Assembly (NCBI GenBank): GCA_030641665.1
Contig: DAOWHA010000050.1
Location: 2,632 to 66,631, forward strand
DNA length: 64,000 nucleotides
Source of the DNA: a bacterium
GTDB taxonomy: Bacteria; Patescibacteriota; Patescibacteriia; JAACEG01
Direction: 5' to 3'
Shown: positions 1 to 64,000 of the stretch, piece after piece
Layout of the letters: every line of letters begins with the position of its first letter
How positions within the stretch are numbered: the first letter of the stretch is position 1
Notes under the pieces: generated by a model
What the model was told of the DNA's origin: nothing
The model's database searches: none
What the model saw: only the letters and a program-made list of their open reading frames with translations
Program-made: the position numbers and the translations under genes

Positions 1-1292
1 TTTGCCCGCCCCGCAATCTCTTTTTTGCTTAATTTTTTATTCCGTTTTTTAATTTCTGCTTCCGCCGCTCCTTTTAATTCCGCAAGCAGACTATCAATGT
101 CGACTTTCACGCCCTCGCGAGATTTCAGTTTTCCGCCTTCAACATTCACCATTCCATAGCTAAGATGGCGCATATTTTTAGCAGCATTGAATTTCAAAAT
201 GTCTAAAATAGCAAATAATTGCTTCTGTGATAAGTCCTGCTCGCTCGCGATAACATGAACTATTTTATTCAACTTATAATCCTTGCATTTTAAGTATGAT
301 AAATAAATATCCTGTGTTATATAAAGCGCCGTGCCGTCGCTCCGCAATAAAAATTTATTCGGCAGATTATATTTTTTTAAATCAGCCAAAACAGCGCCCC
401 CTTCTTTTATGAATTTTTTTTGCTTTAATCCTTTTAAAATAATATATCTGCCTTTTTTATAATAATTGCTTTCAAAATAAAATTTATCAAAACCGACCCC
501 GAGCTCATCGCAACTCTCTTTAATTCCTTTTAACGCCCAGTTATTCATCTTTTTCCAAAGAGCCCGAACTTTCTTATCTCCTTTTTCCCATTTTTGCAAA
601 AGCTCTTGCGCCTCTTTTTCAATTTCTGGATTTTCTTTTCTTAACTTGTCAAACAAAACATAATAATCCCCGACAAAATGATCGCTTTTTATCTTTTCGC
701 TTTTTGGAGTTTTTTTGTTTCCCATTTTTTGATAAGCAAGCATTGACTTGCAAATATGAATTCCTCTGTCGTTTATCAAACAAGTTTTTATAACTTTATA
801 TCCATTAGTTTTTAAAATTTTACTTACGCTCCATCCGATAAATGCGTTGCGGCTATGCCCTAAATGCAGCGGTTTATTTGTGTTTGGCGATAAATACTCG
901 ATCATTATTTTTCTGTTTTTTCCAATATCAGATTCTCCGATTTTGTCTTTTTTTAAAAAAACCTCGCTTAAAATTAGTTCTGCTGATCTTTCTTTATTTA
1001 TAAAAAAATTCAGATAAGTGTCTTGATTTTTTACCTTGCGAATAAGTCCTTCTTTTTTTAATCTAATATTTTTTGATAATTTCACCGCGATTTCAGCAGG
1101 CGATTTTCTAAAACTTTTTGCTAACGCAAAACAAGGGAGCGTAAAATCTCCCATCTCTCTTTCCGGAGGATAAATAATTTCCAGTTCTTTTAAAATTTTT
1201 ATATCAATAAACTGCTTTAATAATTCAAAAATCTCCTTAATCGCTAAAGATGCAAACCTACCTTCAATTTTTGAATTTAATTTATACTGCAT
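1..1292 (-). CDS. argS: Arginyl-tRNA synthetase, N-terminal ~430 aa (gene runs off left edge; C-terminus outside window)
   Basis: Manual minus-strand translation from ATG (cat at 1290-1292): MQYKLNSKIEGRFASLAIKEI...EYLSPNTNKPLHLGHSRNAFIGWS (class I HIGH-type motif in ArgS context). Open frame continues to position 1. Not in ORF track because it has no stop in the window. Confidence 0.75.
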   Translation of the reverse strand, partial: MQYKLNSKIEGRFASLAIKEIFELLKQFIDIKILKELEIIYPPEREMGDFTLPCFALAKSFRKSPAEIAVKLSKNIRLKKEGLIRKVKNQDTYLNFFINKERSAELILSEVFLKKDKIGESDIGKNRKIMIEYLSPNTNKPLHLGHSRNAFIGWSVSKILKTNGYKVIKTCLINDRGIHICKSMLAYQKMGNKKTPKSEKIKSDHFVGDYYVLFDKLRKENPEIEKEAQELLQKWEKGDKKVRALWKKMNNWALKGIKESCDELGVGFDKFYFESNYYKKGRYIILKGLKQKKFIKEGGAVLADLKKYNLPNKFLLRSDGTALYITQDIYLSYLKCKDYKLNKIVHVIASEQDLSQKQLFAILDILKFNAAKNMRHLSYGMVNVEGGKLKSREGVKVDIDSLLAELKGAAEAEIKKRNKKLSKKEIAGRA

Positions 1293-1299
1293 AAAAAAA

Positions 1300-1749
1300 T
1301 TATTTAAAACTTTTCACACGCGACTCAGACGCTTTTTTTATTAAAGCAGAACTTGAATTCAGTTTATCGCCACCGACATTATCAACCATTTTAATATTTA
1401 ATTCTTTGCAAAGCGCGGCCTCTGGCAAATTGCTTTCGTGTCTGTCGCCGCCATTTGCAAAAATATCAGGATTAATCTCTTTTAAGGATTTGCATACGGA
1501 TATGTCTTTATCAATTGAAATAAACGCTTTGTCTACCCATTTTATAGCGCTAACAATCTCAGCCCTGTCATTTTCAGGCATAAAAAGCACTCTGCCCTTT
1601 ACTATAACCTGCGAATCATTATTGATTATCACTACTAAATAATCGCCGAGTTTTTTAGCGTCTTTAAATAATTTAAGATGCCCTGTATGCAAGGGGTTAA
1701 AATAACCGCTCACGGCAACAACTATTTTCTTGCTTTCTGTTTTATCCAT
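1300..1749 (-). CDS. Cytidylyl/adenylyl-transferase-like nucleotidyltransferase (HldE domain II / TagD-like)
   Basis: VAVSGYFNPLHTGHLKLFKDAKKLGDYLVVIINND matches the (H/T)xGH nucleotidyltransferase signature of cytidylyltransferase-family proteins. Confidence 0.55.
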   Translation of the reverse strand: MDKTESKKIVVAVSGYFNPLHTGHLKLFKDAKKLGDYLVVIINNDSQVIVKGRVLFMPENDRAEIVSAIKWVDKAFISIDKDISVCKSLKEINPDIFANGGDRHESNLPEAALCKELNIKMVDNVGGDKLNSSSALIKKASESRVKSFK

Positions 1750-1872
1750 ACTTTTAAAATATTTTTATAAAATAAAATTGTTATAATTGACTAACTTAAT
1801 AAAATTTTGTAATATCTATTTATAGTTATAATACTATTATTAAATTAAATTTCAATAATAAACAAAAAATTT

Positions 1873-3264
1873 ATGAGAATAGATGAAACTATTTTTAGAA
1901 AATATGATATTCGCGGAAAATATCCGAAGGAAATTAACGAAGAAGCCGCTTATAAAATCGCCTTGAGTTTTAGTAATCTATTTCCAGATATAAAACAGGT
2001 CGCTATTGGGGGAGATATTAGAAAAAGCACTCCCAAGCTTAAAGATGCTATGATTAAAGGTCTTATTGACGGAGGCAAGAAGGTTATTGATGTTGGAATT
2101 GTAATATCCCCTGTGGTATTTTTTTCTGTCTGCCATTATAATTTTGATTGCGGAATTGTTATTACGGCGTCTCATTTAGGAGAAGGTTTTAATGGAATTA
2201 AAATAGTCTTTAAAAATGCCTATCCTACGCTGCCCGAGCATTATGACAAAATTAAAAATCTCATTATAAATAATAAATTATCTAAAACAAAAAATCAAAA
2301 AACAACAATCAAAAAAATAGATGCTGAAAAAGATTATATTAAATATATTACAAGTAAAATAAGCATAAAAAAACCGCTCAAACTTATCATAGATACCGGC
2401 AATGGAACTTCTCGCTTGCTTCCGGAAAAAATATTTAAAATACTTGGATGCGAAGCGAGCACTATATATTCAGACCCTGACGATTCATTTCCTAATCATA
2501 TTCCTGATCCGTATCATAAAGAAAATATGATGGATTTAAAAAAAGAAGTTTTAAAAAAAGGAGCGGATTTAGGAATCGGCTATGACGGCGACGGCGATCG
2601 AGCCGGCTTTATAGACAATAAAGGAAATTTAATAAATGGGGACGCCTTATTGATGGCTTTTACTAAAAATGCTTTTAAAAAAAAATTAGGACCTATCGTG
2701 GTTGATTCAAGGGCATCCTTGGCTTTAATTGAAGAAGTAGAAAAAAACAAGCAACGCATTGAATTAACAGTCGGGTATCACGCAGCCGTTCTTGATAAAA
2801 TAATTGAATTAAACGCTGTTTTTGGAGGCGAAGTCACATGCCATTTCTATTTTCCATTAGAATATTATTTAATTGACGATGCTTTGTTCGCTTCATTAAA
2901 ATTAGTTCAAATCGCTTCTGAAAAAGAAGACTTCTCGGATTATATGAATTCTTTGCCGAGATATTGCGCTAGCGAAGAAATTTTTATAGAATTCCCTGAC
3001 ACAAAAAAATATTTGGCTGTTGATAATTTTACTAAAATGGTAAAAGAAAAAAATCTTGATATCAATGATGTTGACGGCGCTAGAATAAATTTTAAAAACG
3101 GCTGGGGAATTGTCCGTCCGTCAAATACTTCTGCTTTTATAAAAGTTAAATTTGAAGGAAAAACAGATAAGGATTTATTAGATATAACTCGCAAAATAGT
3201 AGGTTTAATGGATGAGTCTGGAATTATAATGCCTGAAAGCAAAAGAAAGAAAATCGGCTTATAA
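1873..3264 (+). CDS. Phosphoglucomutase/phosphomannomutase family protein
   Basis: TASHLGEGFNGIK (active-site Ser loop) and GYDGDGDRAGFID (metal-binding DGDGDR) motifs. 463 aa, typical size for the family. Confidence 0.85.
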   Translation: MRIDETIFRKYDIRGKYPKEINEEAAYKIALSFSNLFPDIKQVAIGGDIRKSTPKLKDAMIKGLIDGGKKVIDVGIVISPVVFFSVCHYNFDCGIVITASHLGEGFNGIKIVFKNAYPTLPEHYDKIKNLIINNKLSKTKNQKTTIKKIDAEKDYIKYITSKISIKKPLKLIIDTGNGTSRLLPEKIFKILGCEASTIYSDPDDSFPNHIPDPYHKENMMDLKKEVLKKGADLGIGYDGDGDRAGFIDNKGNLINGDALLMAFTKNAFKKKLGPIVVDSRASLALIEEVEKNKQRIELTVGYHAAVLDKIIELNAVFGGEVTCHFYFPLEYYLIDDALFASLKLVQIASEKEDFSDYMNSLPRYCASEEIFIEFPDTKKYLAVDNFTKMVKEKNLDINDVDGARINFKNGWGIVRPSNTSAFIKVKFEGKTDKDLLDITRKIVGLMDESGIIMPESKRKKIGL

Positions 3265-3286
3265 AAAATTTTTATATTTTAAAAAT

Positions 3287-4042
3287 ATGCGACCAATAAA
3301 TTGTTTAACAAAAAAAATTTTAGGCAAGATAAAACTTATTGTTTTTGATGTTGACGGCGTTTTGGTTCCTCGCGGAACTAAAATAGAACAAAAAGGCAAT
3401 TGGACGACTTTTGAAACAAAAAGAATCGCTAAAAAACAGATTAATCAGATAAAAAAATTGCGCGAACTCGGATTCCTTATAAATATAAGCTCTGGAAGAG
3501 GGCTTTATATGCTACAAGATATGTTTAGGGAAATATTGACATTTACCAGTTTGACCTACGAAAACGGCAGCGCCACTTGGATTAACGGGGATGTAATACA
3601 GCACACTAACAGCTATAAATATTTGCGCGAAATATTTCCTAAACTGCAAAAAATTTCAGACAAACTCATTAAAGGATTTGAGCCGAAAGAATTTATAATC
3701 ACGATACATTGCCATAAACGGGTGCAAAAAATTGAAAATATCGTGAGCGAATATGATAATCTTTATACTGTTTGGAACGGGGAAGCTTATGATATCGGCG
3801 TAAAAGATATTCAATCTAAAGGCGTTGGCTTAAAAGCTTTTATTAAACATCTTAAATTAAAAAAAAAGAATGTGCTTGCTATCGGTGATAATTACAATGA
3901 CAAAGAACTGATTGAATGCGCGGGCGTTAAAATTACCGCTGATAAAAGCGTGTTAAAAGGCGATTTTTATATTCCCCTTGAAGGAAAATTATTGCCTGCG
4001 GATTTATTGATGGCGCAAATAATTAAGGAGATAAGCAGATAA
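3287..4042 (+). CDS. HAD-superfamily hydrolase, Cof-like (IIB) sugar-phosphate phosphatase
   Basis: LIVFDVDGVLV motif I (DxD) and late GDNYNDKELIE motif IV, typical of HAD-IIB phosphatases. Confidence 0.65.
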   Translation: MRPINCLTKKILGKIKLIVFDVDGVLVPRGTKIEQKGNWTTFETKRIAKKQINQIKKLRELGFLINISSGRGLYMLQDMFREILTFTSLTYENGSATWINGDVIQHTNSYKYLREIFPKLQKISDKLIKGFEPKEFIITIHCHKRVQKIENIVSEYDNLYTVWNGEAYDIGVKDIQSKGVGLKAFIKHLKLKKKNVLAIGDNYNDKELIECAGVKITADKSVLKGDFYIPLEGKLLPADLLMAQIIKEISR

Positions 4043-4118
4043 TTATTACAAATAATTTTTATCCGCAAGCCAAAACGATTTAATTTCTTTAAATTACAAA
4101 ATTTAAAAATCAACAAAA

Positions 4119-4165
4119 AAACAGCCAATAAGTATTACTTCACTTACTGGCTGTTTTATTTTTTC
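4119..4165 (+). terminator. Rho-independent terminator after HAD gene
   Basis: acagccaataagt...acttactggctg stem followed by ttttattttttcc T-run. Confidence 0.55.
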
Positions 4166-4265
4166 CGTTTTAACTTTTTAAAATAAAACTTTCTTGAATT
4201 AATATTTTTTTAAAAAATTAAGCATTTTTTAAATTTATAAAATTTTTTAATTTAAAAAGTTCAAA

Positions 4266-4296
4266 GGGCTTGTTCGCAAATTGCGCGAACAAGCCC
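4266..4296. terminator. Bidirectional hairpin between convergent genes
   Basis: gggcttgttcgc-aaattgc-gcgaacaagccc: perfect 12-bp stem. Confidence 0.5.
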
Positions 4297-4304
4297 TGTT
4301 AATA

Positions 4305-4562
4305 TTAAGGAAATATATCTTTTCTTTTTCTGCAGCCGCCTATAATAGCAGCTGCAAAAATAAAAAAAATGCATCCTCCAAAAAGGAGGTAAATCAACCA
4401 ATTCGGATCCAGTATCAGTGGATCTAATTTCAATTCCGCTGGCAGCGGAGCGATTTGTCTTAATTTTTCTTTTGCCACCTCATTAGAGAAATGACATAAA
4501 ATACCAAAACTGCCAAAAATAAATCCAGTAATTCCAAAAATCCAAGAAAAAAATTTCTTCAT
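4305..4562 (-). CDS. Small hydrophobic membrane protein (hypothetical)
   Basis: 85-aa ORF with two predicted TM segments (FFSWIFGITGFIFGSFGIL; LIYLLFGGCIFFIFAAAIIGG). Confidence 0.4.
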   Translation of the reverse strand: MKKFFSWIFGITGFIFGSFGILCHFSNEVAKEKLRQIAPLPAELKLDPLILDPNWLIYLLFGGCIFFIFAAAIIGGCRKRKDIFP

Positions 4563-4690
4563 TTTTTAGTCTCCTTTTTTTATTTTGTTATTCCCGCAAA
4601 CCGCGAGAAAAAAATATACAAAAGAACACTCTCCGCACTTTGCGGGGATTAGAGAATAATAGCATATTTTTAAAAAAATGCAATAGATAT

Positions 4691-4880
4691 TGTCTTTGCG
4701 AGAAGCGAATAGAGCGATAGCGGAATGAGCGACGAAGCAATCCCATTACTGAGCGAACAAATCTGTAATTATAAATTTTTTTGCGTAAACAAAATATTGC
4801 TTTTGCATAGTTTATGCGTTATTAACGAGATTGCTTCGTCGCACCTCACTCGCTCCGCTCGTTCAACTCCTCGCAAAAAC
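4691..4880. repeat. Nested palindromic intergenic element, copy 1 (long variant, 190 bp)
   Basis: TGTCTTTGCGAGAAG...GACGAAGCAATCCCATTACTGAGCGAACAAATCTG...GATTGCTTCGTCG...CTCCTCGCAAAAACA. Ends 2 nt before the aldolase stop codon. Confidence 0.9.
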
Positions 4881-4882
4881 AA

Positions 4883-5812
4883 TTATTTTTTTAGCTCCGT
4901 CTCTCCTAAAAATATCTTATATGCTTCTTCCGCGGTATAATTATATAATACTACGGCGGAAATAGCGTTTGCCATTCTGACAGATTCATTTAATCTTCGC
5001 TGGTAAATATTCCTACCTACTGCCGCTCCTTTTGTTCCGCTGATATGAATCTGATTGTATAAACTCTGTAAGAAGCGCTTCGGATCCTTCTTGCTTCCGC
5101 CAACGCAAATTACGCCTGTCCTGCCTGCGGCAATAACAGCTTCTTTGAATTTTTTGCTTGCTTTCGCGCTCCCGTTTCGCCCATACGGATAATTTATTTT
5201 AACAAAATCCGCTCCAAGGCAGACCGCCGCGCCTGCTCCGCCCGCTATTAAATGCAAATCATTTTCATCTTTAACCGCTCTGCCGCGCGGATATATCCAG
5301 ATAACAGCTATCATCCCTTCTTTATGCGCTTCATAGATCAGGTTTGCGGCCTGATTAAACATCTCGGATTCATACCAACTCCCGATATAAATCGTATAGC
5401 CAACTCCGAGAATATTTAATTTTGCCTGTCTTTTAAATTCTATAATTTTTTCAAAGTCCAGCCAAATATTTCCAAAAGGGTCTTTTTGCTCTTTTTTTAA
5501 TAAATGCGTTTTTGAGTTAGCTTTAATCAGATAAGGGACATGGGGATAATCTCTGCCATATTTTGCGATTAAGCCGAGTTGCGCGGCAAAAACGCCAATA
5601 TGCGCCTTGCTTGCTATTTTAAAATAGTGTTCCGGATCGGCAACCTCTTTAGGGATATTCTTGGCGACAAAATCATCATTAAGATGTTCAATTTTCTGGT
5701 CGCCAGCGAACATCATCAGCCGACCTGTGCCGTTAGTGGCTAATCTAAAATTTTTTTTATATTCTTTTTCTTTGCCTTTCGGCACTGATAAAGGAATGTT
5801 TATTTTTAGCAT
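4883..5812 (-). CDS. Class I fructose-bisphosphate aldolase, DhnA/archaeal type (or related ADH synthase family)
   Basis: 309 aa. VKINYP Schiff-base lysine context and overall DhnA-family-like sequence (GADFVKINYPYG). Confidence 0.65.
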   Translation of the reverse strand: MLKINIPLSVPKGKEKEYKKNFRLATNGTGRLMMFAGDQKIEHLNDDFVAKNIPKEVADPEHYFKIASKAHIGVFAAQLGLIAKYGRDYPHVPYLIKANSKTHLLKKEQKDPFGNIWLDFEKIIEFKRQAKLNILGVGYTIYIGSWYESEMFNQAANLIYEAHKEGMIAVIWIYPRGRAVKDENDLHLIAGGAGAAVCLGADFVKINYPYGRNGSAKASKKFKEAVIAAGRTGVICVGGSKKDPKRFLQSLYNQIHISGTKGAAVGRNIYQRRLNESVRMANAISAVVLYNYTAEEAYKIFLGETELKK

Positions 5813-5879
5813 AAAAAAATAAAATTAAAAAATTAAATAATAATTGCCAAATTGGTAATTGCAAATTGCAAATTTATTT

Positions 5880-6953
5880 CTATATTGTTTCCGTTAAAGA
5901 ATACATCGGCATAATAACCGCCAGCGCCATGCCGGCAACGCCGACGCCTAAAATCAAAATTAAGACCGGCTCAATAATGGCAGGAAGATTTTTCATTGTC
6001 TGATTAACTTCTTCCTCATAAAATTCAGCCATTTCTTTTAAAACATTATCTAAACTTCCTGTCTCTTCGCCAATTGTTATCATCTCAGTTACAACGGGAG
6101 GAAATATGCGCGGATCTTTTTTAAGAGTATCTGCTATATTGATTCCTTTTGCGACTTTCTCAGATGCCTCTATGATAATCTGCTTATAAATGACATTGCC
6201 TAAAACATTTGATGTTATTTTTAAACTGTCCATTATCGGAATGTCTGTCATTAGCATAGAATGCAAAGTCCTGCAAAAACGGGATAAATTTATTTTTTTA
6301 ATAATCTTGCCAAAAATCGGCAGACGCAATAAAACTATATGAAAATATAGCTTGCCTTTTTTTGTCCTTATTGCGGCAAAAAATCCAGATATCAATATTA
6401 TAATGACAGATGGCGTTAAAATTTTATGCGCAACGGCAAAGTCGCTGATTCCTATTAAAATTCTTGTCGGCAACGGCAATTCAACGCCTGAAGCTTGAAA
6501 AATCTCCGTTATTTTGGGAATAATAAAAATAATCATCAACCCTCCTATGCCTATCATCGCTAAAACAATTATTATCGGATAAATCATCGCGCCCCTAACC
6601 TTAGAGCGTATTTCATAATCCTTTTTTGTTTGGATAAAAAGTTGCTCTAAAGCGTCTTCAAGTTTTCCGCTAACTTCCCCTGCTTGAATTATATTGATAA
6701 AAAGTTCGCCGAATATTTTTTTGTATTTTTTCAAACTTTCCGCAAAACCGTTGCCTTTTTCAATACTATTCTTTAAATCCGTTAAAATCAGTTGAAACTT
6801 TTTATTGCCGCTCTGTAAAGAAAGTGTTGATAAAGCCCTTGCTAATGGCACTCCAGCCCTCATCATCACCCGAAGATGCTGAATAAAAAACAACTTTTCC
6901 GATAAAGGAATTCTTTGGAAACGAGTTATATAATTATTTAGAGATTGCAACAT
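5880..6953 (-). CDS. pilC: Type IV pilus assembly platform protein PilC (GspF family)
   Basis: 357 aa with duplicated GspF-domain architecture and three TM regions. Lies immediately downstream of pilB. Confidence 0.85.
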   Translation of the reverse strand: MLQSLNNYITRFQRIPLSEKLFFIQHLRVMMRAGVPLARALSTLSLQSGNKKFQLILTDLKNSIEKGNGFAESLKKYKKIFGELFINIIQAGEVSGKLEDALEQLFIQTKKDYEIRSKVRGAMIYPIIIVLAMIGIGGLMIIFIIPKITEIFQASGVELPLPTRILIGISDFAVAHKILTPSVIIILISGFFAAIRTKKGKLYFHIVLLRLPIFGKIIKKINLSRFCRTLHSMLMTDIPIMDSLKITSNVLGNVIYKQIIIEASEKVAKGINIADTLKKDPRIFPPVVTEMITIGEETGSLDNVLKEMAEFYEEEVNQTMKNLPAIIEPVLILILGVGVAGMALAVIMPMYSLTETI

Positions 6954-6960
6954 AAATAAA

Positions 6961-8697
6961 TTATTCTTTAGTAACCCTTAATACTTCTTCAATTGTGGTA
7001 ATGCCGCTTTTTGCCTTCATAAATCCGTCTTCAATGATTGACAGCATATCTTGCTCCGCTGCTGCCTGTTTTAATTTCTCGGCATCCGCTTTTTTATTTA
7101 TCAATTCAATAATTTTTGGCGTAATCTCTAAAATTTCATAAATTCCCACTCTCCCCTTATATCCTTCGTTATTGCAATTCTTGCAGCCTTTTCCTCTGTA
7201 AAACAGCAATTTTTTTAAATCTTTGTCAGCGATAATCTTTTCTATTTTAAGAGTATCTAAAATTTTATTCATATCTAATGTCCGCGATAAATCCTTAATT
7301 GTTTCTGTGGTCAGCTTATAACTCGTAATGCAGTCTTGGCAAATTTTTCTTACCAGCCGCTGCGCGATGATGCAGTTGGTTGTCGTGGCAAGCAAGAATG
7401 ACGGTATTCCCATATCAGCTAAGCGCGGCAATGTCGTCACTGCGTCGTTTGTATGCAAAGTTGAAAGCACTAAGTGTCCTGTCATAGCCGCATGAACAGC
7501 CATTTCCGCCGTCTCCTGATCGCGGATTTCACCAACCATAATAATATCCGGATCCTGCCTTAAAAAGGCTCTAAGTCCCGTGGCAAACGAAAAGCCGATT
7601 TTTGGATTAACCTGACTTTGATTTATTCCTGATATTTGATATTCTATCGGATCTTCAATAGTGGAAATGTTAACTGAAATTTTATTCAAAATATTTAATA
7701 TAGAATAAAGAGTGGTTGTTTTTCCTGAGCCGGTAGGTCCTGTAACTAAAACCATTCCATGCGGCTTTGCTATATTCCTTTTTAATATGATTAAATCTTT
7801 CTTATTAAATCCTAATTTATCCAAACTTAAAATTTGTGATTTTTCATCCAGCAGCCGCATTACAATCTTTTCGCCGTTAAAAATAGGAATTGTTGAAACA
7901 CGAAATGAAACCTGATACTCGGAAATTTTAATTTTAAACCGCCCGTCTTGCGGTAGCCTATGCTCGTCAAGTTTTAAATTAGCCAAAACTTTGACTCGCG
8001 CCACAATCCCCAGTTGGCTAGTTTTTGGCAAAGCCATTACTTTGCGCAAAATTCCGTCAATGCGATAACGCACCACAATCTCATTTTCTACCGGCTCTAT
8101 GTGAATATCAGAGGCTTTTTCAAAAATAGCATATTCTAATAAAGTATCAACAATGCGGACGATCGGCAAATCCTCTGCTAATTCCTTTAAATTTTTTCCG
8201 TCTTCCGCAAGGTTGCCACCGTCTTTATCTTCCTGAATTTTAACTATATCCTTAAATTCTGTCTGAAGCCCTTTGTGATATTGCTTAATAATATCCTTGA
8301 TGCTTTCGGGGGTTGTAAGATATACTTTAATCGTTCCGCCAATCTTTTTTTTAATAAATTCTATTATCTGTATATTGCTCGGCTTAATAGTGGCAAGTTT
8401 GCATTCTTTCGCTGTTTTATCAAAAACGACTATTTTGTGCGTATGCGCTATTGTTTCAGGAATAAGATTTAAAATATCCTTGCGAATCGTTTTGTCTGTT
8501 AATTTTATAAAAGGCATCTTAAAATAACGCGCTGCGTTTTCATATAAAATATCTATGGAAATAATTTTTTTATCTTTTAAATATTTTAATAAATCAACAT
8601 TGTCTTTCGCGGCGGCTACTTTAAATTCATTAAACTTTTTTTCGTTAATAATATTATTTTGAATCAATATTTTTTTTAATTGTTCTGCTGAAAACAT
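6961..8697 (-). CDS. pilB: Type IV pilus assembly ATPase PilB (GspE family)
   Basis: N-terminal GSPII domain, Walker A LVTGPTGSGKTTT, and C-terminal tetracysteine CQDC...CKNCNNEGYKG. Confidence 0.9.
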   Translation of the reverse strand: MFSAEQLKKILIQNNIINEKKFNEFKVAAAKDNVDLLKYLKDKKIISIDILYENAARYFKMPFIKLTDKTIRKDILNLIPETIAHTHKIVVFDKTAKECKLATIKPSNIQIIEFIKKKIGGTIKVYLTTPESIKDIIKQYHKGLQTEFKDIVKIQEDKDGGNLAEDGKNLKELAEDLPIVRIVDTLLEYAIFEKASDIHIEPVENEIVVRYRIDGILRKVMALPKTSQLGIVARVKVLANLKLDEHRLPQDGRFKIKISEYQVSFRVSTIPIFNGEKIVMRLLDEKSQILSLDKLGFNKKDLIILKRNIAKPHGMVLVTGPTGSGKTTTLYSILNILNKISVNISTIEDPIEYQISGINQSQVNPKIGFSFATGLRAFLRQDPDIIMVGEIRDQETAEMAVHAAMTGHLVLSTLHTNDAVTTLPRLADMGIPSFLLATTTNCIIAQRLVRKICQDCITSYKLTTETIKDLSRTLDMNKILDTLKIEKIIADKDLKKLLFYRGKGCKNCNNEGYKGRVGIYEILEITPKIIELINKKADAEKLKQAAAEQDMLSIIEDGFMKAKSGITTIEEVLRVTKE

Positions 8698-8874
8698 GTT
8701 CTTTTTTTTTAATTTTATCTTAATTGTATTATAACATAAAATAAAAATTTGTTTATCTTGTCAATAAAAAAATTTAGGTGTAAAATTAAATAAATAACTC
8801 ACCTGACACAATTTATTATAACGATTATAGATTATATAAAATATTATTTAACAATTATAATTGCCACCCCCACC

Positions 8875-8949
8875 CGCAAACCTACAAATCTGCTACGAAT
8901 ATTACAAATAGACTTTGTATTATTTGTAATTAATTTGTAGATTTGCGGT
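8875..8949. promoter_or_regulatory. Nested palindrome in pilB upstream / divergent promoter region
   Basis: cgcaaacctacaaat...atttgtagatttgcgg outer IR around attacaaata...tatttgtaat inner IR. Located ~180 bp upstream of the pilB start. Confidence 0.3.
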
Positions 8950-9036
8950 GACCTATGATTATTAAAAAAATTTATCTGTAAAATAAAATTTTATATCTTT
9001 TTTAATAACTTAAGCGCGTAAGATAAGTAAATAATT

Positions 9037-9390
9037 ATGAAATATCTTTTAAAAATTGTTTTTAAGGACAAGATAATATCTCTCTGTTTTTTCGCAAGTT
9101 TATTGCTTAATATTTTTATTTGGATCTATTGTTTTCTGAACATAAAAGCTGGCGAAGAGTTAATCTATTTGCATTATAATATCTATTTTGGAGTAGATTT
9201 TATCGGCGAATGGCGTAAAATTTTTATAATTCCAATTTTTGGCTTAATAATTCTGCTAATAAACTATTCAATATCTATACAGATTTATTTAAAAAATAAA
9301 TTTGTAAGTTATATTTTAGTTGGTTCTGCATTATTCGCTCAATTTATTCTATTATTTGCAAGCATTGCGATAGTTTGGATAAATAATTAA
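9037..9390 (+). CDS. Hypothetical integral membrane protein
   Basis: 117 aa, four hydrophobic segments, no recognisable motif. Confidence 0.4.
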   Translation: MKYLLKIVFKDKIISLCFFASLLLNIFIWIYCFLNIKAGEELIYLHYNIYFGVDFIGEWRKIFIIPIFGLIILLINYSISIQIYLKNKFVSYILVGSALFAQFILLFASIAIVWINN

Positions 9391-9403
9391 ATAAAAATCA
9401 TTT

Positions 9404-10486
9404 ATGAAAATAGCATTAGTTCATGATATGTTAACGCAATTCGGCGGCGCTGAAAAAGTTTTAAAATCGCTGGCAGATCTATATCCGAAAGCGCCTATAT
9501 TCACTTTGATTTATGATAAAAAAAAATTCGGAAATATATTTCCGCCAGAAAGAGTCAAGACCTCTTTTCTGCAAAATTTTCCATGCGCAAAAACAAAATT
9601 TGAACTGTACTTGCCATTAATGCCGATAGCTATAGAAAGTTTTAATTTGAACGAATTTGATTTAATTATCTCGTCTTCAAGCTCTTTTGCTAATGGAATT
9701 ATCACAAAACCAGCAACAAAGCATATTTGTTACTGCCATACGCCGACGCGCTACCTTTGGATTGACGCTAAAAATTATATTGACGGCCTAAAATATAACA
9801 AATTTATCAAAGCTCTGCTCCCTCCAATTCTAAATAGGCTAAAAACTTGGGATAAATCCGCGTCAAGCAGAGTTAATAATTTTATAGCAAATTCTGAAAA
9901 TGTGAAAGAAAGAATTAAAAAATATTATCAGCGAGATAGCGCGGTAATTTACCCACCAGTTGAAACTGAAAAATTTTGCGCGTCCCAAGACAGAAAAGAT
10001 TATTTTTTAATCGGCGGAAGGCTTGTCTCTTATAAAAAATTTGATTTGGCGATTAAGGCATTTAATAAATTAAAAATTCCGCTTAAAATTTTCGGTACCG
10101 GACCTGATTCTCGAAAACTAAAAAAAATAGCCGATAAAAATATCCGATTTTTAGGATTTGTAAGCGAGCGCAAAAAAGCAAAGCTATATTCAAGCGCGCG
10201 CGCTTTTATCTGCCCGCACGAAGAAGATTTTGGAATAACGGTTATCGAGGCAATGGCGTCTGGAACGCCGATAATCGCGTACAAAAAAGGCGGCGCAGTT
10301 GAATCAGTGTCAGAAGGCGTGAGCGGTGAATTTTTTACAGAACAAAATTATAAGGCGCTAGCTGACAAAATTTCAAACTTTAACAGCAATAATTATAATC
10401 CGCTGGAAATTAAAAAACTTGCTGAAAAATTCAGCAAAAATAAATTTAAAGAAAAAATTAAAAAATTTATTGAAAAAAATTATTAG
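9404..10486 (+). CDS. Glycosyltransferase family 4 (GT-B)
   Basis: EEDFGITVIEAMASGTPIIA (E-x7-E motif of GT4). 360 aa. Confidence 0.8.
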   Translation: MKIALVHDMLTQFGGAEKVLKSLADLYPKAPIFTLIYDKKKFGNIFPPERVKTSFLQNFPCAKTKFELYLPLMPIAIESFNLNEFDLIISSSSSFANGIITKPATKHICYCHTPTRYLWIDAKNYIDGLKYNKFIKALLPPILNRLKTWDKSASSRVNNFIANSENVKERIKKYYQRDSAVIYPPVETEKFCASQDRKDYFLIGGRLVSYKKFDLAIKAFNKLKIPLKIFGTGPDSRKLKKIADKNIRFLGFVSERKKAKLYSSARAFICPHEEDFGITVIEAMASGTPIIAYKKGGAVESVSEGVSGEFFTEQNYKALADKISNFNSNNYNPLEIKKLAEKFSKNKFKEKIKKFIEKNY

Positions 10487-10487
10487 T

Positions 10488-11234
10488 ATGTATCGCGGCA
10501 GCCAAGGCATAATTTTAAAAAAACAGGATTTTCGCGAAAGCGATTCTTTTTTTTCTATTTACACTTATGATTTTGGAAAAATAGAAGCTATCGCGCGCGG
10601 AGTAAAAAAAAGCAAAAGCAAATTATCAGGTCATTTGGATTATTTTTCAATTATTGATTTGATGGCTGTGCGCGGAAAAATTTTTAATCACATAAGCGGC
10701 GCTGTTTCAATAAAAAATTTTTTAAATATTAAAAAAAATCTGCAAAAAATAAATCTAATTTTTTATTGCTTAGAAATTACGGACTATTTTATCAAAACGG
10801 GGGAAAAAAACAAAAAAATTTTTCTTTTATTAAGCCAATTTTTAATGATTGCTGATAAAAATCTCCGTATTGAACGACTGAAATTTATAGCTCATTGCTA
10901 TATATTAAAATTGCTGAATCTTCTCGGGTATAAGCCCGAACTGTATTTCTGTTTAAAATGCGGACAAAAAATCACTCCGAATGGCAATTTTTTTAGCGTT
11001 TTGGCTGGAGGAATTTTTTGCGCGAAATGTAAAAAAAATCGCGAAAATAATATTTTTGAAATATCAAACAACGCGATTAAATTATTGCGCGTAATACTGC
11101 AAAAAAATTTATCAAATTTAGTCAAAGTTAAATTAAGCAAAAATTTATTTACAGAAACGATAAAAATCATTGACGAATTCTTAAATTTCAGGTTAGATAA
11201 AGATATGAAAAGCAGAAAATTTATAAAATTTTAA
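10488..11234 (+). CDS. recO: DNA repair protein RecO
   Basis: N-terminal OB-fold start MYRGSQGIILKKQDFRESD and zinc finger CLKCGQK...CAKCKK. Start set at ATG 10488 directly after the GT stop. The 10419 start in the ORF track overlaps the upstream gene. Confidence 0.7.
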   Translation: MYRGSQGIILKKQDFRESDSFFSIYTYDFGKIEAIARGVKKSKSKLSGHLDYFSIIDLMAVRGKIFNHISGAVSIKNFLNIKKNLQKINLIFYCLEITDYFIKTGEKNKKIFLLLSQFLMIADKNLRIERLKFIAHCYILKLLNLLGYKPELYFCLKCGQKITPNGNFFSVLAGGIFCAKCKKNRENNIFEISNNAIKLLRVILQKNLSNLVKVKLSKNLFTETIKIIDEFLNFRLDKDMKSRKFIKF

Positions 11235-11376
11235 ATAACCGCAAAAAGAGGTGATAAAAATGCAGGTATTTTGCGAATTTATAAATTTTATTTCTTTTTG
11301 TTCGCCAATATTATTAGTATTAATAATATTGGCAGCCCTAATTTTTCCTGTTAAAAAAAACATTAATTAGGGCAAA

Positions 11377-11419
11377 AGAACCTATTCGCAAAGACAAATT
11401 GAATAGGTTCTATTTTTTT
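11377..11419 (+). terminator. Rho-independent terminator after recO
   Basis: agaacctattc...gaataggttct stem plus tattttttt. The loop contains cgcaaagacaa, the same 11-mer as the repeat terminus. Confidence 0.6.
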
Positions 11420-11433
11420 GTTAAGATAAATTT

Positions 11434-12573
11434 ATGTTGAAATATTTTATTAAAACCTACGGCTGCCAGATGAACGAAAGCGATTCGGAAAGAATATCTG
11501 CCACGCTGGAAAATATCAGATATAAAAAAACAGATAATTTTAAAAAGGCTGATTTGATAATTTTTAATATGTGTGCGGTTCGGCAGACAGCAGTTGACCG
11601 CGTTCATGGGCAGTTAAAAAACATAAAAAAATTAAAGGTTGAAAACAAAAGACTGAAAATTTTTTTGACAGGATGTATTTTAGATTGCGATAAAAAAAAA
11701 CTGTCTGAAAAAGTTGATCTTATTTTTGATATTAGAGATCTTGAATCACTTTATCTTTGCGATGAGTTGAGCAACCTCTCCGCTCACTCGCTACACTCAT
11801 TTAACTCCTCGCAAAGACAAGATAAAAAAAATGACTATAATTATCTGAAAATCAAGCCGAAATATGAATATAAAAAATCCGCGCTTATTCCAATTATGAC
11901 TGGCTGCGATAATTTCTGCTCTTATTGCGCGGTGCCTTATACGCGCGGAAAGGAATACTCGCGCCCCGCAGATGATATTTTAAATGAAGTTAAAAATTTA
12001 ATTAAAAATGGATGCGAAAAAATTACTCTATTAGGACAAAATGTGAATAGTTATCGGATGTCGGACGTCAGATGTCGGATGTCAAAAATTTCAAATTTTT
12101 CGAATTTATTAAAATTAATTAACAATATAAAAGGCGAATTTGAAATTAATTTTTTAACAAGCCATCCAAAAGATATGAGTGATAAATTAATTCAGGCAAT
12201 CGCTGAGTGTAAAAAAGTGTCAAAAAACTTGCATCTGCCTTTTCAATCTGGAAGCGACGCAATATTAAAAAAAATGAACAGAAAATATACTCGACAAGAT
12301 TATCTGAATTTAGTTAAAAAAATAAAGACTGCAATTCCTGAAATAAAATTTTCAACAGATGTTATTGTCGGCTTTCCCGGAGAAACAAAAAAACAGTTTG
12401 AAGAAACTGTTAGCGTAATAAAAAAAGTAAATTTTGAAACAATTTATGTAAATAAATATTCTGCGCGAAAAGGAACGCTTGCCGAAAAACTTTACAAAGA
12501 TAATGTTAGTTTAAAAGAAAAAAAATCGCGATGGAGAATAATTAATAATTTTAATAAAAAGTTAAAGAGATAA
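11434..12573 (+). CDS. MiaB/RimO-family radical-SAM methylthiotransferase
   Basis: MTTase N-domain YGCQMNESDSE and radical SAM CDNFCSYC. Adjacent miaA favours MiaB. Carries an in-frame heptamer-repeat insertion YRMSDVRCRMS. Confidence 0.75.
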   Translation: MLKYFIKTYGCQMNESDSERISATLENIRYKKTDNFKKADLIIFNMCAVRQTAVDRVHGQLKNIKKLKVENKRLKIFLTGCILDCDKKKLSEKVDLIFDIRDLESLYLCDELSNLSAHSLHSFNSSQRQDKKNDYNYLKIKPKYEYKKSALIPIMTGCDNFCSYCAVPYTRGKEYSRPADDILNEVKNLIKNGCEKITLLGQNVNSYRMSDVRCRMSKISNFSNLLKLINNIKGEFEINFLTSHPKDMSDKLIQAIAECKKVSKNLHLPFQSGSDAILKKMNRKYTRQDYLNLVKKIKTAIPEIKFSTDVIVGFPGETKKQFEETVSVIKKVNFETIYVNKYSARKGTLAEKLYKDNVSLKEKKSRWRIINNFNKKLKR

Positions 12574-12669
12574 GGGGGGCTATTGCAGTAAAAAATTATT
12601 TTTTACCAACAATTTCTATAGACAATAGCCCGCCTTTTTATAAAATATAATTTACCATATAAAAAAAAT

Positions 12670-13638
12670 ATGTCAAATGTAAATAAAAATATCAAAAATA
12701 AAAAAAGAATTATCGCGATCTTAGGACCCACCGCTGTCGGAAAAACAAAATTGTCCGTAAAATTAGCCTGCCAATTTAATGGTGAAATTGTTAGCGCTGA
12801 CTCGCGGCAAATTTATAAAGGAATGGATGTCGGAACAGGAAAAGACTTGCAAGACTATCAAATAAATCTAAAGTCGAAAAAATTAAAAACTGTAAAAATT
12901 CCTTATCATTTGATTGATGTTGTGAGTCCGAATACTGAATTTAATTTGGCAAAATACCAAAAATTGGCGTACAAAGCGATTGATAATATTCTGTTAAAAG
13001 AAAAAACTCCGTTTTTGGTCGGCGGCAGCGGACTTTATCTGCAAGCGGTTGTTGACGGTTATAATTTATCAGAAACAAAACCTGATAAAAAATTAAGGCG
13101 CGGATTGGAAAAATTGAGCGCGAGCCAACTTTTTGCGCGCTTGCGAAAAATAGACCCTAAATTTGCGAATGAATTGAATAATAGCGATAAAAAAAACAGC
13201 CGGCGACTGATTAGGCGCATCGAACTACTAAAGCAAAATAAAGGCAAGCAATTTCAAAAAAACAAGGTATCTAAGCCAAAATACGATTTTTTAATTATCG
13301 GCCTATCGTTGCCAAAAAATGAACTGAACAAAAAAATTGATCAGCGGATGAAAAAATGGCTTGAACTGGAAAACCTGCTTGGAGAAATTGAAAATTTGCG
13401 CGATCAAGGCGTTAGTTGGAAAAAATTAAATGAATTCGGATTAGAATATAGATTAGTAAGCCATTATTTACGCGAAAAAATCGATTTTCAAGAGATGAAA
13501 AAAACTTTATCGCGCGATCTTAAAAAATTCGCCAAACGGCAAATGACTTGGTTTAAAAGATGGGAAAAGCAAGGAGCGAAAATACATTGGATAAAAAACG
13601 AAAATGAAACGAAAAAATTGATTAAAAAATTTCTGTAA
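12670..13638 (+). CDS. miaA: tRNA dimethylallyltransferase MiaA
   Basis: IAILGPTAVGKTKLS P-loop and SADSRQIYKGMDVGTGK, the canonical MiaA N-terminus. Confidence 0.85.
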   Translation: MSNVNKNIKNKKRIIAILGPTAVGKTKLSVKLACQFNGEIVSADSRQIYKGMDVGTGKDLQDYQINLKSKKLKTVKIPYHLIDVVSPNTEFNLAKYQKLAYKAIDNILLKEKTPFLVGGSGLYLQAVVDGYNLSETKPDKKLRRGLEKLSASQLFARLRKIDPKFANELNNSDKKNSRRLIRRIELLKQNKGKQFQKNKVSKPKYDFLIIGLSLPKNELNKKIDQRMKKWLELENLLGEIENLRDQGVSWKKLNEFGLEYRLVSHYLREKIDFQEMKKTLSRDLKKFAKRQMTWFKRWEKQGAKIHWIKNENETKKLIKKFL

Positions 13639-13651
13639 AAAAATTAAGTCT

Positions 13652-14752
13652 TTAAAAAAGCAGGACATATTTCATATCGCCTAAATTTTTCACCCGTCCT
13701 CCTATTTCAAGCATAGAAAGCGTTGAACTGACGGCTGATAAATCCATTCCTGAACGTTTTGCCAACTGATCAATATGAATCGGATCGCTGCTTAAAAATT
13801 TTAGCAGCGTTTTTTCATCTTGCGACAGCGGCAAAACCTGCTGAACTCTCTCCTTGCGGCTTCTGCTATTTTCCAAATTCAACTCTGTTAAAATATCGCT
13901 GCAATCGGTTATCAGTTTAGCGTTGCCTTTTTTAATTAAATCATTAGTTCCTTCGGAATTTTTGCTGTAAATATTTCCGGGCAAGGCAAAAACTTTTCGC
14001 TTTTGATCTCTTGCATATTCCGCTGTGATTAGCGCGCCAGACTTTAGCGGCGCTTCAATAATCAAAACACCGATGCTTAACCCTGAAATTATTCTATTCC
14101 GTCCTGGAAAATTATAATGAAACGGTTCGGTTCCGGGCGGATATTCTGAAATTACCGCTCCGCCAGATGATATTATTTTTTCCGCAAGCGCTCGGTTCGG
14201 CTGCGGATAAAAATTTTGTTGGTCAAGCCCCGACCCTAAAACTGCGGCTGTAATGCCGCCTAATTCTACCGCCGCGTTATGCGATATAGCGTCAATTCCG
14301 AGCGCCAATCCGCTTGCGATTCCCAATCCGCTTTTAACTAAATCAGAGCTAATTTGATAGGCTGCTTGCCGCCCGTAAGGGCTTGTTTTGCGCGTGCCGA
14401 CAACCGCGAGCAGCGGATTATCAACAGACCGCAAATCCCCCTTATAATAAAGCAAACAAGGCGGGTTTTTTATTTTTTTAAGCAGGCGCGGATAATCATC
14501 GTCTATAATCGCGGATATTTTGATTTTTTCAGCGGCTAATTTTTCTAATTCTTGATCAATATCTGTTTTCTCTTTATAGGCGATAAACTCCTGAGCGATC
14601 ATCTCTTCAAGATCTGCATTTAATAGTTCTGCTAAATCCGCATTCCAGATAAATTCTGCTTCCTTAAAATAAGCGATCAATTTTTTAAATCTTGCCGAGG
14701 TTATTTTTTTAAAGGCCAAAATAGCCGCCCAATACTTGGTATCTCTTGACAT
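13652..14752 (-). CDS. dprA: DNA-processing protein DprA (Smf)
   Basis: Rossmann-like DprA core VVGTRKTSPYGRQ...GLALGIDAISHNAAVELGG. C-terminal winged helix. Confidence 0.85.
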   Translation of the reverse strand: MSRDTKYWAAILAFKKITSARFKKLIAYFKEAEFIWNADLAELLNADLEEMIAQEFIAYKEKTDIDQELEKLAAEKIKISAIIDDDYPRLLKKIKNPPCLLYYKGDLRSVDNPLLAVVGTRKTSPYGRQAAYQISSDLVKSGLGIASGLALGIDAISHNAAVELGGITAAVLGSGLDQQNFYPQPNRALAEKIISSGGAVISEYPPGTEPFHYNFPGRNRIISGLSIGVLIIEAPLKSGALITAEYARDQKRKVFALPGNIYSKNSEGTNDLIKKGNAKLITDCSDILTELNLENSRSRKERVQQVLPLSQDEKTLLKFLSSDPIHIDQLAKRSGMDLSAVSSTLSMLEIGGRVKNLGDMKYVLLF

Positions 14753-15053
14753 TTTTTAATAGTGTGTTATAGTATAATATCGTATTTAAAAATAGTTGGT
14801 TTATATTTTTCTATTTGCCAGCGGCGTATCTTAAAGCCTCTTCCCTCCTTGGCTGATAGATTGCCTGAAAAGCTCTAGGGTTGCGGGATGTTTTCTGTTA
14901 ATTCTAGGCGCTGGCGAATAGTAAAATATAAATCAATTTTCAAACAGTTTTATATTATCATATTTAATTTAAAAATAAAAATAAATTTAAAAAAACGCCA
15001 TTTGCAATATCGCAAACAAGCGTTTTAAAATCACTTTTTAAAAGGAGGCTAAA

Positions 15054-15335
15054 ATGATAACGGAAACTGAAACAAAGTACACAATACAAGAAATAAAAAT
15101 TTCTGGAGACAGGCTAATTGCTGTAGTTCAGCAAACAAAAGAAAAAATTGCTAAAATAATTTTTACCGAATGCAGCAAGGTTCAAATATTATACAAAAAA
15201 GTAAAAAGGCCTATCATGACAATAGTAGAAGAGAAAGAAAAGTTTTGGTCGTCAGAAACATGCAAAGACATTGTCAATAAATCCGTAAAAAAAATAAAAC
15301 TTGAGTTACCAATAGGATATAAAATCCTATTGTGA
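15054..15335 (+). CDS. Hypothetical protein
   Basis: 93-aa ORF with strong SD (aaaaggaggctaaaATG). No recognisable domain. Confidence 0.45.
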   Translation: MITETETKYTIQEIKISGDRLIAVVQQTKEKIAKIIFTECSKVQILYKKVKRPIMTIVEEKEKFWSSETCKDIVNKSVKKIKLELPIGYKILL

Positions 15336-15656
15336 AAAAGAAAAATTAACAAATAAGCCGCCAGGTTGACATAACTGGCGGTTTTCCTTTTTAATTTTAA
15401 TTCTTGATTCTTATAAATTACAAATATTGTCTCACTCTGAATTCCGTCCAGAGGATGGTCAGCCTCTGGCTGATATTTCAGGGTCTGTGCTTGTGGTTCG
15501 CTATATTATTTGGTAGGGGCTGGTCGCGACCCGCGCCTACCAAACATAAAATCAAAATTTGTTTATCTAATTATAATTTAGCGATAAGTAATGACAGATT
15601 CTGAAACAAGTTCAGAATGACATGATTTGTTCATTTCGTGATTTAAAATAATTTAA

Positions 15657-15977
15657 TTAACTACCAAAACTGTCTGCGATTTCTTGCGCTGCTTTTTGGG
15701 CTAAGCCTGTTTTTTCGCGAAATTCTAATCCTCTTTCCTTTAACGCTCCAGCCATATTTCCGCCTATGACGCCAGCGGCGAAAATATTAACTCCTTTGTC
15801 AGCAAGCATTTTTGCGACAGCAAACCCAGCGCCTCCTCCGCCCACCGCGAAAGGATTGGAAATTGTTTCAAGCAATTCTCCTTTTTCATTAAAAATCAAA
15901 TAGTAGGGAGCCCTGCCGGCGCGTCCGCTAATCTCCGCGTCTTCTTTTTTTTCAATTGTAGCAATTGCAATTTTCAT
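15657..15977 (-). CDS. NifB/NifX-family (dinitrogenase FeMo-cofactor-binding domain-like) small protein
   Basis: 106 aa with the glycine-rich AVGGGGAGFAVAKMLADKGV...FAAGVIGGNMAGAL pattern typical of the NifX/NifB/NafY fold. Confidence 0.6.
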   Translation of the reverse strand: MKIAIATIEKKEDAEISGRAGRAPYYLIFNEKGELLETISNPFAVGGGGAGFAVAKMLADKGVNIFAAGVIGGNMAGALKERGLEFREKTGLAQKAAQEIADSFGS

Positions 15978-15989
15978 AATTTTTTTTAA

Positions 15990-16499
15990 TTACTTTAATT
16001 TAAGGAGTTTCTCGACAAAAACTCCGTTGATTATGGAAAACAAAATCATATAAAAAGTAAGCATGACCGTAAAGGGCAGTCCGAAATAATATATCATCAT
16101 CGGCAGCATAGGAATTTTAACAGCCCGATTATAAAGAAATACCGCGATAAAACTGTCTTTCATTCCTTTCTCTTTTAAGTCGGCAAGGAGCGGATACCAC
16201 ATATAAATCGGTCCTGACGATAAGATGCCGCCGACAACCGCTATAAGCCACCCCTTAATTCCAGCGCTTTCTCCGACAAATCTGCTTATCTTTTTGGAAT
16301 CAAGAAAAAAATTTGAAAGGAACATAAATGCTATCACTAGCAAAAAAACTGGAATAATATTTTTAAAAATAAAGACTGATTCTAATAACGCTCTTCGCGC
16401 TAAGGCAAAGTCAGCTGCCAGCGCGATTAAATAGATTATAGCGACGATTATTAAAAAAATCCATTTCCCGCTAATTTTTTCTAATATTCTGTTTATCAT
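15990..16499 (-). CDS. Putative permease, C-terminal half (DUF318-like)
   Basis: Multi-TM. Overlaps the upstream ORF by 4 nt (ATGA), suggesting a two-ORF permease or a split gene. Confidence 0.4.
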   Translation of the reverse strand: MINRILEKISGKWIFLIIVAIIYLIALAADFALARRALLESVFIFKNIIPVFLLVIAFMFLSNFFLDSKKISRFVGESAGIKGWLIAVVGGILSSGPIYMWYPLLADLKEKGMKDSFIAVFLYNRAVKIPMLPMMIYYFGLPFTVMLTFYMILFSIINGVFVEKLLKLK

Positions 16500-16903
16500 A
16501 TATCTATAGAAGCGGCGATTAAAACCGCGATTATAATCGCCATAAAAAAACTTACAACATTCCTAATAATCGCAAATCTTTTGCCAAGCATCAAAGATTC
16601 CGCCGGCAACTGTATCACGCCAACCGTAACCCATGCCAATATAAAAGCCGTTACCGCGAGTAAACTCACGCCTTGTTTTAAAAATTCATCTCCTAAAATA
16701 TAACTTGTGATCGGATTTCCTCCTGATACGCTTCCGATCAGCGCTCCAAGCAATGGGTCTGTAAATCTGTTTCCGCTAAAAACGGTTGAGTAAAATGTTT
16801 GAGGAATAGCAACGATAACAAATCCTAAAAGAAATATGACGCCAAAAATAATCGGAAAAAATTGCTTAAAGCTATTTAATGTTTTTAGAAAAGCGTCTTT
16901 CAT
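16496..16903 (-). CDS. Putative permease, N-terminal half (DUF318-like)
   Basis: Multi-TM protein: GALIGSVSGGNPITSYILGDEFLKQGVSL. Translationally coupled to the downstream ORF. Confidence 0.4.
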   Translation of the reverse strand: MKDAFLKTLNSFKQFFPIIFGVIFLLGFVIVAIPQTFYSTVFSGNRFTDPLLGALIGSVSGGNPITSYILGDEFLKQGVSLLAVTAFILAWVTVGVIQLPAESLMLGKRFAIIRNVVSFFMAIIIAVLIAASIDI

Positions 16904-16965
16904 AAAAAATTCAGAACCTTTAATTATTTTATTTATATTATCACATTTAAAGAAAAAATAAAATT

Positions 16966-16999
16966 AAAATGCTGATATTTTAAAATATCAGCATTTTTT
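16966..16999. terminator. Perfect palindromic hairpin terminator
   Basis: aaaatgctgatatttt|aaaatatcagcatttt. Lies downstream of the antiporter gene. Confidence 0.55.
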
Positions 17000-17040
17000 A
17001 TCCTTAATTCTTAATTTTACTCTTGCGGGCGACCTTATTC

Positions 17041-18444
17041 CTAATCCTCCTCTTTATATCTCTTTAATAAACAAGACAATACTGGCGGGGCGATGAGCGT
17101 TGTTAAAATTACCATAGCGATAATAACCGAAAATACTTCGTCGGAAATAACGCCTAAGGATTTGCCGATATTTCCAAAAATCAAGCCGACCTCGCCTCTC
17201 GGCACCATCGCAAAACCGACTATCCATTTATTATATTTTTTAGGCAAAAACATTCCCGAGACAACCTTTCCGATAACAGCTATAACCGTTACTAATAAAG
17301 CGATTAACAAAATTTTCGGATCAAAAAAAGTTTCCAGCTTTACCTGTAATCCTGTATAAACAAAAAACAGCGGGACGAACACGAAAGCGATATTTTCTAT
17401 CAAATCTTCCACATGCTTGCGAGAATGCTTTTCTATGATCTCGTTTAGCGCTTTATTAACGCCATTGCCGTCTCTGCTTGCCATCCAATCTTTTATATCC
17501 CTCACTAATCTGTAATTTTTAAACCCTTTAAAATGAACATTGTCCAAAAGCAATCCGGCGACAAACGCCCCTATGATCGGAGCTAATCCCGCTAAACTCG
17601 CGATATAAGAAAAAAACAGCCCGATTGACAAAACTAAAGACAGCTTCATTCCTATTCCAGTATGAATTTTTAAAAGTATCTTGCCTAAATTCTTTGCGAT
17701 GCAGCCGCCGATTATTATGCCGCCGAAAAGAAATATAAAGGCCTTTGCGGTGATTATCGCGATAATGGCAGGGCTGACAAATCCCGCAGTCGCTATCGCA
17801 GTAATAACTGCTAAAATCAAAAGGCCTAAAACATCATCAATAATAGCCGCTCCTAAAACAACTTTCGCCTCTTTAATATGCAGTTTATTAAAATCTTTAA
17901 ATACTCTGCCCGTAATGCCGACCGAAGTCGCCGTTAGCGACGCGCCGATAAAAAGATAAGTTATCTGGGATAAACCGGGAAAAACATAAGGACCGATCAA
18001 ATAAGTTCCCAGGGCGAACGGCGCGCCAACGCCTATTATCGCCACTATAAAAGATTTTATGCCGACTCTTCTTATTTCGTTAAGATTGCTTTCCAGCCCG
18101 ATTTGAAAAAGCAGAATCACAACTCCGAATTCAGCTAAAAAAGCCATAATCAGATTGTGTTCTAATTCCCTAAAAAAAGAAAATCCGAAAAGAGCCAAAT
18201 TTCCCAAAACAACGCCGACTAATATTTCTCCTAAAACGGCTGGCTGCCCGAATCGCGTTATTAAGCTGCCTGCTTTGCTTAAAATAAGAAGTATCGCCAT
18301 AACTCCAAAAATTAAAGCGATATCCCCGTGTCCCCCTCCTGTTTTTTCGCTATGTTCAGCAGCGAAAGATACCGCAGGGGCAAATAATGCCGCCAGCGAT
18401 AAAATGCCGCAAATAATCTTGCGGATAATTTTTTTTACGATCAT
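17041..18444 (-). CDS. CPA2-family cation:proton antiporter (Na+/H+ or K+/H+ exchanger)
   Basis: 467 aa, ~12 TM, Na_H_Exchanger-like core. Confidence 0.75.
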   Translation of the reverse strand: MIVKKIIRKIICGILSLAALFAPAVSFAAEHSEKTGGGHGDIALIFGVMAILLILSKAGSLITRFGQPAVLGEILVGVVLGNLALFGFSFFRELEHNLIMAFLAEFGVVILLFQIGLESNLNEIRRVGIKSFIVAIIGVGAPFALGTYLIGPYVFPGLSQITYLFIGASLTATSVGITGRVFKDFNKLHIKEAKVVLGAAIIDDVLGLLILAVITAIATAGFVSPAIIAIITAKAFIFLFGGIIIGGCIAKNLGKILLKIHTGIGMKLSLVLSIGLFFSYIASLAGLAPIIGAFVAGLLLDNVHFKGFKNYRLVRDIKDWMASRDGNGVNKALNEIIEKHSRKHVEDLIENIAFVFVPLFFVYTGLQVKLETFFDPKILLIALLVTVIAVIGKVVSGMFLPKKYNKWIVGFAMVPRGEVGLIFGNIGKSLGVISDEVFSVIIAMVILTTLIAPPVLSCLLKRYKEED

Positions 18445-18608
18445 AATAATTAAAATGTTAAAAAAATAAAAACTCCCCTTTATTAAAAAGGGAGCAATAA
18501 TGTCTTATCTGCAAAAGCGAACTGCGTCTCTGCTGTAGATAAAATACTATCTTAAAACTAATAGTAATATAGCACGCTATAAAAAATTTTCAAGAGTAAA
18601 CTTCCCGC

Positions 18609-18798
18609 TGTCTTTACGAGGAATGTAGTGGAGCGATAGCTGAACGAAATGACGAAGCAATCTCATTGCTTAAGCAGAAAGAACTGTAATTACAAATTTG
18701 TTAGCTTAGTAATGAGATTGCTTCGTCGCTCTCTCTTCCCCGCCTAAATTTTTGTTTCACAAAAACTTAGGCGGGTCGTTCGGCTCCTCGCAAAGACA
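18609..18798. repeat. Nested palindromic element, copy 2 (with extra internal hairpin)
   Basis: TGTCTTTACGAGGAA...GACGAAGCAATCTCATTGCTTAAGCAG...GATTGCTTCGTCG...cgcctaa...ttaggcg...CTCCTCGCAAAGACA. Confidence 0.9.
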
Positions 18799-18836
18799 GT
18801 GGATTTATGCATTTTCCATTTTTATTTCCTTGATTC

Positions 18837-19289
18837 TTAATTTTTAATTTCTGATTCTGTATTAATTTTTTTCCATCTCTTAACAGCTTTTGTTCTAGCT
18901 AATTCTTTGGCGATATTAGCGCTGATATTTACAAACCTTTCTCTGTCAAAATGCCTGCTGTCTTTTTTAATCTCTTCCGCGCGCTTTCTGGCTTCTTCCA
19001 CTCTGTCCATATCAATCTCCTCTGCCCGTTCCGCGGTATCAGCTAAAATAACAATTTTCTCCTTTAAAACCTCGATAAATCCGCCAGACACTGATATTAT
19101 TTCTCGCTCGCCATTTTCTTTGATAATCTCAATAACGCCCGGCATTAAACTGGCAACCAATGGAATATGCCCTGGCAAAACAGTGATCTCGCCTTGCTTA
19201 GTCGGCACGCTAACCTGAGCGATTTTTTCTTTCAAAACCGCGCCTTCAGGAGTAACTATTTCAAACTTTATAATTTTTTGTTCTGGCAT
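18837..19289 (-). CDS. atpC: F1 ATP synthase epsilon subunit
   Basis: KFEIVTPEGAVLKEKIAQVSVPTKQGEITVLPGHIPLVASL, canonical epsilon N-terminal beta-sandwich. Confidence 0.85.
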   Translation of the reverse strand: MPEQKIIKFEIVTPEGAVLKEKIAQVSVPTKQGEITVLPGHIPLVASLMPGVIEIIKENGEREIISVSGGFIEVLKEKIVILADTAERAEEIDMDRVEEARKRAEEIKKDSRHFDRERFVNISANIAKELARTKAVKRWKKINTESEIKN

Positions 19290-19424
19290 ATTTTAGTTTG
19301 CAACCCGAAAATATTGCGCAGGGGTTGATAAATTAATTATTATATGATAATTTCAATATTTGAATTTGTTTGTATCCTTGTTTTTTGTATCTTAATTTTT
19401 TAAAAAACATTATTCTTAGCGCGC

Positions 19425-19565
19425 TGTCTTTGCGAGGAGGCGATAGCCGACGAAGCAATCCTATTACTAAACGAAAAATCTCTACTTTGCATAGTTTATG
19501 CGGATATTAACGAGATTGCTTCGTCGCTCTCTCTCGCTATGCTCATTCGGCTCCTCGCAAAGACA
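19425..19565. repeat. Nested palindromic element, copy 3
   Basis: TGTCTTTGCGAGGAGGCGATAGCCGACGAAGCAATCCTATTACT...GATTGCTTCGTCG...CTCCTCGCAAAGACA. Confidence 0.9.
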
Positions 19566-19756
19566 GCGAGGATTATTTATTCCTAATTCCTAATTCCTAA
19601 TTCATAATTCTTTATTCTTTATTCTTTCTACTTTTTACTTCCCCAATACTCCCTTTAATATAAAATTCCTCTTCTGCTTTATTATCATGCTTATTTTTAA
19701 ACAATTTTTTCTTGACAAAAACATTTAATATGCTATTATTGTAATAAGTCAAACCT

Positions 19757-20320
19757 CTAGGGAATCTTAACAGATTGCTCTAGATTCCCCTCCAATTTGG
19801 AGGGGTTTTGTTTTTTATAAATTATTTCATTTTTTAACTTTCGCAAATCAATATATTTAGCCCTTTCAATCAATTCTCTTGAAATATGACCCCTTGTTGA
19901 AAAAACAACAACTCTCTTTTTTAATTTTTTCATTTCATCTACTAAAACCGCAAAATCACTGTCGCCTGAAACCAAAATACAACTATTAAATTTATTTATA
20001 TTCTTCATCAAATCAACCGCCAATTCAATGTCTAAATTGCCTTTTCTTTCATAAACGCCTGAACCGACTTTAATTACCTTAACTTCTTTTACTTTAACAA
20101 TATAACCAAGATTTTTTAACTTATTTAAAAAATTATTCTGCTTTAAATTATCTCCTACTTTTCCTGAATAAAAATATATTTTTTCTAAATCAATTTCTTT
20201 TTCTAAATATTTTTTAAATTTTTTATAATCCACTTTCCATTTTAATGTTTGCTGGGAATAAAAAATATTAGACGCGTCTATAAAAACATAAGTTTTGCCT
20301 TTAATAAATCTTGAAATCAT
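19757..20320 (-). CDS. NYN-domain (LabA-like, PIN-related predicted RNase) protein inserted between atpD and atpC
   Basis: YVFIDASNIFYS...ILVSGDSDFAVLVDEMKK, the conserved acidic residues of the NYN/LabA fold. Confidence 0.65.
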   Translation of the reverse strand: MISRFIKGKTYVFIDASNIFYSQQTLKWKVDYKKFKKYLEKEIDLEKIYFYSGKVGDNLKQNNFLNKLKNLGYIVKVKEVKVIKVGSGVYERKGNLDIELAVDLMKNINKFNSCILVSGDSDFAVLVDEMKKLKKRVVVFSTRGHISRELIERAKYIDLRKLKNEIIYKKQNPSKLEGNLEQSVKIP

Positions 20321-20325
20321 ATTTT

Positions 20326-21738
<1,413 letters not shown>

Positions 21739-21827
21739 TTATAGTTTACAACCCAAAACCTTAGCGCAGGGTTGACAAATTAAATTTAAAAAGTATATAA
21801 TATAATAAAAACAATAACTTTAAAAAA

Positions 21828-22037
21828 ATGGTTTCTGATAAAATTTTTTGGAGAATAATTTTTTCTATAATTATTTTAGCCAGTGGCTTAATAGGCTGGC
21901 AAAGCGGAAGTTTCATAAATTTTTTGCTTTCATTAGCAGGATTATCTGGATCTTTTTTATTTCTAAGTATAGTTTTTTTATCATCCGTCCTTTTCGTTAC
22001 AATACGGAAAGGGGACAAGGAGGCGGAAGTTGGCTGA
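21828..22037 (+). CDS. Possible small 2-TM membrane protein in the ~730-bp atpD-atpG spacer (uncertain)
   Basis: 69-aa hydrophobic ORF. An overlapping 106-aa ORF (21848-22168) sits in another frame, so one frameshifted membrane gene is possible. No SD. Confidence 0.25.
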   Translation: MVSDKIFWRIIFSIIILASGLIGWQSGSFINFLLSLAGLSGSFLFLSIVFLSSVLFVTIRKGDKEAEVG

Positions 22038-22303
22038 ATTTTTTTATCACTTTTTTTGGGCTAATGTTTATTTCTGCGATATTCGCAGGAATATACCAAG
22101 TATTTTTGCTGTTTAATATAAACGGTAAAATATATGAGAGCTTATCGGATGGCAAAATTATTCGATAAAAATTCTAACATTTTCGGGTTGCAACATCATT
22201 GCTGTTGCAACCTTTTTCCTTTTTAAAACAACGGAATAAATAATTTATTTTTATCATCATACTTATTTTACAGATAAAGCGAAATAATCTTATTCCCCCT
22301 CAC

Positions 22304-22444
22304 TGTCTTTGCGAGGAGGCGATAGCCGACGAAGCAATCTCATTACTGAGCGAATAAATCTATAATTATAACTTTTTTGCGTAATTAACGAGATTGCTTC
22401 GTCGCGCCTCTCTCGCTTCGCTCATTCAGCTCCTCGCAAAGACA
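22304..22444. repeat. Nested palindromic element, copy 4
   Basis: TGTCTTTGCGAGGAGGCGATAGCCGACGAAGCAATCTCATTACTGAGCGAATAAATCT...GATTGCTTCGTCG...CTCCTCGCAAAGACA. Confidence 0.9.
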
Positions 22445-22467
22445 ATGGAATTTATATAATTTCGTGA

Positions 22468-23436
22468 TTACGCTTTTAACGCATTCGCGCCGGCGCTGAT
22501 CTCCGCGATCTCCGCTGTAATGCTTGCCTGCCTTGCCTTGTTATAAAAGAGCGTTAATTCTGAAACTAAGTCTCCCGCCGCTTCTGTCGCTTGATGCATT
22601 GCTGACATTCTGGCGCTATGTTCGGACGCGTTTGATTCCAGTAGCGCCTGAAAAAGCTGGACTTCAATTAAACGCGGAATCATTTCGTCTAAAACTTCTT
22701 TCGGACTCGGCTCAAAAGTATATTCGTACGCGAACTTATCTGCTTGCAGATATTTCTTCTCTTTTTTCCCGACAAATTCTTTATTAAGTCCTACCCTTGT
22801 GTCCTTTCCGACAATTCCAAGATACTCGTCTTCCGCGGAAATGTCAACAGGCAGAAGCTGATTAACTCTCGGAATCTGCTTTCTAGCATTAACAAAATCG
22901 GTGTAAGCAACCATTATCTTATCGTATGTTCCGCTTAAATAATCGTTTAGCGCCATTCTTGCGATTGGCAAAATTTCTTTTATTTCGCTGATTATATCAA
23001 GTTTGGAAAATTCCGCAACAATGTCATAGTTATAATGCTTTTTTATCGCCGCGCCTTTTTTTCCGATTATTATAAATTCTGGCTTTTCTTTCCCCTGCTC
23101 CATATGCTTTTCAACGCTTTTGCGCGTTTTATTTATAATAGCCGCGTTAAATCCTCCGCATAATCCCCTATTAGACGATATTAAAATAATTCCGACTTTT
23201 TTGATTTTTTTTCGTTTTGTGAAAAGCGGATGCAAATTTTTATCCCCATTATTATCTGTTGCTTGCGATAAATTTAAAACAGTCTTCCAGCTTAAATTAG
23301 CGTAAGTCCTTGTCTTAAGCACGGCCTCAATCGCGCGACGCATTTTGGATGCCGCCACCATTTCCATCGCTTTGGTAATTTTTTTAGTATTGCTGATGGA
23401 TTTTATTCTGCTTTGTATGTCTTTAGTATTCGCCAT
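22468..23436 (-). CDS. atpG: F1 ATP synthase gamma subunit
   Basis: N-terminal MANTKDIQSRIKSISNTKKITKAMEMVAASKMRRA and C-terminal coiled-coil ITAEIAEISAGANAL. Confidence 0.9.
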   Translation of the reverse strand: MANTKDIQSRIKSISNTKKITKAMEMVAASKMRRAIEAVLKTRTYANLSWKTVLNLSQATDNNGDKNLHPLFTKRKKIKKVGIILISSNRGLCGGFNAAIINKTRKSVEKHMEQGKEKPEFIIIGKKGAAIKKHYNYDIVAEFSKLDIISEIKEILPIARMALNDYLSGTYDKIMVAYTDFVNARKQIPRVNQLLPVDISAEDEYLGIVGKDTRVGLNKEFVGKKEKKYLQADKFAYEYTFEPSPKEVLDEMIPRLIEVQLFQALLESNASEHSARMSAMHQATEAAGDLVSELTLFYNKARQASITAEIAEISAGANALKA

Positions 23437-23468
23437 ATTAATTATAAAAACGCGTTTATTAAAAATAT

Positions 23469-23623
23469 TGTCTTTGCGAGGAGCCGAGCGAGTGAAACGA
23501 GCGAAGTGCGACGAAGCAATCCCATTACTAAGCGAATAAATCTCTTTTGTATAGTTTATGCGAATATTAACGAAATTGCTTCGTCGCTCTCTCGCTATGC
23601 TCGTTCGGCTCCTAGCAAAGACA
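23469..23623. repeat. Nested palindromic element, copy 5
   Basis: TGTCTTTGCGAGGAGCCGAGCGAGTGAAACGAGCGAAGTGCGACGAAGCAATCCCATTACTAAGCGAATAAATCT...ATTGCTTCGTCG...CTCCTAGCAAAGACA. Confidence 0.9.
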
Positions 23624-23642
23624 ATAAAAGTATATTCTACTT

Positions 23643-25196
23643 TTAACTCTCTATATAATCTAAAGTATTCTTATAATCCTTAATTAACTTGTTAATTTTC
23701 TCCTCTATTCTTTCATTTAATTCTCCTTTTTCCGCAATCTCTTTTAAAATATCTTCGCCGTTTATTTTCGCGTATTTATTTAATCCAATTTCAAATTCGC
23801 TGATTTTTTCAACAGGGATATCATCTAAAAAGCCAGCGGTAATAGCGTAAAAAATTAAAACTTGATTAGCGACAGGAATCGGTCGATATTGATCTTGCTT
23901 AAATATTTCAACCAATCTTTTTCCTCTTTCTAATTTTGCTTTTGTTTCATCGTCTAAATCAGAACCGAATTGCGCGAACGCGGCTAACTCCCTGTATTGC
24001 GCGGCTTCCAGCCTCATTTTGCCTGCAACTTTTTTCATCGCCTTAATCTGCGCGGCACTTCCTACGCGCGATACTGACAAGCCAGCATTTACGGCAGGCC
24101 TATTTCCTTGATAAAACAGATCTGGTTCAAGATAAATCTGCCCGTCAGTAATTGATATTACATTTGTCGGAATATAAGCAGATACATCTCCCGCCTGTGT
24201 TTCAATAATCGGCAGCGCCGTGATTGATCCTCCGCCGCAATCTTTATTTAATTTACATGCTCTTTCCAGTAATCTTGAATGCAGATAAAAAACATCTCCG
24301 GGATAAGCTTCACGCCCCGGCGGTCGCTTCAATAATAAGGAAATCTCTCGGTAAGCTACAGCATGCTTGCTTAGATCGTCATAAACAATTAAAGCGTCTT
24401 CGCCTTTGTCTAAAAAATATTCCGCTATGGCGCATCCGGCATAAGGCGCGATATAAGAAAACGCCGCCGGGTCGGACGCGCCAGCCAGCACAATAGTAGT
24501 GTAATCCATCGCGCCATGCTCTTCCAGTTTTGCGGCGATGTTAGCGACTTTTGATTCTTTCTGTCCGATTGCGACATAAATGCATTTCATATTCTGCCCT
24601 TTCTGGTTGATAATAGCGTCAATGGCAATCGCGGTTTTTCCGATCTGGCGATCGCCGATTATCAATTCTCTCTGCCCCCTTCCGATCGGAATCATCGCGT
24701 CAATCGCTTTAATTCCCGTCTGAACCGGCTCAAAAACAGATTCTCTGGAAATAACCCCTGGGGCTATTTTTTCAACTGGATAATATTTTTCCGCCTCGAT
24801 TTCACCTTTTCCGTCAATCGGCTGCCCCAAAGCGTTAACAGTTCTGCCGATAATGTTCTCTCCTGTTGGGACTTCTAAAATTCTTTTTAAGCATTTCACT
24901 TCATCGCCTTCTTTAATTTTAGAACAATCTCCTAAAATAATCGCGCCAACACTGTCCTCTTCCAAATTTAAAGCGACACCATATTGGATTTCGGATTTCG
25001 GATTTCGGATTTCGGATTTTTTATTGCTTGAAAATTCAAGCATCTCCGACATCATCACATCGGAAAGCCCTGAAACGCGAGCGATTCCGTCGCCGACTTC
25101 AATGACTTTGCCGACTGTCTGCTCTTTAATCTCTGTTTTAAAATTCGCGATTTGCTTTTTTAATTGTTCAACAATAAAATCTTTTGTATTGCTCAT
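23643..25196 (-). CDS. atpA: F1 ATP synthase alpha subunit (with in-frame heptamer-repeat insertion)
   Basis: Walker [16 protein letters not shown]. Full-length alpha subunit. Insertion [17 protein letters not shown] is encoded by (gatttcg)n at 24987-25019. Confidence 0.95.
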
Positions 25197-25264
25197 ACTA
25201 TTGACTTTTTTATAATTTATGTTAATTTTTTATTAAACTCATATTTTAAAAAGGAGGGATAAAA

Positions 25265-25408
25265 ATGACTGATTATTTTTTTATACTTTTATTGATAATT
25301 TTAATAATTTGGATTTTTTTTCCATTTCTTTCAAAAAGTTTGAAAAAATTGAAACACAGAAAAAAATTAGCAAAAATAAAAAAAGCAATAAGAGAAGGAA
25401 AAATATAA
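25265..25408 (+). CDS. Candidate small hydrophobic peptide (47 aa), divergent from atpA
   Basis: Strong SD aaaggaggg 7 nt upstream of ATG. MTDYFFILLLIILIIWIFFPF... Below the ORF-track size cutoff. Confidence 0.3.
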   Translation: MTDYFFILLLIILIIWIFFPFLSKSLKKLKHRKKLAKIKKAIREGKI

Positions 25409-25472
25409 AAAAATCAAAACAAAGGGAGGTGATAAATAAGGCTTTGCGTTCACGCAAAGTCTTACTTTTTTC

Positions 25473-25611
25473 TGTCTTTGCGAGAAGGCGATAGCCGACG
25501 AAGCAATCCCATTGCTAAGCGAAAAAAATTATAAACACAGATTTGTTCGTTCAGTAATGGGATTGCTTCGTCGCTCTCTCTCGCTATGCTCGCTCGGCTC
25601 CTCGCAAAGAC
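25473..25611. repeat. Nested palindromic element, copy 6 (core in flipped orientation)
   Basis: TGTCTTTGCGAGAAGGCGATAGCCGACGAAGCAATCCCATTGCT...CAGATTTGTTCGTTCAGTAATGGGATTGCTTCGTCG...CTCCTCGCAAAGACA. Confidence 0.9.
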
Positions 25612-25624
25612 AAGGTAATTAAAT

Positions 25625-26025
25625 TTACCTTACCATCTCGCTTCTTAACCCGCTTAAACTATTCCTTAAACTCCCATCCAAAATTTTATCTTCATATTTA
25701 ATGACCACTCCTCCTAAAATATCTTTATTTATTTTCTGATTTAAAATAACTTTTTCCGCTCCGGACAATTTAGCAATATAACTATTTAACAATTCAATAA
25801 TCTCCTTGCCTAACTCCTTGGCGCTCACGACTTCCGCTTCAATAATGCTATGTTCTTTGTCCCATATTTTACAAAATTGTCCCGCTATTTTTTCTAATTT
25901 ATTAATATCGCTATTGCTTTGCAAAACTTTAACAAAATTTTCAATCACAACTTTAATCTCGCTGTCTTTTTTTTCTTGAACAACTTGATATAAACTTTCA
26001 GCGTACTGTTTTGATGATATTTTCA
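25625..26025 (-). CDS. atpH: F1 ATP synthase delta subunit (OSCP)
   Basis: MKISSKQYAESLYQVVQEK...GGVVIKYEDKILDGSLRNSL. Start set at ATG 26025 with agga 8 nt upstream. The ORF-track TTG start at 26107 lies inside repeat copy 7. Confidence 0.75.
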
Positions 26026-26075
26026 TAAAAATAATCCTAAAATGTCTTAATAAAAAAAATTTCTCTCTTCTGGTT

Positions 26076-26214
26076 GTCTTTGCGAGAAGCGAATGGAGCG
26101 ATAGCAAAATGAGCGACGAAGCAATCCCATTACTGAACGAACAAATCTGTGATTACAAATCTCTTTGCGTAAACAACGAGATTGCTTCGTCGGCTATCGC
26201 CTCCTCGCAAAGAC
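26076..26214. repeat. Nested palindromic element, copy 7
   Basis: TGTCTTTGCGAGAAGCGAATGGAGCGATAGCAAAATGAGCGACGAAGCAATCCCATTACTGAACGAACAAATCTG...GATTGCTTCGTCGGCTATCGCCTCCTCGCAAAGACA. Confidence 0.9.
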
Positions 26215-26222
26215 AATGGTGT

Positions 26223-26711
26223 TTATTTTACTATTTTTTTAATCAATTCTTTGTCTTTCTCGCTATCCATTTTTTCTTCCAATACTTTTTCAACAGACAG
26301 GACAACCAATTCCGCCATCTCTTTTTTCAGTTCTTTTTCCATCGCTTGTTTTTCGCCTTTAATCTGTTCCTTTGCTTTTTGAATAACAGCCGCTACCTCT
26401 TCTTTTGCTTTTTCAACTGTCGCATTTTTGTTGTCTTCGGCTTTTTTTTGCGCCTGCTCTAAAATACCGCTTGCGCCTTTTTTGGCTTTGATTATTTTCG
26501 CCGCGCATTCTTTATCAGAAACTAATAATCTTTCTTCAATTTTCTTTGCGTCTTTTAACCCTTTTTCAACTGTTTTTGTCCGCTCATCCATCACTTTGAT
26601 AATCGGCTTTAGCGCAAACTTATAAAGCACAAAAAAAACAATGGCAAAATTAACCATTTGCGCGATTAAAAGTTTCCAGTCTATATGAAAAGTTGAAATT
26701 ATAGAATCCAT
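26223..26711 (-). CDS. atpF: Fo ATP synthase subunit b
   Basis: N-terminal TM segment LLIAQMVNFAIVFFVLYKF followed by a long charged helix. Confidence 0.85.
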   Translation of the reverse strand: MDSIISTFHIDWKLLIAQMVNFAIVFFVLYKFALKPIIKVMDERTKTVEKGLKDAKKIEERLLVSDKECAAKIIKAKKGASGILEQAQKKAEDNKNATVEKAKEEVAAVIQKAKEQIKGEKQAMEKELKKEMAELVVLSVEKVLEEKMDSEKDKELIKKIVK

Positions 26712-26735
26712 TAGAATAATTTTTAATTTTTATTG

Positions 26736-26815
26736 TAGGGACGGGTTTAAAACCCGTCCGTATCATTGGATAATGGGTTTAAAACCCATCCATACGATTT
26801 GGTTTTATTTTTTTA
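26736..26815 (-). promoter_or_regulatory. Twin tandem hairpins plus T-run between atpE and atpF (attenuator or processing structure)
   Basis: gggacgggtttaaaacccgtccg and ggataatgggtttaaaacccatcca, then tttggttttattttttt. Confidence 0.35.
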
Positions 26816-26870
26816 ATAAATTATTTTATCTGCGAGAGATTAAATAATAACCGCCCGCGCATCAAATAAT

Positions 26871-27095
<225 letters not shown>

Positions 27096-27149
27096 TTATT
27101 AAATTAAATAAATAATTATTCTTTAAATTACAAAATTCGTAAATCCAAC

Positions 27150-27291
27150 TGTCTTTGCGAGCGGAGTGCAACGGAGCGAAGCAATCTCATTACTGAGCAA
27201 AAAAAACTATAATCATAACTCCTTCTGCTTAGTAATGGGATTGCTTCGTCATTTCGTTTCGCTATCTCTCCACTTCATTCCTCGCAAAGAC
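27150..27291. repeat. Nested palindromic element, copy 8
   Basis: TGTCTTTGCGAGCGGAGTGCAACGGAGCGAAGCAATCTCATTACTGAGCAAAAAAAACT...AGTAATGGGATTGCTTCGTC...CATTCCTCGCAAAGACA. Confidence 0.9.
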
Positions 27292-27313
27292 AAATAGTTG
27301 ACTAATAATCTAT

Positions 27314-28162
27314 CTAATGCTCTTCTGACATGCTAATAGACGCAAAAACCAAAGTCAGCATCGCAAAAATCAACGCTTGAATTAATCCGACGATTATCTC
27401 TAAAAATATAAACGGGATCGGCAGTAAAAACGAACAAATTGCCGCCATTGAAATCAATAAAACTTCTCCTGCGAATATATTGCCAAACAGCCTGAAAGAA
27501 AGCGACGCTACTTTTGCGATCTCCCCTATTATTTCAACTATGCCGACAAAAAATTTAATCGGATTAATTAAAAGAATGCTCGGGTCTTTTATAATTTTTT
27601 TCGGAACCGCCAATAAAGCGTTAATATTTATAAATTTATTGATATGGCTCCAAAGCCCTATCGTCACTATGCCTAACAGATGAGTTCCAATAATAGCAAT
27701 TAGCGATAAAGCTAAAGTTGTGTTAAGATCGGCTGTTCCGCCTCGCAAAAAAGGGATAAACATATTATGTCCATTATGCTCTTCAATAAAACCGATTGAT
27801 CCTACTCCGGGCAGCAATCCAAACCAATTATTTAACAGGATAAATATAAAAAAAGCGAATACAAGAGGAAATATTTTCAGCGATTTTTTTCTTGAGTTGG
27901 TCACGCTGTCGCACAGTTCAATCGCTTTTTCAATTACAACTTCGGCAACATTCTGCGCGCCGCGCGGGACTTTTTTTATCCTTTTTTTAATAAATATGGA
28001 AATCGCTATTATTAAAAAAACAACCACCCAACTTACAAACAAAGAATTCGTAATTGTAAAATGCTTAAAATGAAAAATCGGCTCGGCAAACAGGGTTGTT
28101 TCATGAAGAATTTCTTGATGTTCGCTGTTATTTTGTTCCACGCTGCTTGCTGTCTGGCTCAT
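27314..28162 (-). CDS. atpB: Fo ATP synthase subunit a
   Basis: Conserved Arg helix LSFRLFGNIFAGEVLL. 282 aa, multi-TM. Confidence 0.85.
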   Translation of the reverse strand: MSQTASSVEQNNSEHQEILHETTLFAEPIFHFKHFTITNSLFVSWVVVFLIIAISIFIKKRIKKVPRGAQNVAEVVIEKAIELCDSVTNSRKKSLKIFPLVFAFFIFILLNNWFGLLPGVGSIGFIEEHNGHNMFIPFLRGGTADLNTTLALSLIAIIGTHLLGIVTIGLWSHINKFININALLAVPKKIIKDPSILLINPIKFFVGIVEIIGEIAKVASLSFRLFGNIFAGEVLLISMAAICSFLLPIPFIFLEIIVGLIQALIFAMLTLVFASISMSEEH

Positions 28163-28409
28163 CTTCCTTGTTTTTACTTAAATTATCTAAATCTTTCATC
28201 GCCTTAATAGCGTTATAAACAATTCCGACATTGGAAATTATAAACGCAATAAAAACGGACAATAAAAACAGTTTTGGCTCTGTGCCATACTTATCATCCA
28301 GCCACTTTCCAAAGAAAATAGCCGCTATAATCGGAACGGCAATCCATCCTGACAGTTTCAAAAAAAGTTCAATTCCCGGCTGCCACCAATTGTTTTCTTT
28401 TCTGCTCAT
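28128..28409 (-). CDS. AtpI/AtpZ-like small membrane protein, first gene of the atp operon
   Basis: 93 aa, two TM segments. Position and size typical of atpI. Overlaps the atpB start. Confidence 0.5.
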   Translation of the reverse strand: MSRKENNWWQPGIELFLKLSGWIAVPIIAAIFFGKWLDDKYGTEPKLFLLSVFIAFIISNVGIVYNAIKAMKDLDNLSKNKEDEPDSKQRGTK

Positions 28410-28502
28410 AGGAATTTCAAAAAAAATAAAAAACCGCAGATCGCCTACGCTATATAAATTATTATGAATAAATTTTTTGTTTTTGTCAAGATAAAAATGA
28501 AC

Positions 28503-28518
28503 TGCGGAGAGGGAGGGA
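28503..28518. repeat. 16-bp direct repeat of the tRNA-Ser(GCU) 3' end (att-like islet boundary)
   Basis: tgcggagagggaggga is identical to 31057-31072, the acceptor/T-stem 3' end of the intact tRNA-Ser. Confidence 0.6.
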
Positions 28519-28561
28519 CGATGTTGAAATATGGCTAAATAGTATTTTAGATAATAGTTGT

Positions 28562-30067
28562 CTAAAATAAATCAAAATCAACAAGACCTTCATTTAAACT
28601 TTTCCAAAAACCTTTCTTTTTTTCTTTAATTTCTGATTGCACTTTAATATTGATAGTATTAGATATTTTTTGATGTTTCTTGTTATTTCTCTCTATGCCC
28701 ACCATCATAGAATATCCAGGAAATTTTTCATCGTCCCAGTCAGTCTGCCATTTTCCATTTTTCCAAACCCAATTATTCAAATTATTATCAACGAAAGACC
28801 ATGATGTATCTTTTTTTGGATTTACTCTATCAGGTATATTTTCAAACAATTTTAGTATTTTATCAGGTTTGAAAATTGGGCAAATTCTTAACTGCTGAAA
28901 TTGACGATCTATCTCTTTTTTTATTTTATCTTTATTAAAAATCCACTCACCGCTTTGGGTGTTAATATATCCATATTCTCGCCAAGAATTTTGTTTAAAC
29001 TCATTAAAGTAAAAATTTTTACATCCAAATTTGTTTATGTTACCGTCCCATTCGTTTGTGCGACAATAATCTAAAGATTTACCTGTTTTGACTTTTTCTT
29101 TATAACACCACAAACCATTACGAAGCATAGTTGAGCGTATAGGCTTTCCGTCTATCTCTATATTTTGTGTTTTCCAACCACTTGTATAGTCAAGCATGGT
29201 GTATAAATTTTCTATATTCTCAATATCAAAATAAGCGGAGTAAATAGTGTCACCTTTTTCTTCTATTTTTTCAAATGTTTTCTGTTTTTCTATAAAAATT
29301 ATTGCTTTCTCTCTTTTTTTTGAAGTAGATTTACCGAATGATATTTTGATTTTTCTTTTACCTTTTTCATTTCTATTTTTCTCATTTTTATTGACTGAAA
29401 ATATTTCAACATCAATATTAAGTTCATCGGACAAAAAAGAGTGCCATTCCATTTGTTTGGTTGAAATTTTGTCTTTTTCGCTCTTTACTTCTGCAAAAAA
29501 ATATTTATCTTTTGAATAAACAAATAAGTCTGGAAGTCCTGATCTATTATAACTAAAATTTTTGAATAATCTTTCTATGATGCTTAATAATTTATCCTTT
29601 TCCATTACATCAACAGCAATACACAACTGATCTATTGAAAATTTATCCCAGTTTTCAATAGGTCTACAATATTTTTTAAAATTATTTTTATATGAATTAA
29701 CTAAAACTTCTTTTATATCAATATTTACAAGTTCTTTTAATTTATTTTTTAATAGGCTTTTTCTTGTTGAATAAAAATTATCAGAAAAAAAATCTCTAGG
29801 CATGTCCTGATATTCGTTAGGAAAATTTTCGCCAAACTCTGGACTCCAAACACCGTCAATTTTAGCAAATATAATATCCCAAAATAATAAAGCATATATT
29901 TCCCACCAATAACTATTTTCTGTCCAAATAGAAAAAAGACTTTCTTTTTCATAAATTTTTCGAGCAAATTCTTCAACAAAAAAATAGTCATTGTCTAATA
30001 AATACTTAATCTTTTTACCAGATGAAAAATTTTGCTTTTCAGCTTGTATATTTTTTTCAGAAATCAT
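28562..30067 (-). CDS. VRR-NUC-domain nuclease-like protein (hypothetical), in a low-GC islet
   Basis: GLPDLFVYSKDKYFFAEVKSEKDKISTKQMEWHSFL fits the VRR-NUC D...EVK...Q motif. Long Trp-rich C-terminal tail. Confidence 0.45.
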   Translation of the reverse strand: MISEKNIQAEKQNFSSGKKIKYLLDNDYFFVEEFARKIYEKESLFSIWTENSYWWEIYALLFWDIIFAKIDGVWSPEFGENFPNEYQDMPRDFFSDNFYSTRKSLLKNKLKELVNIDIKEVLVNSYKNNFKKYCRPIENWDKFSIDQLCIAVDVMEKDKLLSIIERLFKNFSYNRSGLPDLFVYSKDKYFFAEVKSEKDKISTKQMEWHSFLSDELNIDVEIFSVNKNEKNRNEKGKRKIKISFGKSTSKKREKAIIFIEKQKTFEKIEEKGDTIYSAYFDIENIENLYTMLDYTSGWKTQNIEIDGKPIRSTMLRNGLWCYKEKVKTGKSLDYCRTNEWDGNINKFGCKNFYFNEFKQNSWREYGYINTQSGEWIFNKDKIKKEIDRQFQQLRICPIFKPDKILKLFENIPDRVNPKKDTSWSFVDNNLNNWVWKNGKWQTDWDDEKFPGYSMMVGIERNNKKHQKISNTINIKVQSEIKEKKKGFWKSLNEGLVDFDLF

Positions 30068-30099
30068 GAAATGATCTTATTTAACTTATATTTCAAATT

Positions 30100-30855
30100 T
30101 TATAAATTATTATAAGCCTCAACCTGATTATTATATTCGTATTTAATCATTTCGTAATCATCACCCCATTTTTGTTTTGCATTAGTCATAATGTTTGGAT
30201 ATTCAGTTTGAGATATTATCCATTCATAGGCTCCAGCTTGATTGTTGTATTCATACTTCACCATTTCAAAATCATTATTCCATTTGGTTTTAGCTTTTGC
30301 CATAATATCTGGATATCTTGTTTGTGCTACAACCCAGTCGTATACTTGAACTTGATTATTATATTCATATTGAACCATTTCATAATCGGTACCCCATTTT
30401 GAAGAAGCGTTTGCTTTTAGAATTGTAAGGATATTTTCCCTATTAGTTTTTTGGGTTGGCGCAGGTGTCTCAGGTGCTGGCTCTTTTTTTGGAGGAGCAG
30501 TTGCTATTTCTGTAGATATGGTTTCTTCTTTTTGGGTCTTGGGCTTTTCGATAATTTCATTTTTATTTGTTGTTTGCTCCTTCTCTTGTTCGTCATCAAT
30601 TTTTACTGTTTGATTATCCGCCTCAATATTTTCAGAAATTTTATTTTCTTGCGCAACTTGTGGTGTTTGTGTGGTTGGTTCTGTCGTAATTCCAAATAAA
30701 ATAAAAAATACTAAGGCAAAGATTCCAAAAATCATTACTGTAACTTTTCGTGTTGCTCGCTCTTTTAGAAAGCGAATAAAAATGTCTGGTTTAATCAAGC
30801 CAACAATCAATGCAATGATTGAGGTTAAAAATAAAAGTAAAAATAAATTGTCCAT
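30100..30855 (-). CDS. Membrane-anchored protein with three tandem ~36-aa KWGxDYEMVxYEYNNQ repeats (hypothetical)
   Basis: N-terminal two TM, Pro/Thr/Glu-rich linker, then KWGTDYEMVQYEYNNQVQVYDWVVAQTRYPDIM / KWNNDFEMVKYEYNNQAGAYEWIISQTEYPNIM / KWGDDYEMIKYEYNNQ. Confidence 0.5.
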   Translation of the reverse strand: MDNLFLLLFLTSIIALIVGLIKPDIFIRFLKERATRKVTVMIFGIFALVFFILFGITTEPTTQTPQVAQENKISENIEADNQTVKIDDEQEKEQTTNKNEIIEKPKTQKEETISTEIATAPPKKEPAPETPAPTQKTNRENILTILKANASSKWGTDYEMVQYEYNNQVQVYDWVVAQTRYPDIMAKAKTKWNNDFEMVKYEYNNQAGAYEWIISQTEYPNIMTNAKQKWGDDYEMIKYEYNNQVEAYNNL

Positions 30856-30950
30856 AGTATTGTTATTAAAAAATTATTTATAAACAAAAAATTAATTTTT
30901 TCTTAGCGCTAAATTCGTCTTCCGTAATAATTCCTTTTTATAAAATGAAT

Positions 30951-31038
30951 GCGGAGAGGGATGGATTCGCCCTGTCATCCGACAGGGCGCCCCGATGGAT
31001 ATCGGGGCGAACCATTAAGCTAGTTGCCCAACTAACAC
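30951..31038 (-). pseudogene. 3' fragment of a tRNA-Ser-like gene with a 40-nt double-hairpin insert in the T-loop (fragment A)
   Basis: gcggagagggatggattcg[ccctgtcatccgacagggcg ccccgatggatatcggggcg]aaccattaagctagttgcccaactaacac. Variable arm + T arm + acceptor 3' only. Confidence 0.7.
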
Positions 31039-31058
31039 AATATCAAATTTATTAAATG

Positions 31059-31145
31059 CGGAGAGGGAGGGATTCGAACCCTCGAGCCAGTTGCCCAGCT
31101 AACACCTTAGCAGGGTGCCCCTTTCAACCACTCAGGCACCTCTCC
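31059..31145 (-). tRNA. tRNA-Ser(GCU): tRNA-Ser (anticodon GCU), type II, intact
   Basis: Sense GGAGAGGTGCCTGAGTGGTTGAAAGGGGCACCCTGCTAAGGTGTTAGCTGGGCAACTGGCTCGAGGGTTCGAATCCCTCCCTCTCCG. Anticodon loop CTGCTAA. No CCA encoded. Confidence 0.85.
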
Positions 31146-31151
31146 GTTTTT

Positions 31152-31412
31152 TTATTTTCCCAACTTAATAAACAATTCTTTGATTTGTTGTTTTAAAAAA
31201 TATTTTCCTTCTGTTGTTTTTAAATATTTTTCTCTTCTTTCGGCATCCTTTTTTAATAAATACGCTTCATAATGAACTAATTTAATCGGCAGCCGCCTAT
31301 TTGTTGATTTGACTTTACCTGATTTGTGCTCAATAATTCTGCGTTTTAAATTGCTCGTAAATCCAGTATACAATTGGTTGTTATTTAATAATAAAATATA
31401 AACATAATACAT
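31152..31412 (-). CDS. GIY-YIG nuclease-domain small protein (UPF0213/YhbQ-like)
   Basis: YYVYILLLNNNQLYTGFTSNLKRRIIEH, a GIY-YIG signature. Sits between the intact tRNA-Ser and a truncated copy. Confidence 0.65.
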   Translation of the reverse strand: MYYVYILLLNNNQLYTGFTSNLKRRIIEHKSGKVKSTNRRLPIKLVHYEAYLLKKDAERREKYLKTTEGKYFLKQQIKELFIKLGK

Positions 31413-31437
31413 AAACTCTTAACCATTGACTTATTAA

Positions 31438-31541
31438 GCGGAGAGGGAGGGATTCGCCCCGATATCCATCGGGGCGCCACGGCGGATGCCGTGGCGAACC
31501 CTCGAGCCAGTTGCCCTGCTAACACCTTAGCAGGGTGCCCC
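31438..31541 (-). pseudogene. 3' fragment of a tRNA-Ser(GCU)-like gene with 40-nt T-loop insert (fragment B)
   Basis: gcggagagggagggattcg[ccccgatatccatcggggcg ccacggcggatgccgtggcg]aaccctcgagccagttgccctgctaacaccttagcagggtgcccc. Lacks D arm and 5' acceptor. Confidence 0.7.
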
Positions 31542-31598
31542 TTTTTTAACCCCGTCGGAAATCCGATATCGAAATCCGAATTCCGAAATAGAAATAGC

Positions 31599-31684
31599 GG
31601 AGAGATAGGGATTCGAACCCTAGGAACCCGTGAAGGCTCAACGGTTTTCAAGACCGTCCCATTCAACCGCTCTGGCATCTCTCC
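31599..31684 (-). tRNA. tRNA-Ser(UGA): tRNA-Ser (anticodon UGA), type II, intact
   Basis: Sense GGAGAGATGCCAGAGCGGTTGAATGGGACGGTCTTGAAAACCGTTGAGCCTTCACGGGTTCCTAGGGTTCGAATCCCTATCTCTCCG. Anticodon loop CTTGAAA. Confidence 0.85.
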
Positions 31685-31727
31685 AATATATTTAATTGTG
31701 TATAAAAATAAATTTGCCCGTTAACTT

Positions 31728-31843
31728 GGATTCGCCCCGATATCCATCGGGGCGCCACGGCGGATGCCGTGGCGAACCCCCGGAACCCTTGCGGGTTCTC
31801 CGGTTTTCAAGACCGGCGCATTAGACCGCTCTGCCACGCTTCC
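31728..31843 (-). pseudogene. 5' fragment of a divergent tRNA-Ser(UGA)-like gene with 40-nt T-loop insert, 3' acceptor strand missing (fragment D)
   Basis: Sense GGAAGCGTGGCAGAGCGGTCTAATGCGCCGGTCTTGAAAACCGGAGAACCCGCAAGGGTTCCGGGGGTT[insert]CGAATCC, then unrelated sequence. Confidence 0.65.
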
Positions 31844-32089
31844 ATATTTTTTAGATTTTTCCGCCCAAGGCGGACCAGCCTATGGCTGACAACCGCTATG
31901 CGACATCTCCGTTTCGGATTTCAAATATCAGATATTTTTAAAAAATAATCCGAAATCCGAGTTCCGATATCTGATATCTGACATCCGATATCTTTGACAA
32001 TAAAACGATGATAATCTATAATAAAATAAATATTAAAAAATATTCAAGATTATTAGTAATAATAGAATAATTTTTGTTTTTGTCAATTT

Positions 32090-32590
32090 ATGGCTAAAGA
32101 AAAGATTAAAAATATATACGGTAAAATTATCAAAAGCTGGACATTCCCCGAGTATATAAAATACGACCGCAGCCGAAGATGGTATATTATAGTTTCTATA
32201 ATTTTTATATCACTGATTTTTTATAACTTTAAAACAGATAATTTTTTATTTATCATTATTTTAGTCATGCTTGCTTTAATTATTGTTGAATCGCGCAGAA
32301 AAAAACCGATGGAAGTAAAATTCAGCATTACTGAAAATGGAATTATGCTTAACGACGCTTTTTACGATTACAATAAAAATTTAAACAAATTTTGGATTGT
32401 TTACGATCCGCCAGAAGTTAAAAAAATATATTTTGAATTCAAAAATATGCTGCGCACGCATTTGGTTATTCCGATTACCGACCAATCACCGCTAGACTTA
32501 AGGGATATTTTATTAGAATACTTAGATGAAGATCTTGAAAAAGAAGGGGAATCAACAGCAGAAGCGCTTGGAAGACTATTAAAATTATAA
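32090..32590 (+). CDS. Hypothetical membrane protein
   Basis: 166 aa, two TM near the N-terminus (YIIVSIIFISLIFYNF; FLFIIILVMLALIIV). No motif. Confidence 0.45.
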   Translation: MAKEKIKNIYGKIIKSWTFPEYIKYDRSRRWYIIVSIIFISLIFYNFKTDNFLFIIILVMLALIIVESRRKKPMEVKFSITENGIMLNDAFYDYNKNLNKFWIVYDPPEVKKIYFEFKNMLRTHLVIPITDQSPLDLRDILLEYLDEDLEKEGESTAEALGRLLKL

Positions 32591-32893
32591 TTAAATTTTA
32601 ACACTTTTTAAAATTTTATTCGCGAGATAAATTTATGATAAATTTTACAAAAAATAAATTCAAAATTCAAAATCATAAATACAAAATAAATTACAATAAC
32701 CAAAATCATAAATACAAAATAATTTAAAATTTCAAATTGAAATTCTAAACCTCTTTAAAATTGTTTTGGATTTTGAAAATTATTATTTTGAATTTATTTG
32801 TAATTTTGGATTTGTGATTTTTTTGTTTATTTATTGTTAATTAAAATTAAATTCTGTTTAGAAAATGCTTAATAAAACAAACAATACTCAAAT

Positions 32894-32967
32894 GTTCCCA
32901 TAGCTCAGTTGGATAGAGCGTCAGCTTGCGGAGCTGAAGGTCAGAGGTTCAAATCCTCTTGGGGACA
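32894..32967 (+). tRNA. tRNA-Arg(GCG): tRNA-Arg (anticodon GCG)
   Basis: GTTCCCATAGCTCAGTTGGATAGAGCGTCAGCTTGCGGAGCTGAAGGTCAGAGGTTCAAATCCTCTTGGGGACA. Anticodon loop TTGCGGA. Ends 4 nt before the recG ATG. Confidence 0.85.
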
Positions 32968-32971
32968 CATT

Positions 32972-35098
32972 ATGTTAAACTTAACAACTCTGGCGGATGA
33001 AATTTCGCCGATAACGCGGAAGCTGTCAACTAAATTAAAAAGGTTAAAAATTGAGATTGTTGAAGATCTCATTTTTTATTATCCGTTCAGGTATGACGAT
33101 TTCAGCAGCGTAAAAAAAATCGCTGATCTAAACTGCGGAGATATTGTTACGATTAAAGGACGGGTTGATCTGATTGAAAACAGAAGAAGCCCGTTTCAAA
33201 AAAAAAATATTACGCAGGCGATAATAAGCGACGAAACAGGATCCATAAACGCAATCTGGTTTAACCAGCCGTATATAATAAAAAGCATAAGAACAGGTGA
33301 AAATATCTATCTTGCCGGAAAAATTGATTTGGACCATGACAATCCGCAGATGAAAAATCCTGAATATGAAAAAATAAATTATTCAACTATCGCCGGGCGG
33401 CTGGCCCCTGTCTATCATCTCACAGCGGGAATTACCAATAAGCAGATCAGATTTATGATTAAACTTTCACTGCCAGCAATTAAAAGCATAAAAGACTGGC
33501 TGCCGACAAAAATCCAAAATAGAACCAAGCTGATACCTTTAAATATCGCTTTAACTAATATCCATTTTCCGCAAGATAAAAACGCTCTTAATCAAGCCGC
33601 GCGGCGATTGAAATTTGACGAACTGTTTTTAATCCAGATGAAAAATTTAATAGCTAAAAATCGGCTGAAAAAAAACAGCGCGGAAATAATTAATTTTAAA
33701 GAAGCGGAAATTAAAAAATTTGTCGCAAACCTGCCGTTCAAATTAACCGATGATCAAAAAAAATCCTCGTGGACGATTTTAAAAGATCTGCAAAAACCGC
33801 ATCCGATGAATCGCCTTTTAGAAGGCGATGTAGGATGCGGCAAAACAGTCGTTGCCGCCATAGCTATGCTTAACACGGCTCTGAATAATAAACAATCCGT
33901 TTATATGGCTCCAACAGAAATTTTGGCAAAACAGCATTTTGTCTCCATTTCTGAATTGTTAAAAAAATTTAATATTAAAATCGGGCTAATTACAAGAAGC
34001 GAGAGGAAAACGAATTATGAATTAAAAATCAAGAATCAAAAATTAAATAAAAAGAAATCTAATGCTTATAATTCTAAGTCTATAATTCAAAATTCTGATA
34101 TTGTAATCGGCACGCACGCGCTGATACAAAATAAAATTAAATTTAAAAATCTAGTTCTAACAATCATAGACGAACAGCACCGTTTCGGGGTAGACCAAAG
34201 AAAAGCGCTCGCGGAAAAATTAAAATGTAATAAAAAAAATCCGACATCCGACATCCGACATCCGACATCCGAAATGCCCCATTTTCTGTCAATGACAGCT
34301 ACGCCGATCCCGAGAACCTTGCATTTAGCGCTTGATGGCGATTTGGATTTGAGCGTTATTAAAGAGATGCCGAAAAACAGAAAAAAAGTTTTGACAAAAA
34401 TCGTTGAAAATAATAAAAGGCAAAAAGCTTATGAATTTATCCAAAAACAGATAGGGGATGGGAGACAAATATTCGTAATCTGCCCTCTAATTGATCCAAG
34501 CGATAAATTAGGGGTGAAATCCGTGAGCGAGGAATATGAAAAATTAAACAAAAAAATTTTCCCGGATATTAAAATAGAAATTTTGCATGGCAAACTAAAG
34601 GCGGAAAAAAAAGAAAAAATAATGCAAAATTTTTTAAACAACAAAACAAAAGTTTTAGTGGCAACTTCTGTTGTGGAAGTCGGCGTTGATATCCCCAATG
34701 CAACTATTATAATGATAGAAGGTGCGGAGCGGTTCGGGTTGGCGCAACTGCACCAATTCCGCGGACGGGTCGGACGGAGCGCGTTTCAGTCTTACTGTTT
34801 TTTATTCAGCGATAATTTAACGGCTAAAGCCAGTAATAGATTGGAGGCGTTAGTTGATTGTAATGATGGATTTGAACTTGCGCGCCGAGATTTGGAATTC
34901 AGGGGCGCCGGCGATATTTACGGACAGGAGCAGTCAGGGCTCCCTAAATTAAAAATCGCCACGCTTTTCGACTATGAACTTATGCAAAAAGTTAGAGACG
35001 AGGCAGAGCAAATTTTAACAATGAATTCAGAATTAGAAAAATTTCCTGAACTGAAAAACCGAATGAAAGAATTTGAAAAATCAATTCATTTGGAATAA
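32972..35098 (+). CDS. recG: ATP-dependent DNA helicase RecG
   Basis: Wedge/OB N-domain, Walker A GDVGCGKTVVAA, DEQH box IIDEQHRFG, helicase C QLHQFRGRVGR. In-frame PTSDIRHPTSEM from (ccgacat)n at 34239-34273. Start is ATG 32972; the ORF-track start 32909 overlaps the tRNA. Confidence 0.9.
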   Translation: MLNLTTLADEISPITRKLSTKLKRLKIEIVEDLIFYYPFRYDDFSSVKKIADLNCGDIVTIKGRVDLIENRRSPFQKKNITQAIISDETGSINAIWFNQPYIIKSIRTGENIYLAGKIDLDHDNPQMKNPEYEKINYSTIAGRLAPVYHLTAGITNKQIRFMIKLSLPAIKSIKDWLPTKIQNRTKLIPLNIALTNIHFPQDKNALNQAARRLKFDELFLIQMKNLIAKNRLKKNSAEIINFKEAEIKKFVANLPFKLTDDQKKSSWTILKDLQKPHPMNRLLEGDVGCGKTVVAAIAMLNTALNNKQSVYMAPTEILAKQHFVSISELLKKFNIKIGLITRSERKTNYELKIKNQKLNKKKSNAYNSKSIIQNSDIVIGTHALIQNKIKFKNLVLTIIDEQHRFGVDQRKALAEKLKCNKKNPTSDIRHPTSEMPHFLSMTATPIPRTLHLALDGDLDLSVIKEMPKNRKKVLTKIVENNKRQKAYEFIQKQIGDGRQIFVICPLIDPSDKLGVKSVSEEYEKLNKKIFPDIKIEILHGKLKAEKKEKIMQNFLNNKTKVLVATSVVEVGVDIPNATIIMIEGAERFGLAQLHQFRGRVGRSAFQSYCFLFSDNLTAKASNRLEALVDCNDGFELARRDLEFRGAGDIYGQEQSGLPKLKIATLFDYELMQKVRDEAEQILTMNSELEKFPELKNRMKEFEKSIHLE

Positions 35099-35138
35099 AA
35101 AAACTAAAAATATCAATCTGCTACAATAAACATCAAAA

Positions 35139-35166
35139 AAGCGGGATTAAAATCCCGCTTTTTAAT
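35139..35166. terminator. Bidirectional rho-independent terminator between recG and the RloB gene
   Basis: aaagcgggatt-aaaa-tcccgcttttt. Confidence 0.6.
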
Positions 35167-35217
35167 ATTTTGTGCTTTTATGAAAGGACTCAATAAAAAT
35201 TTATTTTTTAAAACTCC

Positions 35218-35880
35218 TTATTCTTTCTTTAATTTATTTAAATTTTCAACAAGCAGATAAACCGTTGTTGAGGGATTCTTTTTTGAAAATGATTTTTCGT
35301 TTTTATGCATATTTAACAGTTTTTTAGCATTTCTAATTGCATCTTTTTCAGTATCCTTTAGTAAAAGGTACATATCTTTTGATATTTTACTATATCTTAT
35401 TTTAGAGTTGCCTGTAAGTTTTTTTAGATTATCCGTTAATTTTAATATATAATCTTTCCTGCTAATAGCCGAACTAAGCGGAATAAAATGCAACAAAAAC
35501 CATATTTCAAAACATTCATTTGAATAAGCTACTTCTAAATTATTTACCCCTGCCTTAATTATCGCATTATCAAAATGCTGATCAAAATTATCTTTATCAA
35601 AAACAACCCAGCACTCATCGCTATTTTCCGAATTATCAATTTTAATATTTCTTTCTTTTATAAATTCTATCGCAAAATTTACAAGTTTTAAAGTATTATA
35701 TCCAGTACCTGCAATTTTTATCTTAATATTTTGTCTTCTAATTTCTGTTTCAATTTCTTTCTTTTTTGATTCAAAATAATTTACTTCAGTTTTTTCTCCT
35801 TCTGTAAAAATATAAATAAATTTATACTGTTTTCGTGTATCGTATTTTCTATTTAATTTACATTCTAACTTTTTGCTCAT
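35218..35880 (-). CDS. RloB-family (TOPRIM/OLD-like) protein; AbiLii/AriB-like partner of the upstream ATPase
   Basis: FIYIFTEGEKTEVNYF is the hallmark RloB N-terminal motif. Start placed at ATG 35880, 10 nt after the ATPase stop. Confidence 0.7.
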   Translation of the reverse strand: MSKKLECKLNRKYDTRKQYKFIYIFTEGEKTEVNYFESKKKEIETEIRRQNIKIKIAGTGYNTLKLVNFAIEFIKERNIKIDNSENSDECWVVFDKDNFDQHFDNAIIKAGVNNLEVAYSNECFEIWFLLHFIPLSSAISRKDYILKLTDNLKKLTGNSKIRYSKISKDMYLLLKDTEKDAIRNAKKLLNMHKNEKSFSKKNPSTTVYLLVENLNKLKKE

Positions 35881-35890
35881 ATTTTTTAAA

Positions 35891-37120
35891 TTATACAGAA
35901 TCAATAAATGGCAATGCTCCGAATCTGCCCTTAAGGTATTTTTTAGAAAATTCAGTATCATTTCTTAAATCAGAATCAAACTCAGCTAAAGAAAACAGAT
36001 CGCCTGCCCCAAACTTATTTTTTTCCGTAAACCAAAATTGTTCTTTGATAAAATCATCCTTATATGAAAGCAGACTTGTATCATGAGTAGTAACTATCAA
36101 TTGAGCATTATTCGGATTATTTTTTTCAAACAAATCAATAATAAATTTAGTTAAAAGCGGATGAACACTATTATCGAATTCATCAATAAATAAAACTTTG
36201 CCGTTTTCAAGCGTGTCGGCTATAGGTCCAATTACATCAAAAAATTTTTGCGTTCCTTCGGACTCATTACCTAAATTAAATTTTTCAACTCCATTTTTTT
36301 TATCTTTTGAATTAAATTTACTGTGTAAAAAAAATACAGTGTCCATCGTGTTTGGAATTTTTTTTTCGTTCATAAACATCATTTGTTTTCTTATATGTTC
36401 GGGTAATGGTATTTTTCTAACTTCTATATCAATAATAGAAAAATCGGCTTTTTGCAAAAAATTTAAAACTTTATTTTTTTTATTTGAGTTGTCCCTAATC
36501 AATTTTAATGTATACCCCCTATATTCACCATTATTAAAACCGCTAATAATATTAATATTTTTAAATCCATCTACAATTTTCATAGCAAGTTCATTATTCC
36601 ATTGAGAAACTGCAGACAAAAATAATATTTCTTTTCTAGTTTTCACTTTAGCAATATCTTCACTTCCTTTAAAATCATTAAATAATTGAAATGATTGTTC
36701 TTTTCTAATTAAACATTTTTTTTCTTCTCCAGTAGATAAAATTTCTAATAAATTTTCTGTAATAATTTTATCTTTTAAAATAGAAAAATTATATTTAAAA
36801 ATTTGGTTATCTAAAGAAAAAATAATTTCAAAAAAGGATGGTTGATTATTATCATCTGAAAGTAAAAATGGGTAATATGGCAAGCTTGAATCTTCGGAAT
36901 TTTTTAATGAGTAAATTATTCCTTCTCTTAATAAATCGAAAGCATTAAGCAATGTGCTTTTACCAGAGGAATTTGGACCATATATTAAAGAAATTTTTAA
37001 TAAGTTTCGTTTATTTTTTTCAAAAGTATGCTCGCTTTTTCTTGCCAACATAGAAAAAGTTGTCTTTTCTTTAAAAATTTTAAAATTTTTTACTGAAAAT
37101 TCAATAATTGATATTGACAT
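35891..37120 (-). CDS. AAA_21/AAA_15-type ATPase (RloA/AbiLi/AriA-like abortive-infection ATPase)
   Basis: Walker A GPNSSGKSTLLNAF near the N-terminus, distal Walker B VLFIDEFDNSVHP and IVTTHD, the split ABC-like AAA_21 architecture. Confidence 0.75.
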   Translation of the reverse strand: MSISIIEFSVKNFKIFKEKTTFSMLARKSEHTFEKNKRNLLKISLIYGPNSSGKSTLLNAFDLLREGIIYSLKNSEDSSLPYYPFLLSDDNNQPSFFEIIFSLDNQIFKYNFSILKDKIITENLLEILSTGEEKKCLIRKEQSFQLFNDFKGSEDIAKVKTRKEILFLSAVSQWNNELAMKIVDGFKNINIISGFNNGEYRGYTLKLIRDNSNKKNKVLNFLQKADFSIIDIEVRKIPLPEHIRKQMMFMNEKKIPNTMDTVFFLHSKFNSKDKKNGVEKFNLGNESEGTQKFFDVIGPIADTLENGKVLFIDEFDNSVHPLLTKFIIDLFEKNNPNNAQLIVTTHDTSLLSYKDDFIKEQFWFTEKNKFGAGDLFSLAEFDSDLRNDTEFSKKYLKGRFGALPFIDSV

Positions 37121-37225
37121 AATTTTTGTAAATTATTTACTTAAACTTATTTATAACATACATCAAATATTAAAATAATGCAAGATTTTGCAAAAAATTT
37201 ACATTTTTTTATTATTTTTATTTTC

Positions 37226-38566
37226 CTAAAACATCTTTTCAATCGCTTCGCTTATGTTTTTTGCTGGCATTAAATTTATGCTGGCATATTTTTTTTGCGC
37301 AGAATTAAACGGTATTAAAGCGTTTTTAAATCCGAGTTTCTCTGCCTCTTTTATTCTCTGCTCAAGGCGATTCACTTTTCTAATCTCCCCACCCAACCCG
37401 ACCTCTCCGATAATAATCGTATCGTTTGGCAAAGCGATATTTTTAAAAGCGGAAACGATTGAAAGGCATATCGCTAAATCCAAAGCTGGCTCTGTGATTT
37501 TAATGCCGCCGACAATATTCAGATTTATATCCTGATTTATAAGATTTATATTAGCGCGGCGGATTAAGACAGTGGCTAAAATCTGCAAACGGTTGGCGTC
37601 AAAACCAAACGCCCTGCGTTGGGGATATCCAAAAATCGTTTTGCTCACAAGCGCTTGCGTCTCAATTAAAAATGTTCTCGTCCCTTCTAAAATAGAGCTT
37701 ATGGCCGTTCCCGGCGCGCCTTGTCCGCTATCTGACAAAAAAGCGCCTGCTGGATTTTTAACTTCTTGCAGCCCTTTTGACGACATAGCAAATACGCCAA
37801 GCTCCGAAGTGGCGCCGAAACGATTTTTTTTAGCACGCAAAATCCTAAAATTATTCTTTTCTTCGCCTTCTAAATAAGCGACTGTGTCAACAAGATGTTC
37901 TAATGTCTTTGGTCCCGCGACCTGTCCGTCTTTTGTGATATGCCCGATAATAAAAATCGGGATATTAAATTTTTTCGCCGTATGCAACAGTTTGACAGTG
38001 GCAGCCCTGATCTGATTGATGCTGCCCGCCTCTGTTTCAAGTTCCATTGATGAAATAGTCTGAATTGAATCAATAATCGCTAAATTCGGCTTGACTTTTT
38101 CAATTGCCGCGCAAATTTTTTCCACTTCGGTTTCAGATGAAAATTTCATCTCTGAATTTTTAATTTCTAATCTGTCTAAACGCATCTTAATCTGATGCGC
38201 GGATTCCTCGCCAGAAACATATAGAGTATTATTAATAACGGCTGCTATCTGTAAAAGCAGAGTTGACTTTCCTATTCCCGGCTCGCCTCCGATTAAAACA
38301 ACGCTTCCCGGCACGATTCCTCCGCCTAAAACGCGATCAAACTCTTCAATGCCTGTTTTAACGCGCGCCAATTCTCCGCTTTTAATTGCGTTAAAATTAA
38401 TGATATCCCCTGTTTCTATTTTAACTTCGCGCGCCTGATTTTTTTTATTGAAAATTTCAGCTTGTAAAGTTCCCCATTGTCCGCAATCAATACAGCGCCC
38501 CTGCCATTTTTGGCTTTGCGCTCCGCAATTGGAACAACTATAAATTGTTTCTGTTTTTATCGGCAT
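37226..38566 (-). CDS. radA: DNA repair protein RadA (Sms)
   Basis: Zinc finger CSNCGAQSQKWQGRCIDCG, Walker A GGEPGIGKSTLLLQ, KNRFG motif, Lon-like C-domain. Start at M16 (ATG 38566). Upstream MRRIADAPFF is a terminator hairpin read in frame. Confidence 0.9.
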   Translation of the reverse strand: MPIKTETIYSCSNCGAQSQKWQGRCIDCGQWGTLQAEIFNKKNQAREVKIETGDIINFNAIKSGELARVKTGIEEFDRVLGGGIVPGSVVLIGGEPGIGKSTLLLQIAAVINNTLYVSGEESAHQIKMRLDRLEIKNSEMKFSSETEVEKICAAIEKVKPNLAIIDSIQTISSMELETEAGSINQIRAATVKLLHTAKKFNIPIFIIGHITKDGQVAGPKTLEHLVDTVAYLEGEEKNNFRILRAKKNRFGATSELGVFAMSSKGLQEVKNPAGAFLSDSGQGAPGTAISSILEGTRTFLIETQALVSKTIFGYPQRRAFGFDANRLQILATVLIRRANINLINQDINLNIVGGIKITEPALDLAICLSIVSAFKNIALPNDTIIIGEVGLGGEIRKVNRLEQRIKEAEKLGFKNALIPFNSAQKKYASINLMPAKNISEAIEKMF

Positions 38567-38580
38567 AGGCAAATTTATTA

Positions 38581-38609
38581 AAAAAAACGGCGCGTCTGCG
38601 ATGCGCCGC
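38581..38609 (-). terminator. Rho-independent terminator after the 2096-aa gene
   Basis: Minus-strand sense cggcgcatcgcagacgcgccg followed by tttttttt. Confidence 0.55.
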
Positions 38610-38668
38610 AAAAATTTTTAACTAAATAAAAAATTACAAATATAAAACATTTTTCTTATAAATTTATA

Positions 38669-41600
38669 CTATTCTTCTATAAGAAAAAATATCTCTTTTA
38701 ATATATCGCCGTTCTCGCTTCTAATAACAGGATCAATGGATATCGCTGGAAAATCATCATCTGTTCCCTCGCCTCCGTCGTCTCGGCAATAGAACATATC
38801 AAAATAAGTTTCATTGCAAATTCCGGCAATATCGCAATCAGCTGTCGGATTATTTAAAATCCAATCTTCCCATGGCCAATAAGATATGTCAGGCCAAGGA
38901 TTCTCGCACATAAAAGTATTTATCGTCATCTTCTTTTTAGCGCTGCCATAATCAATAACGCCGTTAGATACGGCTTTAATATCTAAAATCGCTTTGCCGT
39001 TTATCGGATTAGCTGTTAAAACAGCGTTTCCCAGCGCGGTTGAAATCTGAAAAATATCATCGCTGTCTATCTCTGTCCATGTCCAGTCAAAATCGTTCGG
39101 ATTTAAAATATTGCCTGTGCTATCATCAACCGCGAAACTGTAAAACTGGTGCTGGTTTCCAGCAGCGCCTCCGTCTGAGTCGCGAATGCAATCATTCTTA
39201 CCAGCGCATAAAAATATATCAGAACTCATATCTTCATAAATCAAGTTTGGTAACGGCGAATCTCCGACTTCTACATCAACTCTGATATAATCAATATCGC
39301 AAATTATATCGCCTGTTGTAAAATTCCAACTATAATCTCCGTCCATCGCGATTCCATATTCGCTTAAAACGCCCTCGGCAACAGCATCTGTTAAGTCGGG
39401 GTCGCCTTTTATAATAACTCTATAAATAGTAGCTGGATTTAAATCTTCTTTTGGCGCGAAATATACTATTGTGCTGCTAGAATTTACAGTTAAACTCCCA
39501 TCAATAGCGCACCAAACTTCCCCTGCAAAACTATATAAAGTTGAAGTGGATGTATCTGTCGGACAAATTCCTTCAACCGTATATTCAGTGATTACTTCCA
39601 TATTATCTTCGTTCTTTATGCTGTTTCCTTTCATCTCTTGGTCAAACTCCGCGCTAATTAAAACATTGCGGCAGACATCTATATTTCCGCCAACAGGCAT
39701 TGTCGGTGGAATAACCACAGGGCGCGTACGGCAGCAAGTATCGTTTCCACATAAAAGTGGCGCGGAGCAGTCAGCGTCCTGTTCGCATCCGCAGCACCAG
39801 CCGCGGCTGTTTCCAACGCAAGCGTCAATATTAGGGGTGCATTCTAATGGAGCAAAGCATTGATCATTATTCATGTCGCAACAGCAAAAACAATTATTAT
39901 AATTAGGATCAACCCCGCCTGTCGGGCAAATCGCGCTGTCTTCCATGCATCCATATCCGATCATACAACTGCTAACGCCTTCTTGGCAGCAATTCCCTCC
40001 GCCTAAAATGCAAGGCACGCCAGGACCTGTCGGCTCAATAACAGTTATAATTCCACTCCCTGTAATTCCATCTGCTTGCGCGTTTATGTTAGTTGTTCCT
40101 AATGAAATAGCGTCAACCTGCTGATACGGATCTATATCGCCATTAGGCAATTCAATATCCTGTAAAGGAAATGCTAAATCGGCAATAAGTCCGTCATTGC
40201 TCCACCAGTTCCAATTATAATTTAACGGATTTATTGTTTGTCCGCTTGGATCGCAACTGTCTGGCGAAGACCTTGCTATAGATTTATAATCAACAACATC
40301 GCCAATATAAGCCGAGGCGTTTGTCGGAATTACTTCGACTGAACTCAGCGCGCATAAAGCGTCAGCTCCGCTTTTTGTTTTAAATATCCACGAATAAGAA
40401 TCGTTTCCGTTGGTTTCAATCGCGCCGTCGCCGCAAACAGCAAGCCCGCTTGATCCTTCATTTAAGCAAATATTTGAACAGCCATCGTTGTTTATTAAAT
40501 TGCCGTCGTCGCAATCTTCGCCGATTCCTATATCTCTGTCTCCGCAAACAGAACTTTTAACGCCCTCGCTTAAACAAATGCTTGAACAGCCATCGCTTGA
40601 AATAATATTATTATCATCGCAATCCTCGCCTAATTCAATCGCTCCATTTCCGCAAACCGCTGTGCCTGTTGATCCTTCCTTAAGGCATTTATCAGAACAT
40701 CCGTCGCCATTAGTCTGATTGCCATCGTCGCACGCTTCGCCGAATTCAAGAATGCTATTTCCGCAAACCGCTGTGCCTGTTGATCCTTCGTATAAACATT
40801 CAGATGAACAGCCGTCGCCGGAATTAGTATTATTGTCATCGCAATTTTCATAAATATCTAAACCTCCATTACCGCAAGTATTAGTAACCGATCCTGTGTT
40901 TAAACAATTAACACTACATCCAACGCTGTTAACTGGATAGCATTCCTGGCTCGGCTGCCCGCAATGGTCTGCGGCGCCATTCCAAAGGCAAGACGCGCCG
41001 CATAGCGCATCTCCGTCGCATTCTTCGCCAGAAGCCAAATTGCTATTTAATTTTATTAAATAATCTCCTAACACAGATTTAACCCCGTTTTCGCCTGTCT
41101 TAATTACTGCTCTGTAATAATTATCCTGCGTAAAATTGCCAACCGCAGAAAAGGTTGCCACGGATTCTCCCGTAAAATTATTCCAGAGATAAAATGGATT
41201 TGTAATATTAATAACTGCCGTCAACGGATTAAAAGGGCAAGACGAATCGCCGCCGCAATCATAAATTCTTATGCTTCCGTTAGCGCCGTTAGTTAAAGTG
41301 GCGGAATTAACCTCGCCGTCAAAGCGCAAGCCCATTTCCGCGTTAATGCAGACAGAATCGCATTCATACCAATGCTCAATAATGCTTAATCCTTGAAAAT
41401 CAACTTTTAATAGCGCTTTTCCTGTCTTATTATCCGGCATTGCATTAGCTCTAATGTAAGTATTGCCGTTTCCAATAGCGCTAACTGTTTCGTTGGTTGT
41501 CGCGCTTCCAGATACTGTGGCGATTAACGGATCATCGCTGCTCCAATTCATACTCTGCCCTAAAACATTAATTATAATACAAGGATTATCTTTAGATATT

Positions 41601-44600
41601 AATGTCGCGATAAAATCCTGAGTGGCAGACTCCATAACTAATTTAGCGGGATTAGGGTTAACAACAACTTCGCCTATCTCGCATTGAATAAGATCGTCGC
41701 GAGTTTTAAAATGCCAAACGAAATCGTCAATTAAAGGATTTCCAGCCGCAGTTGTTATCCCTCCGGCGCTTCCGATTAAAGTAATTTGATGCCAACTATT
41801 TTGATTTAACAGAACTGCCGGATGAAACTCAAAAGCTTCAATACCTATGCCAAAAGGATGATAAATAAATCCTCCTGCAATAGGAGCTCCGAGAATAATA
41901 CAAGTTGAATCAGCGCATTCCTGAACTAAAACATTCGCGTTATTAACGGTTGCTTGACTTACAACTTCTGAAAAACTGGCGCCGATAGCCGCGTTTACGC
42001 ATACATCATTTCCGCCCGCTCTGCCTATCCACGGCGTAGGGCTTGGCACTACTGGGTCGTACGGAAATTCAGTATCGCATTCTTCTCTCATAAAGTAGTC
42101 GCCTGTCGTAAAACTCCATGTGTATGTTGAAAAATTAGCCGTCGGACAAGCGCCTACATAACAGGCTCCGTCTGGACAGCAAACCTGCGTTGCGGAATCA
42201 GGGCAATTGGCATTATTTCCCGCGCAATCTCCGATCTCAAAAGGGATAGAATTAGAACTTCTGTTTCCGCTATTATCTAAAACATAAACAGGTCCGCTTT
42301 GCGCTTCTGTTGGAATTCCCGGAACCTGAGCGTTATTTATAAAAATGTCAGACCAGCCGCCGATAGCGCCAGCGGAAATATTCGGAAAGGCAGGTGTTCC
42401 GTCGTAAAATTCAATGTCTCCCAATAATGCGCCAAAATGCTCTCCGTAAATATCAACCAGTGTGTTAATCGGTCCGAAAACAGGAGCTATTTTGCACATT
42501 CCCGGCAATAGCTCGCAACCAGCGCCGACAACGCATACATCAAAAAATTTTCCGTTGCTGTCTTCTGTTCCGATAGTTACTATGACATCTCCGTCAGCAG
42601 CGCCTGCTGGGACTTTTACAATAATGCTGTTAGCGCTCCAATAATCAACTCCGCATTCGGAAGGAAAACTAAAATCACCCGCAGTTCCGTTAAAAGTTAC
42701 CGTATTTCCAGCGTGGCTATTTGTAAAACCGCTGCCGTAAATTGTCACATACTGACCTTCTGGACCTCTGTTCGGCTCTATATAATCAATGCGCGGACCT
42801 GTCGGCGAATTCGTTACTCTAAAATTCAAATAATTTCCATAATCTCCTCCTGCTGAAACAGCTCTAAATCCGACATCTCCTGATTGTATGTTCGGAATTT
42901 GGCAATCTATTTCTAAATCAGGGTTGGGAACTGAATTTAAGCCAGCAATATTACTGCTGTCATTTCCAAATTCAATAGTTGAACCGGCTAAAATATTCAA
43001 TCCGTGTCCGCGAATACTCTCTTCATAAAAACCGCAATCACTACCCAAGCAAGCAGACCCAGCTTCAATATTTTCCACTTTGCAAAGACCTGGACGAACT
43101 GTTCCGTCGTCAAAAAAATCTGGAATTATTGTTCCGCGCGCGTCATTAGTAGCGTCGCTATATCCGCTGTCAGCCGTAACTTCTATTGGTCCATTCACTA
43201 CGCCTATTGGAACAACTGCTATAATCTGTCTGTCTGTCCAAACGCTGATACATTGCGCGTTAACAGTATTTGCTAAATCCGCTGCTATTCCGTTGATCGT
43301 AATCTGAGAACTCGGACCGTAAGCGCCAAAATTTCTTCCCCAAATAGAAACCAAATTTCCAGCGGTTCCGACAGGTATGCCGTGAGGGCTGCAACTATCT
43401 GAATCATTAGGAGTTATACAATCAATAATCGGTCCGTCTTGGCAAAGACAGCATATAGTTGTTCCGAGTGGATAACCTGCCGCTTCACACTCTACTGTTG
43501 ATAAACCAAAATTTTGACAATCACAGATTCCTGAAGCGCATATACTGTCATCGCAATTGCATAACGGATCGCCTATGTCAATATCGCAGGCAGATCCAAC
43601 GCAAGCGGCGCAATCAACTCCTCCGCAATCAATTCCTATTTCATCGGCATTTAATATGCTGTCGCAGCAATGCGCCGCGCGCAGAGAAAAACTGCGAGTG
43701 TCATCGGTTGTATTACTGTCTAAATCAGCTGCTTCCGCAGTTAAAGAATAAATTATTCCCGCGCTATATCCTAAAGCGACTGTCGGCTGCCATATAGCAG
43801 TTCCGCTTGGCAAAATCCATGGTAGAGGATTACCGCACAATCCAGGTCCTGGGCAAGGAATAATAACTGTCGGGGTGCCTCCTAAAAAAGCCAAACTGCC
43901 ATTATTATCGCTGAATTCCACTTGGCTAACGCCAGAATCGTCTGTGGCTGATGATCCCAAATTATTAGGCGTATTTAAACAGACTTGATTTTGGCTAATT
44001 AGATTTACTGTTGGCGGCTGGCAATCTACTAAATTGTTAGTGAAAAATTGCGGATGCTCATTAACAGCGATATTGTCCTGTAAAGTCAATCCTCCTGCTG
44101 ACTGAACTCCGCCAGCGCCGATTATTACTTCTATGTCAATAGTAGAATTATCGTCAAAACATCTGTCCGCTCCGCAAGGATTAGCAGTACAGGTTCCAGT
44201 TAATGGGCTAAACTCAACTATTTTGCCGCTAACCGTAAAATTGCCAACAATTAAATTTAATGCTCCGCCAGCACATTGGGAATTTACTCCTGTCCCTTGA
44301 ATAATTATAGAAGCCGCGTCAACAGAAGCAGGATCAACATTTTTGTTAAAATATATTCTAATTACGGAATTCATCGGATTTGTTATTGTAAAAGGACAAT
44401 TTTCGTCCGGAGGCTGGATAGAAGTTACTATAAAACTTTCTGCGCCAGGGCATCCTGGACAAGTTAGCATTGGATCTGACTGCCAAGCGCAGACAAGCGG
44501 ATTAATGGTATTTTGGCATCTTAAGCATCCGCCTGCGGCGCAAGTTCCTAATTCAAGAATACAATCGCAGGGCGAACCAGCCATTCCTCCTCCGCCGCCA

Positions 44601-44959
44601 GTCGCTTCAGTTAAACTATTTAATATAAATTGTGTGATGGCAAAAGACGCTAAAATAATGAGAAGTCCTATAACAGCGCTGATTAAAACTCTCTTTGCTT
44701 TATTCACTTTCTCTGGAACTCCGCCTGAAGTCATCCATAAAAATCCGCCGTATAAAATTAAAGTAATAGCTAAAACGCCTAAAAAACCGAGCATGGCATT
44801 GATTACCGCAAAAACCATTGACTTTAGTCCGCGTGTTCCCAATTCTAAAATAGAAGAATATTCTAAGCCGTAAGTTTGGGCGGAAGCGGAAACAGCGATA
44901 CTGAAAACCGCTAAAAACGCAATGGCGAATAAAATAAATTTTCGTTTTTTAAACATCAT
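38669..44959 (-). CDS. Giant (2096 aa) secreted Cys-rich surface protein with VirB2/TrbC-like N-terminal anchor module, IPT/TIG domains and 5 tandem Myxococcus-type Cys-rich repeats
   Basis: Signal peptide ...SASA|QTYG, two TM with a GG loop. Repeats CGNGxxExGExCDDGNxxxxDGCSxxC x5 (DNA ~40420-40960). IPT-like segments (GPEGQYVTIYGSGF, FGPINTLVDIYGEHFG). Confidence 0.85.
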   Translation of the reverse strand: MMFKKRKFILFAIAFLAVFSIAVSASAQTYGLEYSSILELGTRGLKSMVFAVINAMLGFLGVLAITLILYGGFLWMTSGGVPEKVNKAKRVLISAVIGLLIILASFAITQFILNSLTEATGGGGGMAGSPCDCILELGTCAAGGCLRCQNTINPLVCAWQSDPMLTCPGCPGAESFIVTSIQPPDENCPFTITNPMNSVIRIYFNKNVDPASVDAASIIIQGTGVNSQCAGGALNLIVGNFTVSGKIVEFSPLTGTCTANPCGADRCFDDNSTIDIEVIIGAGGVQSAGGLTLQDNIAVNEHPQFFTNNLVDCQPPTVNLISQNQVCLNTPNNLGSSATDDSGVSQVEFSDNNGSLAFLGGTPTVIIPCPGPGLCGNPLPWILPSGTAIWQPTVALGYSAGIIYSLTAEAADLDSNTTDDTRSFSLRAAHCCDSILNADEIGIDCGGVDCAACVGSACDIDIGDPLCNCDDSICASGICDCQNFGLSTVECEAAGYPLGTTICCLCQDGPIIDCITPNDSDSCSPHGIPVGTAGNLVSIWGRNFGAYGPSSQITINGIAADLANTVNAQCISVWTDRQIIAVVPIGVVNGPIEVTADSGYSDATNDARGTIIPDFFDDGTVRPGLCKVENIEAGSACLGSDCGFYEESIRGHGLNILAGSTIEFGNDSSNIAGLNSVPNPDLEIDCQIPNIQSGDVGFRAVSAGGDYGNYLNFRVTNSPTGPRIDYIEPNRGPEGQYVTIYGSGFTNSHAGNTVTFNGTAGDFSFPSECGVDYWSANSIIVKVPAGAADGDVIVTIGTEDSNGKFFDVCVVGAGCELLPGMCKIAPVFGPINTLVDIYGEHFGALLGDIEFYDGTPAFPNISAGAIGGWSDIFINNAQVPGIPTEAQSGPVYVLDNSGNRSSNSIPFEIGDCAGNNANCPDSATQVCCPDGACYVGACPTANFSTYTWSFTTGDYFMREECDTEFPYDPVVPSPTPWIGRAGGNDVCVNAAIGASFSEVVSQATVNNANVLVQECADSTCIILGAPIAGGFIYHPFGIGIEAFEFHPAVLLNQNSWHQITLIGSAGGITTAAGNPLIDDFVWHFKTRDDLIQCEIGEVVVNPNPAKLVMESATQDFIATLISKDNPCIIINVLGQSMNWSSDDPLIATVSGSATTNETVSAIGNGNTYIRANAMPDNKTGKALLKVDFQGLSIIEHWYECDSVCINAEMGLRFDGEVNSATLTNGANGSIRIYDCGGDSSCPFNPLTAVINITNPFYLWNNFTGESVATFSAVGNFTQDNYYRAVIKTGENGVKSVLGDYLIKLNSNLASGEECDGDALCGASCLWNGAADHCGQPSQECYPVNSVGCSVNCLNTGSVTNTCGNGGLDIYENCDDNNTNSGDGCSSECLYEGSTGTAVCGNSILEFGEACDDGNQTNGDGCSDKCLKEGSTGTAVCGNGAIELGEDCDDNNIISSDGCSSICLSEGVKSSVCGDRDIGIGEDCDDGNLINNDGCSNICLNEGSSGLAVCGDGAIETNGNDSYSWIFKTKSGADALCALSSVEVIPTNASAYIGDVVDYKSIARSSPDSCDPSGQTINPLNYNWNWWSNDGLIADLAFPLQDIELPNGDIDPYQQVDAISLGTTNINAQADGITGSGIITVIEPTGPGVPCILGGGNCCQEGVSSCMIGYGCMEDSAICPTGGVDPNYNNCFCCCDMNNDQCFAPLECTPNIDACVGNSRGWCCGCEQDADCSAPLLCGNDTCCRTRPVVIPPTMPVGGNIDVCRNVLISAEFDQEMKGNSIKNEDNMEVITEYTVEGICPTDTSTSTLYSFAGEVWCAIDGSLTVNSSSTIVYFAPKEDLNPATIYRVIIKGDPDLTDAVAEGVLSEYGIAMDGDYSWNFTTGDIICDIDYIRVDVEVGDSPLPNLIYEDMSSDIFLCAGKNDCIRDSDGGAAGNQHQFYSFAVDDSTGNILNPNDFDWTWTEIDSDDIFQISTALGNAVLTANPINGKAILDIKAVSNGVIDYGSAKKKMTINTFMCENPWPDISYWPWEDWILNNPTADCDIAGICNETYFDMFYCRDDGGEGTDDDFPAISIDPVIRSENGDILKEIFFLIEE

Positions 44960-45013
44960 ATTTTAAAATTTGCAATTCTTTAATATTCAATTTTACTAAC
45001 TTCAACCACATTC

Positions 45014-45156
45014 TGTCTTTGCGAGGAGTTGAATGAGCGCAGCGAATGAGATGCGACGAAGCAATCTTATTACTGAGCGGACAAATCTATAATCATAATT
45101 CTTTCTGCTTAAGTAATGGGATTGCTTCGCTCCGTTGCACTCCGCTCGCAAAGACA
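45014..45156. repeat. Nested palindromic element, copy 9
   Basis: TGTCTTTGCGAGGAGTTGAATGAGCGCAGCGAATGAGATGCGACGAAGCAATCTTATTACTGAGCGGACAAATCT...GTAATGGGATTGCTTCGC...CTCGCAAAGACA. Confidence 0.9.
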
Positions 45157-45203
45157 GTATGTGAAAAAAATTTAGATTTATTTATAAAATTTTAAATTAT
45201 TTA

Positions 45204-46874
45204 TTAAGGGCACGCACACCATGCTCCGTCGCAGCAACATGGTCCTAAAGTAGGAACGCCAGCGCATCCTGGTCCTTCGCTCGGATACAAGCAATTCTGA
45301 TAATTGTTTTTCACTCCTGCTGTTGCCTGGCTTTGATAAGCAGTTGCTGTTTGAAATTTAGAATGATTAATACTTGCCTGCGTCGCGCCGCCGATATCCT
45401 CAGCTGTTATCCAATACCCGACTGTTCCGCCTAAAATTCCAATATTGCTGGTATTCAGACTGCTATACATCATTATATCTGAAAACAAAATCTGAATCGG
45501 ATCTTTTAGTGTAACGCCAACTTCATTTACAAGCGGGCTAACACTAATAATTGTCGGAGATGTTAAATTAATATTATTAGTCGTGTTAAACTGCCAAATA
45601 TAATCATCAGTCGGCGACTCTTCTGATATTCCGTCATTATCGCCGTCAAAAGAATTGCTTGCCATATCAACTATGCCGTCAAAAGGGTACGCAGCTTCAG
45701 GACAAATAAGGCAGGTCGCGGCCTTAATCGTTGTGGTTATATTTGCCAATGCTGGCAGACAATAGATTGTCTCTCCGCAAGAATTCGTTCCGCAAGGTGT
45801 TCCTAAAAATTCAACTGTTCTATATTGGTTGGAAATAGACAAAAATCCTGCGACTGGCGCGCCGTCATTGACTAAAATATTTGCGTCTAATATTGACAAC
45901 GGGTCAATAGCTTCTGAAAAATGCATCTGCACAACTATATTGCGATCGTAAGTTCCGCTAGCTGCGGGCTGAACGATTTTAATATAAGGCGGCGTAACAT
46001 CCAAAAAAGTGCTTATTTCAAATGACCAATCATAACTGCCTAACGCTCCAAAAGCTGAACTTCCGTCTGATTTATTTATATTATTCGTGAGTTCAACAGT
46101 ATGCCAAATATTTTCAACAGGGCTGCCAAGCGGATTTATCGGCTTAAAGCGGAAAGTTCTGTCGTCGGCTGTTTTCGCCGCAAAAACTTCCGTAATATAA
46201 GGACCTGAAATAATTTCTCCTTGTTTGGCGATTTTTACATTAGGATTGCCACTTCCGTCTAAGACGATAGTGTCATACTCTCCAGCGTCAAACTCTCCAT
46301 TGCCGTTAATGTCAACCCAATCGCCAAAAATTGTGCTGCCATTCGTGTCGTCAATCAAAGTGCTGACTTGCATCGCTTCCTTAAAGGTAACAACGATTGA
46401 TGTGTTGCGGGCAATATTAAGCGAACCTGGCGCTGGATAAACGCTCTCAATAATTCCAGAGCCTAAGGCGCCGCCTCCGCCGCCACCACCACCGCCGCCG
46501 CCGCCAGTTGCGCCAGTTGCGCCAGTTAAACTCTTCATTATAAACTGCGTGATAGCAAAAGACGCTAAAATAATTAAAAGTCCGATCGCGCCGCTTATTA
46601 AAATCTTTTTCGCTTTTTCGATTTTCTCAGAAGCCCCTCCTGATGTCATCCAAACAAACCCTCCATATAAAATTATAACTATCGCCAATATTCCCAGAAA
46701 TCCTAAAACAATATTAATAATCGTAAAAACCATTGATTTTAATCCGCGTGTTCCCAGTCCTAAAATTGAGGAATATTCTAATCCGTAAGTTTGCGCGGAC
46801 GCGGAAACAGCAATGCTGAAAATCGCTAAAAACGCAATGGCGAATAAAATAAATTTTTGTTTTTTAAATCTCAT
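45204..46874 (-). CDS. 556-aa secreted protein, paralogous N-terminal anchor module + poly-Gly linker + Ig-like region + C-terminal Cys knot
   Basis: First ~115 aa ~85% identical to the 2096-aa protein (MRFKKQKFILFAIAFLAIFSIAVSASAQTYGLEYSSILGLGTRGLKSMVF...). Then TGATGATGGGGGGGGGGGG. C-terminus PCCCDGAWCACP. Confidence 0.8.
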   Translation of the reverse strand: MRFKKQKFILFAIAFLAIFSIAVSASAQTYGLEYSSILGLGTRGLKSMVFTIINIVLGFLGILAIVIILYGGFVWMTSGGASEKIEKAKKILISGAIGLLIILASFAITQFIMKSLTGATGATGGGGGGGGGGGGALGSGIIESVYPAPGSLNIARNTSIVVTFKEAMQVSTLIDDTNGSTIFGDWVDINGNGEFDAGEYDTIVLDGSGNPNVKIAKQGEIISGPYITEVFAAKTADDRTFRFKPINPLGSPVENIWHTVELTNNINKSDGSSAFGALGSYDWSFEISTFLDVTPPYIKIVQPAASGTYDRNIVVQMHFSEAIDPLSILDANILVNDGAPVAGFLSISNQYRTVEFLGTPCGTNSCGETIYCLPALANITTTIKAATCLICPEAAYPFDGIVDMASNSFDGDNDGISEESPTDDYIWQFNTTNNINLTSPTIISVSPLVNEVGVTLKDPIQILFSDIMMYSSLNTSNIGILGGTVGYWITAEDIGGATQASINHSKFQTATAYQSQATAGVKNNYQNCLYPSEGPGCAGVPTLGPCCCDGAWCACP

Positions 46875-46955
46875 AAATGCTTAAAATTTGCAATTACCAA
46901 TTTGGCAATGAATTTGCAATTTTCTAATTTTCAATTTTACTAACTTTAACCATTC

Positions 46956-47131
46956 TGTCTTTGCGAGGAGCGAATGGAGCGATAGCGAAATGAGTAACGA
47001 AGCAATCCCATTACTGAGCGAACAAATCTATAATTATAATTTGTCTATGCTTTTGTATAGTTTGCACGGTTAGTAATGGTATTGCTTCGTCGCGCCTCTC
47101 TCGCTTCGCTCGTTCAGCTCCTCGCAAAGAC
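46956..47131. repeat. Nested palindromic element, copy 10 (long variant)
   Basis: TGTCTTTGCGAGGAGCGAATGGAGCGATAGCGAAATGAGTAACGAAGCAATCCCATTACTGAGCGAACAAATCT...ATTGCTTCGTCGCGCCTCTCTCGCTTCGCTCGTTCAGCTCCTCGCAAAGACA. Confidence 0.9.
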
Positions 47132-47234
47132 ATCTTAATTATAAAATGTATCTAAAAAATAATTGGTAATTAAAAATTTGAAAATTTAATAATTGATTGA
47201 TAATTGCAAATTGGTAATTAAAAATTTATTTTTC

Positions 47235-50200
47235 TTAAAACTCTGACGCTATAATATATCCATTATAATATTCCCATTGATTGCATACTGCTCTTGTCGT
47301 ATCGCCATTGCACCAGTCCCAATTGTCTTTTAGCCTAATTCTCGGCTGGGTCGCGCAGCAAGGAAATGCTCCGCAGACAACGGATAAATCCCCGAACAGC
47401 GTTGCCCCTGCCGCGCCGCACTCTATTGAAACAGAACTTGGATCATTCAATAACATCTCGTAATAACTGTATTGCCTTGATTCTGAATGCGGATCGTCCT
47501 CGTCAGGTCTGTCTTGTATTCCGTTACTCACATAACTTATGTTCGGACTTGCGTCAGTGCCGTCGCCCCAGTCAATCCAATAGGTCGCGAGCGGAAGCTG
47601 GTTATAGTCTATAATGCTGTTAAATTCCAAATTGACATCATTGGAGATAGAAAAATTATAATTGCCGCTAATATTGCCGTTAACTTTAATATTTTCAACT
47701 ATCGGCGGCACCCCGCAAAAATCGCAAGTCGCACCTGCCGGGTTAGAACCGCAGCCTGCAAAGCAGTCTCCTCCTGCGCAAAGCCCTGTTGTATTGGAAT
47801 AGGCTGGTCTTGCGGCTGGAGTTCCCGCGCAAATATTATCAGGCGGATTCCAGTCATTCAAAACGCAGGCAATGTCTATGCCGCAATCCCTGTACTGGCT
47901 ACTGGCGTGATCCCACTCCCATGTTCCGTAACTTTTCGCGAAAATGCGCTTTAAAATTTCAACAGCGTTATTATCGCTTATGTTTCCTAAATTGCTTATC
48001 GGTTCGCAAGTTTCGCATATAGTATGCGCATCATTACAAGGACAGTGCAAAAGAAGGTTGTCGTCATGGTGATTCCAGTCTCCGCTCGGATAAGGATGCG
48101 CACAAATAAGTTCAGGGTGTCCGCTGCACCTGCCAATAACATCGCAAGTATTGCCTTGAGTTGAACCATCGCTGCATCCGTATGGCAAGCCGGCAATAGC
48201 GCCTTCGCTTAAATTCTCCCTAAAAAGTATCGGGTCTAAAATATCAGTGTTATCATTTCCGTCCCAATAGATAGGATTAACCCCTTCTGGCGGAATCATA
48301 GAGCCGAACGGCTTATCTTCAGAAGTATGATAATAATCAAAACTGCCAAGTTCTCCTGTCCTATAATCTGTGCCGTCGCGCACCCTGTCTGTCCACGCCT
48401 TATTCTCGCCAATGTCAAAATGCGAAACGGTCTGATATATTTTATCGCATCTTAAGCGGTAATCCATAGGATCAACTAATCTGCTTTCCGTATAATCATA
48501 TATCATCACTTGCGGATCAGGATTTGGTTCGTTTAATACTAAATCTCCATCATAAATATACCAATTTCCGCTAATTGGGATATGCGTAGCGTCGTTTTTA
48601 GGGATACATGTAAATCTTAAATTATATTCGGTATCAGTATTAAAGGCGCCGCAATTCCCATCTGAATAAATTCTAACTTCTACTTTGTAATTTGTACTAT
48701 TACAAGTTTGCATTCCAGCATCATTATCATTATAAACTATCATTCTGCTTCCACAGCCTCCATTTAAAAAGTTTGTTAAATCACCATAATATGCTCCATT
48801 TATTATAAGACTGGGCAGCCCAGCAAGCATCCAGTCTGCAAAAGCGGTAAGAAGATTAGTGTCGCAACAATAATCATCTAAATCAGATATTATTTCAGAT
48901 GTTCTATTCTCCACAAAATCAAAGTTAGCGTCCATATCAGAGCAGTAGAATACAGGGAACTTGCCGTCGTATCCCAGCACTCTTCCTGTCTCTTCAATCC
49001 CTTCGGACGACAGCTTGTCAACCGGCCACCAGAGCAAGCATTGCCTCGGATTTCCCGGAAATCGGTCATACTCTAAGCAGTAGCCGAATTTACCAATATT
49101 TTTAATTCCGGAATCGCTGAAATACTCGCAGCTTAAAGCGTCCTGCTTAGGATACGACCTGCAAGTCTGCGGCGAATAGACATCAGTGTCTCCGATTTTT
49201 AACGCAGGCTTAATCCTGATTTCGTCAATATAAAAATTGCCGTCAGGCGCGCTTCCCGGGGCGACAAGCCTTAAAACTATCCTCTTGGTGCTTAAATCAA
49301 CATCAAACGCCGCAGTTTTAAACTGCCAATAGTCTGAACGCGGAACAGACAAAATCGAATGATAGTCTCTTATCATATTTCCAAAAGCGTCCATCTCGCG
49401 CAGTTGAATCTCCGCGTTGCTGGCTTTTAAATTTAAGGTATTAACCCAAGCGCTCACAAAATATCTGTTCCCTTCTTCTGTGCCGATTAAAGATATGGTT
49501 TCGGTTACGGCAGCATAGTCGGCTCCTACGCTTAAAAAAGACCTTCCTTCCGGAGACATATATTCAAGCCCTATCCCTTGCGCTGAAACCGGATCGGAGA
49601 TGACTGAAAACTCGTCTTCAAAAAGAGCCCCTTCATAAAGCCAGCCGACAGGATAGTCAATATTTTCAATCAGCTCAAAATTATTGTTCGGGATTTTTAT
49701 CTGGACGCTTTCCTGGCTCATCGTATGCAGAGGATAATATCCTTCAGCAACTCCTTGCTTTCCTATCTTTGTATATCCTGCTCTATCCCGAATATCATCC
49801 AAGGAGACAGTAGCGTTTGCCGTTTGATTTATCGGCTCGCTCACTACAAAGCCGTCGCATTTGCCCTGTTCATTCATAGAATTGCACGCTCCAATATCAG
49901 TACATTTTCTTTTTATCGCGCCGTCTTTGCCTGTAACATTAACAGTCCCCTTGCAATACAGCCACTCTCCGCAAGTCCTGGTCGGCTTGACTTTTACCAG
50001 CAGGTTTGAATCGCAAGTCCCATCTGGAATTCCTCCGATTAAACAGCTTTGCGGCGTATTAATATTTTTATCGTTTCTGTCAGCGTCATAAATAATATCT
50101 TCTATCGCCAAGCCGCTTGATATCTCGCGCCTGTTAAATAAAACGCATCCTTTTTCATAATCAACAAGCCCATTGCACTCCGCTTTGTCAATAGAACTGT

Positions 50201-53200
50201 CTATATTATAATAAATTCCTGTTTTTAAAATTTTAACAAATTCAGACGGAACCAAATTTCCGCTAACGCTCAAATCGCAATTAATCGCCGAATCTTTGCC
50301 AGTATAAAACCGTCCGCTAAACTGCTGATCGCTTTCATCAGAAACAATCTGCGCTCCGTTAATAGGGGTAATAATATCCATTGAGTCGTCAGGCGATATT
50401 AAATCAATCGGGTTGCCAACTAAACCGTCAACGCAATTTTCTAATATAATCGCGCTGCCGGCGCCGTTAGAATTGCTTAACACTGTATAAACGGTGTCTT
50501 GCTCTAACCGAACAGGAACATTTGTAATATAATCGCCGGCTGCAACGCTCCAACCGTCAGGAACTCCGTCAACATCGACATCTTGAGCAAAATCGCCGTT
50601 AAAAACGATATTTTTTGAAATTGAACTTATCGGATCAATATATTCCGCGCAGCCGTCAATTTCAGGCGGGCAAATCGCTGTCCAATTATTGCAATAGCCT
50701 CCCGGACAATCAGCATCAGTCTCGCAGATTCCGCCGCCTCCGCCCAGACAGGTTTTAGCCGCGTACTCAACGCCGATATCAGAATATGCCAAAGGGCAAT
50801 TCGGCGCTCCGGAAGTAGTATTAGCAAGATACCAACCAGCATCTGTCTGTCCCCCAACTAATTTATATTCACAAATTTTAGCGTCTCCCTTGATTCTCTG
50901 TGATACAGGATCTTTAAAATAAGAATCGCCCATAACATCTGAACTAAATTTTCCGCAGCCGACATTATCAAAAAGACAGAGCGTATCGTTATATTCATCA
51001 GGGTCGTTAATTTTATAAACAGTTTCATATTGATACAGATCATCTCTGTCGTCGGCAAGATTTTCAGTTGTTTTATTCATATTATACCTGTAATTTGCAG
51101 TTCCTAAAGCAGAGCATCCTTTCTCTTTTGATTTGCAAATTTTCCCCTTATCATTAACTAGCGTGTCAATTTTGTCGCCAAAAACAGTGATTTCAGATAT
51201 ATCGCCCAAATTAAATATTTCTTCTAAATAACTATGAGAATTAAATGTGTCAATCAGCGCTTCGCATCCTGCGACATCTTCGCCGCATAAGCGATTAAAT
51301 GATTTTAAATATACTGTCTGTTTTTCAACCTCGCTCTCATACTCTTCGCATCCAAGCATATATTGCGGAGCGTAAGCGCCGTTATGGTCTTGATCGCATA
51401 CTGATGAAACATTCCAAAAATCAGGTCTGATTAAAAACAGCTTGTCGCGCTCCTCTTTTAAGATAATATTGTCAATATAGGAAATGCCGCTAAAACCGCT
51501 GATTCTTAATGTTTCTAAAATATTATCGCCCGGCGCACTCATTGGATCGTCGCTGCTCATATCCCAGCCGACTAAAACAGGACCTAATGAATATTTCTGC
51601 CACTCCGGACCTAAATTAACCGAACCGCTCGCGAACTCTTCTCCTGCCGGCGCGCTGGAAAATTCAGCCGTCAGGCTTCCTGCTCCTTTTGCCCAAAAAG
51701 AGAGGAAATAAGTTTTTTGATGTCCGAGCAAAGATTTGTAAAGGCAGGTCTGTTCAGTGTTTTGCGCGTAACAGACTGTTTCATTATTAACTTCGCATTC
51801 GCATCCTTCGTCTAAAGCGCAAACAAATCCTAAATCGCAATGCGCTTTTAAGGAATAGTTCATGTCGTCGCCCAAATTGATTTTCAAACTATGCCCACCT
51901 CTAATCAGAGACTCGCTGCTAAGAGCTCCGACCCCACAATTATTAACCGCCTGTTCAAATCCGTCGTCAATAACCTTGCGGATATTATTGCTTGTGTTTC
52001 CCCTATATTCATAACAATCGTTTTTTGACGCGGGGCAAACAATCCCTTGCTCGGACAAAGCTTCATAAATGCATTCGTTGTTAGCGCTCCATTCGCCCCA
52101 ATCCCAACTGCCGGCAGAATGGACAACGCAGTCTGCCTGTGATGATTTTGTCTTGCGGTAAGGATGGCAGTCATCAGAGCAACTAACTGTATTTTTATAA
52201 TGCCGATAAGAGATAATATTTGCTTCGCTGTAAAATTCATTGCATTCCGGATTTCTGATCGCGTCGTCATAATTATTACAGTCTCCAAAAATATCAGCGG
52301 CGTCGGCTATATTATATATATTGTCAGGATAGCCGTTGCTATCAGCGTCTAACAGCATATGAGCGACAAGCTGGAATCCTGTCTCTTCTGAGCCGATCCA
52401 TGTGTAAAACGACGCGCAATCACCGTTAATTCCATGGCATGGCCGCAGATAAGAAAAATATTCAATCGCTTCGCCGCCTTCTTCTAATTTGTCTAAATTC
52501 GTAAATTCAGAGCATCCCGCGTATTGCGCCGAGCATTTTTCCTCGTTGTTCGGAATTAAAAACTCTGGAAATTTTTCGCTCTCAAAAAAAGTCGCTTCCT
52601 GCTTGTAGGCGTTATAGCCGTTGCAAGTCTCGGGGCAAAAATCATCAGACCGAACCACTCCCGGAATGCTCGGATCGCCATTCGTTGGTTCGTATAAATC
52701 GCATCCGACATCGTCTGGTCGGCATTCTAATGCAAAGTTAGCGCATTGCTCGGATCCGCCTTCCGCGCATCGCTCAATATCCGTTCGCCAAAAATGCCCT
52801 GCTGTTTCACATCCTGACTGATCGTCAAAAGCATCGTTATATACGGTATATAATTCGCAATTATAATAATCAGGAGCTTTTTTTAAATAGAGCGAATTGC
52901 TGTTATGATAATCTTCATAACTAAACAGATATCCGTCTCCAGCTACTTCTTCTAATTGGACAGAATCAATTAAGCACCCAAGCGGAATTCCTCCTGCCGC
53001 GCCGCTCACGCTGATTGTCAATTCCGTGTCAAAAGCGTCAATTGTTCCGTCGGTTGGAAAAGTGTAATTAACATTAAACCGCTCCCAGTCATCGTTGTTG
53101 CCAGATATTAATTCAATCGGCGATCCTGCTATGGCTGGAATATAGAATTGAAAATTAGTTCCGACACAATTTTGCGCGTAAAAAGAAAAACTGAACTTTC

Positions 53201-55874
53201 TGCCTTCTAAATTATATCCTGTGTCAATAACTTTTGTCAGATTAGCCGCTGCGCCGTTTAAAGACCTAAAAGCTGTGGCGCCGATAAAACTCGCGCTGGT
53301 TGCTTCTCCTGCCGCGGACGCCCATTCTATAAAAGTATCGGCTATGCTGTCATCAATAATGTCTGTTTCTAAAATATCAGTAAAACTTGAGTTAGTAATC
53401 AGATTAGTCCCCAAATTCGGCTTTGTCCTAATATACTCGCGGCACCCCTCGCTGGAACTGGAACAAATTTCCGCTTTTTTGTTTAGATAAATGTCATTAT
53501 TAACATTAGGAACAAGCTCTTGATTTATCGTAAGCCGCGCTTTTGATCCGTCTAAAACGCATTCTATCCCTTTATGCGGAACAACGCACGATTCAATAAT
53601 GTCGCCGTCTTGGTCAATATCATTTACATCCGCAATTTCGCATCCGTCTGCATTGGCGCAATAATTATCTAAATTCAAATCCCACCCTTGGCTTAAGCAA
53701 GCCCAAGCGTCGTCCCCCGCGTTTCTTGAAGCGCAATGCCATTCGCATCCGGCGCTGTCTTCACTGCATCCGCCGTACTCCGCAGTATTTTTCAGATAAA
53801 AAACTTCGTTTCCTTTCGGAGACGCGAAAGACTGGCAAGTATTATAATAACTGTCGCATTCATCTCCTTGAAAATCCCAAACGCGCTTCTCCTCTGAACA
53901 GTATCCGTAAAAAAGGCAATTTCCTTTTGCATCTTCTTTTAAGCAAGACTGTTCGTCGGCGCAATATCCGTCTCTCATAATATTAACGCGCGGCTTCTGG
54001 TCATACTCGTCGTCAAAGTCGCCATCGCTGTCAATGTCAATTCCTTGTGAAACTTCTTCGCTGATTATCTTCTCTCCTATTCCTTCAAGTTCGCAAAAAA
54101 GTTCCGGCGCTTTCAGCACCCAGCTCGGATCAATCAGTTTATAAAAAGGCGAGGCAGGATCGTCAAACCCGCTTATTACTTCCTGAATATTATAAATCCT
54201 GAAATCAGAGGTTTGATTGCCAATATGCCTTGCGGCTAATTCCCAGCCGACCGGGATTATTCTGTATTTTCTTAAAATTACCAAATTTCTATAAGAGTAT
54301 CCTTGATTATACAGCGGCTCAATATCTTTTGAAGTAAATCCGAACGGAAAATTGCCGCTTATATATCCTTGATTAAGAGCTTCCTGAACCGTAAGTTCCT
54401 GCTGGACAGCGTCGGCGAACTGCTGCGTAATTACGCATTCTGTCGGTCCGGCGTTTTCAGGATCAGGGCACATTAACAATTTTGACAAAATTGAATAAGC
54501 TCCGCCTGTTTTATAATCCGGCTGAAAAATTTTTGAATATTTCGCTTTGGCGGCTTTAGCGCCCTGGCTGACCCTGGCTGCGGATATTCTGCTTGCCGAA
54601 CTGTCAACACCGCTCAGCCAGTTATAATCTGAATCTTCGTCATCTCCGCGCAGTTTAGCCATCCCTTCCATCACCCATTTGTTGATCAACTTGCTCATTA
54701 AAGTATTAGCGAAAGTCGCGACTGCGTCGGCTATAATGTCGCCCGTGAAAACTTCTTCAAACTTCGTCCCTTCGTCAATCGGCTTGGTTCCCATTTTATA
54801 GACCACATTACCAGGCGTTAAAATATTTCCTGCGGCATCTGTGATAGCTTTCCAGCCGCCGCCCTCTTTCCGCGCTTTTTCAGCAGTATCAATTCCAGCC
54901 TTTCTTTTTTCTAAAAAATCACTATGCATTGTTAAAGCGATTCCGATGTCGTTCTCTTCCGGATTCCAATATCCTTGAAAGCGAGTTAAAAAATCAGGAT
55001 CGTTCACAAACTCATCCCAATTTCGCGAAGCGCGGCTGTATGTGCACTTCGGCTTTTTCGGCCTCTGTATTTCAGCTAAATCAGCTGTTAATCTCATCTT
55101 AACATTAAAATCCGGCTCGCATAAAAATTGCACTATGGATCCTGCCGCCCCCTTGCTATATCTTGAGCCAGCAGATCCAGCGGTAGGACCGCCAAAATCT
55201 TTCTTACTTAAATCATCTGTCTGTTTTTCGTAAATTTCAAGGCATTTAATCGAATGATCTCCTTCGCATACGCTCCAACAATTCTCAATGATCATTTTTT
55301 CTGAATTTGGCAAAAGATTAAAATTGTCTGGTATTTCTCCGCACTTTTTTTCACATCCGCTAACAAAATCTTTCGAGCATTCTATAAAATCATCGTTAGT
55401 TTTTGAATAAGCATCTTCTTCTGAGGAATGCCTGTCCCACTGGCTCGCCGCTGCCATAATAGCTGTTCCTGCGGCTTCATCAGCCGCGTCCAGCATATAT
55501 TCCTCCCAATTAGAAGTAAAAATCATCGGCTTCTGACCCTTGTCTCCGCTCGCTACCCAAGTCGCGCTTTCTAAAGCTAAATTGCGCAAAAAATTATGCA
55601 GCGCTGCCTTAAAGCCAACCGCCGCCCAATGCTTGCCGAGTTTCTCTTCTGCTACTTCCCATTTTTCCCAAGCCCATTTTAACGCATCGCTTACTCTTGA
55701 CCATATATTTGATAATGTATTTGGGATAGAAGAGACATCAGTCGTTACTTCAACGGGAATCGCCCGAGCGTTTTTTACTATCAATAAATTAAATCCTACT
55801 GAATGAAAAATAAACAGAAACAGAATCATTAAAATAACTAATCTGTTTTTTTTCTTTTTTGTTTTGTTAAACAT
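47235..55874 (-). CDS. Giant (2879 aa) secreted Cys-rich protein with scattered Ca-binding DxDxDG loops (hypothetical surface protein)
   Basis: Signal-anchor KKKKNRLVILMILFLFIFHSVGF...ARA. About 5% Cys throughout. Loops DIDSDGDFDDE and DIDQDGDIIE. Continuous ORF uninterrupted on minus strand. No catalytic motif seen. Confidence 0.8.
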   Translation of the reverse strand: MFNKTKKKKNRLVILMILFLFIFHSVGFNLLIVKNARAIPVEVTTDVSSIPNTLSNIWSRVSDALKWAWEKWEVAEEKLGKHWAAVGFKAALHNFLRNLALESATWVASGDKGQKPMIFTSNWEEYMLDAADEAAGTAIMAAASQWDRHSSEEDAYSKTNDDFIECSKDFVSGCEKKCGEIPDNFNLLPNSEKMIIENCWSVCEGDHSIKCLEIYEKQTDDLSKKDFGGPTAGSAGSRYSKGAAGSIVQFLCEPDFNVKMRLTADLAEIQRPKKPKCTYSRASRNWDEFVNDPDFLTRFQGYWNPEENDIGIALTMHSDFLEKRKAGIDTAEKARKEGGGWKAITDAAGNILTPGNVVYKMGTKPIDEGTKFEEVFTGDIIADAVATFANTLMSKLINKWVMEGMAKLRGDDEDSDYNWLSGVDSSASRISAARVSQGAKAAKAKYSKIFQPDYKTGGAYSILSKLLMCPDPENAGPTECVITQQFADAVQQELTVQEALNQGYISGNFPFGFTSKDIEPLYNQGYSYRNLVILRKYRIIPVGWELAARHIGNQTSDFRIYNIQEVISGFDDPASPFYKLIDPSWVLKAPELFCELEGIGEKIISEEVSQGIDIDSDGDFDDEYDQKPRVNIMRDGYCADEQSCLKEDAKGNCLFYGYCSEEKRVWDFQGDECDSYYNTCQSFASPKGNEVFYLKNTAEYGGCSEDSAGCEWHCASRNAGDDAWACLSQGWDLNLDNYCANADGCEIADVNDIDQDGDIIESCVVPHKGIECVLDGSKARLTINQELVPNVNNDIYLNKKAEICSSSSEGCREYIRTKPNLGTNLITNSSFTDILETDIIDDSIADTFIEWASAAGEATSASFIGATAFRSLNGAAANLTKVIDTGYNLEGRKFSFSFYAQNCVGTNFQFYIPAIAGSPIELISGNNDDWERFNVNYTFPTDGTIDAFDTELTISVSGAAGGIPLGCLIDSVQLEEVAGDGYLFSYEDYHNSNSLYLKKAPDYYNCELYTVYNDAFDDQSGCETAGHFWRTDIERCAEGGSEQCANFALECRPDDVGCDLYEPTNGDPSIPGVVRSDDFCPETCNGYNAYKQEATFFESEKFPEFLIPNNEEKCSAQYAGCSEFTNLDKLEEGGEAIEYFSYLRPCHGINGDCASFYTWIGSEETGFQLVAHMLLDADSNGYPDNIYNIADAADIFGDCNNYDDAIRNPECNEFYSEANIISYRHYKNTVSCSDDCHPYRKTKSSQADCVVHSAGSWDWGEWSANNECIYEALSEQGIVCPASKNDCYEYRGNTSNNIRKVIDDGFEQAVNNCGVGALSSESLIRGGHSLKINLGDDMNYSLKAHCDLGFVCALDEGCECEVNNETVCYAQNTEQTCLYKSLLGHQKTYFLSFWAKGAGSLTAEFSSAPAGEEFASGSVNLGPEWQKYSLGPVLVGWDMSSDDPMSAPGDNILETLRISGFSGISYIDNIILKEERDKLFLIRPDFWNVSSVCDQDHNGAYAPQYMLGCEEYESEVEKQTVYLKSFNRLCGEDVAGCEALIDTFNSHSYLEEIFNLGDISEITVFGDKIDTLVNDKGKICKSKEKGCSALGTANYRYNMNKTTENLADDRDDLYQYETVYKINDPDEYNDTLCLFDNVGCGKFSSDVMGDSYFKDPVSQRIKGDAKICEYKLVGGQTDAGWYLANTTSGAPNCPLAYSDIGVEYAAKTCLGGGGGICETDADCPGGYCNNWTAICPPEIDGCAEYIDPISSISKNIVFNGDFAQDVDVDGVPDGWSVAAGDYITNVPVRLEQDTVYTVLSNSNGAGSAIILENCVDGLVGNPIDLISPDDSMDIITPINGAQIVSDESDQQFSGRFYTGKDSAINCDLSVSGNLVPSEFVKILKTGIYYNIDSSIDKAECNGLVDYEKGCVLFNRREISSGLAIEDIIYDADRNDKNINTPQSCLIGGIPDGTCDSNLLVKVKPTRTCGEWLYCKGTVNVTGKDGAIKRKCTDIGACNSMNEQGKCDGFVVSEPINQTANATVSLDDIRDRAGYTKIGKQGVAEGYYPLHTMSQESVQIKIPNNNFELIENIDYPVGWLYEGALFEDEFSVISDPVSAQGIGLEYMSPEGRSFLSVGADYAAVTETISLIGTEEGNRYFVSAWVNTLNLKASNAEIQLREMDAFGNMIRDYHSILSVPRSDYWQFKTAAFDVDLSTKRIVLRLVAPGSAPDGNFYIDEIRIKPALKIGDTDVYSPQTCRSYPKQDALSCEYFSDSGIKNIGKFGYCLEYDRFPGNPRQCLLWWPVDKLSSEGIEETGRVLGYDGKFPVFYCSDMDANFDFVENRTSEIISDLDDYCCDTNLLTAFADWMLAGLPSLIINGAYYGDLTNFLNGGCGSRMIVYNDNDAGMQTCNSTNYKVEVRIYSDGNCGAFNTDTEYNLRFTCIPKNDATHIPISGNWYIYDGDLVLNEPNPDPQVMIYDYTESRLVDPMDYRLRCDKIYQTVSHFDIGENKAWTDRVRDGTDYRTGELGSFDYYHTSEDKPFGSMIPPEGVNPIYWDGNDNTDILDPILFRENLSEGAIAGLPYGCSDGSTQGNTCDVIGRCSGHPELICAHPYPSGDWNHHDDNLLLHCPCNDAHTICETCEPISNLGNISDNNAVEILKRIFAKSYGTWEWDHASSQYRDCGIDIACVLNDWNPPDNICAGTPAARPAYSNTTGLCAGGDCFAGCGSNPAGATCDFCGVPPIVENIKVNGNISGNYNFSISNDVNLEFNSIIDYNQLPLATYWIDWGDGTDASPNISYVSNGIQDRPDEDDPHSESRQYSYYEMLLNDPSSVSIECGAAGATLFGDLSVVCGAFPCCATQPRIRLKDNWDWCNGDTTRAVCNQWEYYNGYIIASEF

Positions 55875-55969
55875 AAATATTTTAATTTTGAATTTCCAAT
55901 TTTAAATCTATTAAGTTATCATAAAAAATTCTTCTTCAATTATATCTTTGCGAGAAGTTTTTCCCTTAT

Positions 55970-56111
55970 TGTCTTTGCGAGCGGGGTGCAACGGAGCGAA
56001 GCAATCTCATTACTGAGCGGACAAATCTATAATTATAATTTGTCTATCTATATAATAGGATTGCTTCGTCGCGCCTCTCTCGCTTCGCTCGTTCAGCTCC
56101 TCGCAAAGACA
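55970..56111. repeat. Nested palindromic element, copy 11
   Basis: TGTCTTTGCGAGCGGGGTGCAACGGAGCGAAGCAATCTCATTACTGAGCGGACAAATCT...GATTGCTTCGTCGCGCCTCTCTCGCTTCGCTCGTTCAGCTCCTCGCAAAGACA. An extra 13-nt tctttgcgagaag fragment lies at 55943. Confidence 0.9.
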
Positions 56112-56194
56112 TGGTGGGAAGCAAACAAATTTTTGAAATCAAAATTTTTCTTTTTAATTAAATCTATTTTCTTTTTTCTTGAACCGCCTTTAAT

Positions 56195-56398
56195 CTATTT
56201 TTCTCTTAAAATCGCTTCTTCTATTTTATCAAAAACTTCATAGTAAACTAATTTGTCAACATTATATTTTTTAGTAAATCCTTTAATTGTTTTATTTTTA
56301 TGCTCTTTAATTCTTCTATTTAAATCATTAGTTACACCCGTATAAATAACTGTATTATTTTGATTGCAGAGTATGTATATAAAATATTGCTTTTGCAT
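56195..56398 (-). CDS. GIY-YIG nuclease-domain small protein (second paralogue)
   Basis: QYFIYILCNQNNTVIYTGVTNDLNRRIKEHKN. Flanked by repeat copy 11 and half-copy 12. Its start codon lies inside the half-copy. Confidence 0.6.
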   Translation of the reverse strand: MQKQYFIYILCNQNNTVIYTGVTNDLNRRIKEHKNKTIKGFTKKYNVDKLVYYEVFDKIEEAILREK

Positions 56399-56473
56399 AA
56401 TTTGCGCGGTTTTTAATGAGATTGCTTCGTCATTTCGTTCCGCTATCGCTCCACTTCATTTCTCGCAAAGACA
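56393..56473. repeat. Half-copy (right arm only) of the nested palindromic element, copy 12
   Basis: ttttgcataatttgcgcggtttttaatgaGATTGCTTCGTCatttcgttccgctatcgctccacttcattTCTCGCAAAGACA. Confidence 0.8.
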
Positions 56474-56640
56474 GGGTGTAAAATTTTTAAATTTAATTAA
56501 AATTTTGTCCATTTTTTCATTTAAACTTTTATTGCTTTCTATTAAAATATCAAATTTAGAGTTTATGTCTTTTAAGGCAACTAAAAGGTCATTTATGGTT
56601 TTTAATTCAATTCTTGCCTTTGCCATAAATTTTTTTAATT

Positions 56641-57297
56641 TTAATTTCCCATTTCCGCGATGGTCTCGTAATACATTTTTATCAAATCCGCGTCGGAAAT
56701 TTTTTTCATCTCTTCAAACGGTATCCCTGCCTGTAAAAGCATCTGCCGAATCTCTTCAACGCTCGCGCCGCCGCTTAAAACCTTTTCCGCTCCGCCCGTT
56801 CCGCTGCTGGCGGAACTATTTTGATTATCCGTCAATGGCTGCAATTGATTTAAAAAATCGCTATAATTTTCTAAATCGCTTATGTCAACCGCGCTATCTT
56901 CCAACTCACTATCATTTAATACCCCACACTCCTGCCCGCGCGGACAAAGCGGATTTTCTTTATCGTTAATCTCTTGCGCGTCAGAATAGCCGTCACTGTC
57001 CGTATCTTCTAAATAAGGGCTTGTGTTGTAAATATTTATTTCATCATAATCAGATAATCCATCCTGATCAGTATCGCTGTTCTGCTGATTTAATATCTCT
57101 TGCAGCTCCTGCTCTTCGTATCCGGTAAAATTTTTATTATCAATTCCATTAATATTAAAAGAACTATTTATAGTCGCGTTAAAACGCAAAAATCCTAAAA
57201 TCAAAGCGCCCACCCCTATGGCTAATAAAAAAATTTCTACGGAGCGGCTGTTCTTTGTTTGATTTTCCTGATTATCTTTTTCCATATCATTATACAA
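56641..57297 (-). CDS. Membrane-anchored secreted protein with a dockerin-like pair of Ca-binding loops
   Basis: N-terminal TM IFLLAIGVGALILGF. DTDQDGLSDYDE and DTDSDGYSDAQE loops 24 aa apart (duplicated DxDxDGxxDxxE, dockerin/TSP3-like). Confidence 0.55.
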   Translation of the reverse strand: MYNDMEKDNQENQTKNSRSVEIFLLAIGVGALILGFLRFNATINSSFNINGIDNKNFTGYEEQELQEILNQQNSDTDQDGLSDYDEINIYNTSPYLEDTDSDGYSDAQEINDKENPLCPRGQECGVLNDSELEDSAVDISDLENYSDFLNQLQPLTDNQNSSASSGTGGAEKVLSGGASVEEIRQMLLQAGIPFEEMKKISDADLIKMYYETIAEMGN

Positions 57298-57339
57298 TAA
57301 AAATAAAAAAAGGTAAATTTTAAAACTGAAAATTAAAAA

Positions 57340-57825
57340 CTATTTAATATCCATTATTTTGTCGGTTTTAATTTTTGCTTCCTGCTCAAGAAAAAATTTG
57401 TTCACTCCTGGGATCGTTTTAAGCCACTCTTTGATTAGTTTTATAATTTTTTTAACTTTTACCTTTGTCTTTTTTAAAATAAAAAAAATCTTAGCCGCTG
57501 TTTCTTCGCCTTTCTTTTTAAATTCAATCTGTCTGCGCGCTGATAAATTTACATAGATCTCTTCCATTCCTTCAGATAAAATATTTTCTATTTTTTCCAC
57601 TTCTAAAGATTTTTGCAAAGGATGCGGCTGGGCGCTTGCGTCTGATTTTTTAGGCGCGATTTTTTTTTGTTCTATTTTTTTCTGTCTTCCAGCGGCGGTT
57701 TGCTCTTTTTTAAAATCTTCGCCAAGCGTTTTTTCGCCCTCTTTTTTTTCAACCGCTAAATCCGCTTTTTCTTTGCCAAAATCATTTGTCCGTTTTTCAA
57801 GTATATTTTTTAAATTATCAAGCAT
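57340..57825 (-). CDS. Lys/Glu-rich hypothetical protein, first gene of the minus-strand surface-protein cluster
   Basis: 161 aa, highly charged, coiled-coil-like. No motif. Confidence 0.4.
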   Translation of the reverse strand: MLDNLKNILEKRTNDFGKEKADLAVEKKEGEKTLGEDFKKEQTAAGRQKKIEQKKIAPKKSDASAQPHPLQKSLEVEKIENILSEGMEEIYVNLSARRQIEFKKKGEETAAKIFFILKKTKVKVKKIIKLIKEWLKTIPGVNKFFLEQEAKIKTDKIMDIK

Positions 57826-57837
57826 AAAATTATATTG

Positions 57838-57893
57838 TCACCCTGAATTCCGTCCAAAGGATGGTCAGCCTCTGGACGGAATTCAGGATGACA
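57838..57893. repeat. Perfect 18-bp-stem hairpin, second repeat family (ggatggtcagcctc loop)
   Basis: caccctgaattccgtcca-aaggatggtcagcctc-tggacggaattcagggtg. A degenerate relative lies at 15424-15485 (ctgaattccgtccagaggatggtcagcctctggctgatatttcaggg). Confidence 0.7.
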
Positions 57894-58037
57894 TTTATTT
57901 TTTTTTAGTTATTTTATAACTCGTAATAATTAAATTTATTATACCACTTTTATTAAAAAAATAAAATAGTTTGATTTATGTAAAAAATTATCTTATACTT
58001 TAATTATTATCTTACATCTTAAGCATGCAAAAAGCAT

Positions 58038-59132
58038 ATGAAAAAGGAATTAACAGTCGGACTAATTTTTGGAGGAAAATCAGCCGAGCATGAAGTCTCT
58101 ATTATGTCTGCAAAAAATATATATGCCGGCTTAAAATTAAACCGATATAAAATAATTTTAATCGGAATTGATAAAAAGGGCTGCTGGCGGCTGGTAGAAA
58201 AAGACTGCTTTCAAAATATAATAAAGGGATTAAAAAAAATAAGCGATCCTGAAAATAAAAAAATTGCGATAATTCCGCAAAGCAACGGTAAATTTATGCT
58301 GCTCGGCAATAAAAAAGAGGTTATAAGAATTGATGTTGCGTTCCCTATTCTGCACGGACCTTTTGGCGAAGATGGAACAGCGCAAGGGCTGTTTAAAATA
58401 ATAGATGTTCCGTTTGTTGGTCCGGATATTTTAGGCGCGGCAATAGGCATGGATAAAATATTTATGAAACGCATTTTAAAAGAGCAAAAAATCCTAATAG
58501 CTGATTTTTTATATTTTACAAAAAATCAAAAACATGAGATAAATTATAATAAAATTATTGATTGTTTAAAATTGCCATTTTTTGTCAAGCCAGCTAATCT
58601 TGGTTCGTCTGTCGGCATCAGCAAAGTTAATAATCAAAACGAATTTCAGGGTGCGATAGACGATGCTTTTAAATATGATAAAAAAATAATTATTGAGGAA
58701 TGTGTTATCGGAAGAGAGATTGAATGTTCCGTGCTGGGAAACAAAGAGCCGAAAGCGTCAATTCTGGGAGAGGTTAAATTGAACGATGATTTTTATTCTT
58801 ATGAAACCAAATATATCAGCAAAAGCGGGGCGGAAACCGAAATACCCGCAAAATTGCCAGAAGATACGATAGAAAAGATTAAAAAAATGGCGATTAAAAC
58901 ATTTAAAGCGCTTGATTGCGAGGGAATGGGGCGGGTAGATTTTTTCTTAACGGAACAAAACGGAATAATTGTAAATGAAATAAATACAATACCTGGATTT
59001 ACGGAAATTAGCATGTATCCAAAATTATGGGAAGCCAGCGGAATGCCGTTAAAAAAATTAATCAGCGAATTGATTAAGTTGGCGCTGCAAAGATTTAGCA
59101 GAGATAAAAAACTAAAAACTTCTTATAAATAG
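58038..59132 (+). CDS. ddl: D-alanine--D-alanine ligase
   Basis: N-terminal GGKSAEHEVS, ATP-grasp core, C-terminal EINTIPGFT. Confidence 0.9.
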   Translation: MKKELTVGLIFGGKSAEHEVSIMSAKNIYAGLKLNRYKIILIGIDKKGCWRLVEKDCFQNIIKGLKKISDPENKKIAIIPQSNGKFMLLGNKKEVIRIDVAFPILHGPFGEDGTAQGLFKIIDVPFVGPDILGAAIGMDKIFMKRILKEQKILIADFLYFTKNQKHEINYNKIIDCLKLPFFVKPANLGSSVGISKVNNQNEFQGAIDDAFKYDKKIIIEECVIGREIECSVLGNKEPKASILGEVKLNDDFYSYETKYISKSGAETEIPAKLPEDTIEKIKKMAIKTFKALDCEGMGRVDFFLTEQNGIIVNEINTIPGFTEISMYPKLWEASGMPLKKLISELIKLALQRFSRDKKLKTSYK

Positions 59133-59192
59133 CTTTGAATTACGAAATAACATTTTGTAATTCAAAGGAATAATAAAAAGATAAAAAATATT

Positions 59193-60116
59193 ATGGAAAA
59201 ATCAGAAATTAGAAAATCATATTTTTTAAACAAATATGTCATTATCACACCGAGCAGAAAAAAAAGGCCTCGCGACATTAAAGAGACTACAATCATAGAA
59301 CGGACAGGCGAATGCGTCTTTTGCCCTGAAAATGTTAAAAAAAATAATGTCGTTGTTAAAGAGTTCGGAAAAAACGAAAAGAACTGGAATATTTTGGTTA
59401 TAACAAATAAATACCCCGCAGTTACGCTGGGCAATAAACTTGCTTATGGCTATCAGGAAGTTATCATTGAAACGCCTGATCATGCCGAAGTTCTCGCGCA
59501 ATTTCCAGTCAACCGCATTGATAAATTATTAAGGGTCTACGCGGACAGGACAAAAGATATATCAAAGAACAAATCCATTGAATATGTTTTGGTTTTTAAA
59601 AACGAAGGTTCAAAGGCAGGCGCAAGCGTTGTGCATGACCACTCGCAAGTTTTCGCGACTGGAATATTGCCTCATAATATTTACGAGGAGTTAAAATTAG
59701 CTAAAAAATACAAGTTAAAAAATAAAAGCTGCCCTTATTGCGATATTATCAAGCAAGAAATGAAAGGTCCGCGCAAAATTTTTGAAGATAAATATATTGC
59801 CGCTTTCGCTCCTTATGCTTCAAGATACCATTATGAAGCATGGATTTTCACAAAAAGGCATCTTGATAATATCGCCCAATTAAACAGCGATGAATTCAAG
59901 TCTTTTTCCAAAGTTTTAAAATTAATATTGTCAAAACTGCATGAATTTAATATAAGTTATAATTACTTTATGCATCAAGTTATCTCGGATCAAGACCAGC
60001 ATTTTTATTGCAAAATCCAGCCGCGCGACAGTGTTTGGGCTGGTGTTGAACTTGGCTCGGGGCTTGTGATAAATTCCATACCCCCAGAAACCGCGGCAGA
60101 ATTTTATAGGGAATAA
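59193..60116 (+). CDS. GalT-like HIT-superfamily nucleotidyltransferase (galactose-1-P uridylyltransferase / ADP-glucose phosphorylase family)
   Basis: Zn-binding CVFCPEN and HIT-like VVHDHSQV histidine triad variant. Confidence 0.7.
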   Translation: MEKSEIRKSYFLNKYVIITPSRKKRPRDIKETTIIERTGECVFCPENVKKNNVVVKEFGKNEKNWNILVITNKYPAVTLGNKLAYGYQEVIIETPDHAEVLAQFPVNRIDKLLRVYADRTKDISKNKSIEYVLVFKNEGSKAGASVVHDHSQVFATGILPHNIYEELKLAKKYKLKNKSCPYCDIIKQEMKGPRKIFEDKYIAAFAPYASRYHYEAWIFTKRHLDNIAQLNSDEFKSFSKVLKLILSKLHEFNISYNYFMHQVISDQDQHFYCKIQPRDSVWAGVELGSGLVINSIPPETAAEFYRE

Positions 60117-60530
60117 AATAATAATTTATGCCAATAAAAAAAGCAGCTTTTAAACTGCTATTTTTTATTTTTATTTTTATTTTTTTTAATGTTGTCCATA
60201 TAGGACAATAATGTATTATTTTTTTATAAAATAATATGTATTTTATTGATTAAATTGTAAAAGAACTTTTTTATAAAACAACGCATACTGCTCCGCCTGC
60301 TATAACACTAGCGCAAATCATAACCATAGTAAACGCAAAATTCATAATCCCTCTATTCTGCGCCCTAATCTCTTCGTTTTGCTCTTCAACGCTTCGTATT
60401 GTATCTTCCATATAAACTGCACCCCCTTTCTTATTTATAATTTAATTATTATATAAATATATTATAGCATATATTCACCTTTTTGTCAATATGTGCTAAA
60501 ATATTTATATAAGTTGATAAAAAAATAATT

Positions 60531-60899
60531 ATGAAACAAAATACATTTCTTATAGCGCTAAAATATATATCTGTTGATCTGATTGGAGATATTTTATTGT
60601 TCCCTTTGTGGTGGTATACAAAAGGATTAAAAAAAACAGTTGCTTTTTGTGCGCAAAAAGCAAAAAACGCGGAAAACGCGCTCGGTATTAAAATCTGGCT
60701 CACAAGCCTATTTAAGCCTATGTACGCTCAATACGACTGGCAAGGAAGAATTATAAGTTTTTTTATGCGAATTTTCCAAATAATCTTCCGCTCTGTTTTA
60801 TTTGCTGTCTCTCTAATTTTCATATTTATCTTACCTATAATTTGGGTAGCGCTTCCGATATTTATTGTTTTTCAAATTGTCTTAATCGCAACAATTTAA
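60531..60899 (+). CDS. Hypothetical membrane protein
   Basis: 122 aa, N- and C-terminal TM helices. No motif. Confidence 0.4.
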   Translation: MKQNTFLIALKYISVDLIGDILLFPLWWYTKGLKKTVAFCAQKAKNAENALGIKIWLTSLFKPMYAQYDWQGRIISFFMRIFQIIFRSVLFAVSLIFIFILPIIWVALPIFIVFQIVLIATI

Positions 60900-60900
60900 T

Positions 60901-62103
60901 TTAATCTTTTTTGTATTTTTTAATCAAATAATCGCGATTATCCCAAAAAAGTTTTGCTTGATTAACAATCTTTTTTTCGCAAATTTCAGACGATTTGTCT
61001 AATGTTGCTTTAAAAAAACTGATAAAACGACCAAAATACAGCGGTTTTAACGCTTCTACAATGTTATCCCCTAAATCTGTCTTATCATAAGCATAAATAG
61101 CGTCATATAAAATCTTGCACCACAATTCATCACTGATATTTATATCTTTTTTATTATACATTTTTTTAACTTTTTTAAAAACATCTTTGCTTAACACGGC
61201 GGCTAAAATATCCTCGCTTTCCTGAAAATTTAAAAGCGCCGTTTTTTTAATATTTTTATAATCAACATTTAATGTCTGCGGGGGCATCATAATATCACTG
61301 CCAAAATATGGAATATTCTTTTTGCTGCTGGCATTAAGCCATATTTTTCTATTTTCTTTTATAATTTCAAAAAGAGTGATTACGACTTGCGAAAACATAG
61401 AACTTAATTTCGGCGCGCTAGGCTTATGAATCTTGGCTCCCAATCCTGCTTGCGCGATTTTAAATCCTCCTAAAATCGCGTTCATTGTCATAAAAATATC
61501 AATCCCGTATTGATAGACAGTTTTATGCCATCGCTGTTTAAGCCAATATTCTAATAACTTAGACGAGAAAGAAAAATCTCCGCCGATCGGCTGCCTGATA
61601 TTATATCCAAATAATCCATAGATTAAAGGGTAGCAAATATTATTAGTGATTGTTCCGTCATATTCGCATCTTGAATAAAAAGGCGTTGCGTAATCAATGC
61701 CTTGCAATATTGGCGTTATCAGCCATTTAATCCATTCGGGTGATATGCTTTTTAAATCAGCGTCAACGACGACTATCGCCTGCGTTTTTAAATTTTTCGC
61801 GAATTTAAACAGATTATAAAAACCGTTGCCCTTGCCGGGCAGATTCGGCGGAGTGGAAATATATATTTTAGCGGTTTTCGTCTTGGCGCTTAAAAAAGCG
61901 CCTTTTGTGTTGTCCGGAGAGTTATGATCAACATTAATAATAACAGCTTTATATTGCTTGAAATATTTAGTTAGTCCTTTATCAATCTGTTCCGCGACAA
62001 AAAAAATATTGTCCGCTTCATTATACGACGGAATGCCAACAACTAAATCCGCCTGTTTTACTTTGCTTTTATTTATTATAATGTTTTCGCTTGTATTTAA
62101 CAT
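60901..62103 (-). CDS. GT-A fold glycosyltransferase (family 2-like) with C-terminal extension
   Basis: VGIPSYNEADNI N-terminal motif and VVDADL (DxD). 400 aa. Confidence 0.55.
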   Translation of the reverse strand: MLNTSENIIINKSKVKQADLVVGIPSYNEADNIFFVAEQIDKGLTKYFKQYKAVIINVDHNSPDNTKGAFLSAKTKTAKIYISTPPNLPGKGNGFYNLFKFAKNLKTQAIVVVDADLKSISPEWIKWLITPILQGIDYATPFYSRCEYDGTITNNICYPLIYGLFGYNIRQPIGGDFSFSSKLLEYWLKQRWHKTVYQYGIDIFMTMNAILGGFKIAQAGLGAKIHKPSAPKLSSMFSQVVITLFEIIKENRKIWLNASSKKNIPYFGSDIMMPPQTLNVDYKNIKKTALLNFQESEDILAAVLSKDVFKKVKKMYNKKDINISDELWCKILYDAIYAYDKTDLGDNIVEALKPLYFGRFISFFKATLDKSSEICEKKIVNQAKLFWDNRDYLIKKYKKD

Positions 62104-62164
62104 ATTTTCTGTAAATTACTAAAATATATAAATTACACTGTCCTTTTGAATAGTTTTCTCTTGT

Positions 62165-62323
62165 TGTCTTTGCAAGGAGCCGAACGAACGCAGTGAGAAA
62201 GAGCGACGAAGCAATCTCGTTACTGAGCGAACAAATCTATGATTATAAATCTTTTTGCGTAAGTAATGAGATTGCTTCGTCATTTCGTTCCGCTATCGCT
62301 CCGCTTCATTCCTCGCAAAGACA
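62165..62323. repeat. Nested palindromic element, copy 13; overlaps the 3' end of the downstream gene
   Basis: TGTCTTTGCAAGGAGCCGAACGAACGCAGTGAGAAAGAGCGACGAAGCAATCTCGTTACTGAGCGAACAAATCT...GATTGCTTCGTC...CATTCCTCGCAAAGACA. Confidence 0.9.
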
Positions 62324-62683
62324 ATCGACATCTTGTTTAATTTGGCTTTGAAGATCTTTAATATTAGTAAATTTTTTTATATTTCTTATTCTTTTAATAA
62401 TTGCTATTTTAATCGGCTTATTACTGATATCGAAAATAAAGTTTTTTAGAAGAAGTTCTAAAGAAATATTGTTAGCAAAGGTTTTTTTTGGTCCGAAATG
62501 CAGCAGCCCTTTATATATTTTATTATCAATATCGGCTTCAACTAAATACACTCCATAATTAATTTTTAAACTGATTTTGTCTAAATTTATAGTTGGAAAT
62601 CCGATTTTTTTTCCTATTCCTTCGCCTTTAACTGCTTTTGTGTTAAAAGAAAAATAATTTTCAGTAAAATTTTTTCTTGCCAT
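62306..62683 (-). CDS. Riboflavin kinase-domain protein (RibF C-terminal-like flavokinase)
   Basis: GEGIGKKIGFPTINL matches the flavokinase GxGxGxxxGFPTAN motif. Start at MARKNF. Last 6 codons (DVDCLCEE*) are encoded by the terminal arm of repeat copy 13. Confidence 0.65.
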   Translation of the reverse strand: MARKNFTENYFSFNTKAVKGEGIGKKIGFPTINLDKISLKINYGVYLVEADIDNKIYKGLLHFGPKKTFANNISLELLLKNFIFDISNKPIKIAIIKRIRNIKKFTNIKDLQSQIKQDVDCLCEE

Positions 62684-62843
62684 AAAATAAAAGGACTGTT
62701 TGCCGCGCAAATCTCAAGGGCTTGATTTTTTATATTTTTTTTGTAGAATAATTAATAACGATAAAATATTCAAAGAATTGAAAAAATGGTAAATTAAATT
62801 TAAATAGTCCGAAATCTGATATCTGAAATCTGATATCCGATAT

Positions 62844-62917
<74 letters not shown>

Positions 62918-63026
62918 CAATTTCAGATATCTGATATCGGAATTCAGATGTCGGATTATATTTAAATAATCCGAAATTCGATTTTTGAATTACTGATATT
63001 AAAAAATTAATCTTTATAGCAACTTT

Positions 63027-63287
63027 ATGACAATCACTGGGAGGATTATTTTCGGTTTAATCGGCATCGCTGTCGGTTATCTTTTTGTTCGATATTCTGA
63101 ATGGTTTTTTAGAACCATCGGATCTATCGGCTGGGCTGAAAAATGGCTTCATGGCGAAGGCGGAACGCGCCTTGTCTTAAAACTATTTGGAATTTTAATT
63201 ATCTTTTTGTCTTGTTTGATGATAACCGGACTCTTGGGCGGTTTTATGAGATGGCTGCTGTCGCCCCTAATAAACCTTTATCAGTAA
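63027..63287 (+). CDS. Hypothetical small membrane protein between tRNA genes
   Basis: 86 aa, two TM (IIFGLIGIAVGYLFV; LFGILIIFLSCLMITGLLGG). Confidence 0.35.
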   Translation: MTITGRIIFGLIGIAVGYLFVRYSEWFFRTIGSIGWAEKWLHGEGGTRLVLKLFGILIIFLSCLMITGLLGGFMRWLLSPLINLYQ

Positions 63288-63297
63288 AAATAATTGT

Positions 63298-63370
63298 GGG
63301 CGTATCCCGATTCGAACGGGAGGCCTCCACGATGTCACCGTGGCGCTCTAACCAACTGAGCTATACGCCC
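63298..63370 (-). tRNA. tRNA-Val(GAC): tRNA-Val (anticodon GAC)
   Basis: Sense GGGCGTATAGCTCAGTTGGTTAGAGCGCCACGGTGACATCGTGGAGGCCTCCCGTTCGAATCGGGATACGCCCA. Anticodon loop GTGACAT. Confidence 0.85.
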
Positions 63371-63435
63371 TTTCGGATTTCGGAATTCAGATGTCGGATA
63401 TCGGATTATATTTAAATAGTCTGACATCCGAAATG

Positions 63436-63508
63436 TGGGCATGGGAGGAATTGAACCTCCGACATCCACGTTATAAGCGTGGCGCTCTAACCGCTGAGCT
63501 ACATGCCC
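63436..63508 (-). tRNA. tRNA-Ile(UAU): tRNA-Ile with genomic anticodon TAT (UAU), AUA decoder
   Basis: Sense GGGCATGTAGCTCAGCGGTTAGAGCGCCACGCTTATAACGTGGATGTCGGAGGTTCAATTCCTCCCATGCCCA. Anticodon loop CTTATAA gives T34 A35 T36. Confidence 0.7.
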
Positions 63509-63603
63509 GTAGCAGATATCGGACTTCGGAAATCGGATATCGGACTATTTAAATTTAAAATTTAATTCTAACTCAAATTCATTATAGCACAATAAAAACT
63601 GCT

Positions 63604-63963
63604 TTAAAAACACTGCTTTAATTTTTCAATAACCGCTTTTTCTGTTTCAATTAAACTTTTATCAGGAGACGATAAAGTTAAAAAACTGTTATTGCCGCGA
63701 TAATCAAATTGGGATACGGCAGGCATAATGTCAATTTGGCTTCTGTTCTTTAAAATAACCTTTACTTCGCCATCTCTATTTTTATAAAAAAGAGCGGCAG
63801 CATTAAGTTTTGGAATATTCATAATCAACTCATCAATAATCAATTCCAAATGACTTTCGTCAGTGCCTGTTTTTATAAAATCTTCCGGCGTAATCAGCGA
63901 CCATGCAATGCCTTTGCTGGCGTCATCTTTGATGCGCGCCAGCACTCTTCCCCATAACTTCAA
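63604..63963 (-). CDS. Hypothetical protein, possibly the C-terminal (DHHA1-like) part of a larger protein whose N-terminus lies beyond the right edge
   Basis: 119-aa ORF from the first in-window Met. The frame is open toward the window edge. No firm motif. Confidence 0.3.
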   Translation of the reverse strand: MKLWGRVLARIKDDASKGIAWSLITPEDFIKTGTDESHLELIIDELIMNIPKLNAAALFYKNRDGEVKVILKNRSQIDIMPAVSQFDYRGNNSFLTLSSPDKSLIETEKAVIEKLKQCF

Positions 63964-64000
63964 AAGATTAACCGAATATATTTGGCATAAATTTTTAACG

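Follow-up and report, generated by a model that had tools for sequence, protein, structure and literature searches.

What are the long palindromes that crowd one stretch of a bacterial genome, and where did they come from? The stretch analyzed here (the window, 64 kb in full) belongs to a member of the Patescibacteria (CPR) whose genome was assembled from a metagenome. An earlier note, written from the sequence alone, had listed 12 full copies and a half copy of a palindromic family, and all 12 full palindromes (140–190 bp) were extracted at the listed sites, one of them starting at 26075 instead of 26076 (Table 1). Their density is far above chance: within the window, the outer arm TGTCTTTGCGAGGAG (≤2 mismatches allowed) occurred 29 times where 0.08 occurrences were expected, the inner arm GACGAAGCAATC had 22 matches against 0.27, and a shared segment that the note had called a core had 9 against 0. 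As proposed there, every full copy (12/12) folded into one long hairpin, and did so on either strand, with minimum free energies of -52 to -88 kcal/mol and z-scores of -4 to -19 from only 10 shuffles per copy.

The inventory nevertheless had to be extended by a 68-bp copy and two solo outer arms, and the "half copy" (56393-56473) proved to be the upstream arm and leader of a GIY-YIG gene relic. Nor is every copy intergenic, as had been claimed, since the 68-bp copy lies in frame within a MiaB-like ORF and the copy at 62165-62323 ends a riboflavin-kinase-like ORF; the 68-bp copy is missing from MiaB-like orthologues of 77-80% identity. That copies abut a stop codon within a few nucleotides holds only loosely, as distances to the upstream gene's stop were -18, 1, 7, 12, 19, 21, 23, 38, 47, 102, and 191 nt. 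Features of a CRISPR array (regularly spaced direct repeats, unique spacers) were absent, in agreement with the note: the copies are inverted doublets with whole genes between them.

Table 1. Palindromes, solo arms, and gene relic in the window
Feature	Coordinates	Strand	Remarks
Gene-less doublet	4691..4881	-	Least-deleted copy; 5' arm, leader, 20-codon mini-ORF MQKQYFVYAKKFIITDLFAQ*, 3' arm
Solo outer arm	11382..11396	-	2 mismatches; recO-miaB spacer
Arms-only 68-bp copy	11752..11819	.	In-frame translation YLCDELSNLSAHSLHSFNSSQRQ; inter-domain linker of MiaB-like methylthiotransferase ORF 11434-12573
Doublet, tail-to-tail interior	18609..18798	.	Between atpC and Na+/H+ exchanger leader
Doublet	19425..19565	-	Leader and ATGCAAA retained; between NYN gene and atpC
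Doublet, larger interior deletion	22304..22444	-	23 nt past atpG stop
Doublet	23469..23623	-	Between atpA and atpG
Doublet, tail-to-tail interior	25473..25612	.	3' gene relic on both sides; between atpH and atpA
Doublet	26075..26215	-	Between atpF and atpH
Doublet	27150..27292	.	Between atpB and atpE
Doublet	45014..45156	.	Between two pilin-domain giant genes
Doublet	46956..47132	-	Retains 3' relic and ATACAAAAG (ATG mutated, followed by Q and K)
Solo outer arm	55943..55957	+	12 nt ahead of copy 55970
Doublet	55970..56111	-	Abuts and truncates 3' end of nuclease gene relic
Presumed Ssn-family GIY-YIG nuclease gene relic	56123..56398	-	
Leader and upstream arm of gene relic	56399..56473	-	"Half copy" of the earlier note
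Doublet	62165..62323	-	Outer arm gives last 5 codons and stop (CLCEE*) of riboflavin-kinase-like ORF

The nuclease gene relic, its family, and the arms

The relic is 58% identical to a copy from Dehalococcoidia. It is alignable over residues 1-92, yet it is a pseudogene: a TAG interrupts the frame at the conserved REKQIKGGSR motif, and neither the native stop nor the downstream arm is present. Its intact relatives are 93-102 aa long and match PF01541 only, which makes them single-domain GIY-YIG proteins of about 94 residues, and the closest intact homologue in a set of 5.8 billion proteins is 75% identical. The nearest folds were UPF0213, Slx1, and the N-terminal domain of UvrC, and the nearest solved chains the UPF0213 proteins 1zg2 (E 4e-9) and 1ywl (E 2e-5).

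A family of single-stranded DNA (ssDNA) nucleases, Ssn, that is accompanied by SRM hairpin repeats was first described in 2025 (Chenal et al., Nat Commun, PMC11893778). The restored relic was 44% identical end to end (E 2e-25) to a 94-aa gene of Neisseria gonorrhoeae that sits among 16 NTS copies within 2.7 kb, and which we took as the ssnA orthologue by its length and NTS surroundings, not by accession. Against the same gene, hhalign gave 99.8% (A3) and tblastn an E-value of 1e-21 (P0100), the published limit for Ssn proteins being E<1e-10. The window gene thus presumably belongs with the Ssn nucleases, its Neisseria partner being presumed SsnA. As the sole family member in the window is a pseudogene, any nuclease activity in this host would have to come from an intact gene outside the window.

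The palindromes retain the nuclease gene's first codons (MQKQYFVY) and its last (DLFAQ*), and the "core" is the 3' end of this gene, which the earlier reader had not seen. In the mini-ORF of copy 4691..4881, N- and C-terminal codons are fused in frame. Furthermore, deletion junctions are nested and are common to copies at separate loci; that of 22304..22444, for example, recurs in 26075 and 62165. Because first and last gene codons are kept, the palindromes are best read as internal-deletion derivatives, and, as in MITEs, their terminal inverted repeats are common to a gene-bearing parent while the interior has arisen by deletion. We therefore consider it probable (about 80%) that each palindrome is an inverted pair of NTS/SRM-type hairpin motifs around the remnant of an approximately 94-residue ssn gene, that is, a gene-deleted, MITE-like derivative of a cassette.

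The arms themselves have a conserved fold. On the purine-rich strand, a YGTC tag is followed by a 5-bp stem (ATTGC/GCAAT), a GA-rich internal loop, and a variable tip hairpin; at position -1, just ahead of GTC[A/T], 79% of arms have T and 17% have C. The middle of the arm is highly variable, with 341 distinct segments among 409 arms, and the "shuffled modules" described earlier are present but are variant versions of this middle part. Tip hairpins were nevertheless enriched (21% at p≤0.01), and one arm of 18609..18798 bears an extra 37-nt tip hairpin (CCCGCCTAA...TTAGGCGGG). The N4/N4' segments were perfectly complementary in 408/486 arms, two-sided compensatory stem variants outnumbered expectation (7 vs 0.5), and the stem covaries across sister families. 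Some elements even carry unlike stem types in their 5' and 3' arms, each arm still being self-complementary. The arms have the make-up of SRM/NTS repeats, namely an oriented (H)GTCW 5' tag and a hairpin closed by complementary segments and followed by C. However, the published pattern HGTCWYN(0-2)YYVSBRHN(0-5)WNVSBRGN(0-2)RNCYNB gave 0 matches when both strands of the window were searched; it misses the canonical arms of types A and B but recognizes the NTS.

Occupancy of the ATP-synthase operon

Seven copies lie between genes of a single ATP-synthase operon (18-28 kb). Occupancy of this operon was patchy among relatives with 94%, 83%, and 80% atpG identity, so that even close relatives differ in the sites occupied. 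One relative (L196) has a 27150-type element at the same atpB/atpE junction, wholly inverted, and another (L195) has just an 8-nt remnant there; orthologous spacers in relatives measure only 9-34 nt, and sister arm types swap at identical junctions. A nucleotide-exact empty site was not recovered in these relatives, the flanks being too diverged, and movement is therefore inferred rather than seen: comparison of the sequences suggests that the elements are mobile.

The bracketing of every ATP-operon gene by these 7 doublets could also mean that the host keeps them. On this reading, which follows a proposal for Neisseria, SRM doublets around genes would make incoming or exposed ssDNA cleavable by a resident Ssn nuclease and thereby modulate natural transformation and recombination in a host reliant on DNA uptake, the repeats being domesticated, not selfish. 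In N. meningitidis, NTS/SsnA lowers the integration of NTS-gene-NTS DNA, and NTS cluster around particular genes (PMC11893778); the window, moreover, encodes DprA and a PilB-type ATPase. However, occupancy is not conserved even at 94% atpG identity, arm types are exchanged at the same junctions, one copy lies within an ORF, and decay shows in the remnants, the solo arms, and the inactivated gene. We regard a host-kept role as possible but at well under even odds; it would be compatible with a selfish origin.

It is unlikely that the hairpins are instead selected at the RNA level, as terminators, RNase III or other processing sites, or 3'-end stabilizers that tune operon expression, with an incidental link to the nuclease. 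Consistent with such a role, elements lie mostly 1-47 nt past stops and farther from the next start, gene-bearing units are oriented with their neighbors (44/54 and 47/58), and as RNA the hairpins have very high stability, the gene strand being slightly favored by a total of about 40 kcal/mol across the 12 copies. Yet a terminator scan of 18-28 kb called 0/7 elements on the - strand, the gene strand, a result to be read with the scan's restriction to 3-8 nt loops, which makes it blind to such long hairpins; the element tails that were inspected had no consistent T-run, and separate, native terminator-like hairpins stand beside two of the 7 elements. Rfam covariance models gave generic miRNA-hairpin matches only, far under gathering scores. 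Furthermore, the exact arm sequence is conserved across phyla alongside a DNA nuclease gene, the conserved intra-arm fold is on the purine strand of both DNA strands and hence invisible to a single transcript, and SsnA does not bind RNA (PMC11893778). Thus, neither the "modular terminators" nor the "processed structural RNA family" of the earlier note found support, the former also in view of the 7 copies inside one operon. Side effects of the elements on mRNA are possible.

Arms and gene as one unit across phyla

This half-element is shared by >111 genomes that belong to many phyla, so that the arms are not confined to Patescibacteria, and GIY-YIG ORFs lie between arms at loci from Patescibacteria, Dehalococcoidia, and Anaerolineales. 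At 80 metagenome loci picked by protein alone, the outer arm was found upstream of the stand-alone GIY-YIG gene of about 95 aa in 58/73 cases and downstream in 75/80. Clustering of ORFs ≤2.5 kb from arms at 111 loci yielded no recurrent transposase, and neither was a RAYT (HUH Y1) gene flanked by the repeats found; across these 111 and the 80 protein-ascertained loci, GIY-YIG was the sole recurrent neighbor flanked by arms. Arms and gene thus form one unit, and the SRM-ssn-SRM cassette is widespread across bacterial phyla. The earlier note was right about the kind of element in its MITE/REP-like reading but missed the associated gene and its spread across phyla; the RAYT, IS200, or TnpB partner that it suggested is replaced by a GIY-YIG gene.

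That ssn is a free-standing homing endonuclease gene, which invaded pre-existing palindromes serving as landing pads, is very unlikely. Classic homing endonucleases are found among the GIY-YIG enzymes, the gene is always central in the palindrome, between the inner arms, and the arms would provide homology for repair, but the gene's start, stop, and leader and the nested deletion junctions in gene-less copies indicate gene loss, not virgin targets, and the characterized homologue does not cut dsDNA (PMC11893778).

Among 228 complete elements from many genomes, direct repeats in the flanks were no commoner than expected (offsets 0-3, k=1-8), which bears out on a larger sample the earlier remark that target-site duplications (TSD) are lacking; a lone 8-bp direct repeat flanks one element (L049), and no target motif emerged beyond a G-poor 5' flank. 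As an explanation of the family, an ordinary DDE-transposon MITE (with TGT...ACA ends) is hardly credible, and so is a REPIN that owes its mobility to an HUH transposase (RAYT or IS200/IS605). The family does have 15-bp terminal inverted repeats that begin with TGT, REPIN-like doublet hairpins, and a high local density, but the 228 elements have no TSD, no recurrent transposase was found near the arms, and the sole recurrent neighbor is GIY-YIG, whose codons are the relic codons in the copies.

Proposed mechanism and known repeat systems

The published Ssn nuclease acts on ssDNA only, in one orientation, and nicks a few nt 5' of the tag (PMC11893778). By analogy with the characterized homologues (PMC11893778), the purine-strand arm would fold when DNA is single-stranded, and an Ssn nuclease would bind the folded arm in one orientation and nick a few nt 5' of its tag; since the tags face outward, this nick would fall just beyond each element end. 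Nicking followed by host replication or repair might then produce copies of the unit at other sites without TSD, with insertions surviving mainly just 3' of stop codons, these being the weakest steps of the scheme. The repeats may also expose incoming ssDNA to nuclease cutting, as in Neisseria. Because the published enzyme would find one cleavable arm per single strand, peel-and-paste excision of the IS200/IS605 type does not follow.

The closest known system is Ssn/NTS-SRM, with the dRS3/NTS repeats of Neisseria. It shares the single-domain GIY-YIG protein of about 94 aa (44% identical to the Neisseria copy), a gene bounded on both sides by hairpin repeats of the form YGTCA-N4-(hairpin)-N4'-TC, and many dispersed, mostly intergenic, directional repeats in a family spread over phyla; the Neisseria NTS motif CGTCATTCCCGCG..GCGGGAATC has the same architecture as the window arms. 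The stems differ, however: TTCC/GGAA in NTS, TTGC/GCAA in the window, where the internal loop is GA-rich and the tip hairpin is free in sequence. Moreover, window tags face outward and the arms pair into a long palindrome, whereas the nearest tags at the Neisseria gene face inward. The dispersed window copies are doublets with gene relics, which are absent from the description in PMC11893778, and the host is a CPR bacterium, this branch being known from sequence alone. The palindromes are thus a new variety of the recently described Ssn/SRM system, not a new kind of element; new are an arm class that escapes the published SRM pattern, doublets bearing nuclease gene relics, and the spread within a CPR ATP-synthase operon.

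REP/REPIN-RAYT systems and BIMEs resemble the family in their 5'-tagged short hairpin repeats, inverted doublets forming long hairpins, and numerous intergenic copies without TSD that are tied to a nuclease gene bounded by the same repeats. Their partner, however, is an HUH Y1 enzyme and not a GIY-YIG nuclease, REPINs carry no RAYT gene relic, and RAYT systems pass mostly by vertical inheritance, while the window's arm sequence is common to several phyla. IS200/IS605 and PATE elements share ends recognized as folded ssDNA hairpins (as would be the case here), lack of TSD, gene-less derivatives, and an orientation bias relative to neighboring genes or replication; in IS200/IS605, however, both recognized hairpins are on one strand, without inverted terminal repeats and with a defined target tetranucleotide, whereas the recognizable strands of the two window arms are on opposite DNA strands. 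Bacterial MITEs such as the Correia elements of Neisseria are similar in size (100-200 bp), terminal inverted repeats, origin by internal deletion, and insertion near genes and within operons, but the window elements lack TSD and their parent lacks a DDE transposase. Finally, Rickettsia palindromic elements (RPE) are likened by form and placement, as palindromic repeats of a reduced genome that can lie in frame within genes (11752-11819 here), although only 1 of about 14 window loci is within a gene; Rickettsia is among the listed SRM-rich genera (PMC11893778).

The repeat family and the gene between its arms

The earlier note had listed twelve full copies of a palindromic intergenic element and one half copy in the window, which derives from a metagenome-assembled Patescibacteria genome, has a G+C content of ~35% and encodes giant proteins with T4SS-pilin N-termini. 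All twelve full copies were recovered by extraction, confirming that the repeat family is real, and folding gave, on either strand, the single long imperfect hairpin proposed for each. However, the inventory had overlooked an arms-only copy and two solo outer arms. The 15-nt outer arm matched the window 29 times at ≤2 mismatches (0.08 expected), the 12-nt inner arm 22 times (0.27 expected), and the 22-nt core, a sequence described as common to the copies, 9 times (0 expected). A single F-type ATP-synthase operon, lying entirely on the - strand, has seven of the copies in its intergenic spacers. The arms-only copy is missing from MiaB-like orthologues of 77-80% identity. Doublets, that is, two inverted arms around the remains of a gene, also stand between three consecutive large ORFs whose G+C content (~41-45%) is markedly above that of the rest of the window; two of the three have T4SS-pilin-like N-termini and Big_5/TIG domains, and the largest is without a Pfam match.

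Clustering of the ORFs within 2.5 kb of arms yielded a sole recurrent neighbour, a 95-102-aa GIY-YIG domain protein (E 1e-15 to 1e-17) that was encoded directly between arms in four loci from three phyla. The same clustering gave no recurrent transposase, and the idea of a DDE-type MITE or a RAYT partner was set aside. A tblastn search of the window with the inter-arm proteins found a homologue (58% identity, E 3e-29) that is located precisely between the copy at 55970 and the supposed half copy. It is a pseudogene, in which a stop codon turns the conserved REKQIKGGSR into REK*IKGGSR so that only a 67-aa ORF is left, and whose 3' end merges into the neighbouring doublet instead of into its own stop codon and arm.

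The association was also examined from the protein side, in 80 metagenome loci picked by peptide patterns independently of the arms. An outer arm was present ≤160 nt upstream of the gene in 58 of 73 loci and ≤200 nt downstream in 75 of 80, and inner arms were present in 56 of 73 and 51 of 80, respectively. The protein family comprises at least about 8,000 clusters at 90% identity, with members of different phyla sharing 55-83% identity; among the matches listed, the best to the window gene was 75% identical. The AF2 model (pLDDT 91) was nearest to UPF0213, Slx1 and the UvrC N-terminal domain, and a search of NCBIfam gave no specific model. Contigs bearing these genes (L001-L003 and many short ones) often stop at or near the repeats, and the nuclease-encoding contigs are mostly only 0.5-3 kb long, consistent with the repeats breaking short-read assemblies and causing many contig breaks in metagenome-assembled genomes; presumably the arms also account for many spurious short ORFs in such genomes.

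Coordinates of the repeat copies, genes and other features in the window
Position	Strand	Feature
4691-4881		copy with fused mini-ORF
11752-11819		arms-only copy, 68 bp, in frame, in variable linker of MiaB-like ORF
18472-18495		terminator-like hairpin
18497-18551	-	leader upstream of Na+/H+ exchanger gene
27150-27292		copy in the ATP operon
31152-31412	-	intact 86-aa GIY-YIG ORF
31440-31545	-	tRNA-like sequence with 40-nt insert
31457-31496		40-nt insert
31727-31843	-	tRNA-like sequence with 40-nt insert
31735-31774		40-nt insert
31914-31935/31967-31988		inverted-repeat pair
38669-44959	-	large ORF, 2096 aa
45204-46874	-	large ORF, 556 aa
47235-55874	-	large ORF, 2879 aa
55970-56111		copy next to the gene relic
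56123-56398	-	GIY-YIG gene relic
57836-57893		sister-class arms, TGTCAYCCTGA...TCAGGATGACA, stem ATCCT/AGGAT or ATTCT/AGAAT, forming own doublets
62808-62829/62920-62941		inverted-repeat pair
63406-63431/63533-63558		inverted-repeat pair
63435-63508	-	tRNA-Ile, anticodon UAU, 77.8 bits

Arm anatomy and gene-less copies

On its purine-rich strand the arm reads YGTC, A-TTGC, GAG(GAG), a tip hairpin, CGA(CGA)A, GCAA-T and CTC. The conserved part of the arms extends no further out than position -1 (79% T, 17% C), and the flank beyond it is G-poor. The tip sequence is free (341 variants among 409 arms); tip hairpins are enriched, 21% reaching p≤0.01 against shuffles, though the energy model omits G.A pairs, and the shortest tip version contains GCGAAGC, a DNA mini-hairpin of the GNA-triloop type and of very high stability. 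Covariation is seen in the TTGC/GCAA stem (TCGC/GCGA, CCGC/GCGG, CTGC/GCAG, TTAC/GTAA, TTCC/GGAA and TTCT/AGAA; 7 cases against 0.5 expected), and sister families have the stems ATCCT/AGGAT, ATTCT/AGAAT, ATGCT/AGCAT and ATGTT/AACAT. In two metagenome loci (L155 and L131) the 5' and 3' arms are of unlike stem type and each arm is self-complementary; thus, the conserved structure is the fold of each arm and not the pairing between arms. Arms of the sister class flank other GIY-YIG genes in these two loci and in L118.

The interiors of the copies retain parts of the gene. On the gene strand the copy at 4691 consists of a 5' arm, a leader, a mini-ORF (ATG CAA AAG CAA TAT TTT GTT TAC ... GAT TTG TTC GCT CAG TAA) and a 3' arm, and in the mini-ORF the beginning of the nuclease ORF, MQKQYFVY, is fused in frame with its end, DLFAQ*. 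The leader and first codons are retained in the copies at 19425, 23469 and 46956, whereas those at 22304, 26075 and 62165, three separate loci, have a larger deletion with an identical junction. Four copies form a tail-to-tail class with the 3' relic on both sides. The core, described earlier as shared by the copies, turned out to be the reverse complement of the last codons and stop of the nuclease gene. All eight copies with an asymmetric interior, as well as the gene relic, point in the same direction as the flanking genes; gene-bearing units of the metagenome set were co-oriented with the upstream neighbour in 44 of 54 cases and with the downstream neighbour in 47 of 58, figures in which the directions of transcription and replication are inseparable.

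Relation to the Ssn/SRM system and possible mobility

Ssn proteins are 94-aa single-domain GIY-YIG proteins (cd10448) whose genes are flanked by hairpin repeats, called NTS in Neisseria (CGTCATTCCCGCGMAVGCGGGAATCYRG) and generically SRM, that number in the hundreds (Chenal et al. 2025, PMC11893778). To be bound by SsnA, the hairpin must be single-stranded DNA and in one particular orientation; the enzyme cuts a few nucleotides upstream of it, ignores dsDNA and RNA, and lowers transformation by NTS-flanked DNA, and the authors likened NTS-ssnA-NTS to an IS (PMC11893778). The Neisseria NTS corresponds to a TTCC/GGAA version of the window's arm architecture. Furthermore, the N. gonorrhoeae 94-aa gene, which lies amid 16 NTS copies in 2.7 kb, gave a 99.8% match to the family profile and aligns over its full length with the restored window relic at 44% identity (E 2e-25). 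We read the palindromes as SRM-(delta)ssn-SRM units, with a probability of roughly 0.8. By analogy with the homologues, the folded purine-strand arm would be bound and nicked 5' of the tag; as the tags face outward, such a nick would lie immediately beyond either end. On any one strand the published enzyme would cut at one end only, so IS200-like excision does not follow. The relic-bearing doublets provide direct evidence, in sequence, that internal deletion of gene-bearing cassettes gives rise to dispersed SRM repeats, which then multiply without the gene, and they bear on the question whether NTS-ssnA-NTS is or was mobile. Such doublets, MITE-like forms and pseudogenes are absent from the published description (PMC11893778), and the published SRM pattern misses these arm classes and has no match in the window.

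The system was first described only in 2025, mainly from Neisseria, and is present in Chloroflexota, Omnitrophota, Patescibacteria and others. Because the published search pattern misses this arm class, the system is probably much wider than published counts suggest. Each arm variant is a candidate recognition site of a new site-specific ssDNA nuclease. Literature searches with raw arm sequence strings returned primers only, those on GIY-YIG with MITE, inverted repeats or REP, and on COG2827, returned nothing relevant, and the arms are absent from Di Nocera's paper on CGTC-tagged REPs. Rfam searches of the window and gene-bearing loci, at gathering and permissive thresholds, gave only tRNAs and generic hairpin noise.

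More tentatively, and as a rather unlikely possibility, we propose that the SRM-ssn-SRM cassette transposes actively and represents a class of element that has yet to be recognised in prokaryotes. The 94-residue single-strand nuclease would nick just outside each outward-facing hairpin end, and new copies of the unit, or of its gene-less doublets, would be made elsewhere by host replication or repair with no target duplication; the window's doublets would then be MITEs of the cassette, caught proliferating in an essential operon of a minimal genome. If the proposal is true, what the 2025 Ssn paper noted as 'IS-like architecture' would become a demonstrated mobility mechanism.

A host role in the control of incoming ssDNA, as in Neisseria, is also plausible and would be compatible with a selfish origin; the window encodes DprA and a PilB-type ATPase. 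RNA-level effects of the seven hairpins in the ATP operon are possible. A terminator role is not supported: none of the seven was called terminator-like on the gene strand by a scan that detects loops of 3-8 nt only, and the tails that were read have no consistent T-run.

Distribution, turnover and neighbouring features

A scan for the half-element TGTCTTTGCGAG-N11-41-GACGAAGCAATC, with each species represented by one genome, gave at least 111 loci, whose hosts, among the matches listed, were Chloroflexota, Cloacimonadota, Omnitrophota, Bacteroidota (including an isolate, Maribacter ulvicola), Nitrospinota, Ignavibacteriota, Proteobacteria and several CPR groups. A single arm was present in most of these 8-kb loci, so it is the half-element that is conserved as a unit, rather than the palindrome. 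The half-element, with the A-type arm (the arm class of the copies described above), recurs in at least 120 IMG/VR contigs, which are predicted to be viral (loci L200-L279), at times several per contig; if truly viral and not host flanks, these contigs would provide a route for spread across phyla. A blastn search of phage records with one copy gave no match.

The ATP operon was compared with those of relatives of 94%, 83% and 80% atpG identity. In the first, intact A-type copies are missing, an 8-nt remnant survives between atpB and atpE, and two other junctions carry sister-type palindromes (TGTCATTCTGAA.../...TTCAGAATGACA); the second has one copy, at the junction of the window's copy at 27150 and wholly inverted; and the third has none, with spacers down to 9-10 nt. 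No base-exact empty site was found in these operons because the relatives' spacers and flanks are too diverged, and no target-site duplication was present at any tested offset in 228 complete elements (173 gene-less in size and 55 gene-sized). Sister-class doublets in relatives (L195, atpF-atpH and the atpG 3' side; L198, after atpC) occupy junctions held by the A-type in the window.

The 86-aa GIY-YIG ORF is flanked by tRNA-Ser(GCT) on one side and by a partial duplicate of this tRNA on the other. It was rejected as an autonomous copy because it lacks arms, matches the Ssn-like profile over no more than residues 2-68 and has a syntenic counterpart in the 94% relative (L195 1809-2069); it may represent either a resident nuclease or the cargo of an insertion that targets tRNAs. 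Beside intact tRNA-Ser genes, an identical 40-nt two-hairpin insert (CCCCGATATCCATCGGGG CGCCACGGCGGATGCCGTGGCG) breaks the T-arm region of two tRNA-like sequences, one of which is just over the Rfam tRNA threshold (30.4 bits). The first hairpin of the insert resembles the CCCGAT...ATCGGG arm tips of other phyla (L040, L015, L012 and L034). Related inverted repeats of ~22-26 nt (TCCGAAATCTGATATCTGAAAT type) form three pairs: no tRNA was called within the pair at 31914, and the other two bracket tRNA-Ile GAT and tRNA-Ile UAU, as if they were processing stems. A tRNA-Ile with UAU is an uncommon bacterial way of reading AUA. Finally, the leader of the Na+/H+ exchanger gene, which L195 and L198 also conserve and behind which a terminator-like hairpin lies on the same - strand, is a riboswitch-like candidate without an Rfam match.

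Follow-up and report, generated by a model that had tools for sequence, protein, structure and literature searches.

Heptanucleotide repeat arrays beside tRNA genes and within atpA, recG and a MiaB gene of a Parcubacteria genome

The period-7 tracts of the 64,000-nt stretch of DNA analysed here (the window) form a family of heptanucleotide arrays, and on balance we favour reading them as long simple-sequence repeats like the STRRs of cyanobacteria, which change by slippage and template switching, are tolerated or used as stems at tRNA genes, and lodge in protein loops where they fall in coding DNA. As to how the family evolves, slippage combined with template switching is the most likely route. 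The family, found here on a contig of an uncultured Candidatus Parcubacteria bacterium, is a new example of a known bacterial kind of simple repeat, not a new spreading machine.

Seven is the sole enriched period in the window. Scanning both strands for (TCNGAWN)n—two phased units, TCGGAWNTCGGAW, with at most one mismatch—yields 29 matches, against 1.6 +/- 1.2 (maximum 5) in dinucleotide-preserving shuffles, and 28 of the 29 fall inside tracts named in the original prediction, every one of which carries the period-7 signal. Tandem Repeats Finder (TRF) reports perfect period-7 arrays at 24986-25019 (GGATTTC x4.9) and 34239-34272 (ATCCGAC x4.9), and imperfect ones at 12054-12083, 31558-31595, 31948-31992, 62814-62843, 63371-63407 and 63518-63544. 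Under an 80% lag-identity criterion, the window holds five non-low-complexity tracts of period 7 and zero of periods 5, 6 and 8-11. DNA outside long ORFs, roughly 18% of the window, accommodates 16 of 22 period-7 tracts. The unit is an interrupted palindrome, TCNGA, plus two mostly A/T bases, and reads free of stop codons in all six frames. Among loci from many phyla that contain (TCCGAWA)3, there are 210 perfect period-7 arrays, while the other periods tested between 4 and 10 give 2-18 and periods 11 and 12 none.

The six tRNA genes are as originally predicted, and four of them bear TCNGA arrays. Units of UCYGA type lie on the 5' side of a tRNA and those of UCRGA type on the 3' side, pairing in silico into long stems; some of these enclose a tRNA, and others are hairpins that stop 2-3 nt short of a tRNA 5' end. 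For example, the leader of tRNA-Ile(GAU) (62795..62843, + strand) comprises AAATTTAAATAG followed by five UCYGA-type units ending 3 nt before the mature 5' end, and in its trailer (62919..62990, +) units of UCRGA type, which complement the leader, precede a small hairpin (62941-62984) around TATATTTAAATA. The tRNA itself (62844..62918, +) tops an imperfect stem of ~45 bp whose fold scores z = -6.0 against shuffles. The inverted arms proposed here are borne out (62808-62829 / 62920-62941, 91% complementary), and a further pair brackets tRNA-Ile(UAU) (63406-63431 / 63533-63558, 88%). The leader of that tRNA (63509..63560, - strand) again consists of AAATTTAAATAG and then UCCGA-type units, with a promoter-like site upstream at 63608-63581; the spacer to tRNA-Val (63371..63434, -) runs from a purine-core arm, the pairing partner of the tRNA-Ile(UAU) leader, through a TATTTAAATA core, to a pyrimidine-core array stopping 2 nt before tRNA-Val. 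The ATTTAAATA core on which the arms were said to be built shows no enrichment across the full window (8 occurrences, 8.2 expected) but is clustered, six of its eight occurrences adjoining tracts of the 62.8-63.6 kb tRNA cluster; these six represent four sites, two of them palindromic and counted once per strand.

The leader of the tRNA-Ser operon carries an inverted array (31906..31992, - strand) with arms at 31914-31935 and 31967-31988 around an AT-rich centre; it directly adjoins a perfect TTGACA-17-TATAAT promoter of the opposite strand at its -35 box. This 85-nt array is absent at the syntenic sites of two relatives, L006 and L180. The tRNA-Ser(UGA) trailer (31546..31596, -) contains units of UCGGA type in RNA sense, partly complementary to 31905-31922, of which L180 retains only about two. 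Upstream of tRNA-Arg (32651..32842, + strand) stand AT-rich period-7 inverted arms of AAATTCA / TTTGGAT types (32652-32692 and 32759-32799, 71% complementary), which look like a decayed sibling of the TCNGAWN family. Because the best promoter-like sites lie upstream of the inverted-repeat arms, the arms flanking tRNAs are probably transcribed.

Metagenomes, too, repeatedly contain heptamer stems beside tRNAs, including stems within rRNA spacers, and these show some covariation. A processing role is plausible, and the stems probably act in pre-tRNA, or at least are tolerated there, as double-stranded elements for processing or insulation. A bolder version, which we consider possible but doubtful, would make the arrays selected RNA elements, conserved across phyla as modular double-stranded stems that direct or insulate the processing of tRNAs and rRNA spacers (by RNase III, for instance), with coding copies as by-products. 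It can draw on 47 metagenome loci (GC 0.35-0.65), among them tRNA-Ile and tRNA-Ala in rRNA spacers, where at least three phased UCYGA units end within 12 nt of a tRNA 5' end, although the search pattern itself required such arrays beside a tRNA. Arms are complementary in register even where units differ within one arm, but palindrome correction at the DNA level would likewise preserve this complementarity. Helices adjacent to tRNAs in the 47 loci and in relatives are 84% Watson-Crick, and G-U pairs outnumber A-C pairs in them (73 vs 35); this excess could reflect strand-biased deamination where DNA is highly transcribed, instead of selection for RNA pairing. In rRNA spacers, 5 distinct sequences of an orthologous hairpin lying 5' of tRNA-Ile preserve 42 pairs and include 4 compensatory changes. 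Polarity is also consistent at tRNAs outside the search choice: the 40 nt upstream of non-selected tRNAs contain pyrimidine-core arrays 4 times and purine-core arrays never, and the 40 nt downstream contain 10 purine-core arrays and 1 pyrimidine-core array, a count partly tied to the next, selected tRNA. Placement of the arrays downstream of promoter-like sites fits the same reading. Against it, of the 150 arrays in 120 named genome loci, just 2 have a tRNA within 100 nt. Moreover, two of the six window tRNAs have no TCNGA arrays, and some of the arrays present are missing at the same tRNAs in close relatives, so any processing role is dispensable.

Within genes, profile matches uphold the identities of atpA (TIGR00962, 819 bits), recG (NF008168, 786 bits) and MiaB (TIGR01574, 377 bits; cut-off 355), and the repeat peptides encoded in all three (MSDVRCRMS in MiaB) agree with the original prediction. 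Coding DNA contains both orientations: the mRNA units are of UCCGA type in atpA and recG and of UCGGA type in MiaB. The proposal that multiples of three units keep the frame holds in that the frame is kept, but the insertions are multiples of 3 nt and not of 21. Tracts measure 4.3-5 units, the insertion amounting to ~36 nt in AtpA and ~33 nt in RecG, and an exact three-unit step separates only the window from its nearest AtpA relative.

The atpA tract (24984..25019, - strand), located by TRF and the phased-unit scan, reads AAAAAA(UCCGAAA)4UCCAAUA in the mRNA and lengthens the protein by 12 aa compared with F1 alpha subunits of solved structure. The closest relative, L001 (95% identity), has two units against the window's five, exactly 21 nt (7 aa) fewer; L005 has five units and L003 two, split by a GC-rich hairpin. 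The L005 loop contains both a CGAAT-type and an ATCCG-type arm, resembling a whole hairpin. A structure model renders the insertion as a coil with pLDDT <50, flanked by beta strands 51-56 and 71-78. Across homologues the loop spans 5-28 aa, and peptide identity at lag 7 reaches 0.189, compared with 0.04-0.08 at other lags.

The recG tract, (ATCCGAC)4 ATCCGAA (34238..34274, + strand; same two approaches), encodes NPTSDIRHPTSE(M), a peptide within the linker that joins helicase motifs II and III; this loop spans 13-48 aa across homologues. At this one site three close relatives display three states. The tract is missing in L180 (82% identity), a (GAAAGTN)n array takes its place in L006 (87% identity), L007 has (TCCGAAA)5, and in L008 the tract is split by a GC-rich insert. 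The L006 array looks to have been seeded by local GAAAAAT codons. No local seed for the window tract, whose unit is the genome's dominant one, is recognisable in tract-free L180. A second, AT-rich period-7 tract in recG (AATCAAA-like; 34020..34047, +) encodes ELKIKNQKLN within a segment missing from T. maritima RecG. The MiaB tract (12054..12084, + strand; TRF and phased-unit scan), TCGGATG TCGGACG TCAGATG TCGGATG TC, encodes (R)MSDVRCRMS in a variable loop after the LLGQNVNSY motif, only ~3 aa longer than in a solved MiaB. The orthologue in L179 (77% identity) has the same five units with six point changes alone, three of them affecting the N of TCNGA and the others different unit positions. 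In 110 homologues this loop spans 2-69 aa, and MiaB loops show a lag-7 peptide identity of 0.128.

As predicted, these in-frame tracts are repeat-derived and vary by lineage, the nearest relatives having either no tract or another copy number. Orthologue alignment might have exposed shared peptides in unrelated codons; relatives that share peptides instead share the heptamer DNA: SEIRNPK is written as (TCCGAAA)n in both L005 and L007, and PTSDI...SEM is a further such case, in L008. Judging by these alignments, the coding tracts are repeat-derived and not ancient peptides, and the evidence supports host sites that are permissive, length-variable surface loops of three conserved enzymes. In coding DNA, survival would be limited to frame-keeping alleles within length-tolerant surface loops, and arrays would alter between relatives through three-unit steps or point mutation. 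Since no frame of the six contains a stop codon, the arrays appear as heptapeptide repeats (SEIRNPK, PTSDIRH).

Whole units, we suggest, would be gained and lost through replication slippage. Near self-complementarity of the core lets arrays fold back, and template switching on a folded array would copy it across the AT-rich centre to produce inverted arms. In the non-coding part of the window arrays could persist freely, clustering in tRNA leaders, trailers and spacers. The original prediction of an active, strand-independent repeat-spreading mechanism is not supported as stated; where relatives differ, the pattern resembles slippage by whole units together with point changes. There are counterpoints to local slippage. 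The RecG tract, with its dominant unit and seedless site in L180, fits copying from elsewhere better; the array at 31906-31992 is a discrete presence/absence difference; and slippage alone leaves the gathering of arrays at tRNAs unexplained. For the RecG tract and the 85-nt array, some form of templated copying or insertion is possible.

Those same two loci could be enlisted for an account akin to the predicted active spreading, which we judge unlikely, in which inverted arrays with an AT-rich core are small non-autonomous mobile elements (REP/MITE-like) inserted pre-formed beside tRNAs and occasionally in genes. The hairpin-like L005 AtpA loop with both arm types, the recurrence of the ATTTAAATA core at four array sites, and the presence of the same unit in many phyla are further points in its favour. 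Yet the tracts exhibit neither a fixed element length nor a clear target-site duplication, consensus ends are lacking, and arms are unequal (24 nt vs 45 nt at 31906-31992); no transposase is seen in the annotated flanks of relatives, whose unit-step and point differences also speak against insertion. In viral contigs the real unit occurs 31 times and permuted, composition-matched control heptamers 12, 11 and 18 times; with controls only 2-3 times rarer, wide occurrence needs no transfer. That the peptide repeats are kept for a benefit to the protein, such as new interaction surfaces, with DNA periodicity secondary, is very improbable: expanded periodic peptides do occur at the same three loops in many Patescibacteria, and MiaB tract length is stable at 77% identity, but the peptides vary freely among close relatives, some having none, identical DNA units sit in non-coding DNA, GC-rich hairpins are tolerated within tracts, and the AtpA loop is predicted to be disordered.

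The window also holds a distinct heptamer family (AATTGCA / AATTGGT; 46885..47226, + strand), whose inverted arms bracket a GC-rich hairpin element of ~200 nt with a fold of z = -13.3. Tracts related to this family lie at 5842-5874, and (ATTCCTA)n at 19579-19634 adjoins a second copy of the ~200-nt element.

Heptanucleotides are described as the most abundant class of long simple-sequence repeats in many prokaryotes, with polymerase slippage as the explanation given (Mrazek 2007, as summarised in PMC4679880, PMC4692102); inverted pairs are frequent among them, and their lengths differ from one close relative to the next (PMC4679880, PMC4692102). So far as those summaries convey, the window's arrays resemble them in being tandem 7-nt units dispersed in the genome and enriched between genes, with period 7 preferred over its neighbours, length variable in close relatives, and slippage as the proposed cause. 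They differ in the TCNGAWN unit and in residing in a Parcubacteria genome of low GC and probably small size, whereas the same summaries of Mrazek 2007 (PMC4679880, PMC4692102) place reported long-unit repeats chiefly in genomes that are large and GC-rich. As far as we found, neither the concentration of heptamer arrays at tRNA flanks nor in-frame heptamer tracts in three conserved enzymes has a published description. The GGGAATC repeats of Xanthomonas and the GGGGA(T/C)T repeats of Nostoc (STRR type) share a GGAWT-like core with the window's units, are mostly transcribed, and range over 2-26 copies with extensive length and sequence variation between close relatives, GGGAATC forming 70-75 convergent inverted pairs per genome (PMC4692102). 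Association with tRNAs is unreported there, the word tRNA being absent from PMC4692102, and the window's units are unable to form G-quadruplexes. TAACTGA direct repeats, scattered phylogenetically among Beggiatoaceae, cyanobacteria and Bacteroidetes, contain CTGA, lie one base from the window's ATCTGAW units, and include copies within ORFs, in the stop-free orientation and mostly at protein ends; most, however, are direct repeats just upstream of start codons, with one inverted pair only, and their forward orientation gives stops in all frames (PMC4679880). The window's tracts, by contrast, are open in all six frames and placed inside conserved domains.

Other parallels concern the sites that arrays occupy. 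Leader-trailer processing stems of rRNA operons, which are cut by RNase III, also place complementary sequences either side of a stable RNA to form a long stem, and some metagenome heptamer examples sit in rRNA spacers; the window's predicted stems differ in being modular heptamers that flank tRNAs. In Entamoeba histolytica, work by Clark and colleagues in 2006 reportedly linked short tandem repeats to arrayed tRNA genes, where they fill the spacers and vary by strain; that organism is a eukaryote with varied unit lengths, and we know of no inverted-arm stems or coding tracts in its arrays. Vioque is said to have described, in 1997, heterocystous cyanobacteria whose gene for RNase P RNA contains STRR heptamers, likewise arrays tolerated at a permissive position of an essential structured gene product, although the host there is an RNA helix and not a protein loop. 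Finally, the palindromic elements of Rickettsia, reportedly found by Ogata and colleagues in 2000 to be inserted in frame into protein genes, similarly leave repeat-derived segments on the surface of conserved proteins that keep their function. Those elements are palindromic, of 100-150 bp and conserved sequence, and thought to be mobile, whereas the window's tracts are tandem arrays of 30-36 nt that change in unit steps.

Heptamer tracts are present at every place named in the original prediction. TRF resolves a period-7 tandem array of 4.3-6.4 copies at each of them, with the atpA and recG arrays 100% matched, and the window contains 29 phased unit pairs (TCGGAWNTCGGAW, one mismatch allowed) against 1.6 +/- 1.2 in shuffles. 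The AtpA protein is identical to one that NCBI assigns to a Candidatus Parcubacteria bacterium. The identities of the six tRNA genes and of atpA, recG and the MiaB gene hold, as do the encoded peptides, MSDVRCRMS among them. The repeat unit is best written as TCNGA followed by two bases; the interrupted palindrome of this core appears as TCYGA (pyrimidine-core) on one strand and hence as TCRGA (purine-core) on the opposite one. At least nine TCNGA tracts are spread over five regions of the 64-kb window, the GC content of which is 0.29-0.45. A lag-identity scan of the window returned five non-low-complexity tracts of period 7 and none of periods 5, 6 or 8-11, and 16 of the 22 period-7 tracts fall outside long ORFs, which make up about 82% of the window. 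As in STRR-type repeats, there are head-to-tail 7-nt copies, an excess of period 7, dispersal and copy-number variation between close relatives. The simplest account, and one that covers all observations, is that the tracts form a heptanucleotide simple-sequence repeat family.

Slippage by whole units is directly visible when the atpA gene (23643-25196, minus strand) is compared at the sequence level with its relatives. The tract reads AAAAAA(TCCGAAA)4TCCAATA in the window and TCCGAAGTCCGATA in L001 (95% identity), a difference of three units (21 nt, 7 aa; five units in the window versus two). In L005 (84% identity) the site holds (GAGCGAATTTA)2 followed by five perfect units, and in L003 (86% identity) two units are interrupted by a 27-nt GC-rich hairpin. 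The encoded protein has exactly 12 residues more than solved alpha subunits, and the insertion maps, as anticipated, to a loop: in an AlphaFold model it forms a coil with pLDDT <50 between strands 51-56 and 71-78 of the N-terminal beta-barrel, a local statement to which we restrict use of the model because it is poor as a whole (mean pLDDT 62). Expanded AtpA loops are not always heptamer-derived, since CACGRAT-like motifs in 10-nt or 21-nt repeats, and no heptamers, are found in those of L176, L177 and L178. Unit-step slippage is what atpA displays; the active, strand-independent spreading that had been proposed from the tracts is not demonstrated.

The RecG tract lies in the linker joining helicase motifs II and III, which exceeds that of T. 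maritima RecG by 16 aa, and three close relatives present three states: five units in the window, (ATCCGAC)4ATCCGAA; a different array, (GAAAGTN)4-5, in L006 (87% identity); and no tract in L180 (82% identity), where the site reads EKSGNKKTMSHF. At 54% identity, L007 carries (TCCGAAA)5 and L008 the unit type of the window, broken by a GC-rich insert. The recG tract is seedless, which is more in keeping with copying or insertion of a sequence from another place than with an origin at the site, and the same can be said of the 85-nt hairpin formed by the inverted array in the tRNA-Ser leader (31906-31992), which is missing at the syntenic sites of L006 and L180. For these two reasons we retain a mobile or templated origin of the arrays as an unlikely alternative. 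Elements of the REP, BIME or MITE type would be expected to share a consensus of defined length with conserved ends, whereas here neither is found, each site having its own arm lengths and unit order. The sole comparison of a filled with an empty site (31906-31992 against L006 and L180) has at most TTT repeated at the junctions. Under the simple-repeat account, the quasi-palindromic core would favour fold-back and inverted duplication, while selection for frame and tolerant loops would set the coding sites.

The MiaB tract has changed by substitution. Both the window and L179 (77% identity) carry five units, and six point differences separate the two tracts: three affect the N of TCNGA, and the remaining three fall at other unit positions. 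The loop exceeds that of B. uniformis MiaB by only about 3 aa. Across the homologues compared, the three loops are length hot spots, ranging over 5-28 aa in AtpA, 13-48 aa in RecG and 2-69 aa in MiaB. Peptide identity in expanded AtpA loops is 0.189 at lag 7 versus 0.04-0.08 at other lags, with 0.128 at lag 7 in MiaB and a weak 0.095 in RecG. Peptides such as KFKIQNS, from other lineages, correspond to (AAATTCA)n, a sibling of (AAATCCG)n with a shift towards AT; (AAATTCA)n also occurs between genes in the window (32651-32742). An ancient insertion might have left relatives with the same peptides in unrelated codons, a pattern that these relatives do not have, and the atpA and recG alleles differ among relatives. 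The coding tracts are repeat-derived and lineage-variable, and the comparison shows the heptamer tracts to be tolerated, lineage-specific insertions.

Short GC-rich hairpins also lie in frame within heptamer tracts or the same loops: in AtpA of L003 (about 10170-10200), in the RecG linker of L008 and in the MiaB homologues P0274 and P0291. Examples are CCCCGCCTCTCGCGAGAAGCGGGG and CCGCTTCGCAGCGAGGCGAGCG, with peptides like WIPACAGMTG. Their entry points are TCCG|A-like and resemble the TTCG|AA site of tRNA T-loops. These hairpins may constitute a second, sequence-targeted class of small insert.

Beside tRNA genes, the arrays take the form of inverted arms. In the predicted fold, tRNA-Ile(GAU) sits atop a stem, imperfect and about 45 bp long, in which pyrimidine-core units of the leader pair with purine-core units of the trailer; the arms (62808-62829 and 62920-62941) are 91% complementary and the fold exceeds shuffles in stability by 6 sd (z = -6.0). 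Arms at 63533-63558 and 63406-63431 bracket tRNA-Ile(UAU) (88% complementary, fold z = -3.5), and in the tRNA-Ser operon an array forms a hairpin in the leader (31914-31935 with 31967-31988) and the trailer is purine-core. In silico, leader and trailer pair around both mature tRNA-Ile species, as in RNase III-type stems, and the phase of the arrays is kept to 2-3 nt from the mature tRNA 5' end. The layout in the window recurs between the tRNA-Ser genes of L007 and L008, where a purine-core arm is followed by a short AT-rich loop and a pyrimidine-core arm. The tRNA-Ser(UGA) trailer of L180 has about two units only, tRNA-Ser(GCU) of the window has no array, and tRNA-Arg has an AT-rich period-7 inverted pair upstream and nothing more. 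Promoter-like sites stand upstream of whole inverted repeats, at 63608-63581 (minus strand; TTTAAA-16-TATAAT, with TG in front), 32086-32059 (minus strand; TTGACA-16-TATTAT) and 62722-62749 (plus strand), so the arms should be transcribed. Clustering at tRNAs, together with leader-trailer pairing, suggests that pre-tRNA processing makes use of the stems or at least tolerates them.

Several other features of these tRNA regions deserve mention. The tRNA-Ile with anticodon UAU (63435-63508, minus strand), of a kind uncommon in bacteria, shares an operon with tRNA-Val(GAC). Relatives hold further families of arrays, one of (GTGTTTT)n and one of a 9-nt repeat, AAGATAAAT (L007 1125-1165; L008 7610-7760 and 7300-7390), likewise as inverted arms around an AT-rich centre, beside tRNA-Ser and upstream of recG. 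A GIY-YIG nuclease ORF of 86 aa (31152-31412, minus strand; Pfam 55 bits) is flanked by tRNA-Ser(GCU) in two forms, an intact gene and a 3' fragment (31437-31545) in which two GC-rich hairpins, together 40 nt, interrupt the T-loop at TTCG|AA. The arrangement (31152-31545 in the window) is shared by two relatives (L008 6285-6660, L180 94-480) and so has the look of a homing-type element residing in a tRNA gene. This 40-nt double hairpin also occupies the T-loop of a tRNA-Ser(UGA)-like sequence (31727-31843, minus strand) that scores 30.4 bits in Rfam against a tRNA threshold of 29, receives no ARAGORN call, and has a degenerate-looking T-stem and 3' acceptor strand. In L007, a complete tRNA-Ser(UGA) stands between inverted repeats ccccgcacaaaagc and gcttttgtgcgggg (1340-1570), apparently inside the anticodon region of a second tRNA-Ser-like sequence, and an ORF just upstream of the tRNA-Ser pair (752-1120) has bAvd / 23S-rRNA-IVP domains, those of the accessory protein type of diversity-generating retroelements.

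Elsewhere in the window, a GC-rich long-hairpin element of about 170-210 nt (CTGTCTTTGCGAGGAG...CTCCTCGCAAAGACAG) occurs in two copies that are 79% identical (19405-19585 and 46925-47145), one of them with AATTGSN heptamer arrays in inverted orientation on its two sides (fold z = -13). Rfam returned nothing above threshold for the two copies or for the heptamer tracts; the elements could be a small RNA of a new type or a miniature mobile element. Two giant ORFs on the minus strand (38669-44959, 2096 aa; 47235-55874, 2879 aa) belong to a block with GC of 0.40-0.45 versus about 0.29-0.38 in the rest of the window, and longer tandem repeats are found at 40583-40844 (111 nt) and, in an ORF, at 30120-30399 (114 nt).

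Beyond the lineage, (TCCGAWA)3 occurs in at least 120 stretches of species-representative genomes with GC from 0.31 to 0.72; among the matches listed are Verrucomicrobiota, Acidobacteriota, Planctomycetota, Chloroflexota, Bacteroidota, Deltaproteobacteria, Saccharibacteria, Staskawiczbacteria and others. In 863 kb of these matches, perfect arrays of at least three copies number 210 for period 7 and 18, 3, 6, 3, 2 and 2 for periods 4, 5, 6, 8, 9 and 10, the former count being biased because the loci were picked for a heptamer array, of which many other arrays are neighbours. Only 2 of 150 arrays among the matches listed lie within 100 nt of a tRNA. For the 120 named genome loci listed, 71 arrays are sense and 72 antisense to ORFs, a count made uninformative by the long spurious ORFs of high-GC DNA and a stop-free unit, and the orientation bias in 5'-UTRs is weak (36 versus 19). 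In viral contigs, three composition-matched permutations yielded 12, 11 and 18 stretches and the real unit 31. That makes the unit special by a factor of 2-3 at most, and its wide occurrence therefore needs neither transfer nor a conserved factor.

A metagenome scan for tRNAs beginning with GGGCnnnTAGCTCAG and having three TCYGA units in phase no more than 12 nt away gave 47 loci, including tRNA-Ile/tRNA-Ala spacers of rRNA operons in bacteria of GC 0.55-0.65, where purine arm, loop, pyrimidine arm and tRNA follow one another twice. The pattern had no match in viral contigs, nor did an exact 39-mer of tRNA-Ile(GAU) in metagenome contigs. The arms of about 45 helices are 84% Watson-Crick, with 73 G-U against 35 A-C pairs (p = 3e-4) in a register set by Watson-Crick pairs only and neutral between the two classes (a purine/pyrimidine register gave noisy alignments), and in five distinct orthologous hairpins 5' of one tRNA-Ile 42 pairs are preserved and 4 changes are compensatory, signals that strand-biased deamination or DNA-level palindrome correction could mimic in arrays demanded by the search itself. 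A further reading is that TCNGA stems are a selected, modular cis-element of stable-RNA operons in several phyla (tRNA leaders and trailers, 16S-23S spacers), read by a dedicated double-strand-specific factor, and that its slippage-prone design seeds copies elsewhere, coding loops included. We consider this quite improbable; if true, the stems would be a pre-tRNA processing signal so far unrecognised. Heptamer stems beside tRNAs, found also in the rRNA spacers of unrelated high-GC bacteria, offer a concrete candidate for a processing or insulating element.

Cross-phylum (TCCGAWA)3 as a sign of a special or transferred unit is weakened by permuted controls only 2-3 times rarer. A role for TATTTAAATA as the -10 box of the downstream tRNA is disfavoured by the better promoter-like sites upstream of the whole inverted repeats, by pairing of this core inside the predicted stems and by lack of enrichment of the motif in the window. 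Phase-variable contingency loci are not supported, as the hosts are atpA, recG and miaB and every allele seen is in frame, with no frameshifted one among the relatives; nor is insertion of a conserved palindrome of about 100-150 bp, like the Rickettsia palindromic elements, as the coding tracts are 30-36-nt tandem arrays.

In the candidate phyla radiation, small genomes notwithstanding, simple-repeat dynamics extend to core enzymes, and the AtpA, RecG and MiaB loops are sinks for heptamer-derived peptides across Patescibacteria. This bears on annotation, on alignment-based phylogeny of these marker proteins and on adaptive readings of "lineage-specific insertions", and the tracts make natural strain markers in uncultured lineages. 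Our literature search on the unit sequences returned nothing relevant, and no paper turned up that treats TCNGA units, heptamer arrays flanking tRNAs or such tracts in Patescibacteria proteins. According to Mrazek et al. (2007), as summarised in PMC4679880 and PMC4692102, heptanucleotides are the leading class of long simple-sequence repeats in many prokaryotes. Families on record are TAACTGA in Beggiatoaceae, cyanobacteria and Bacteroidetes (PMC4679880), and GGGAATC in Xanthomonas and GGGGA(T/C)T in Nostoc (PMC4692102). GGGAATC forms 70-75 inverted pairs per genome, mostly transcribed and variable among close relatives (PMC4692102). TAACTGA copies lie mostly right 5' of start codons, with few within ORFs, at protein ends (PMC4679880); the TCNGA unit, by contrast, is open in all six frames and can therefore sit inside domains.

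Follow-up and report, generated by a model that had tools for sequence, protein, structure and literature searches.

The tRNA-Ser locus analysed here, in a 64,000-nt stretch of patescibacterial DNA (the window), reads as having been shaped by two kinds of DNA that target the T-loop and the 3′ end of tRNA genes. The joint reading, to which we give slightly better than even credence, combines an old, domesticated two-gene insertion at tRNA-Ser with a separate GIY-YIG/hairpin module that would have made three interrupted tRNA fragments, A, B and C. We infer the insertion of the two-gene islet from its repeats, its base composition and comparison with related genomes.

The islet is bracketed by a tRNA-derived repeat. 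As the original prediction stated, the 16-mer TGCGGAGAGGGAGGGA is found exactly at both 28503–28518 and 31057–31072; shuffling of the sequence gave a chance expectation of 0.00 for such a match, so that its derivation from a tRNA lies far beyond coincidence. The copy at 31057–31072 is the 3′ end of the intact tRNA-Ser(GCU) gene (31058–31145, minus strand; ARAGORN, Rfam) and comprises T60, the 3′ strand of the T-stem, the 3′ strand of the acceptor stem, the discriminator and 2 additional nt. Since this tRNA-derived 16-mer starts exactly at a T-loop base, T60, it resembles the att sites of tRNA-integrating elements. The copy at 28503–28518 (minus strand) is a displaced tRNA-Ser 3′ segment, running from T60 to the 3′ end plus 2 nt, which bounds the islet as its right-hand repeat, immediately upstream of the atp promoter (TTGACA-17-CATAAT); upstream of this piece no trace of the remaining tRNA was detected. 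The window contains four tRNA-Ser 3′ ends in total, including two further copies of the 16-mer with one mismatch each, at 30950 (fragment A) and 31437 (fragment B), which the original prediction did not mention. It had taken the intact tRNA-Ser(GCU) as the bounding repeat, and the match is indeed perfect (16/16), but the 3′ end of fragment A fits better, with 23 of 25 positions matching the displaced segment when the trailers are included. The likelier left-hand repeat is thus the 3′ end of fragment A, at 30950–30965, rather than that of the intact tRNA.

The GC content of the enclosed DNA (28519–30949) is 0.278, compared to 0.361 for the window, a value as low as that of only 1% of same-size windows, in agreement with the predicted AT-richness. 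At third codon positions, GC is 0.205 in the VRR-NUC gene and 0.234 in the repeat protein gene, versus 0.37–0.39 in the atp and recG genes. Just two ORFs are present, and their identities as well as the absence of an integrase were confirmed: one encodes a VRR-NUC nuclease and the other a membrane-anchored protein with three tandem repeats, and neither is a recombinase according to the ORF list and Pfam. Intergenic DNA in the islet totals approximately 170 nt, in which a pseudogene would not fit.

The nuclease gene (28562–30067, minus strand) encodes a FAN1-like protein of 501 aa with a VRR_NUC domain (PF08774, 6.6e-15). Its AlphaFold model (pLDDT 86) matched FAN1 (4rib_B) in Foldseek with a value of 6.2e-14 over 244 columns at 24–25% identity, and the VRR-NUC domain is preceded by the FAN1 helical module. 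The protein therefore shares with FAN1 (human; Pseudomonas paFAN1) the VRR-NUC domain and an N-terminal part of about 240 residues that superposes on the nuclease module, whereas its VRR-NUC domain is located in the middle of the protein rather than at the C-terminus, and SAP and UBZ parts were not detected in the 501 aa. The C-terminal half consists of a conserved Trp/Cys-rich domain of about 230 residues with no structural match. The 79 homologs of the nuclease are patchily distributed over bacteria and archaea. The second gene (30100–30855, minus strand) encodes 251 aa carrying three 38-aa KWGxDYEMVxYEYNNQ repeats, with a tandem period of 114 nt and 2.5 copies at the DNA level. Its N-terminal transmembrane module is common to Ltp-family lipoproteins; the likeness is confined to this part, and the comparison gave no direct Ltp relationship for the repeats themselves. 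Pfam searches with the isolated repeat region and with the C-terminal half of the nuclease gave nothing significant, PHROGs returned generic nuclease or resolvase matches only, and NCBIfam gave nothing useful. A defence-system reading was discarded, as PADLOC was empty for both proteins and gave only a marginal UzuA match for the neighbouring GIY-YIG protein. Counting against the insertion, both islet genes resemble ordinary cellular genes, one for a nuclease of the repair type and the other for a surface protein.

In the sister species L004 (AtpB 94%), the same genes occur in the same order, and the 16-mer is present at the orthologous place with 15 of 16 bases identical; an orthologous copy of the 16-mer is found in L001 too. 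The VRR-NUC proteins of the two species are 90% identical with a dN/dS of 0.19, and the repeat genes, of which that of L004 encodes two repeats, show a dN/dS of 0.31. In L003 (AtpB 90% identical), the atp promoter is shared, the 16-mer, the VRR-NUC gene and the tRNA cluster are absent, and the region upstream of the promoter is not syntenic with the window. The 80 related atp loci retrieved with AtpB included no empty site; of these, only L003 and L004 are close, the other 78 being non-syntenic and having no tRNA-Ser near atp. Homologs of the VRR-NUC protein with 59–76% identity are found at differing loci in related genomes: next to a large serine recombinase in L107, next to Phage_rep_O in L104, and directly after tRNA genes in L102, where no flanking tRNA-Asp repeat was detected around the gene. 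In L100, a pair consisting of a transmembrane protein gene and a VRR-NUC gene is bracketed by remnants resembling the 3′ end of tRNA-Ser(CGA). Phage contigs, which had been put forward as a place where the same cargo might be found, yielded no homolog: the VRR-NUC protein had no tblastn match in 50,697 phage records, and a scan of IMG/VR revealed no relatives of the cargo.

The islet had been proposed to be the decayed remnant of a tRNA-integrating element. The tRNA-derived repeat, the foreign composition and the homologs at other loci agree with a tRNA-targeted origin, but neither gene is disrupted, L004 has conserved both of them along with the 16-mer, and selection on them is purifying, so that "decayed remnant" does not fit. 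We suggest instead that the 16-mer is the T60-to-3′-end segment of a tRNA-Ser gene that formerly abutted the atp promoter, and that a two-gene cassette inserted in the T-loop/3′-end region displaced it by about 2.4 kb. This insertion would be older than the split from L004, and the islet would now be an old domesticated mini-island, both genes of which are kept by selection; integration may have relied on a lost integrase acting in trans or on the nuclease of the cassette itself. The arrangement is similar to tRNA-integrated genomic islands in that DNA of foreign composition, downstream of an intact tRNA, is enclosed by direct repeats of a tRNA 3′ segment whose first base lies in the T-loop, and in that tandem remnants pile up at one tRNA. 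It differs from them in lacking an integrase or other mobility gene, in comprising only two genes that are under purifying selection and common to two species, and in having no known empty site.

Two other origins of the islet were considered. In the one that we regard as rather unlikely, an element with a tyrosine or serine integrase entered the 3′ end of tRNA-Ser(GCU) and then lost its integrase and most of its genes, and the hairpin fragments are unrelated later noise. Such an element would leave a direct repeat of the tRNA 3′ end from the T-loop onward around low-GC DNA, and the serine recombinases and phage replication genes beside VRR-NUC homologs, as well as the serine recombinase flanking a GIY-YIG/tRNA-Gln locus in L108, are in line with it; however, no recombinase is present, the short intergenic DNA leaves no room for pseudogenes, L100 has the same integrase-less pair at another locus, again between tRNA-Ser remnants, purifying selection acts on the genes in two species, and phage records and IMG/VR gave no matches. 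Even less probable in our view is that nothing was inserted, the 16-mer being the last piece of a dead copy in a decayed tandem tRNA-Ser array whose native protein genes drifted to low GC. Within 3.4 kb there are indeed two intact genes as well as four or more pieces derived from tRNA-Ser, the arrangement is stable in the sister species, and the window has other low-GC genes. By contrast, this account does not readily explain why the piece starts exactly at T60 with the rest of the tRNA not traceable upstream, why VRR-NUC homologs 59–76% identical are located at unrelated loci, why GC3 (0.20–0.23) falls so far below that of the flanking core genes (0.37–0.39), or why L003 has the same promoter without the 16-mer and VRR-NUC.

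Adjacent to the islet, the intact tRNA-Ser(GCU) and an intact tRNA-Ser(UGA) (31597–31684, minus strand; ARAGORN, Rfam) are accompanied by three interrupted tRNA-Ser fragments on the same strand. In L002, a tRNA-Ser(GGA) takes the place of the tRNA-Ser(GCU) of the window. Fragment A (30950–31038) is a 3′ half, comprising the variable arm, the T arm and the 3′ strand of the acceptor stem, with compensatory changes in the T stem and the variable arm. It had been listed among the contents of the islet; the fragment is real, but it is not cargo, being one of three hairpin-interrupted pseudo-copies, and its 40-nt insertion in the T-loop, a double hairpin, had gone unnoticed. Fragment B (31438–31541) is a tRNA-Ser(GCU) that lacks the 5′ strand of the acceptor stem and the D arm; its 3′ end is complete, its T-loop contains a double hairpin, and the fragment is absent from L004. 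Fragment C (31727–31843) is the 5′ part of a foreign-type tRNA-Ser(UGA) (acceptor GGAAGCG) up to the T-loop, followed by a double hairpin and CGAATCC and devoid of a 3′ end; it was missed by ARAGORN and matched the Rfam tRNA model with 30.4 bits and a 56-nt insertion. Its acceptor strand GGAAGCG mismatches the 3′ end of the neighbouring intact tRNA, and one simple T-loop insertion therefore cannot account for every junction. A single T-loop insertion bounded by two hairpins was rejected on the basis of the differing acceptor types of fragments C and B. Split or trans-spliced tRNA halves were likewise rejected, since fragments B and C cover overlapping rather than complementary parts of the tRNA and have acceptor strands that fail to pair.

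All three fragments are interrupted in the T-loop, at TTCG^CGAA, by a 38-nt double hairpin with perfect stems, which occupies the middle of the loop's hexamer and has the central CG on either side. With their TTCG and CGAA flanks, the hairpins span 30966–31011 (HP3; stems CCCTGTC and CCCCGAT, loops ATCC and GGAT), 31453–31498 (HP2; stems CCCCGAT and CCACGGC) and 31731–31776 (HP1, identical to HP2), and they are the only double hairpins in the 64 kb. The same hairpin was retrieved in tRNA T-loops of 17 metagenome contigs, with a pattern that demanded TTCG...CGAA flanks, so that for these 17 loci the T-loop siting is partly by construction. The window, L004 and the 17 contigs together provided 24 instances (20 distinct) in Ser, Gln, Ala and Asn tRNA contexts. 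Across these instances, 99.6% of the stem cells are paired, two-sided changes occurred in 9 of the 14 pairs and one-sided (G-T) changes in none, and not one of 500 shuffles reached the observed pairing and covariation. The hairpin is thus a short non-coding palindrome with conserved structure and variable sequence that occupies many sites. It has dyad symmetry and reads alike on both strands, its folding z-scores range from −3.3 to −5.4, and whole hairpin modules differ between orthologous sites.

Each insert is flanked on both sides by the same 2 nt, CG or CT. In L126, the T-loop variant TTCGAGT becomes TTCG-HP-CGAGT, with flanks derived from the target, and in L108 the insertion is in an anticodon loop with CT on either side. 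In L095, the hairpin is the only interruption of a complete tRNA-Ala(GGC); when hairpins were removed in silico, this carrier alone yielded a complete tRNA (1 of 24, and none of the three in the window). No filled/empty pair of one hairpin site was found among the loci compared. An Rfam E-value scan of 28300–32200 returned tRNA and chance matches but no hairpin or intron family, and the hairpin pattern had 0 matches in IMG/VR.

Between the intact tRNA-Ser(GCU) and fragment B lies a GIY-YIG nuclease gene of the UPF0213/YhbQ type (31152–31412, minus strand; 86 aa; PF01541, 8.4e-15; PDB 1zg2 and 1ywl), the stop codon of which lies some 6 nt away from the tRNA's 5′ end. The protein is 97.7% identical in L004. 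Its GIY-YIG domain occupies residues 1–70, its relatives are 83–87 aa long, and no linked DNA-binding domain was found, only the catalytic core, which leaves site specificity unaccounted for. The gene is part of a recurrent layout: in 10 of the 11 loci with this 83–87-aa clade, among which L108, L118, L122 and L126 were picked by protein similarity alone, a tRNA 5′ part with hairpins is followed by the GIY-YIG gene and then by the intact cognate tRNA. The tRNA 5′ part with hairpins lies 13–45 nt upstream of the GIY-YIG start codon in 10 of the 11 loci, and the tRNA starts 3–10 nt past the stop codon in nine; the distance in L083 is 145 nt, and the L084 ORF, its stop codon lost, continues into the tRNA. 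Paralogs at 37–53% identity, outside this clade, whose members share about 59% identity or more with the window protein, have neither upstream hairpins nor an adjoining tRNA. The number of units differs between L086 and L096. All sequences analysed come from metagenome assemblies, in which such repeats are prone to misassembly. A point against the module is that the intact tRNA downstream of the gene still has the presumed target.

We read the GIY-YIG gene and the hairpin as a tRNA-targeting homing or transposon-like module, of which the architecture, the recurrence, the hairpin covariation and the doubled 2-nt flanks are direct observations; the cleavage, mobility and order of events that follow are proposed from these patterns. 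Fragments A, B and C would have been made by this selfish module, separate from the islet and composed of the 83–87-aa nuclease gene and the 38-nt double hairpin. The nuclease would make a 2-nt staggered cut in the loop of the T-arm palindrome, and the hairpin would enter the cut site and disable that tRNA copy. Directly downstream of its nuclease gene, the module would always retain a cognate tRNA in intact form; the sequence of this tRNA may provide homology for homing into other genomes, and tandem units could arise by re-cutting of the intact copy. GIY-YIG homing enzymes are described as leaving 2-nt 3′ overhangs (PMC2330249, PMC2761285).

The hairpin might instead act as RNA rather than as mobile DNA, whether as a novel kind of T-loop intron in bacteria, as a signal for processing or termination in tRNA operons, or by stabilising the GIY-YIG mRNA at its 5′ end. 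The otherwise complete tRNA-Ala of L095, the location of the hairpin a short way ahead of the GIY-YIG ORF on the strand that is transcribed, its strong folding and the compensatory changes in the T stem and variable arm of fragment A are what could be expected in this case. We nevertheless consider a function as RNA very unlikely, because none of 280 stem cells holds a G-U/G-T pair, which RNA helices normally tolerate, and because of the identical reading of the two strands, the truncation of nearly all carrier tRNAs, which makes them unfit for splicing, the lack of a matching Rfam family and the swapping of whole hairpins as modules between orthologous sites.

The proposed tRNA-targeting module has partial counterparts among known systems. 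SegB of phage T4, a free-standing GIY-YIG enzyme of tRNA clusters (PMC2330249), is similarly encoded by a gene embedded between tRNA genes, with a presumed cut of 2-nt stagger in or near a tRNA gene and spread via repair on flanking tRNA homology. By contrast, the protein described here is an 83–87-aa core without the DNA-binding domain of Seg and Tev enzymes, its host is cellular (Patescibacteria) rather than a phage, and in 10 of 11 loci its gene has a hairpin-interrupted tRNA copy beside it. Mobile GC-rich palindromes, such as mitochondrial double-hairpin elements, yeast mitochondrial GC clusters (PMC4478555), repetitive hairpin-forming elements of sponges (PMC2800124) and bacterial REP/RAYT, are also pairs of GC-rich hairpins that are short, non-coding and dispersed through an AT-rich genome, with variable sequence, preserved structure and insertion into structured RNA genes. 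Unlike them, the hairpin described here has a strict target, the palindrome centre of a tRNA loop, with an apparent 2-nt duplication; its stems are perfect and without wobble, and its partner gene encodes a GIY-YIG protein instead of the HUH Y1 transposase of REP/RAYT. Double-hairpin elements of Allomyces were reportedly described by Paquin et al. in 2000.

A full-text literature search, covering journals outside subscription, found no description of an element combining a GIY-YIG protein with a T-loop hairpin. We tentatively propose, as a possibility that we rate below even, an undescribed class of selfish elements targeting tRNAs in Patescibacteria, pairing a minimal GIY-YIG nuclease, which would cut T-loops (or T-loop-like anticodon loops) at their centre, with a DNA double hairpin, which would enter there with a 2-nt duplication and disable the tRNA copy; an intact cognate tRNA would be carried or regenerated beside the nuclease gene. 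The integrase-less VRR-NUC cassette at tRNA-Ser 3′ ends would possibly be a second, nuclease-driven case of this kind.

Taken by itself, the islet is unremarkable, being a small cassette of foreign DNA at a tRNA gene. If the proposed class exists, its design would be one of "disable and replace", in which the tRNA is both portable homology for homing and the reason why the host cannot lose the module. The module would also account for the partial tRNA genes that litter tRNA loci and for the assembly breaks found there; tRNA predictors are liable to miss or miscall hairpin-interrupted genes, as ARAGORN did with fragment C. For biochemistry, it would offer a minimal, possibly structure-guided nuclease with a defined and universal target, the T-arm. 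Finally, tiny proteins annotated as "GIY-YIG nuclease family proteins" form at least 600 clusters, and the module, if real, would provide a function for this very large and unexplained family in candidate-phyla-radiation genomes.

The 16-mer TGCGGAGAGGGAGGGA occurs in exact copies at 28503–28518 and 31057–31072, as the original prediction stated, and its recurrence is beyond chance, with dinucleotide-preserving shuffles giving an expectation of 0.00 exact matches. The second copy belongs to tRNA-Ser(GCU), placed on the minus strand at 31058–31145 by both ARAGORN and Rfam; in the tRNA sense it comprises T60 of the T-loop, the 3′ strands of the T-stem and acceptor stem, the discriminator and two further bases. 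Copies with one mismatch also lie at 30950 and 31437, which brings the number of tRNA-Ser 3′ ends in the window from two to four. The islet had been taken to be bounded by the intact tRNA-Ser(GCU). A tRNA-derived repeat does bound it, but the 3′ end of fragment A, a tRNA-Ser pseudo-copy, is the better partner: with its trailer it matches the displaced 16-mer and trailer at 23 of 25 positions with one gap (trailer part alone, p ~0.02), whereas the trailer of the intact gene is unrelated. Because this match favours fragment A, the left boundary of the islet is likelier to lie at 30950–30965.

In the tRNA sense (minus strand, from high to low coordinates), the locus consists of fragment D (31910–31856), fragment C (31843–31727), tRNA-Ser(UGA) (31684–31597), a heptamer leader array (31596–31541), fragment B (31541–31438), a GIY-YIG nuclease gene (31412–31152), tRNA-Ser(GCU) (31145–31058), fragment A (31038–30950), the repeat-protein and then the VRR-NUC gene of the islet, the displaced 16-mer (28518–28503), and the promoter and genes of the ATP synthase operon. 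Fragment D, called as a tRNA by no tool, is possibly a 5′ fragment of a type II tRNA (GGAGATGTCGCATAGCGGTTG...), followed by a small hairpin (TCCGCC-TTG-GGCGGA); another genome (L090, 7150–7200) has a similar piece at the corresponding position upstream of its tRNA-Ser(UGA).

The GC content of 28519–30949 is 0.278 against 0.361 for the window, a value as low in only 1% of same-size windows, and the GC3 of the islet genes is 0.205 and 0.234 versus 0.37–0.39 in the flanking atp and recG genes, which bears out the predicted AT-richness. Exactly two ORFs are present, both on the minus strand and both noted originally. One encodes a 501-aa VRR_NUC protein (PF08774, 6.6e-15); the product of the other is 251 aa long and combines a membrane segment at the N-terminus with three 38-aa repeats. 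Neither encodes a recombinase, in agreement with the reported lack of an integrase. In the AlphaFold model of the VRR-NUC protein (pLDDT 86), residues 1 to ~240 resemble the flap-nuclease module of FAN1 (4rib_B, E 6e-14; predicted model), while the conserved C-terminal half gave no structural match. The proposed search for this cargo on phage contigs returned no VRR-NUC relative in phage records or IMG/VR, and PADLOC reported nothing for the islet genes. A second low-GC islet of defence type, an RloB-like protein (PF13707, 8e-46) paired with an AAA_21 ATPase (4e-34), adjoins recG at 35218–37120 (minus; GC 0.25, GC3 0.17–0.19). The listed recG ORF (32909–35098) itself starts at a TTG inside tRNA-Arg(GCG) (32894–32968); its first ~20 residues are translated tRNA, and the real start must lie further downstream.

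The closest genome locus, from a sister species (L004; AtpB 94% identical), has the same gene order, including homologs of both islet genes; its 16-mer, which differs at a single base, occupies the orthologous spot just upstream of the atp promoter. The VRR-NUC proteins are 90% identical (dN/dS 0.19) and the repeat proteins 80% identical (dN/dS 0.31). The presence of the islet in both species, with these low ratios, argues that its insertion predates their split and that both genes are maintained. The islet had been read as a decayed remnant; no mobility gene is left, but the retention of its genes under these ratios does not fit decay. The number of 38-aa repeats varies between the sister species, with three in the window (30120–30399) and two in L004 (4362–5003). 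In L003 (AtpB 90% identical), which has the atp promoter in common with the window, a different gene lies upstream, with neither 16-mer nor VRR-NUC, and homology to the window begins at the −35 box, ~10 nt past the 16-mer. With L004 filled and the other 78 atp loci without a nearby tRNA-Ser, the comparison yielded no true empty site. Another contig (L002; GCA_023142625.1, JAGLJD010000060.1) encodes a VRR-NUC protein 100% identical to that of the window, but in its positions 1–250 the tRNA just upstream of fragment A is tRNA-Ser(GGA), not GCU, and the GIY-YIG gene is absent; the 3′ 32 nt and the downstream DNA are identical, and either recombination between Ser isoacceptor genes or misassembly across the common 3′ part would account for this.

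The 79 VRR-NUC homologs are patchily distributed (Patescibacteria, Omnitrophica, Nanoarchaeota, Heimdallarchaeia, Methanothermobacter) and occupy differing loci: straight after tRNA-Met, tRNA-Met and tRNA-Asp (L102), beside a 535-aa serine recombinase (L107), together with genes for Phage_rep_O and HTH_36 (L104), or amid housekeeping genes (L103, L105). A 76% identical homolog (L100) again follows a membrane protein, which shares the N-terminal module and has an Ltp-type C-terminus. This pair is flanked by two sequences left over from the 3′ end of a tRNA-Ser(CGA) located upstream, tctcaccctctccaca (14/16) and ttctccgca. Taken together, conservation in L004, selection, the repeat match, the homolog contexts and L100 support the view that a two-gene cassette was inserted long ago into the T-loop/3′ end of a tRNA-Ser gene. 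The observation behind the original prediction stands, and its reading as a tRNA-integrating element holds in part. The islet behaves like a tRNA-integrated genomic island, yet it carries no integrase. Large serine recombinase genes lie directly beside a VRR-NUC homolog (L107, 303–3437) and a GIY-YIG/tRNA-Gln locus (L108, 2001–3817); serine integrases, too, may target tRNA loci in these genomes.

Fragment A, tRNA-derived as noted originally, and fragments B and C are not plain fragments. A is the 3′ half of a tRNA, B is tRNA-Ser(GCU) minus its 5′ third, and C, an Rfam tRNA match with a 56-nt insertion missed by ARAGORN, comprises the 5′ portion of a foreign-type tRNA-Ser(UGA) without 3′ end, whose acceptor (GGAAGCG) mismatches its neighbour. 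In each, 38 nt of the form CC-N5-ATCC-N5′-GG-CG-CC-M5-GGAT-M5′-GG stand strictly at the loop centre between TTCG and CGAA, so that TTCGAAT becomes TTCG-[38 nt]-CGAAT and its central CG appears on either side. These are the only GC-rich double hairpins in the 64 kb, and they are pairwise combinations of three modules. One metagenome pattern scan recovered 20 instances on 17 contigs, all in tRNA-like T arms (Ser, Gln, Ala, Asn and unidentified tRNAs), a placement partly by construction as the pattern required the TTCG...CGAA flanks; in L095, the hairpin is the sole interruption of a tRNA-Ala(GGC) that is complete in all other respects. The palindromes are perfect and covary: 23 of 24 instances have two perfect 7-bp stems, with at least 10 different stem sequences, 99.6% of stem cells are paired (20 distinct sequences), and 9 of 14 stem pairs show two-sided changes and none one-sided (G-T) changes, values approached by no shuffle and no slid register. 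Since wobble pairs are absent and the whole element is dyad-symmetric, we argue that this is a DNA-level palindrome, which would have to pair on each of the two strands, and not a helix in RNA. Units and hairpin modules vary between related genomes: at their orthologous site, fragment A of the window and A′ of L004 differ by one whole hairpin (CCCCGAT vs CCACGGC) within ~98% identical flanks, and L004 lacks fragment B and its leader (184 nt in total).

Tandem ATCCGAN heptamers (reverse complement TCGGATN), whose core ATCCGA recurs in the double hairpins as their loop-plus-stem motif, occur at 12054–12083, 24986–25019, 31558–31595, 31948–31992, 34239–34272, 62814–62843, 63371–63407 and 63518–63544. 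Most occupy the leader from a TATTTAAAT-like box to a tRNA gene 5′ end, and two perfect arrays are in frame within atpA (GGATTTC x4.9) and recG (ATCCGAC x4.9).

Between fragment B and tRNA-Ser(GCU), the 86-aa ORF encodes nothing more than a GIY-YIG catalytic domain (UPF0213/YhbQ type). Its close relatives form at least 600 clusters, almost all of them patescibacterial and many found on very short contigs. Layout was compared at 11 loci (the window, L004, L083, L084, L086, which is also L096, L089, L094, L108, L118, L122 and L126), which have a conserved three-part architecture. The tRNA begins 3–10 nt past the GIY-YIG stop codon in nine; the gap is 145 nt in L083, and in L084 the stop is lost and the ORF reads into the tRNA. 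Going upstream from the ATG, 10 of the 11 have 13–45 nt, a double hairpin and the 5′ portion of the same tRNA, in this order; the exception is L004, with an intact tRNA-Ser(UGA) directly next to the gene and a degraded hairpin at a greater distance upstream. As four loci (L108, L118, L122, L126) were selected by protein similarity alone, the association is not a product of the DNA pattern. Hairpin loops other than the ATCC/GGAT kind occur in L118 and L126, and the T-loop variant TTCGAGT of L126 became TTCG-HP-CGAGT, which shows that the flanks derive from the target. In L108 and L122, hairpins also lie in the tRNA-Gln anticodon loop (GGGTTCT..CTGGTCCC, CT on either side) and D loop. The disabled tRNA-Gln of L122 (1340–1500), upstream of the GIY-YIG gene, holds three separate insertions, single hairpins in the D and anticodon loops and a double one in the T-loop, which suggests that single hairpins are the insertable unit, accumulating in dead copies. 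Tandem units number two in L094 and L096, the latter locus showing one as L086. Distant GIY-YIG paralogs (37–53% identity) have neither hairpins nor tRNA. A second paralog in the window (56189–56386, minus; 45% identical to the tRNA-linked one) has no hairpins upstream and no tRNA downstream.

GIY-YIG homing enzymes are described as cleaving with a 2-nt 3′ stagger (PMC2330249, PMC2761285), and phage T4 SegB as one active in a tRNA gene cluster (PMC2330249). By our model, the small nuclease would cut the T-loop hexamer at its centre; as it has no DNA-binding domain, it may recognise an extruded T-arm or hairpin structure. Hairpin insertion at the cut would disable that tRNA copy, the intact tRNA beside the nuclease gene would keep the host viable, the tRNA sequence would provide homing homology, and tandem units could arise from renewed cutting of the intact copy. 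The module is similar both to free-standing GIY-YIG homing genes (SegB) and to the GC-rich mobile double hairpins found in AT-rich organelle genomes, but differs from each in its minimal nuclease, its cellular host and the obligatory combination of three parts: a disabled tRNA, the nuclease gene and an intact tRNA. We found no description of it in the full-text literature outside subscription journals, and an earlier one may exist. The 16-mer has its breakpoint at T60, at a distance of three bases from the hairpin site, so islet and module would target the same few tRNA-gene bases. Of the two, the T-loop hairpin/GIY-YIG module is the more interesting object at this locus.
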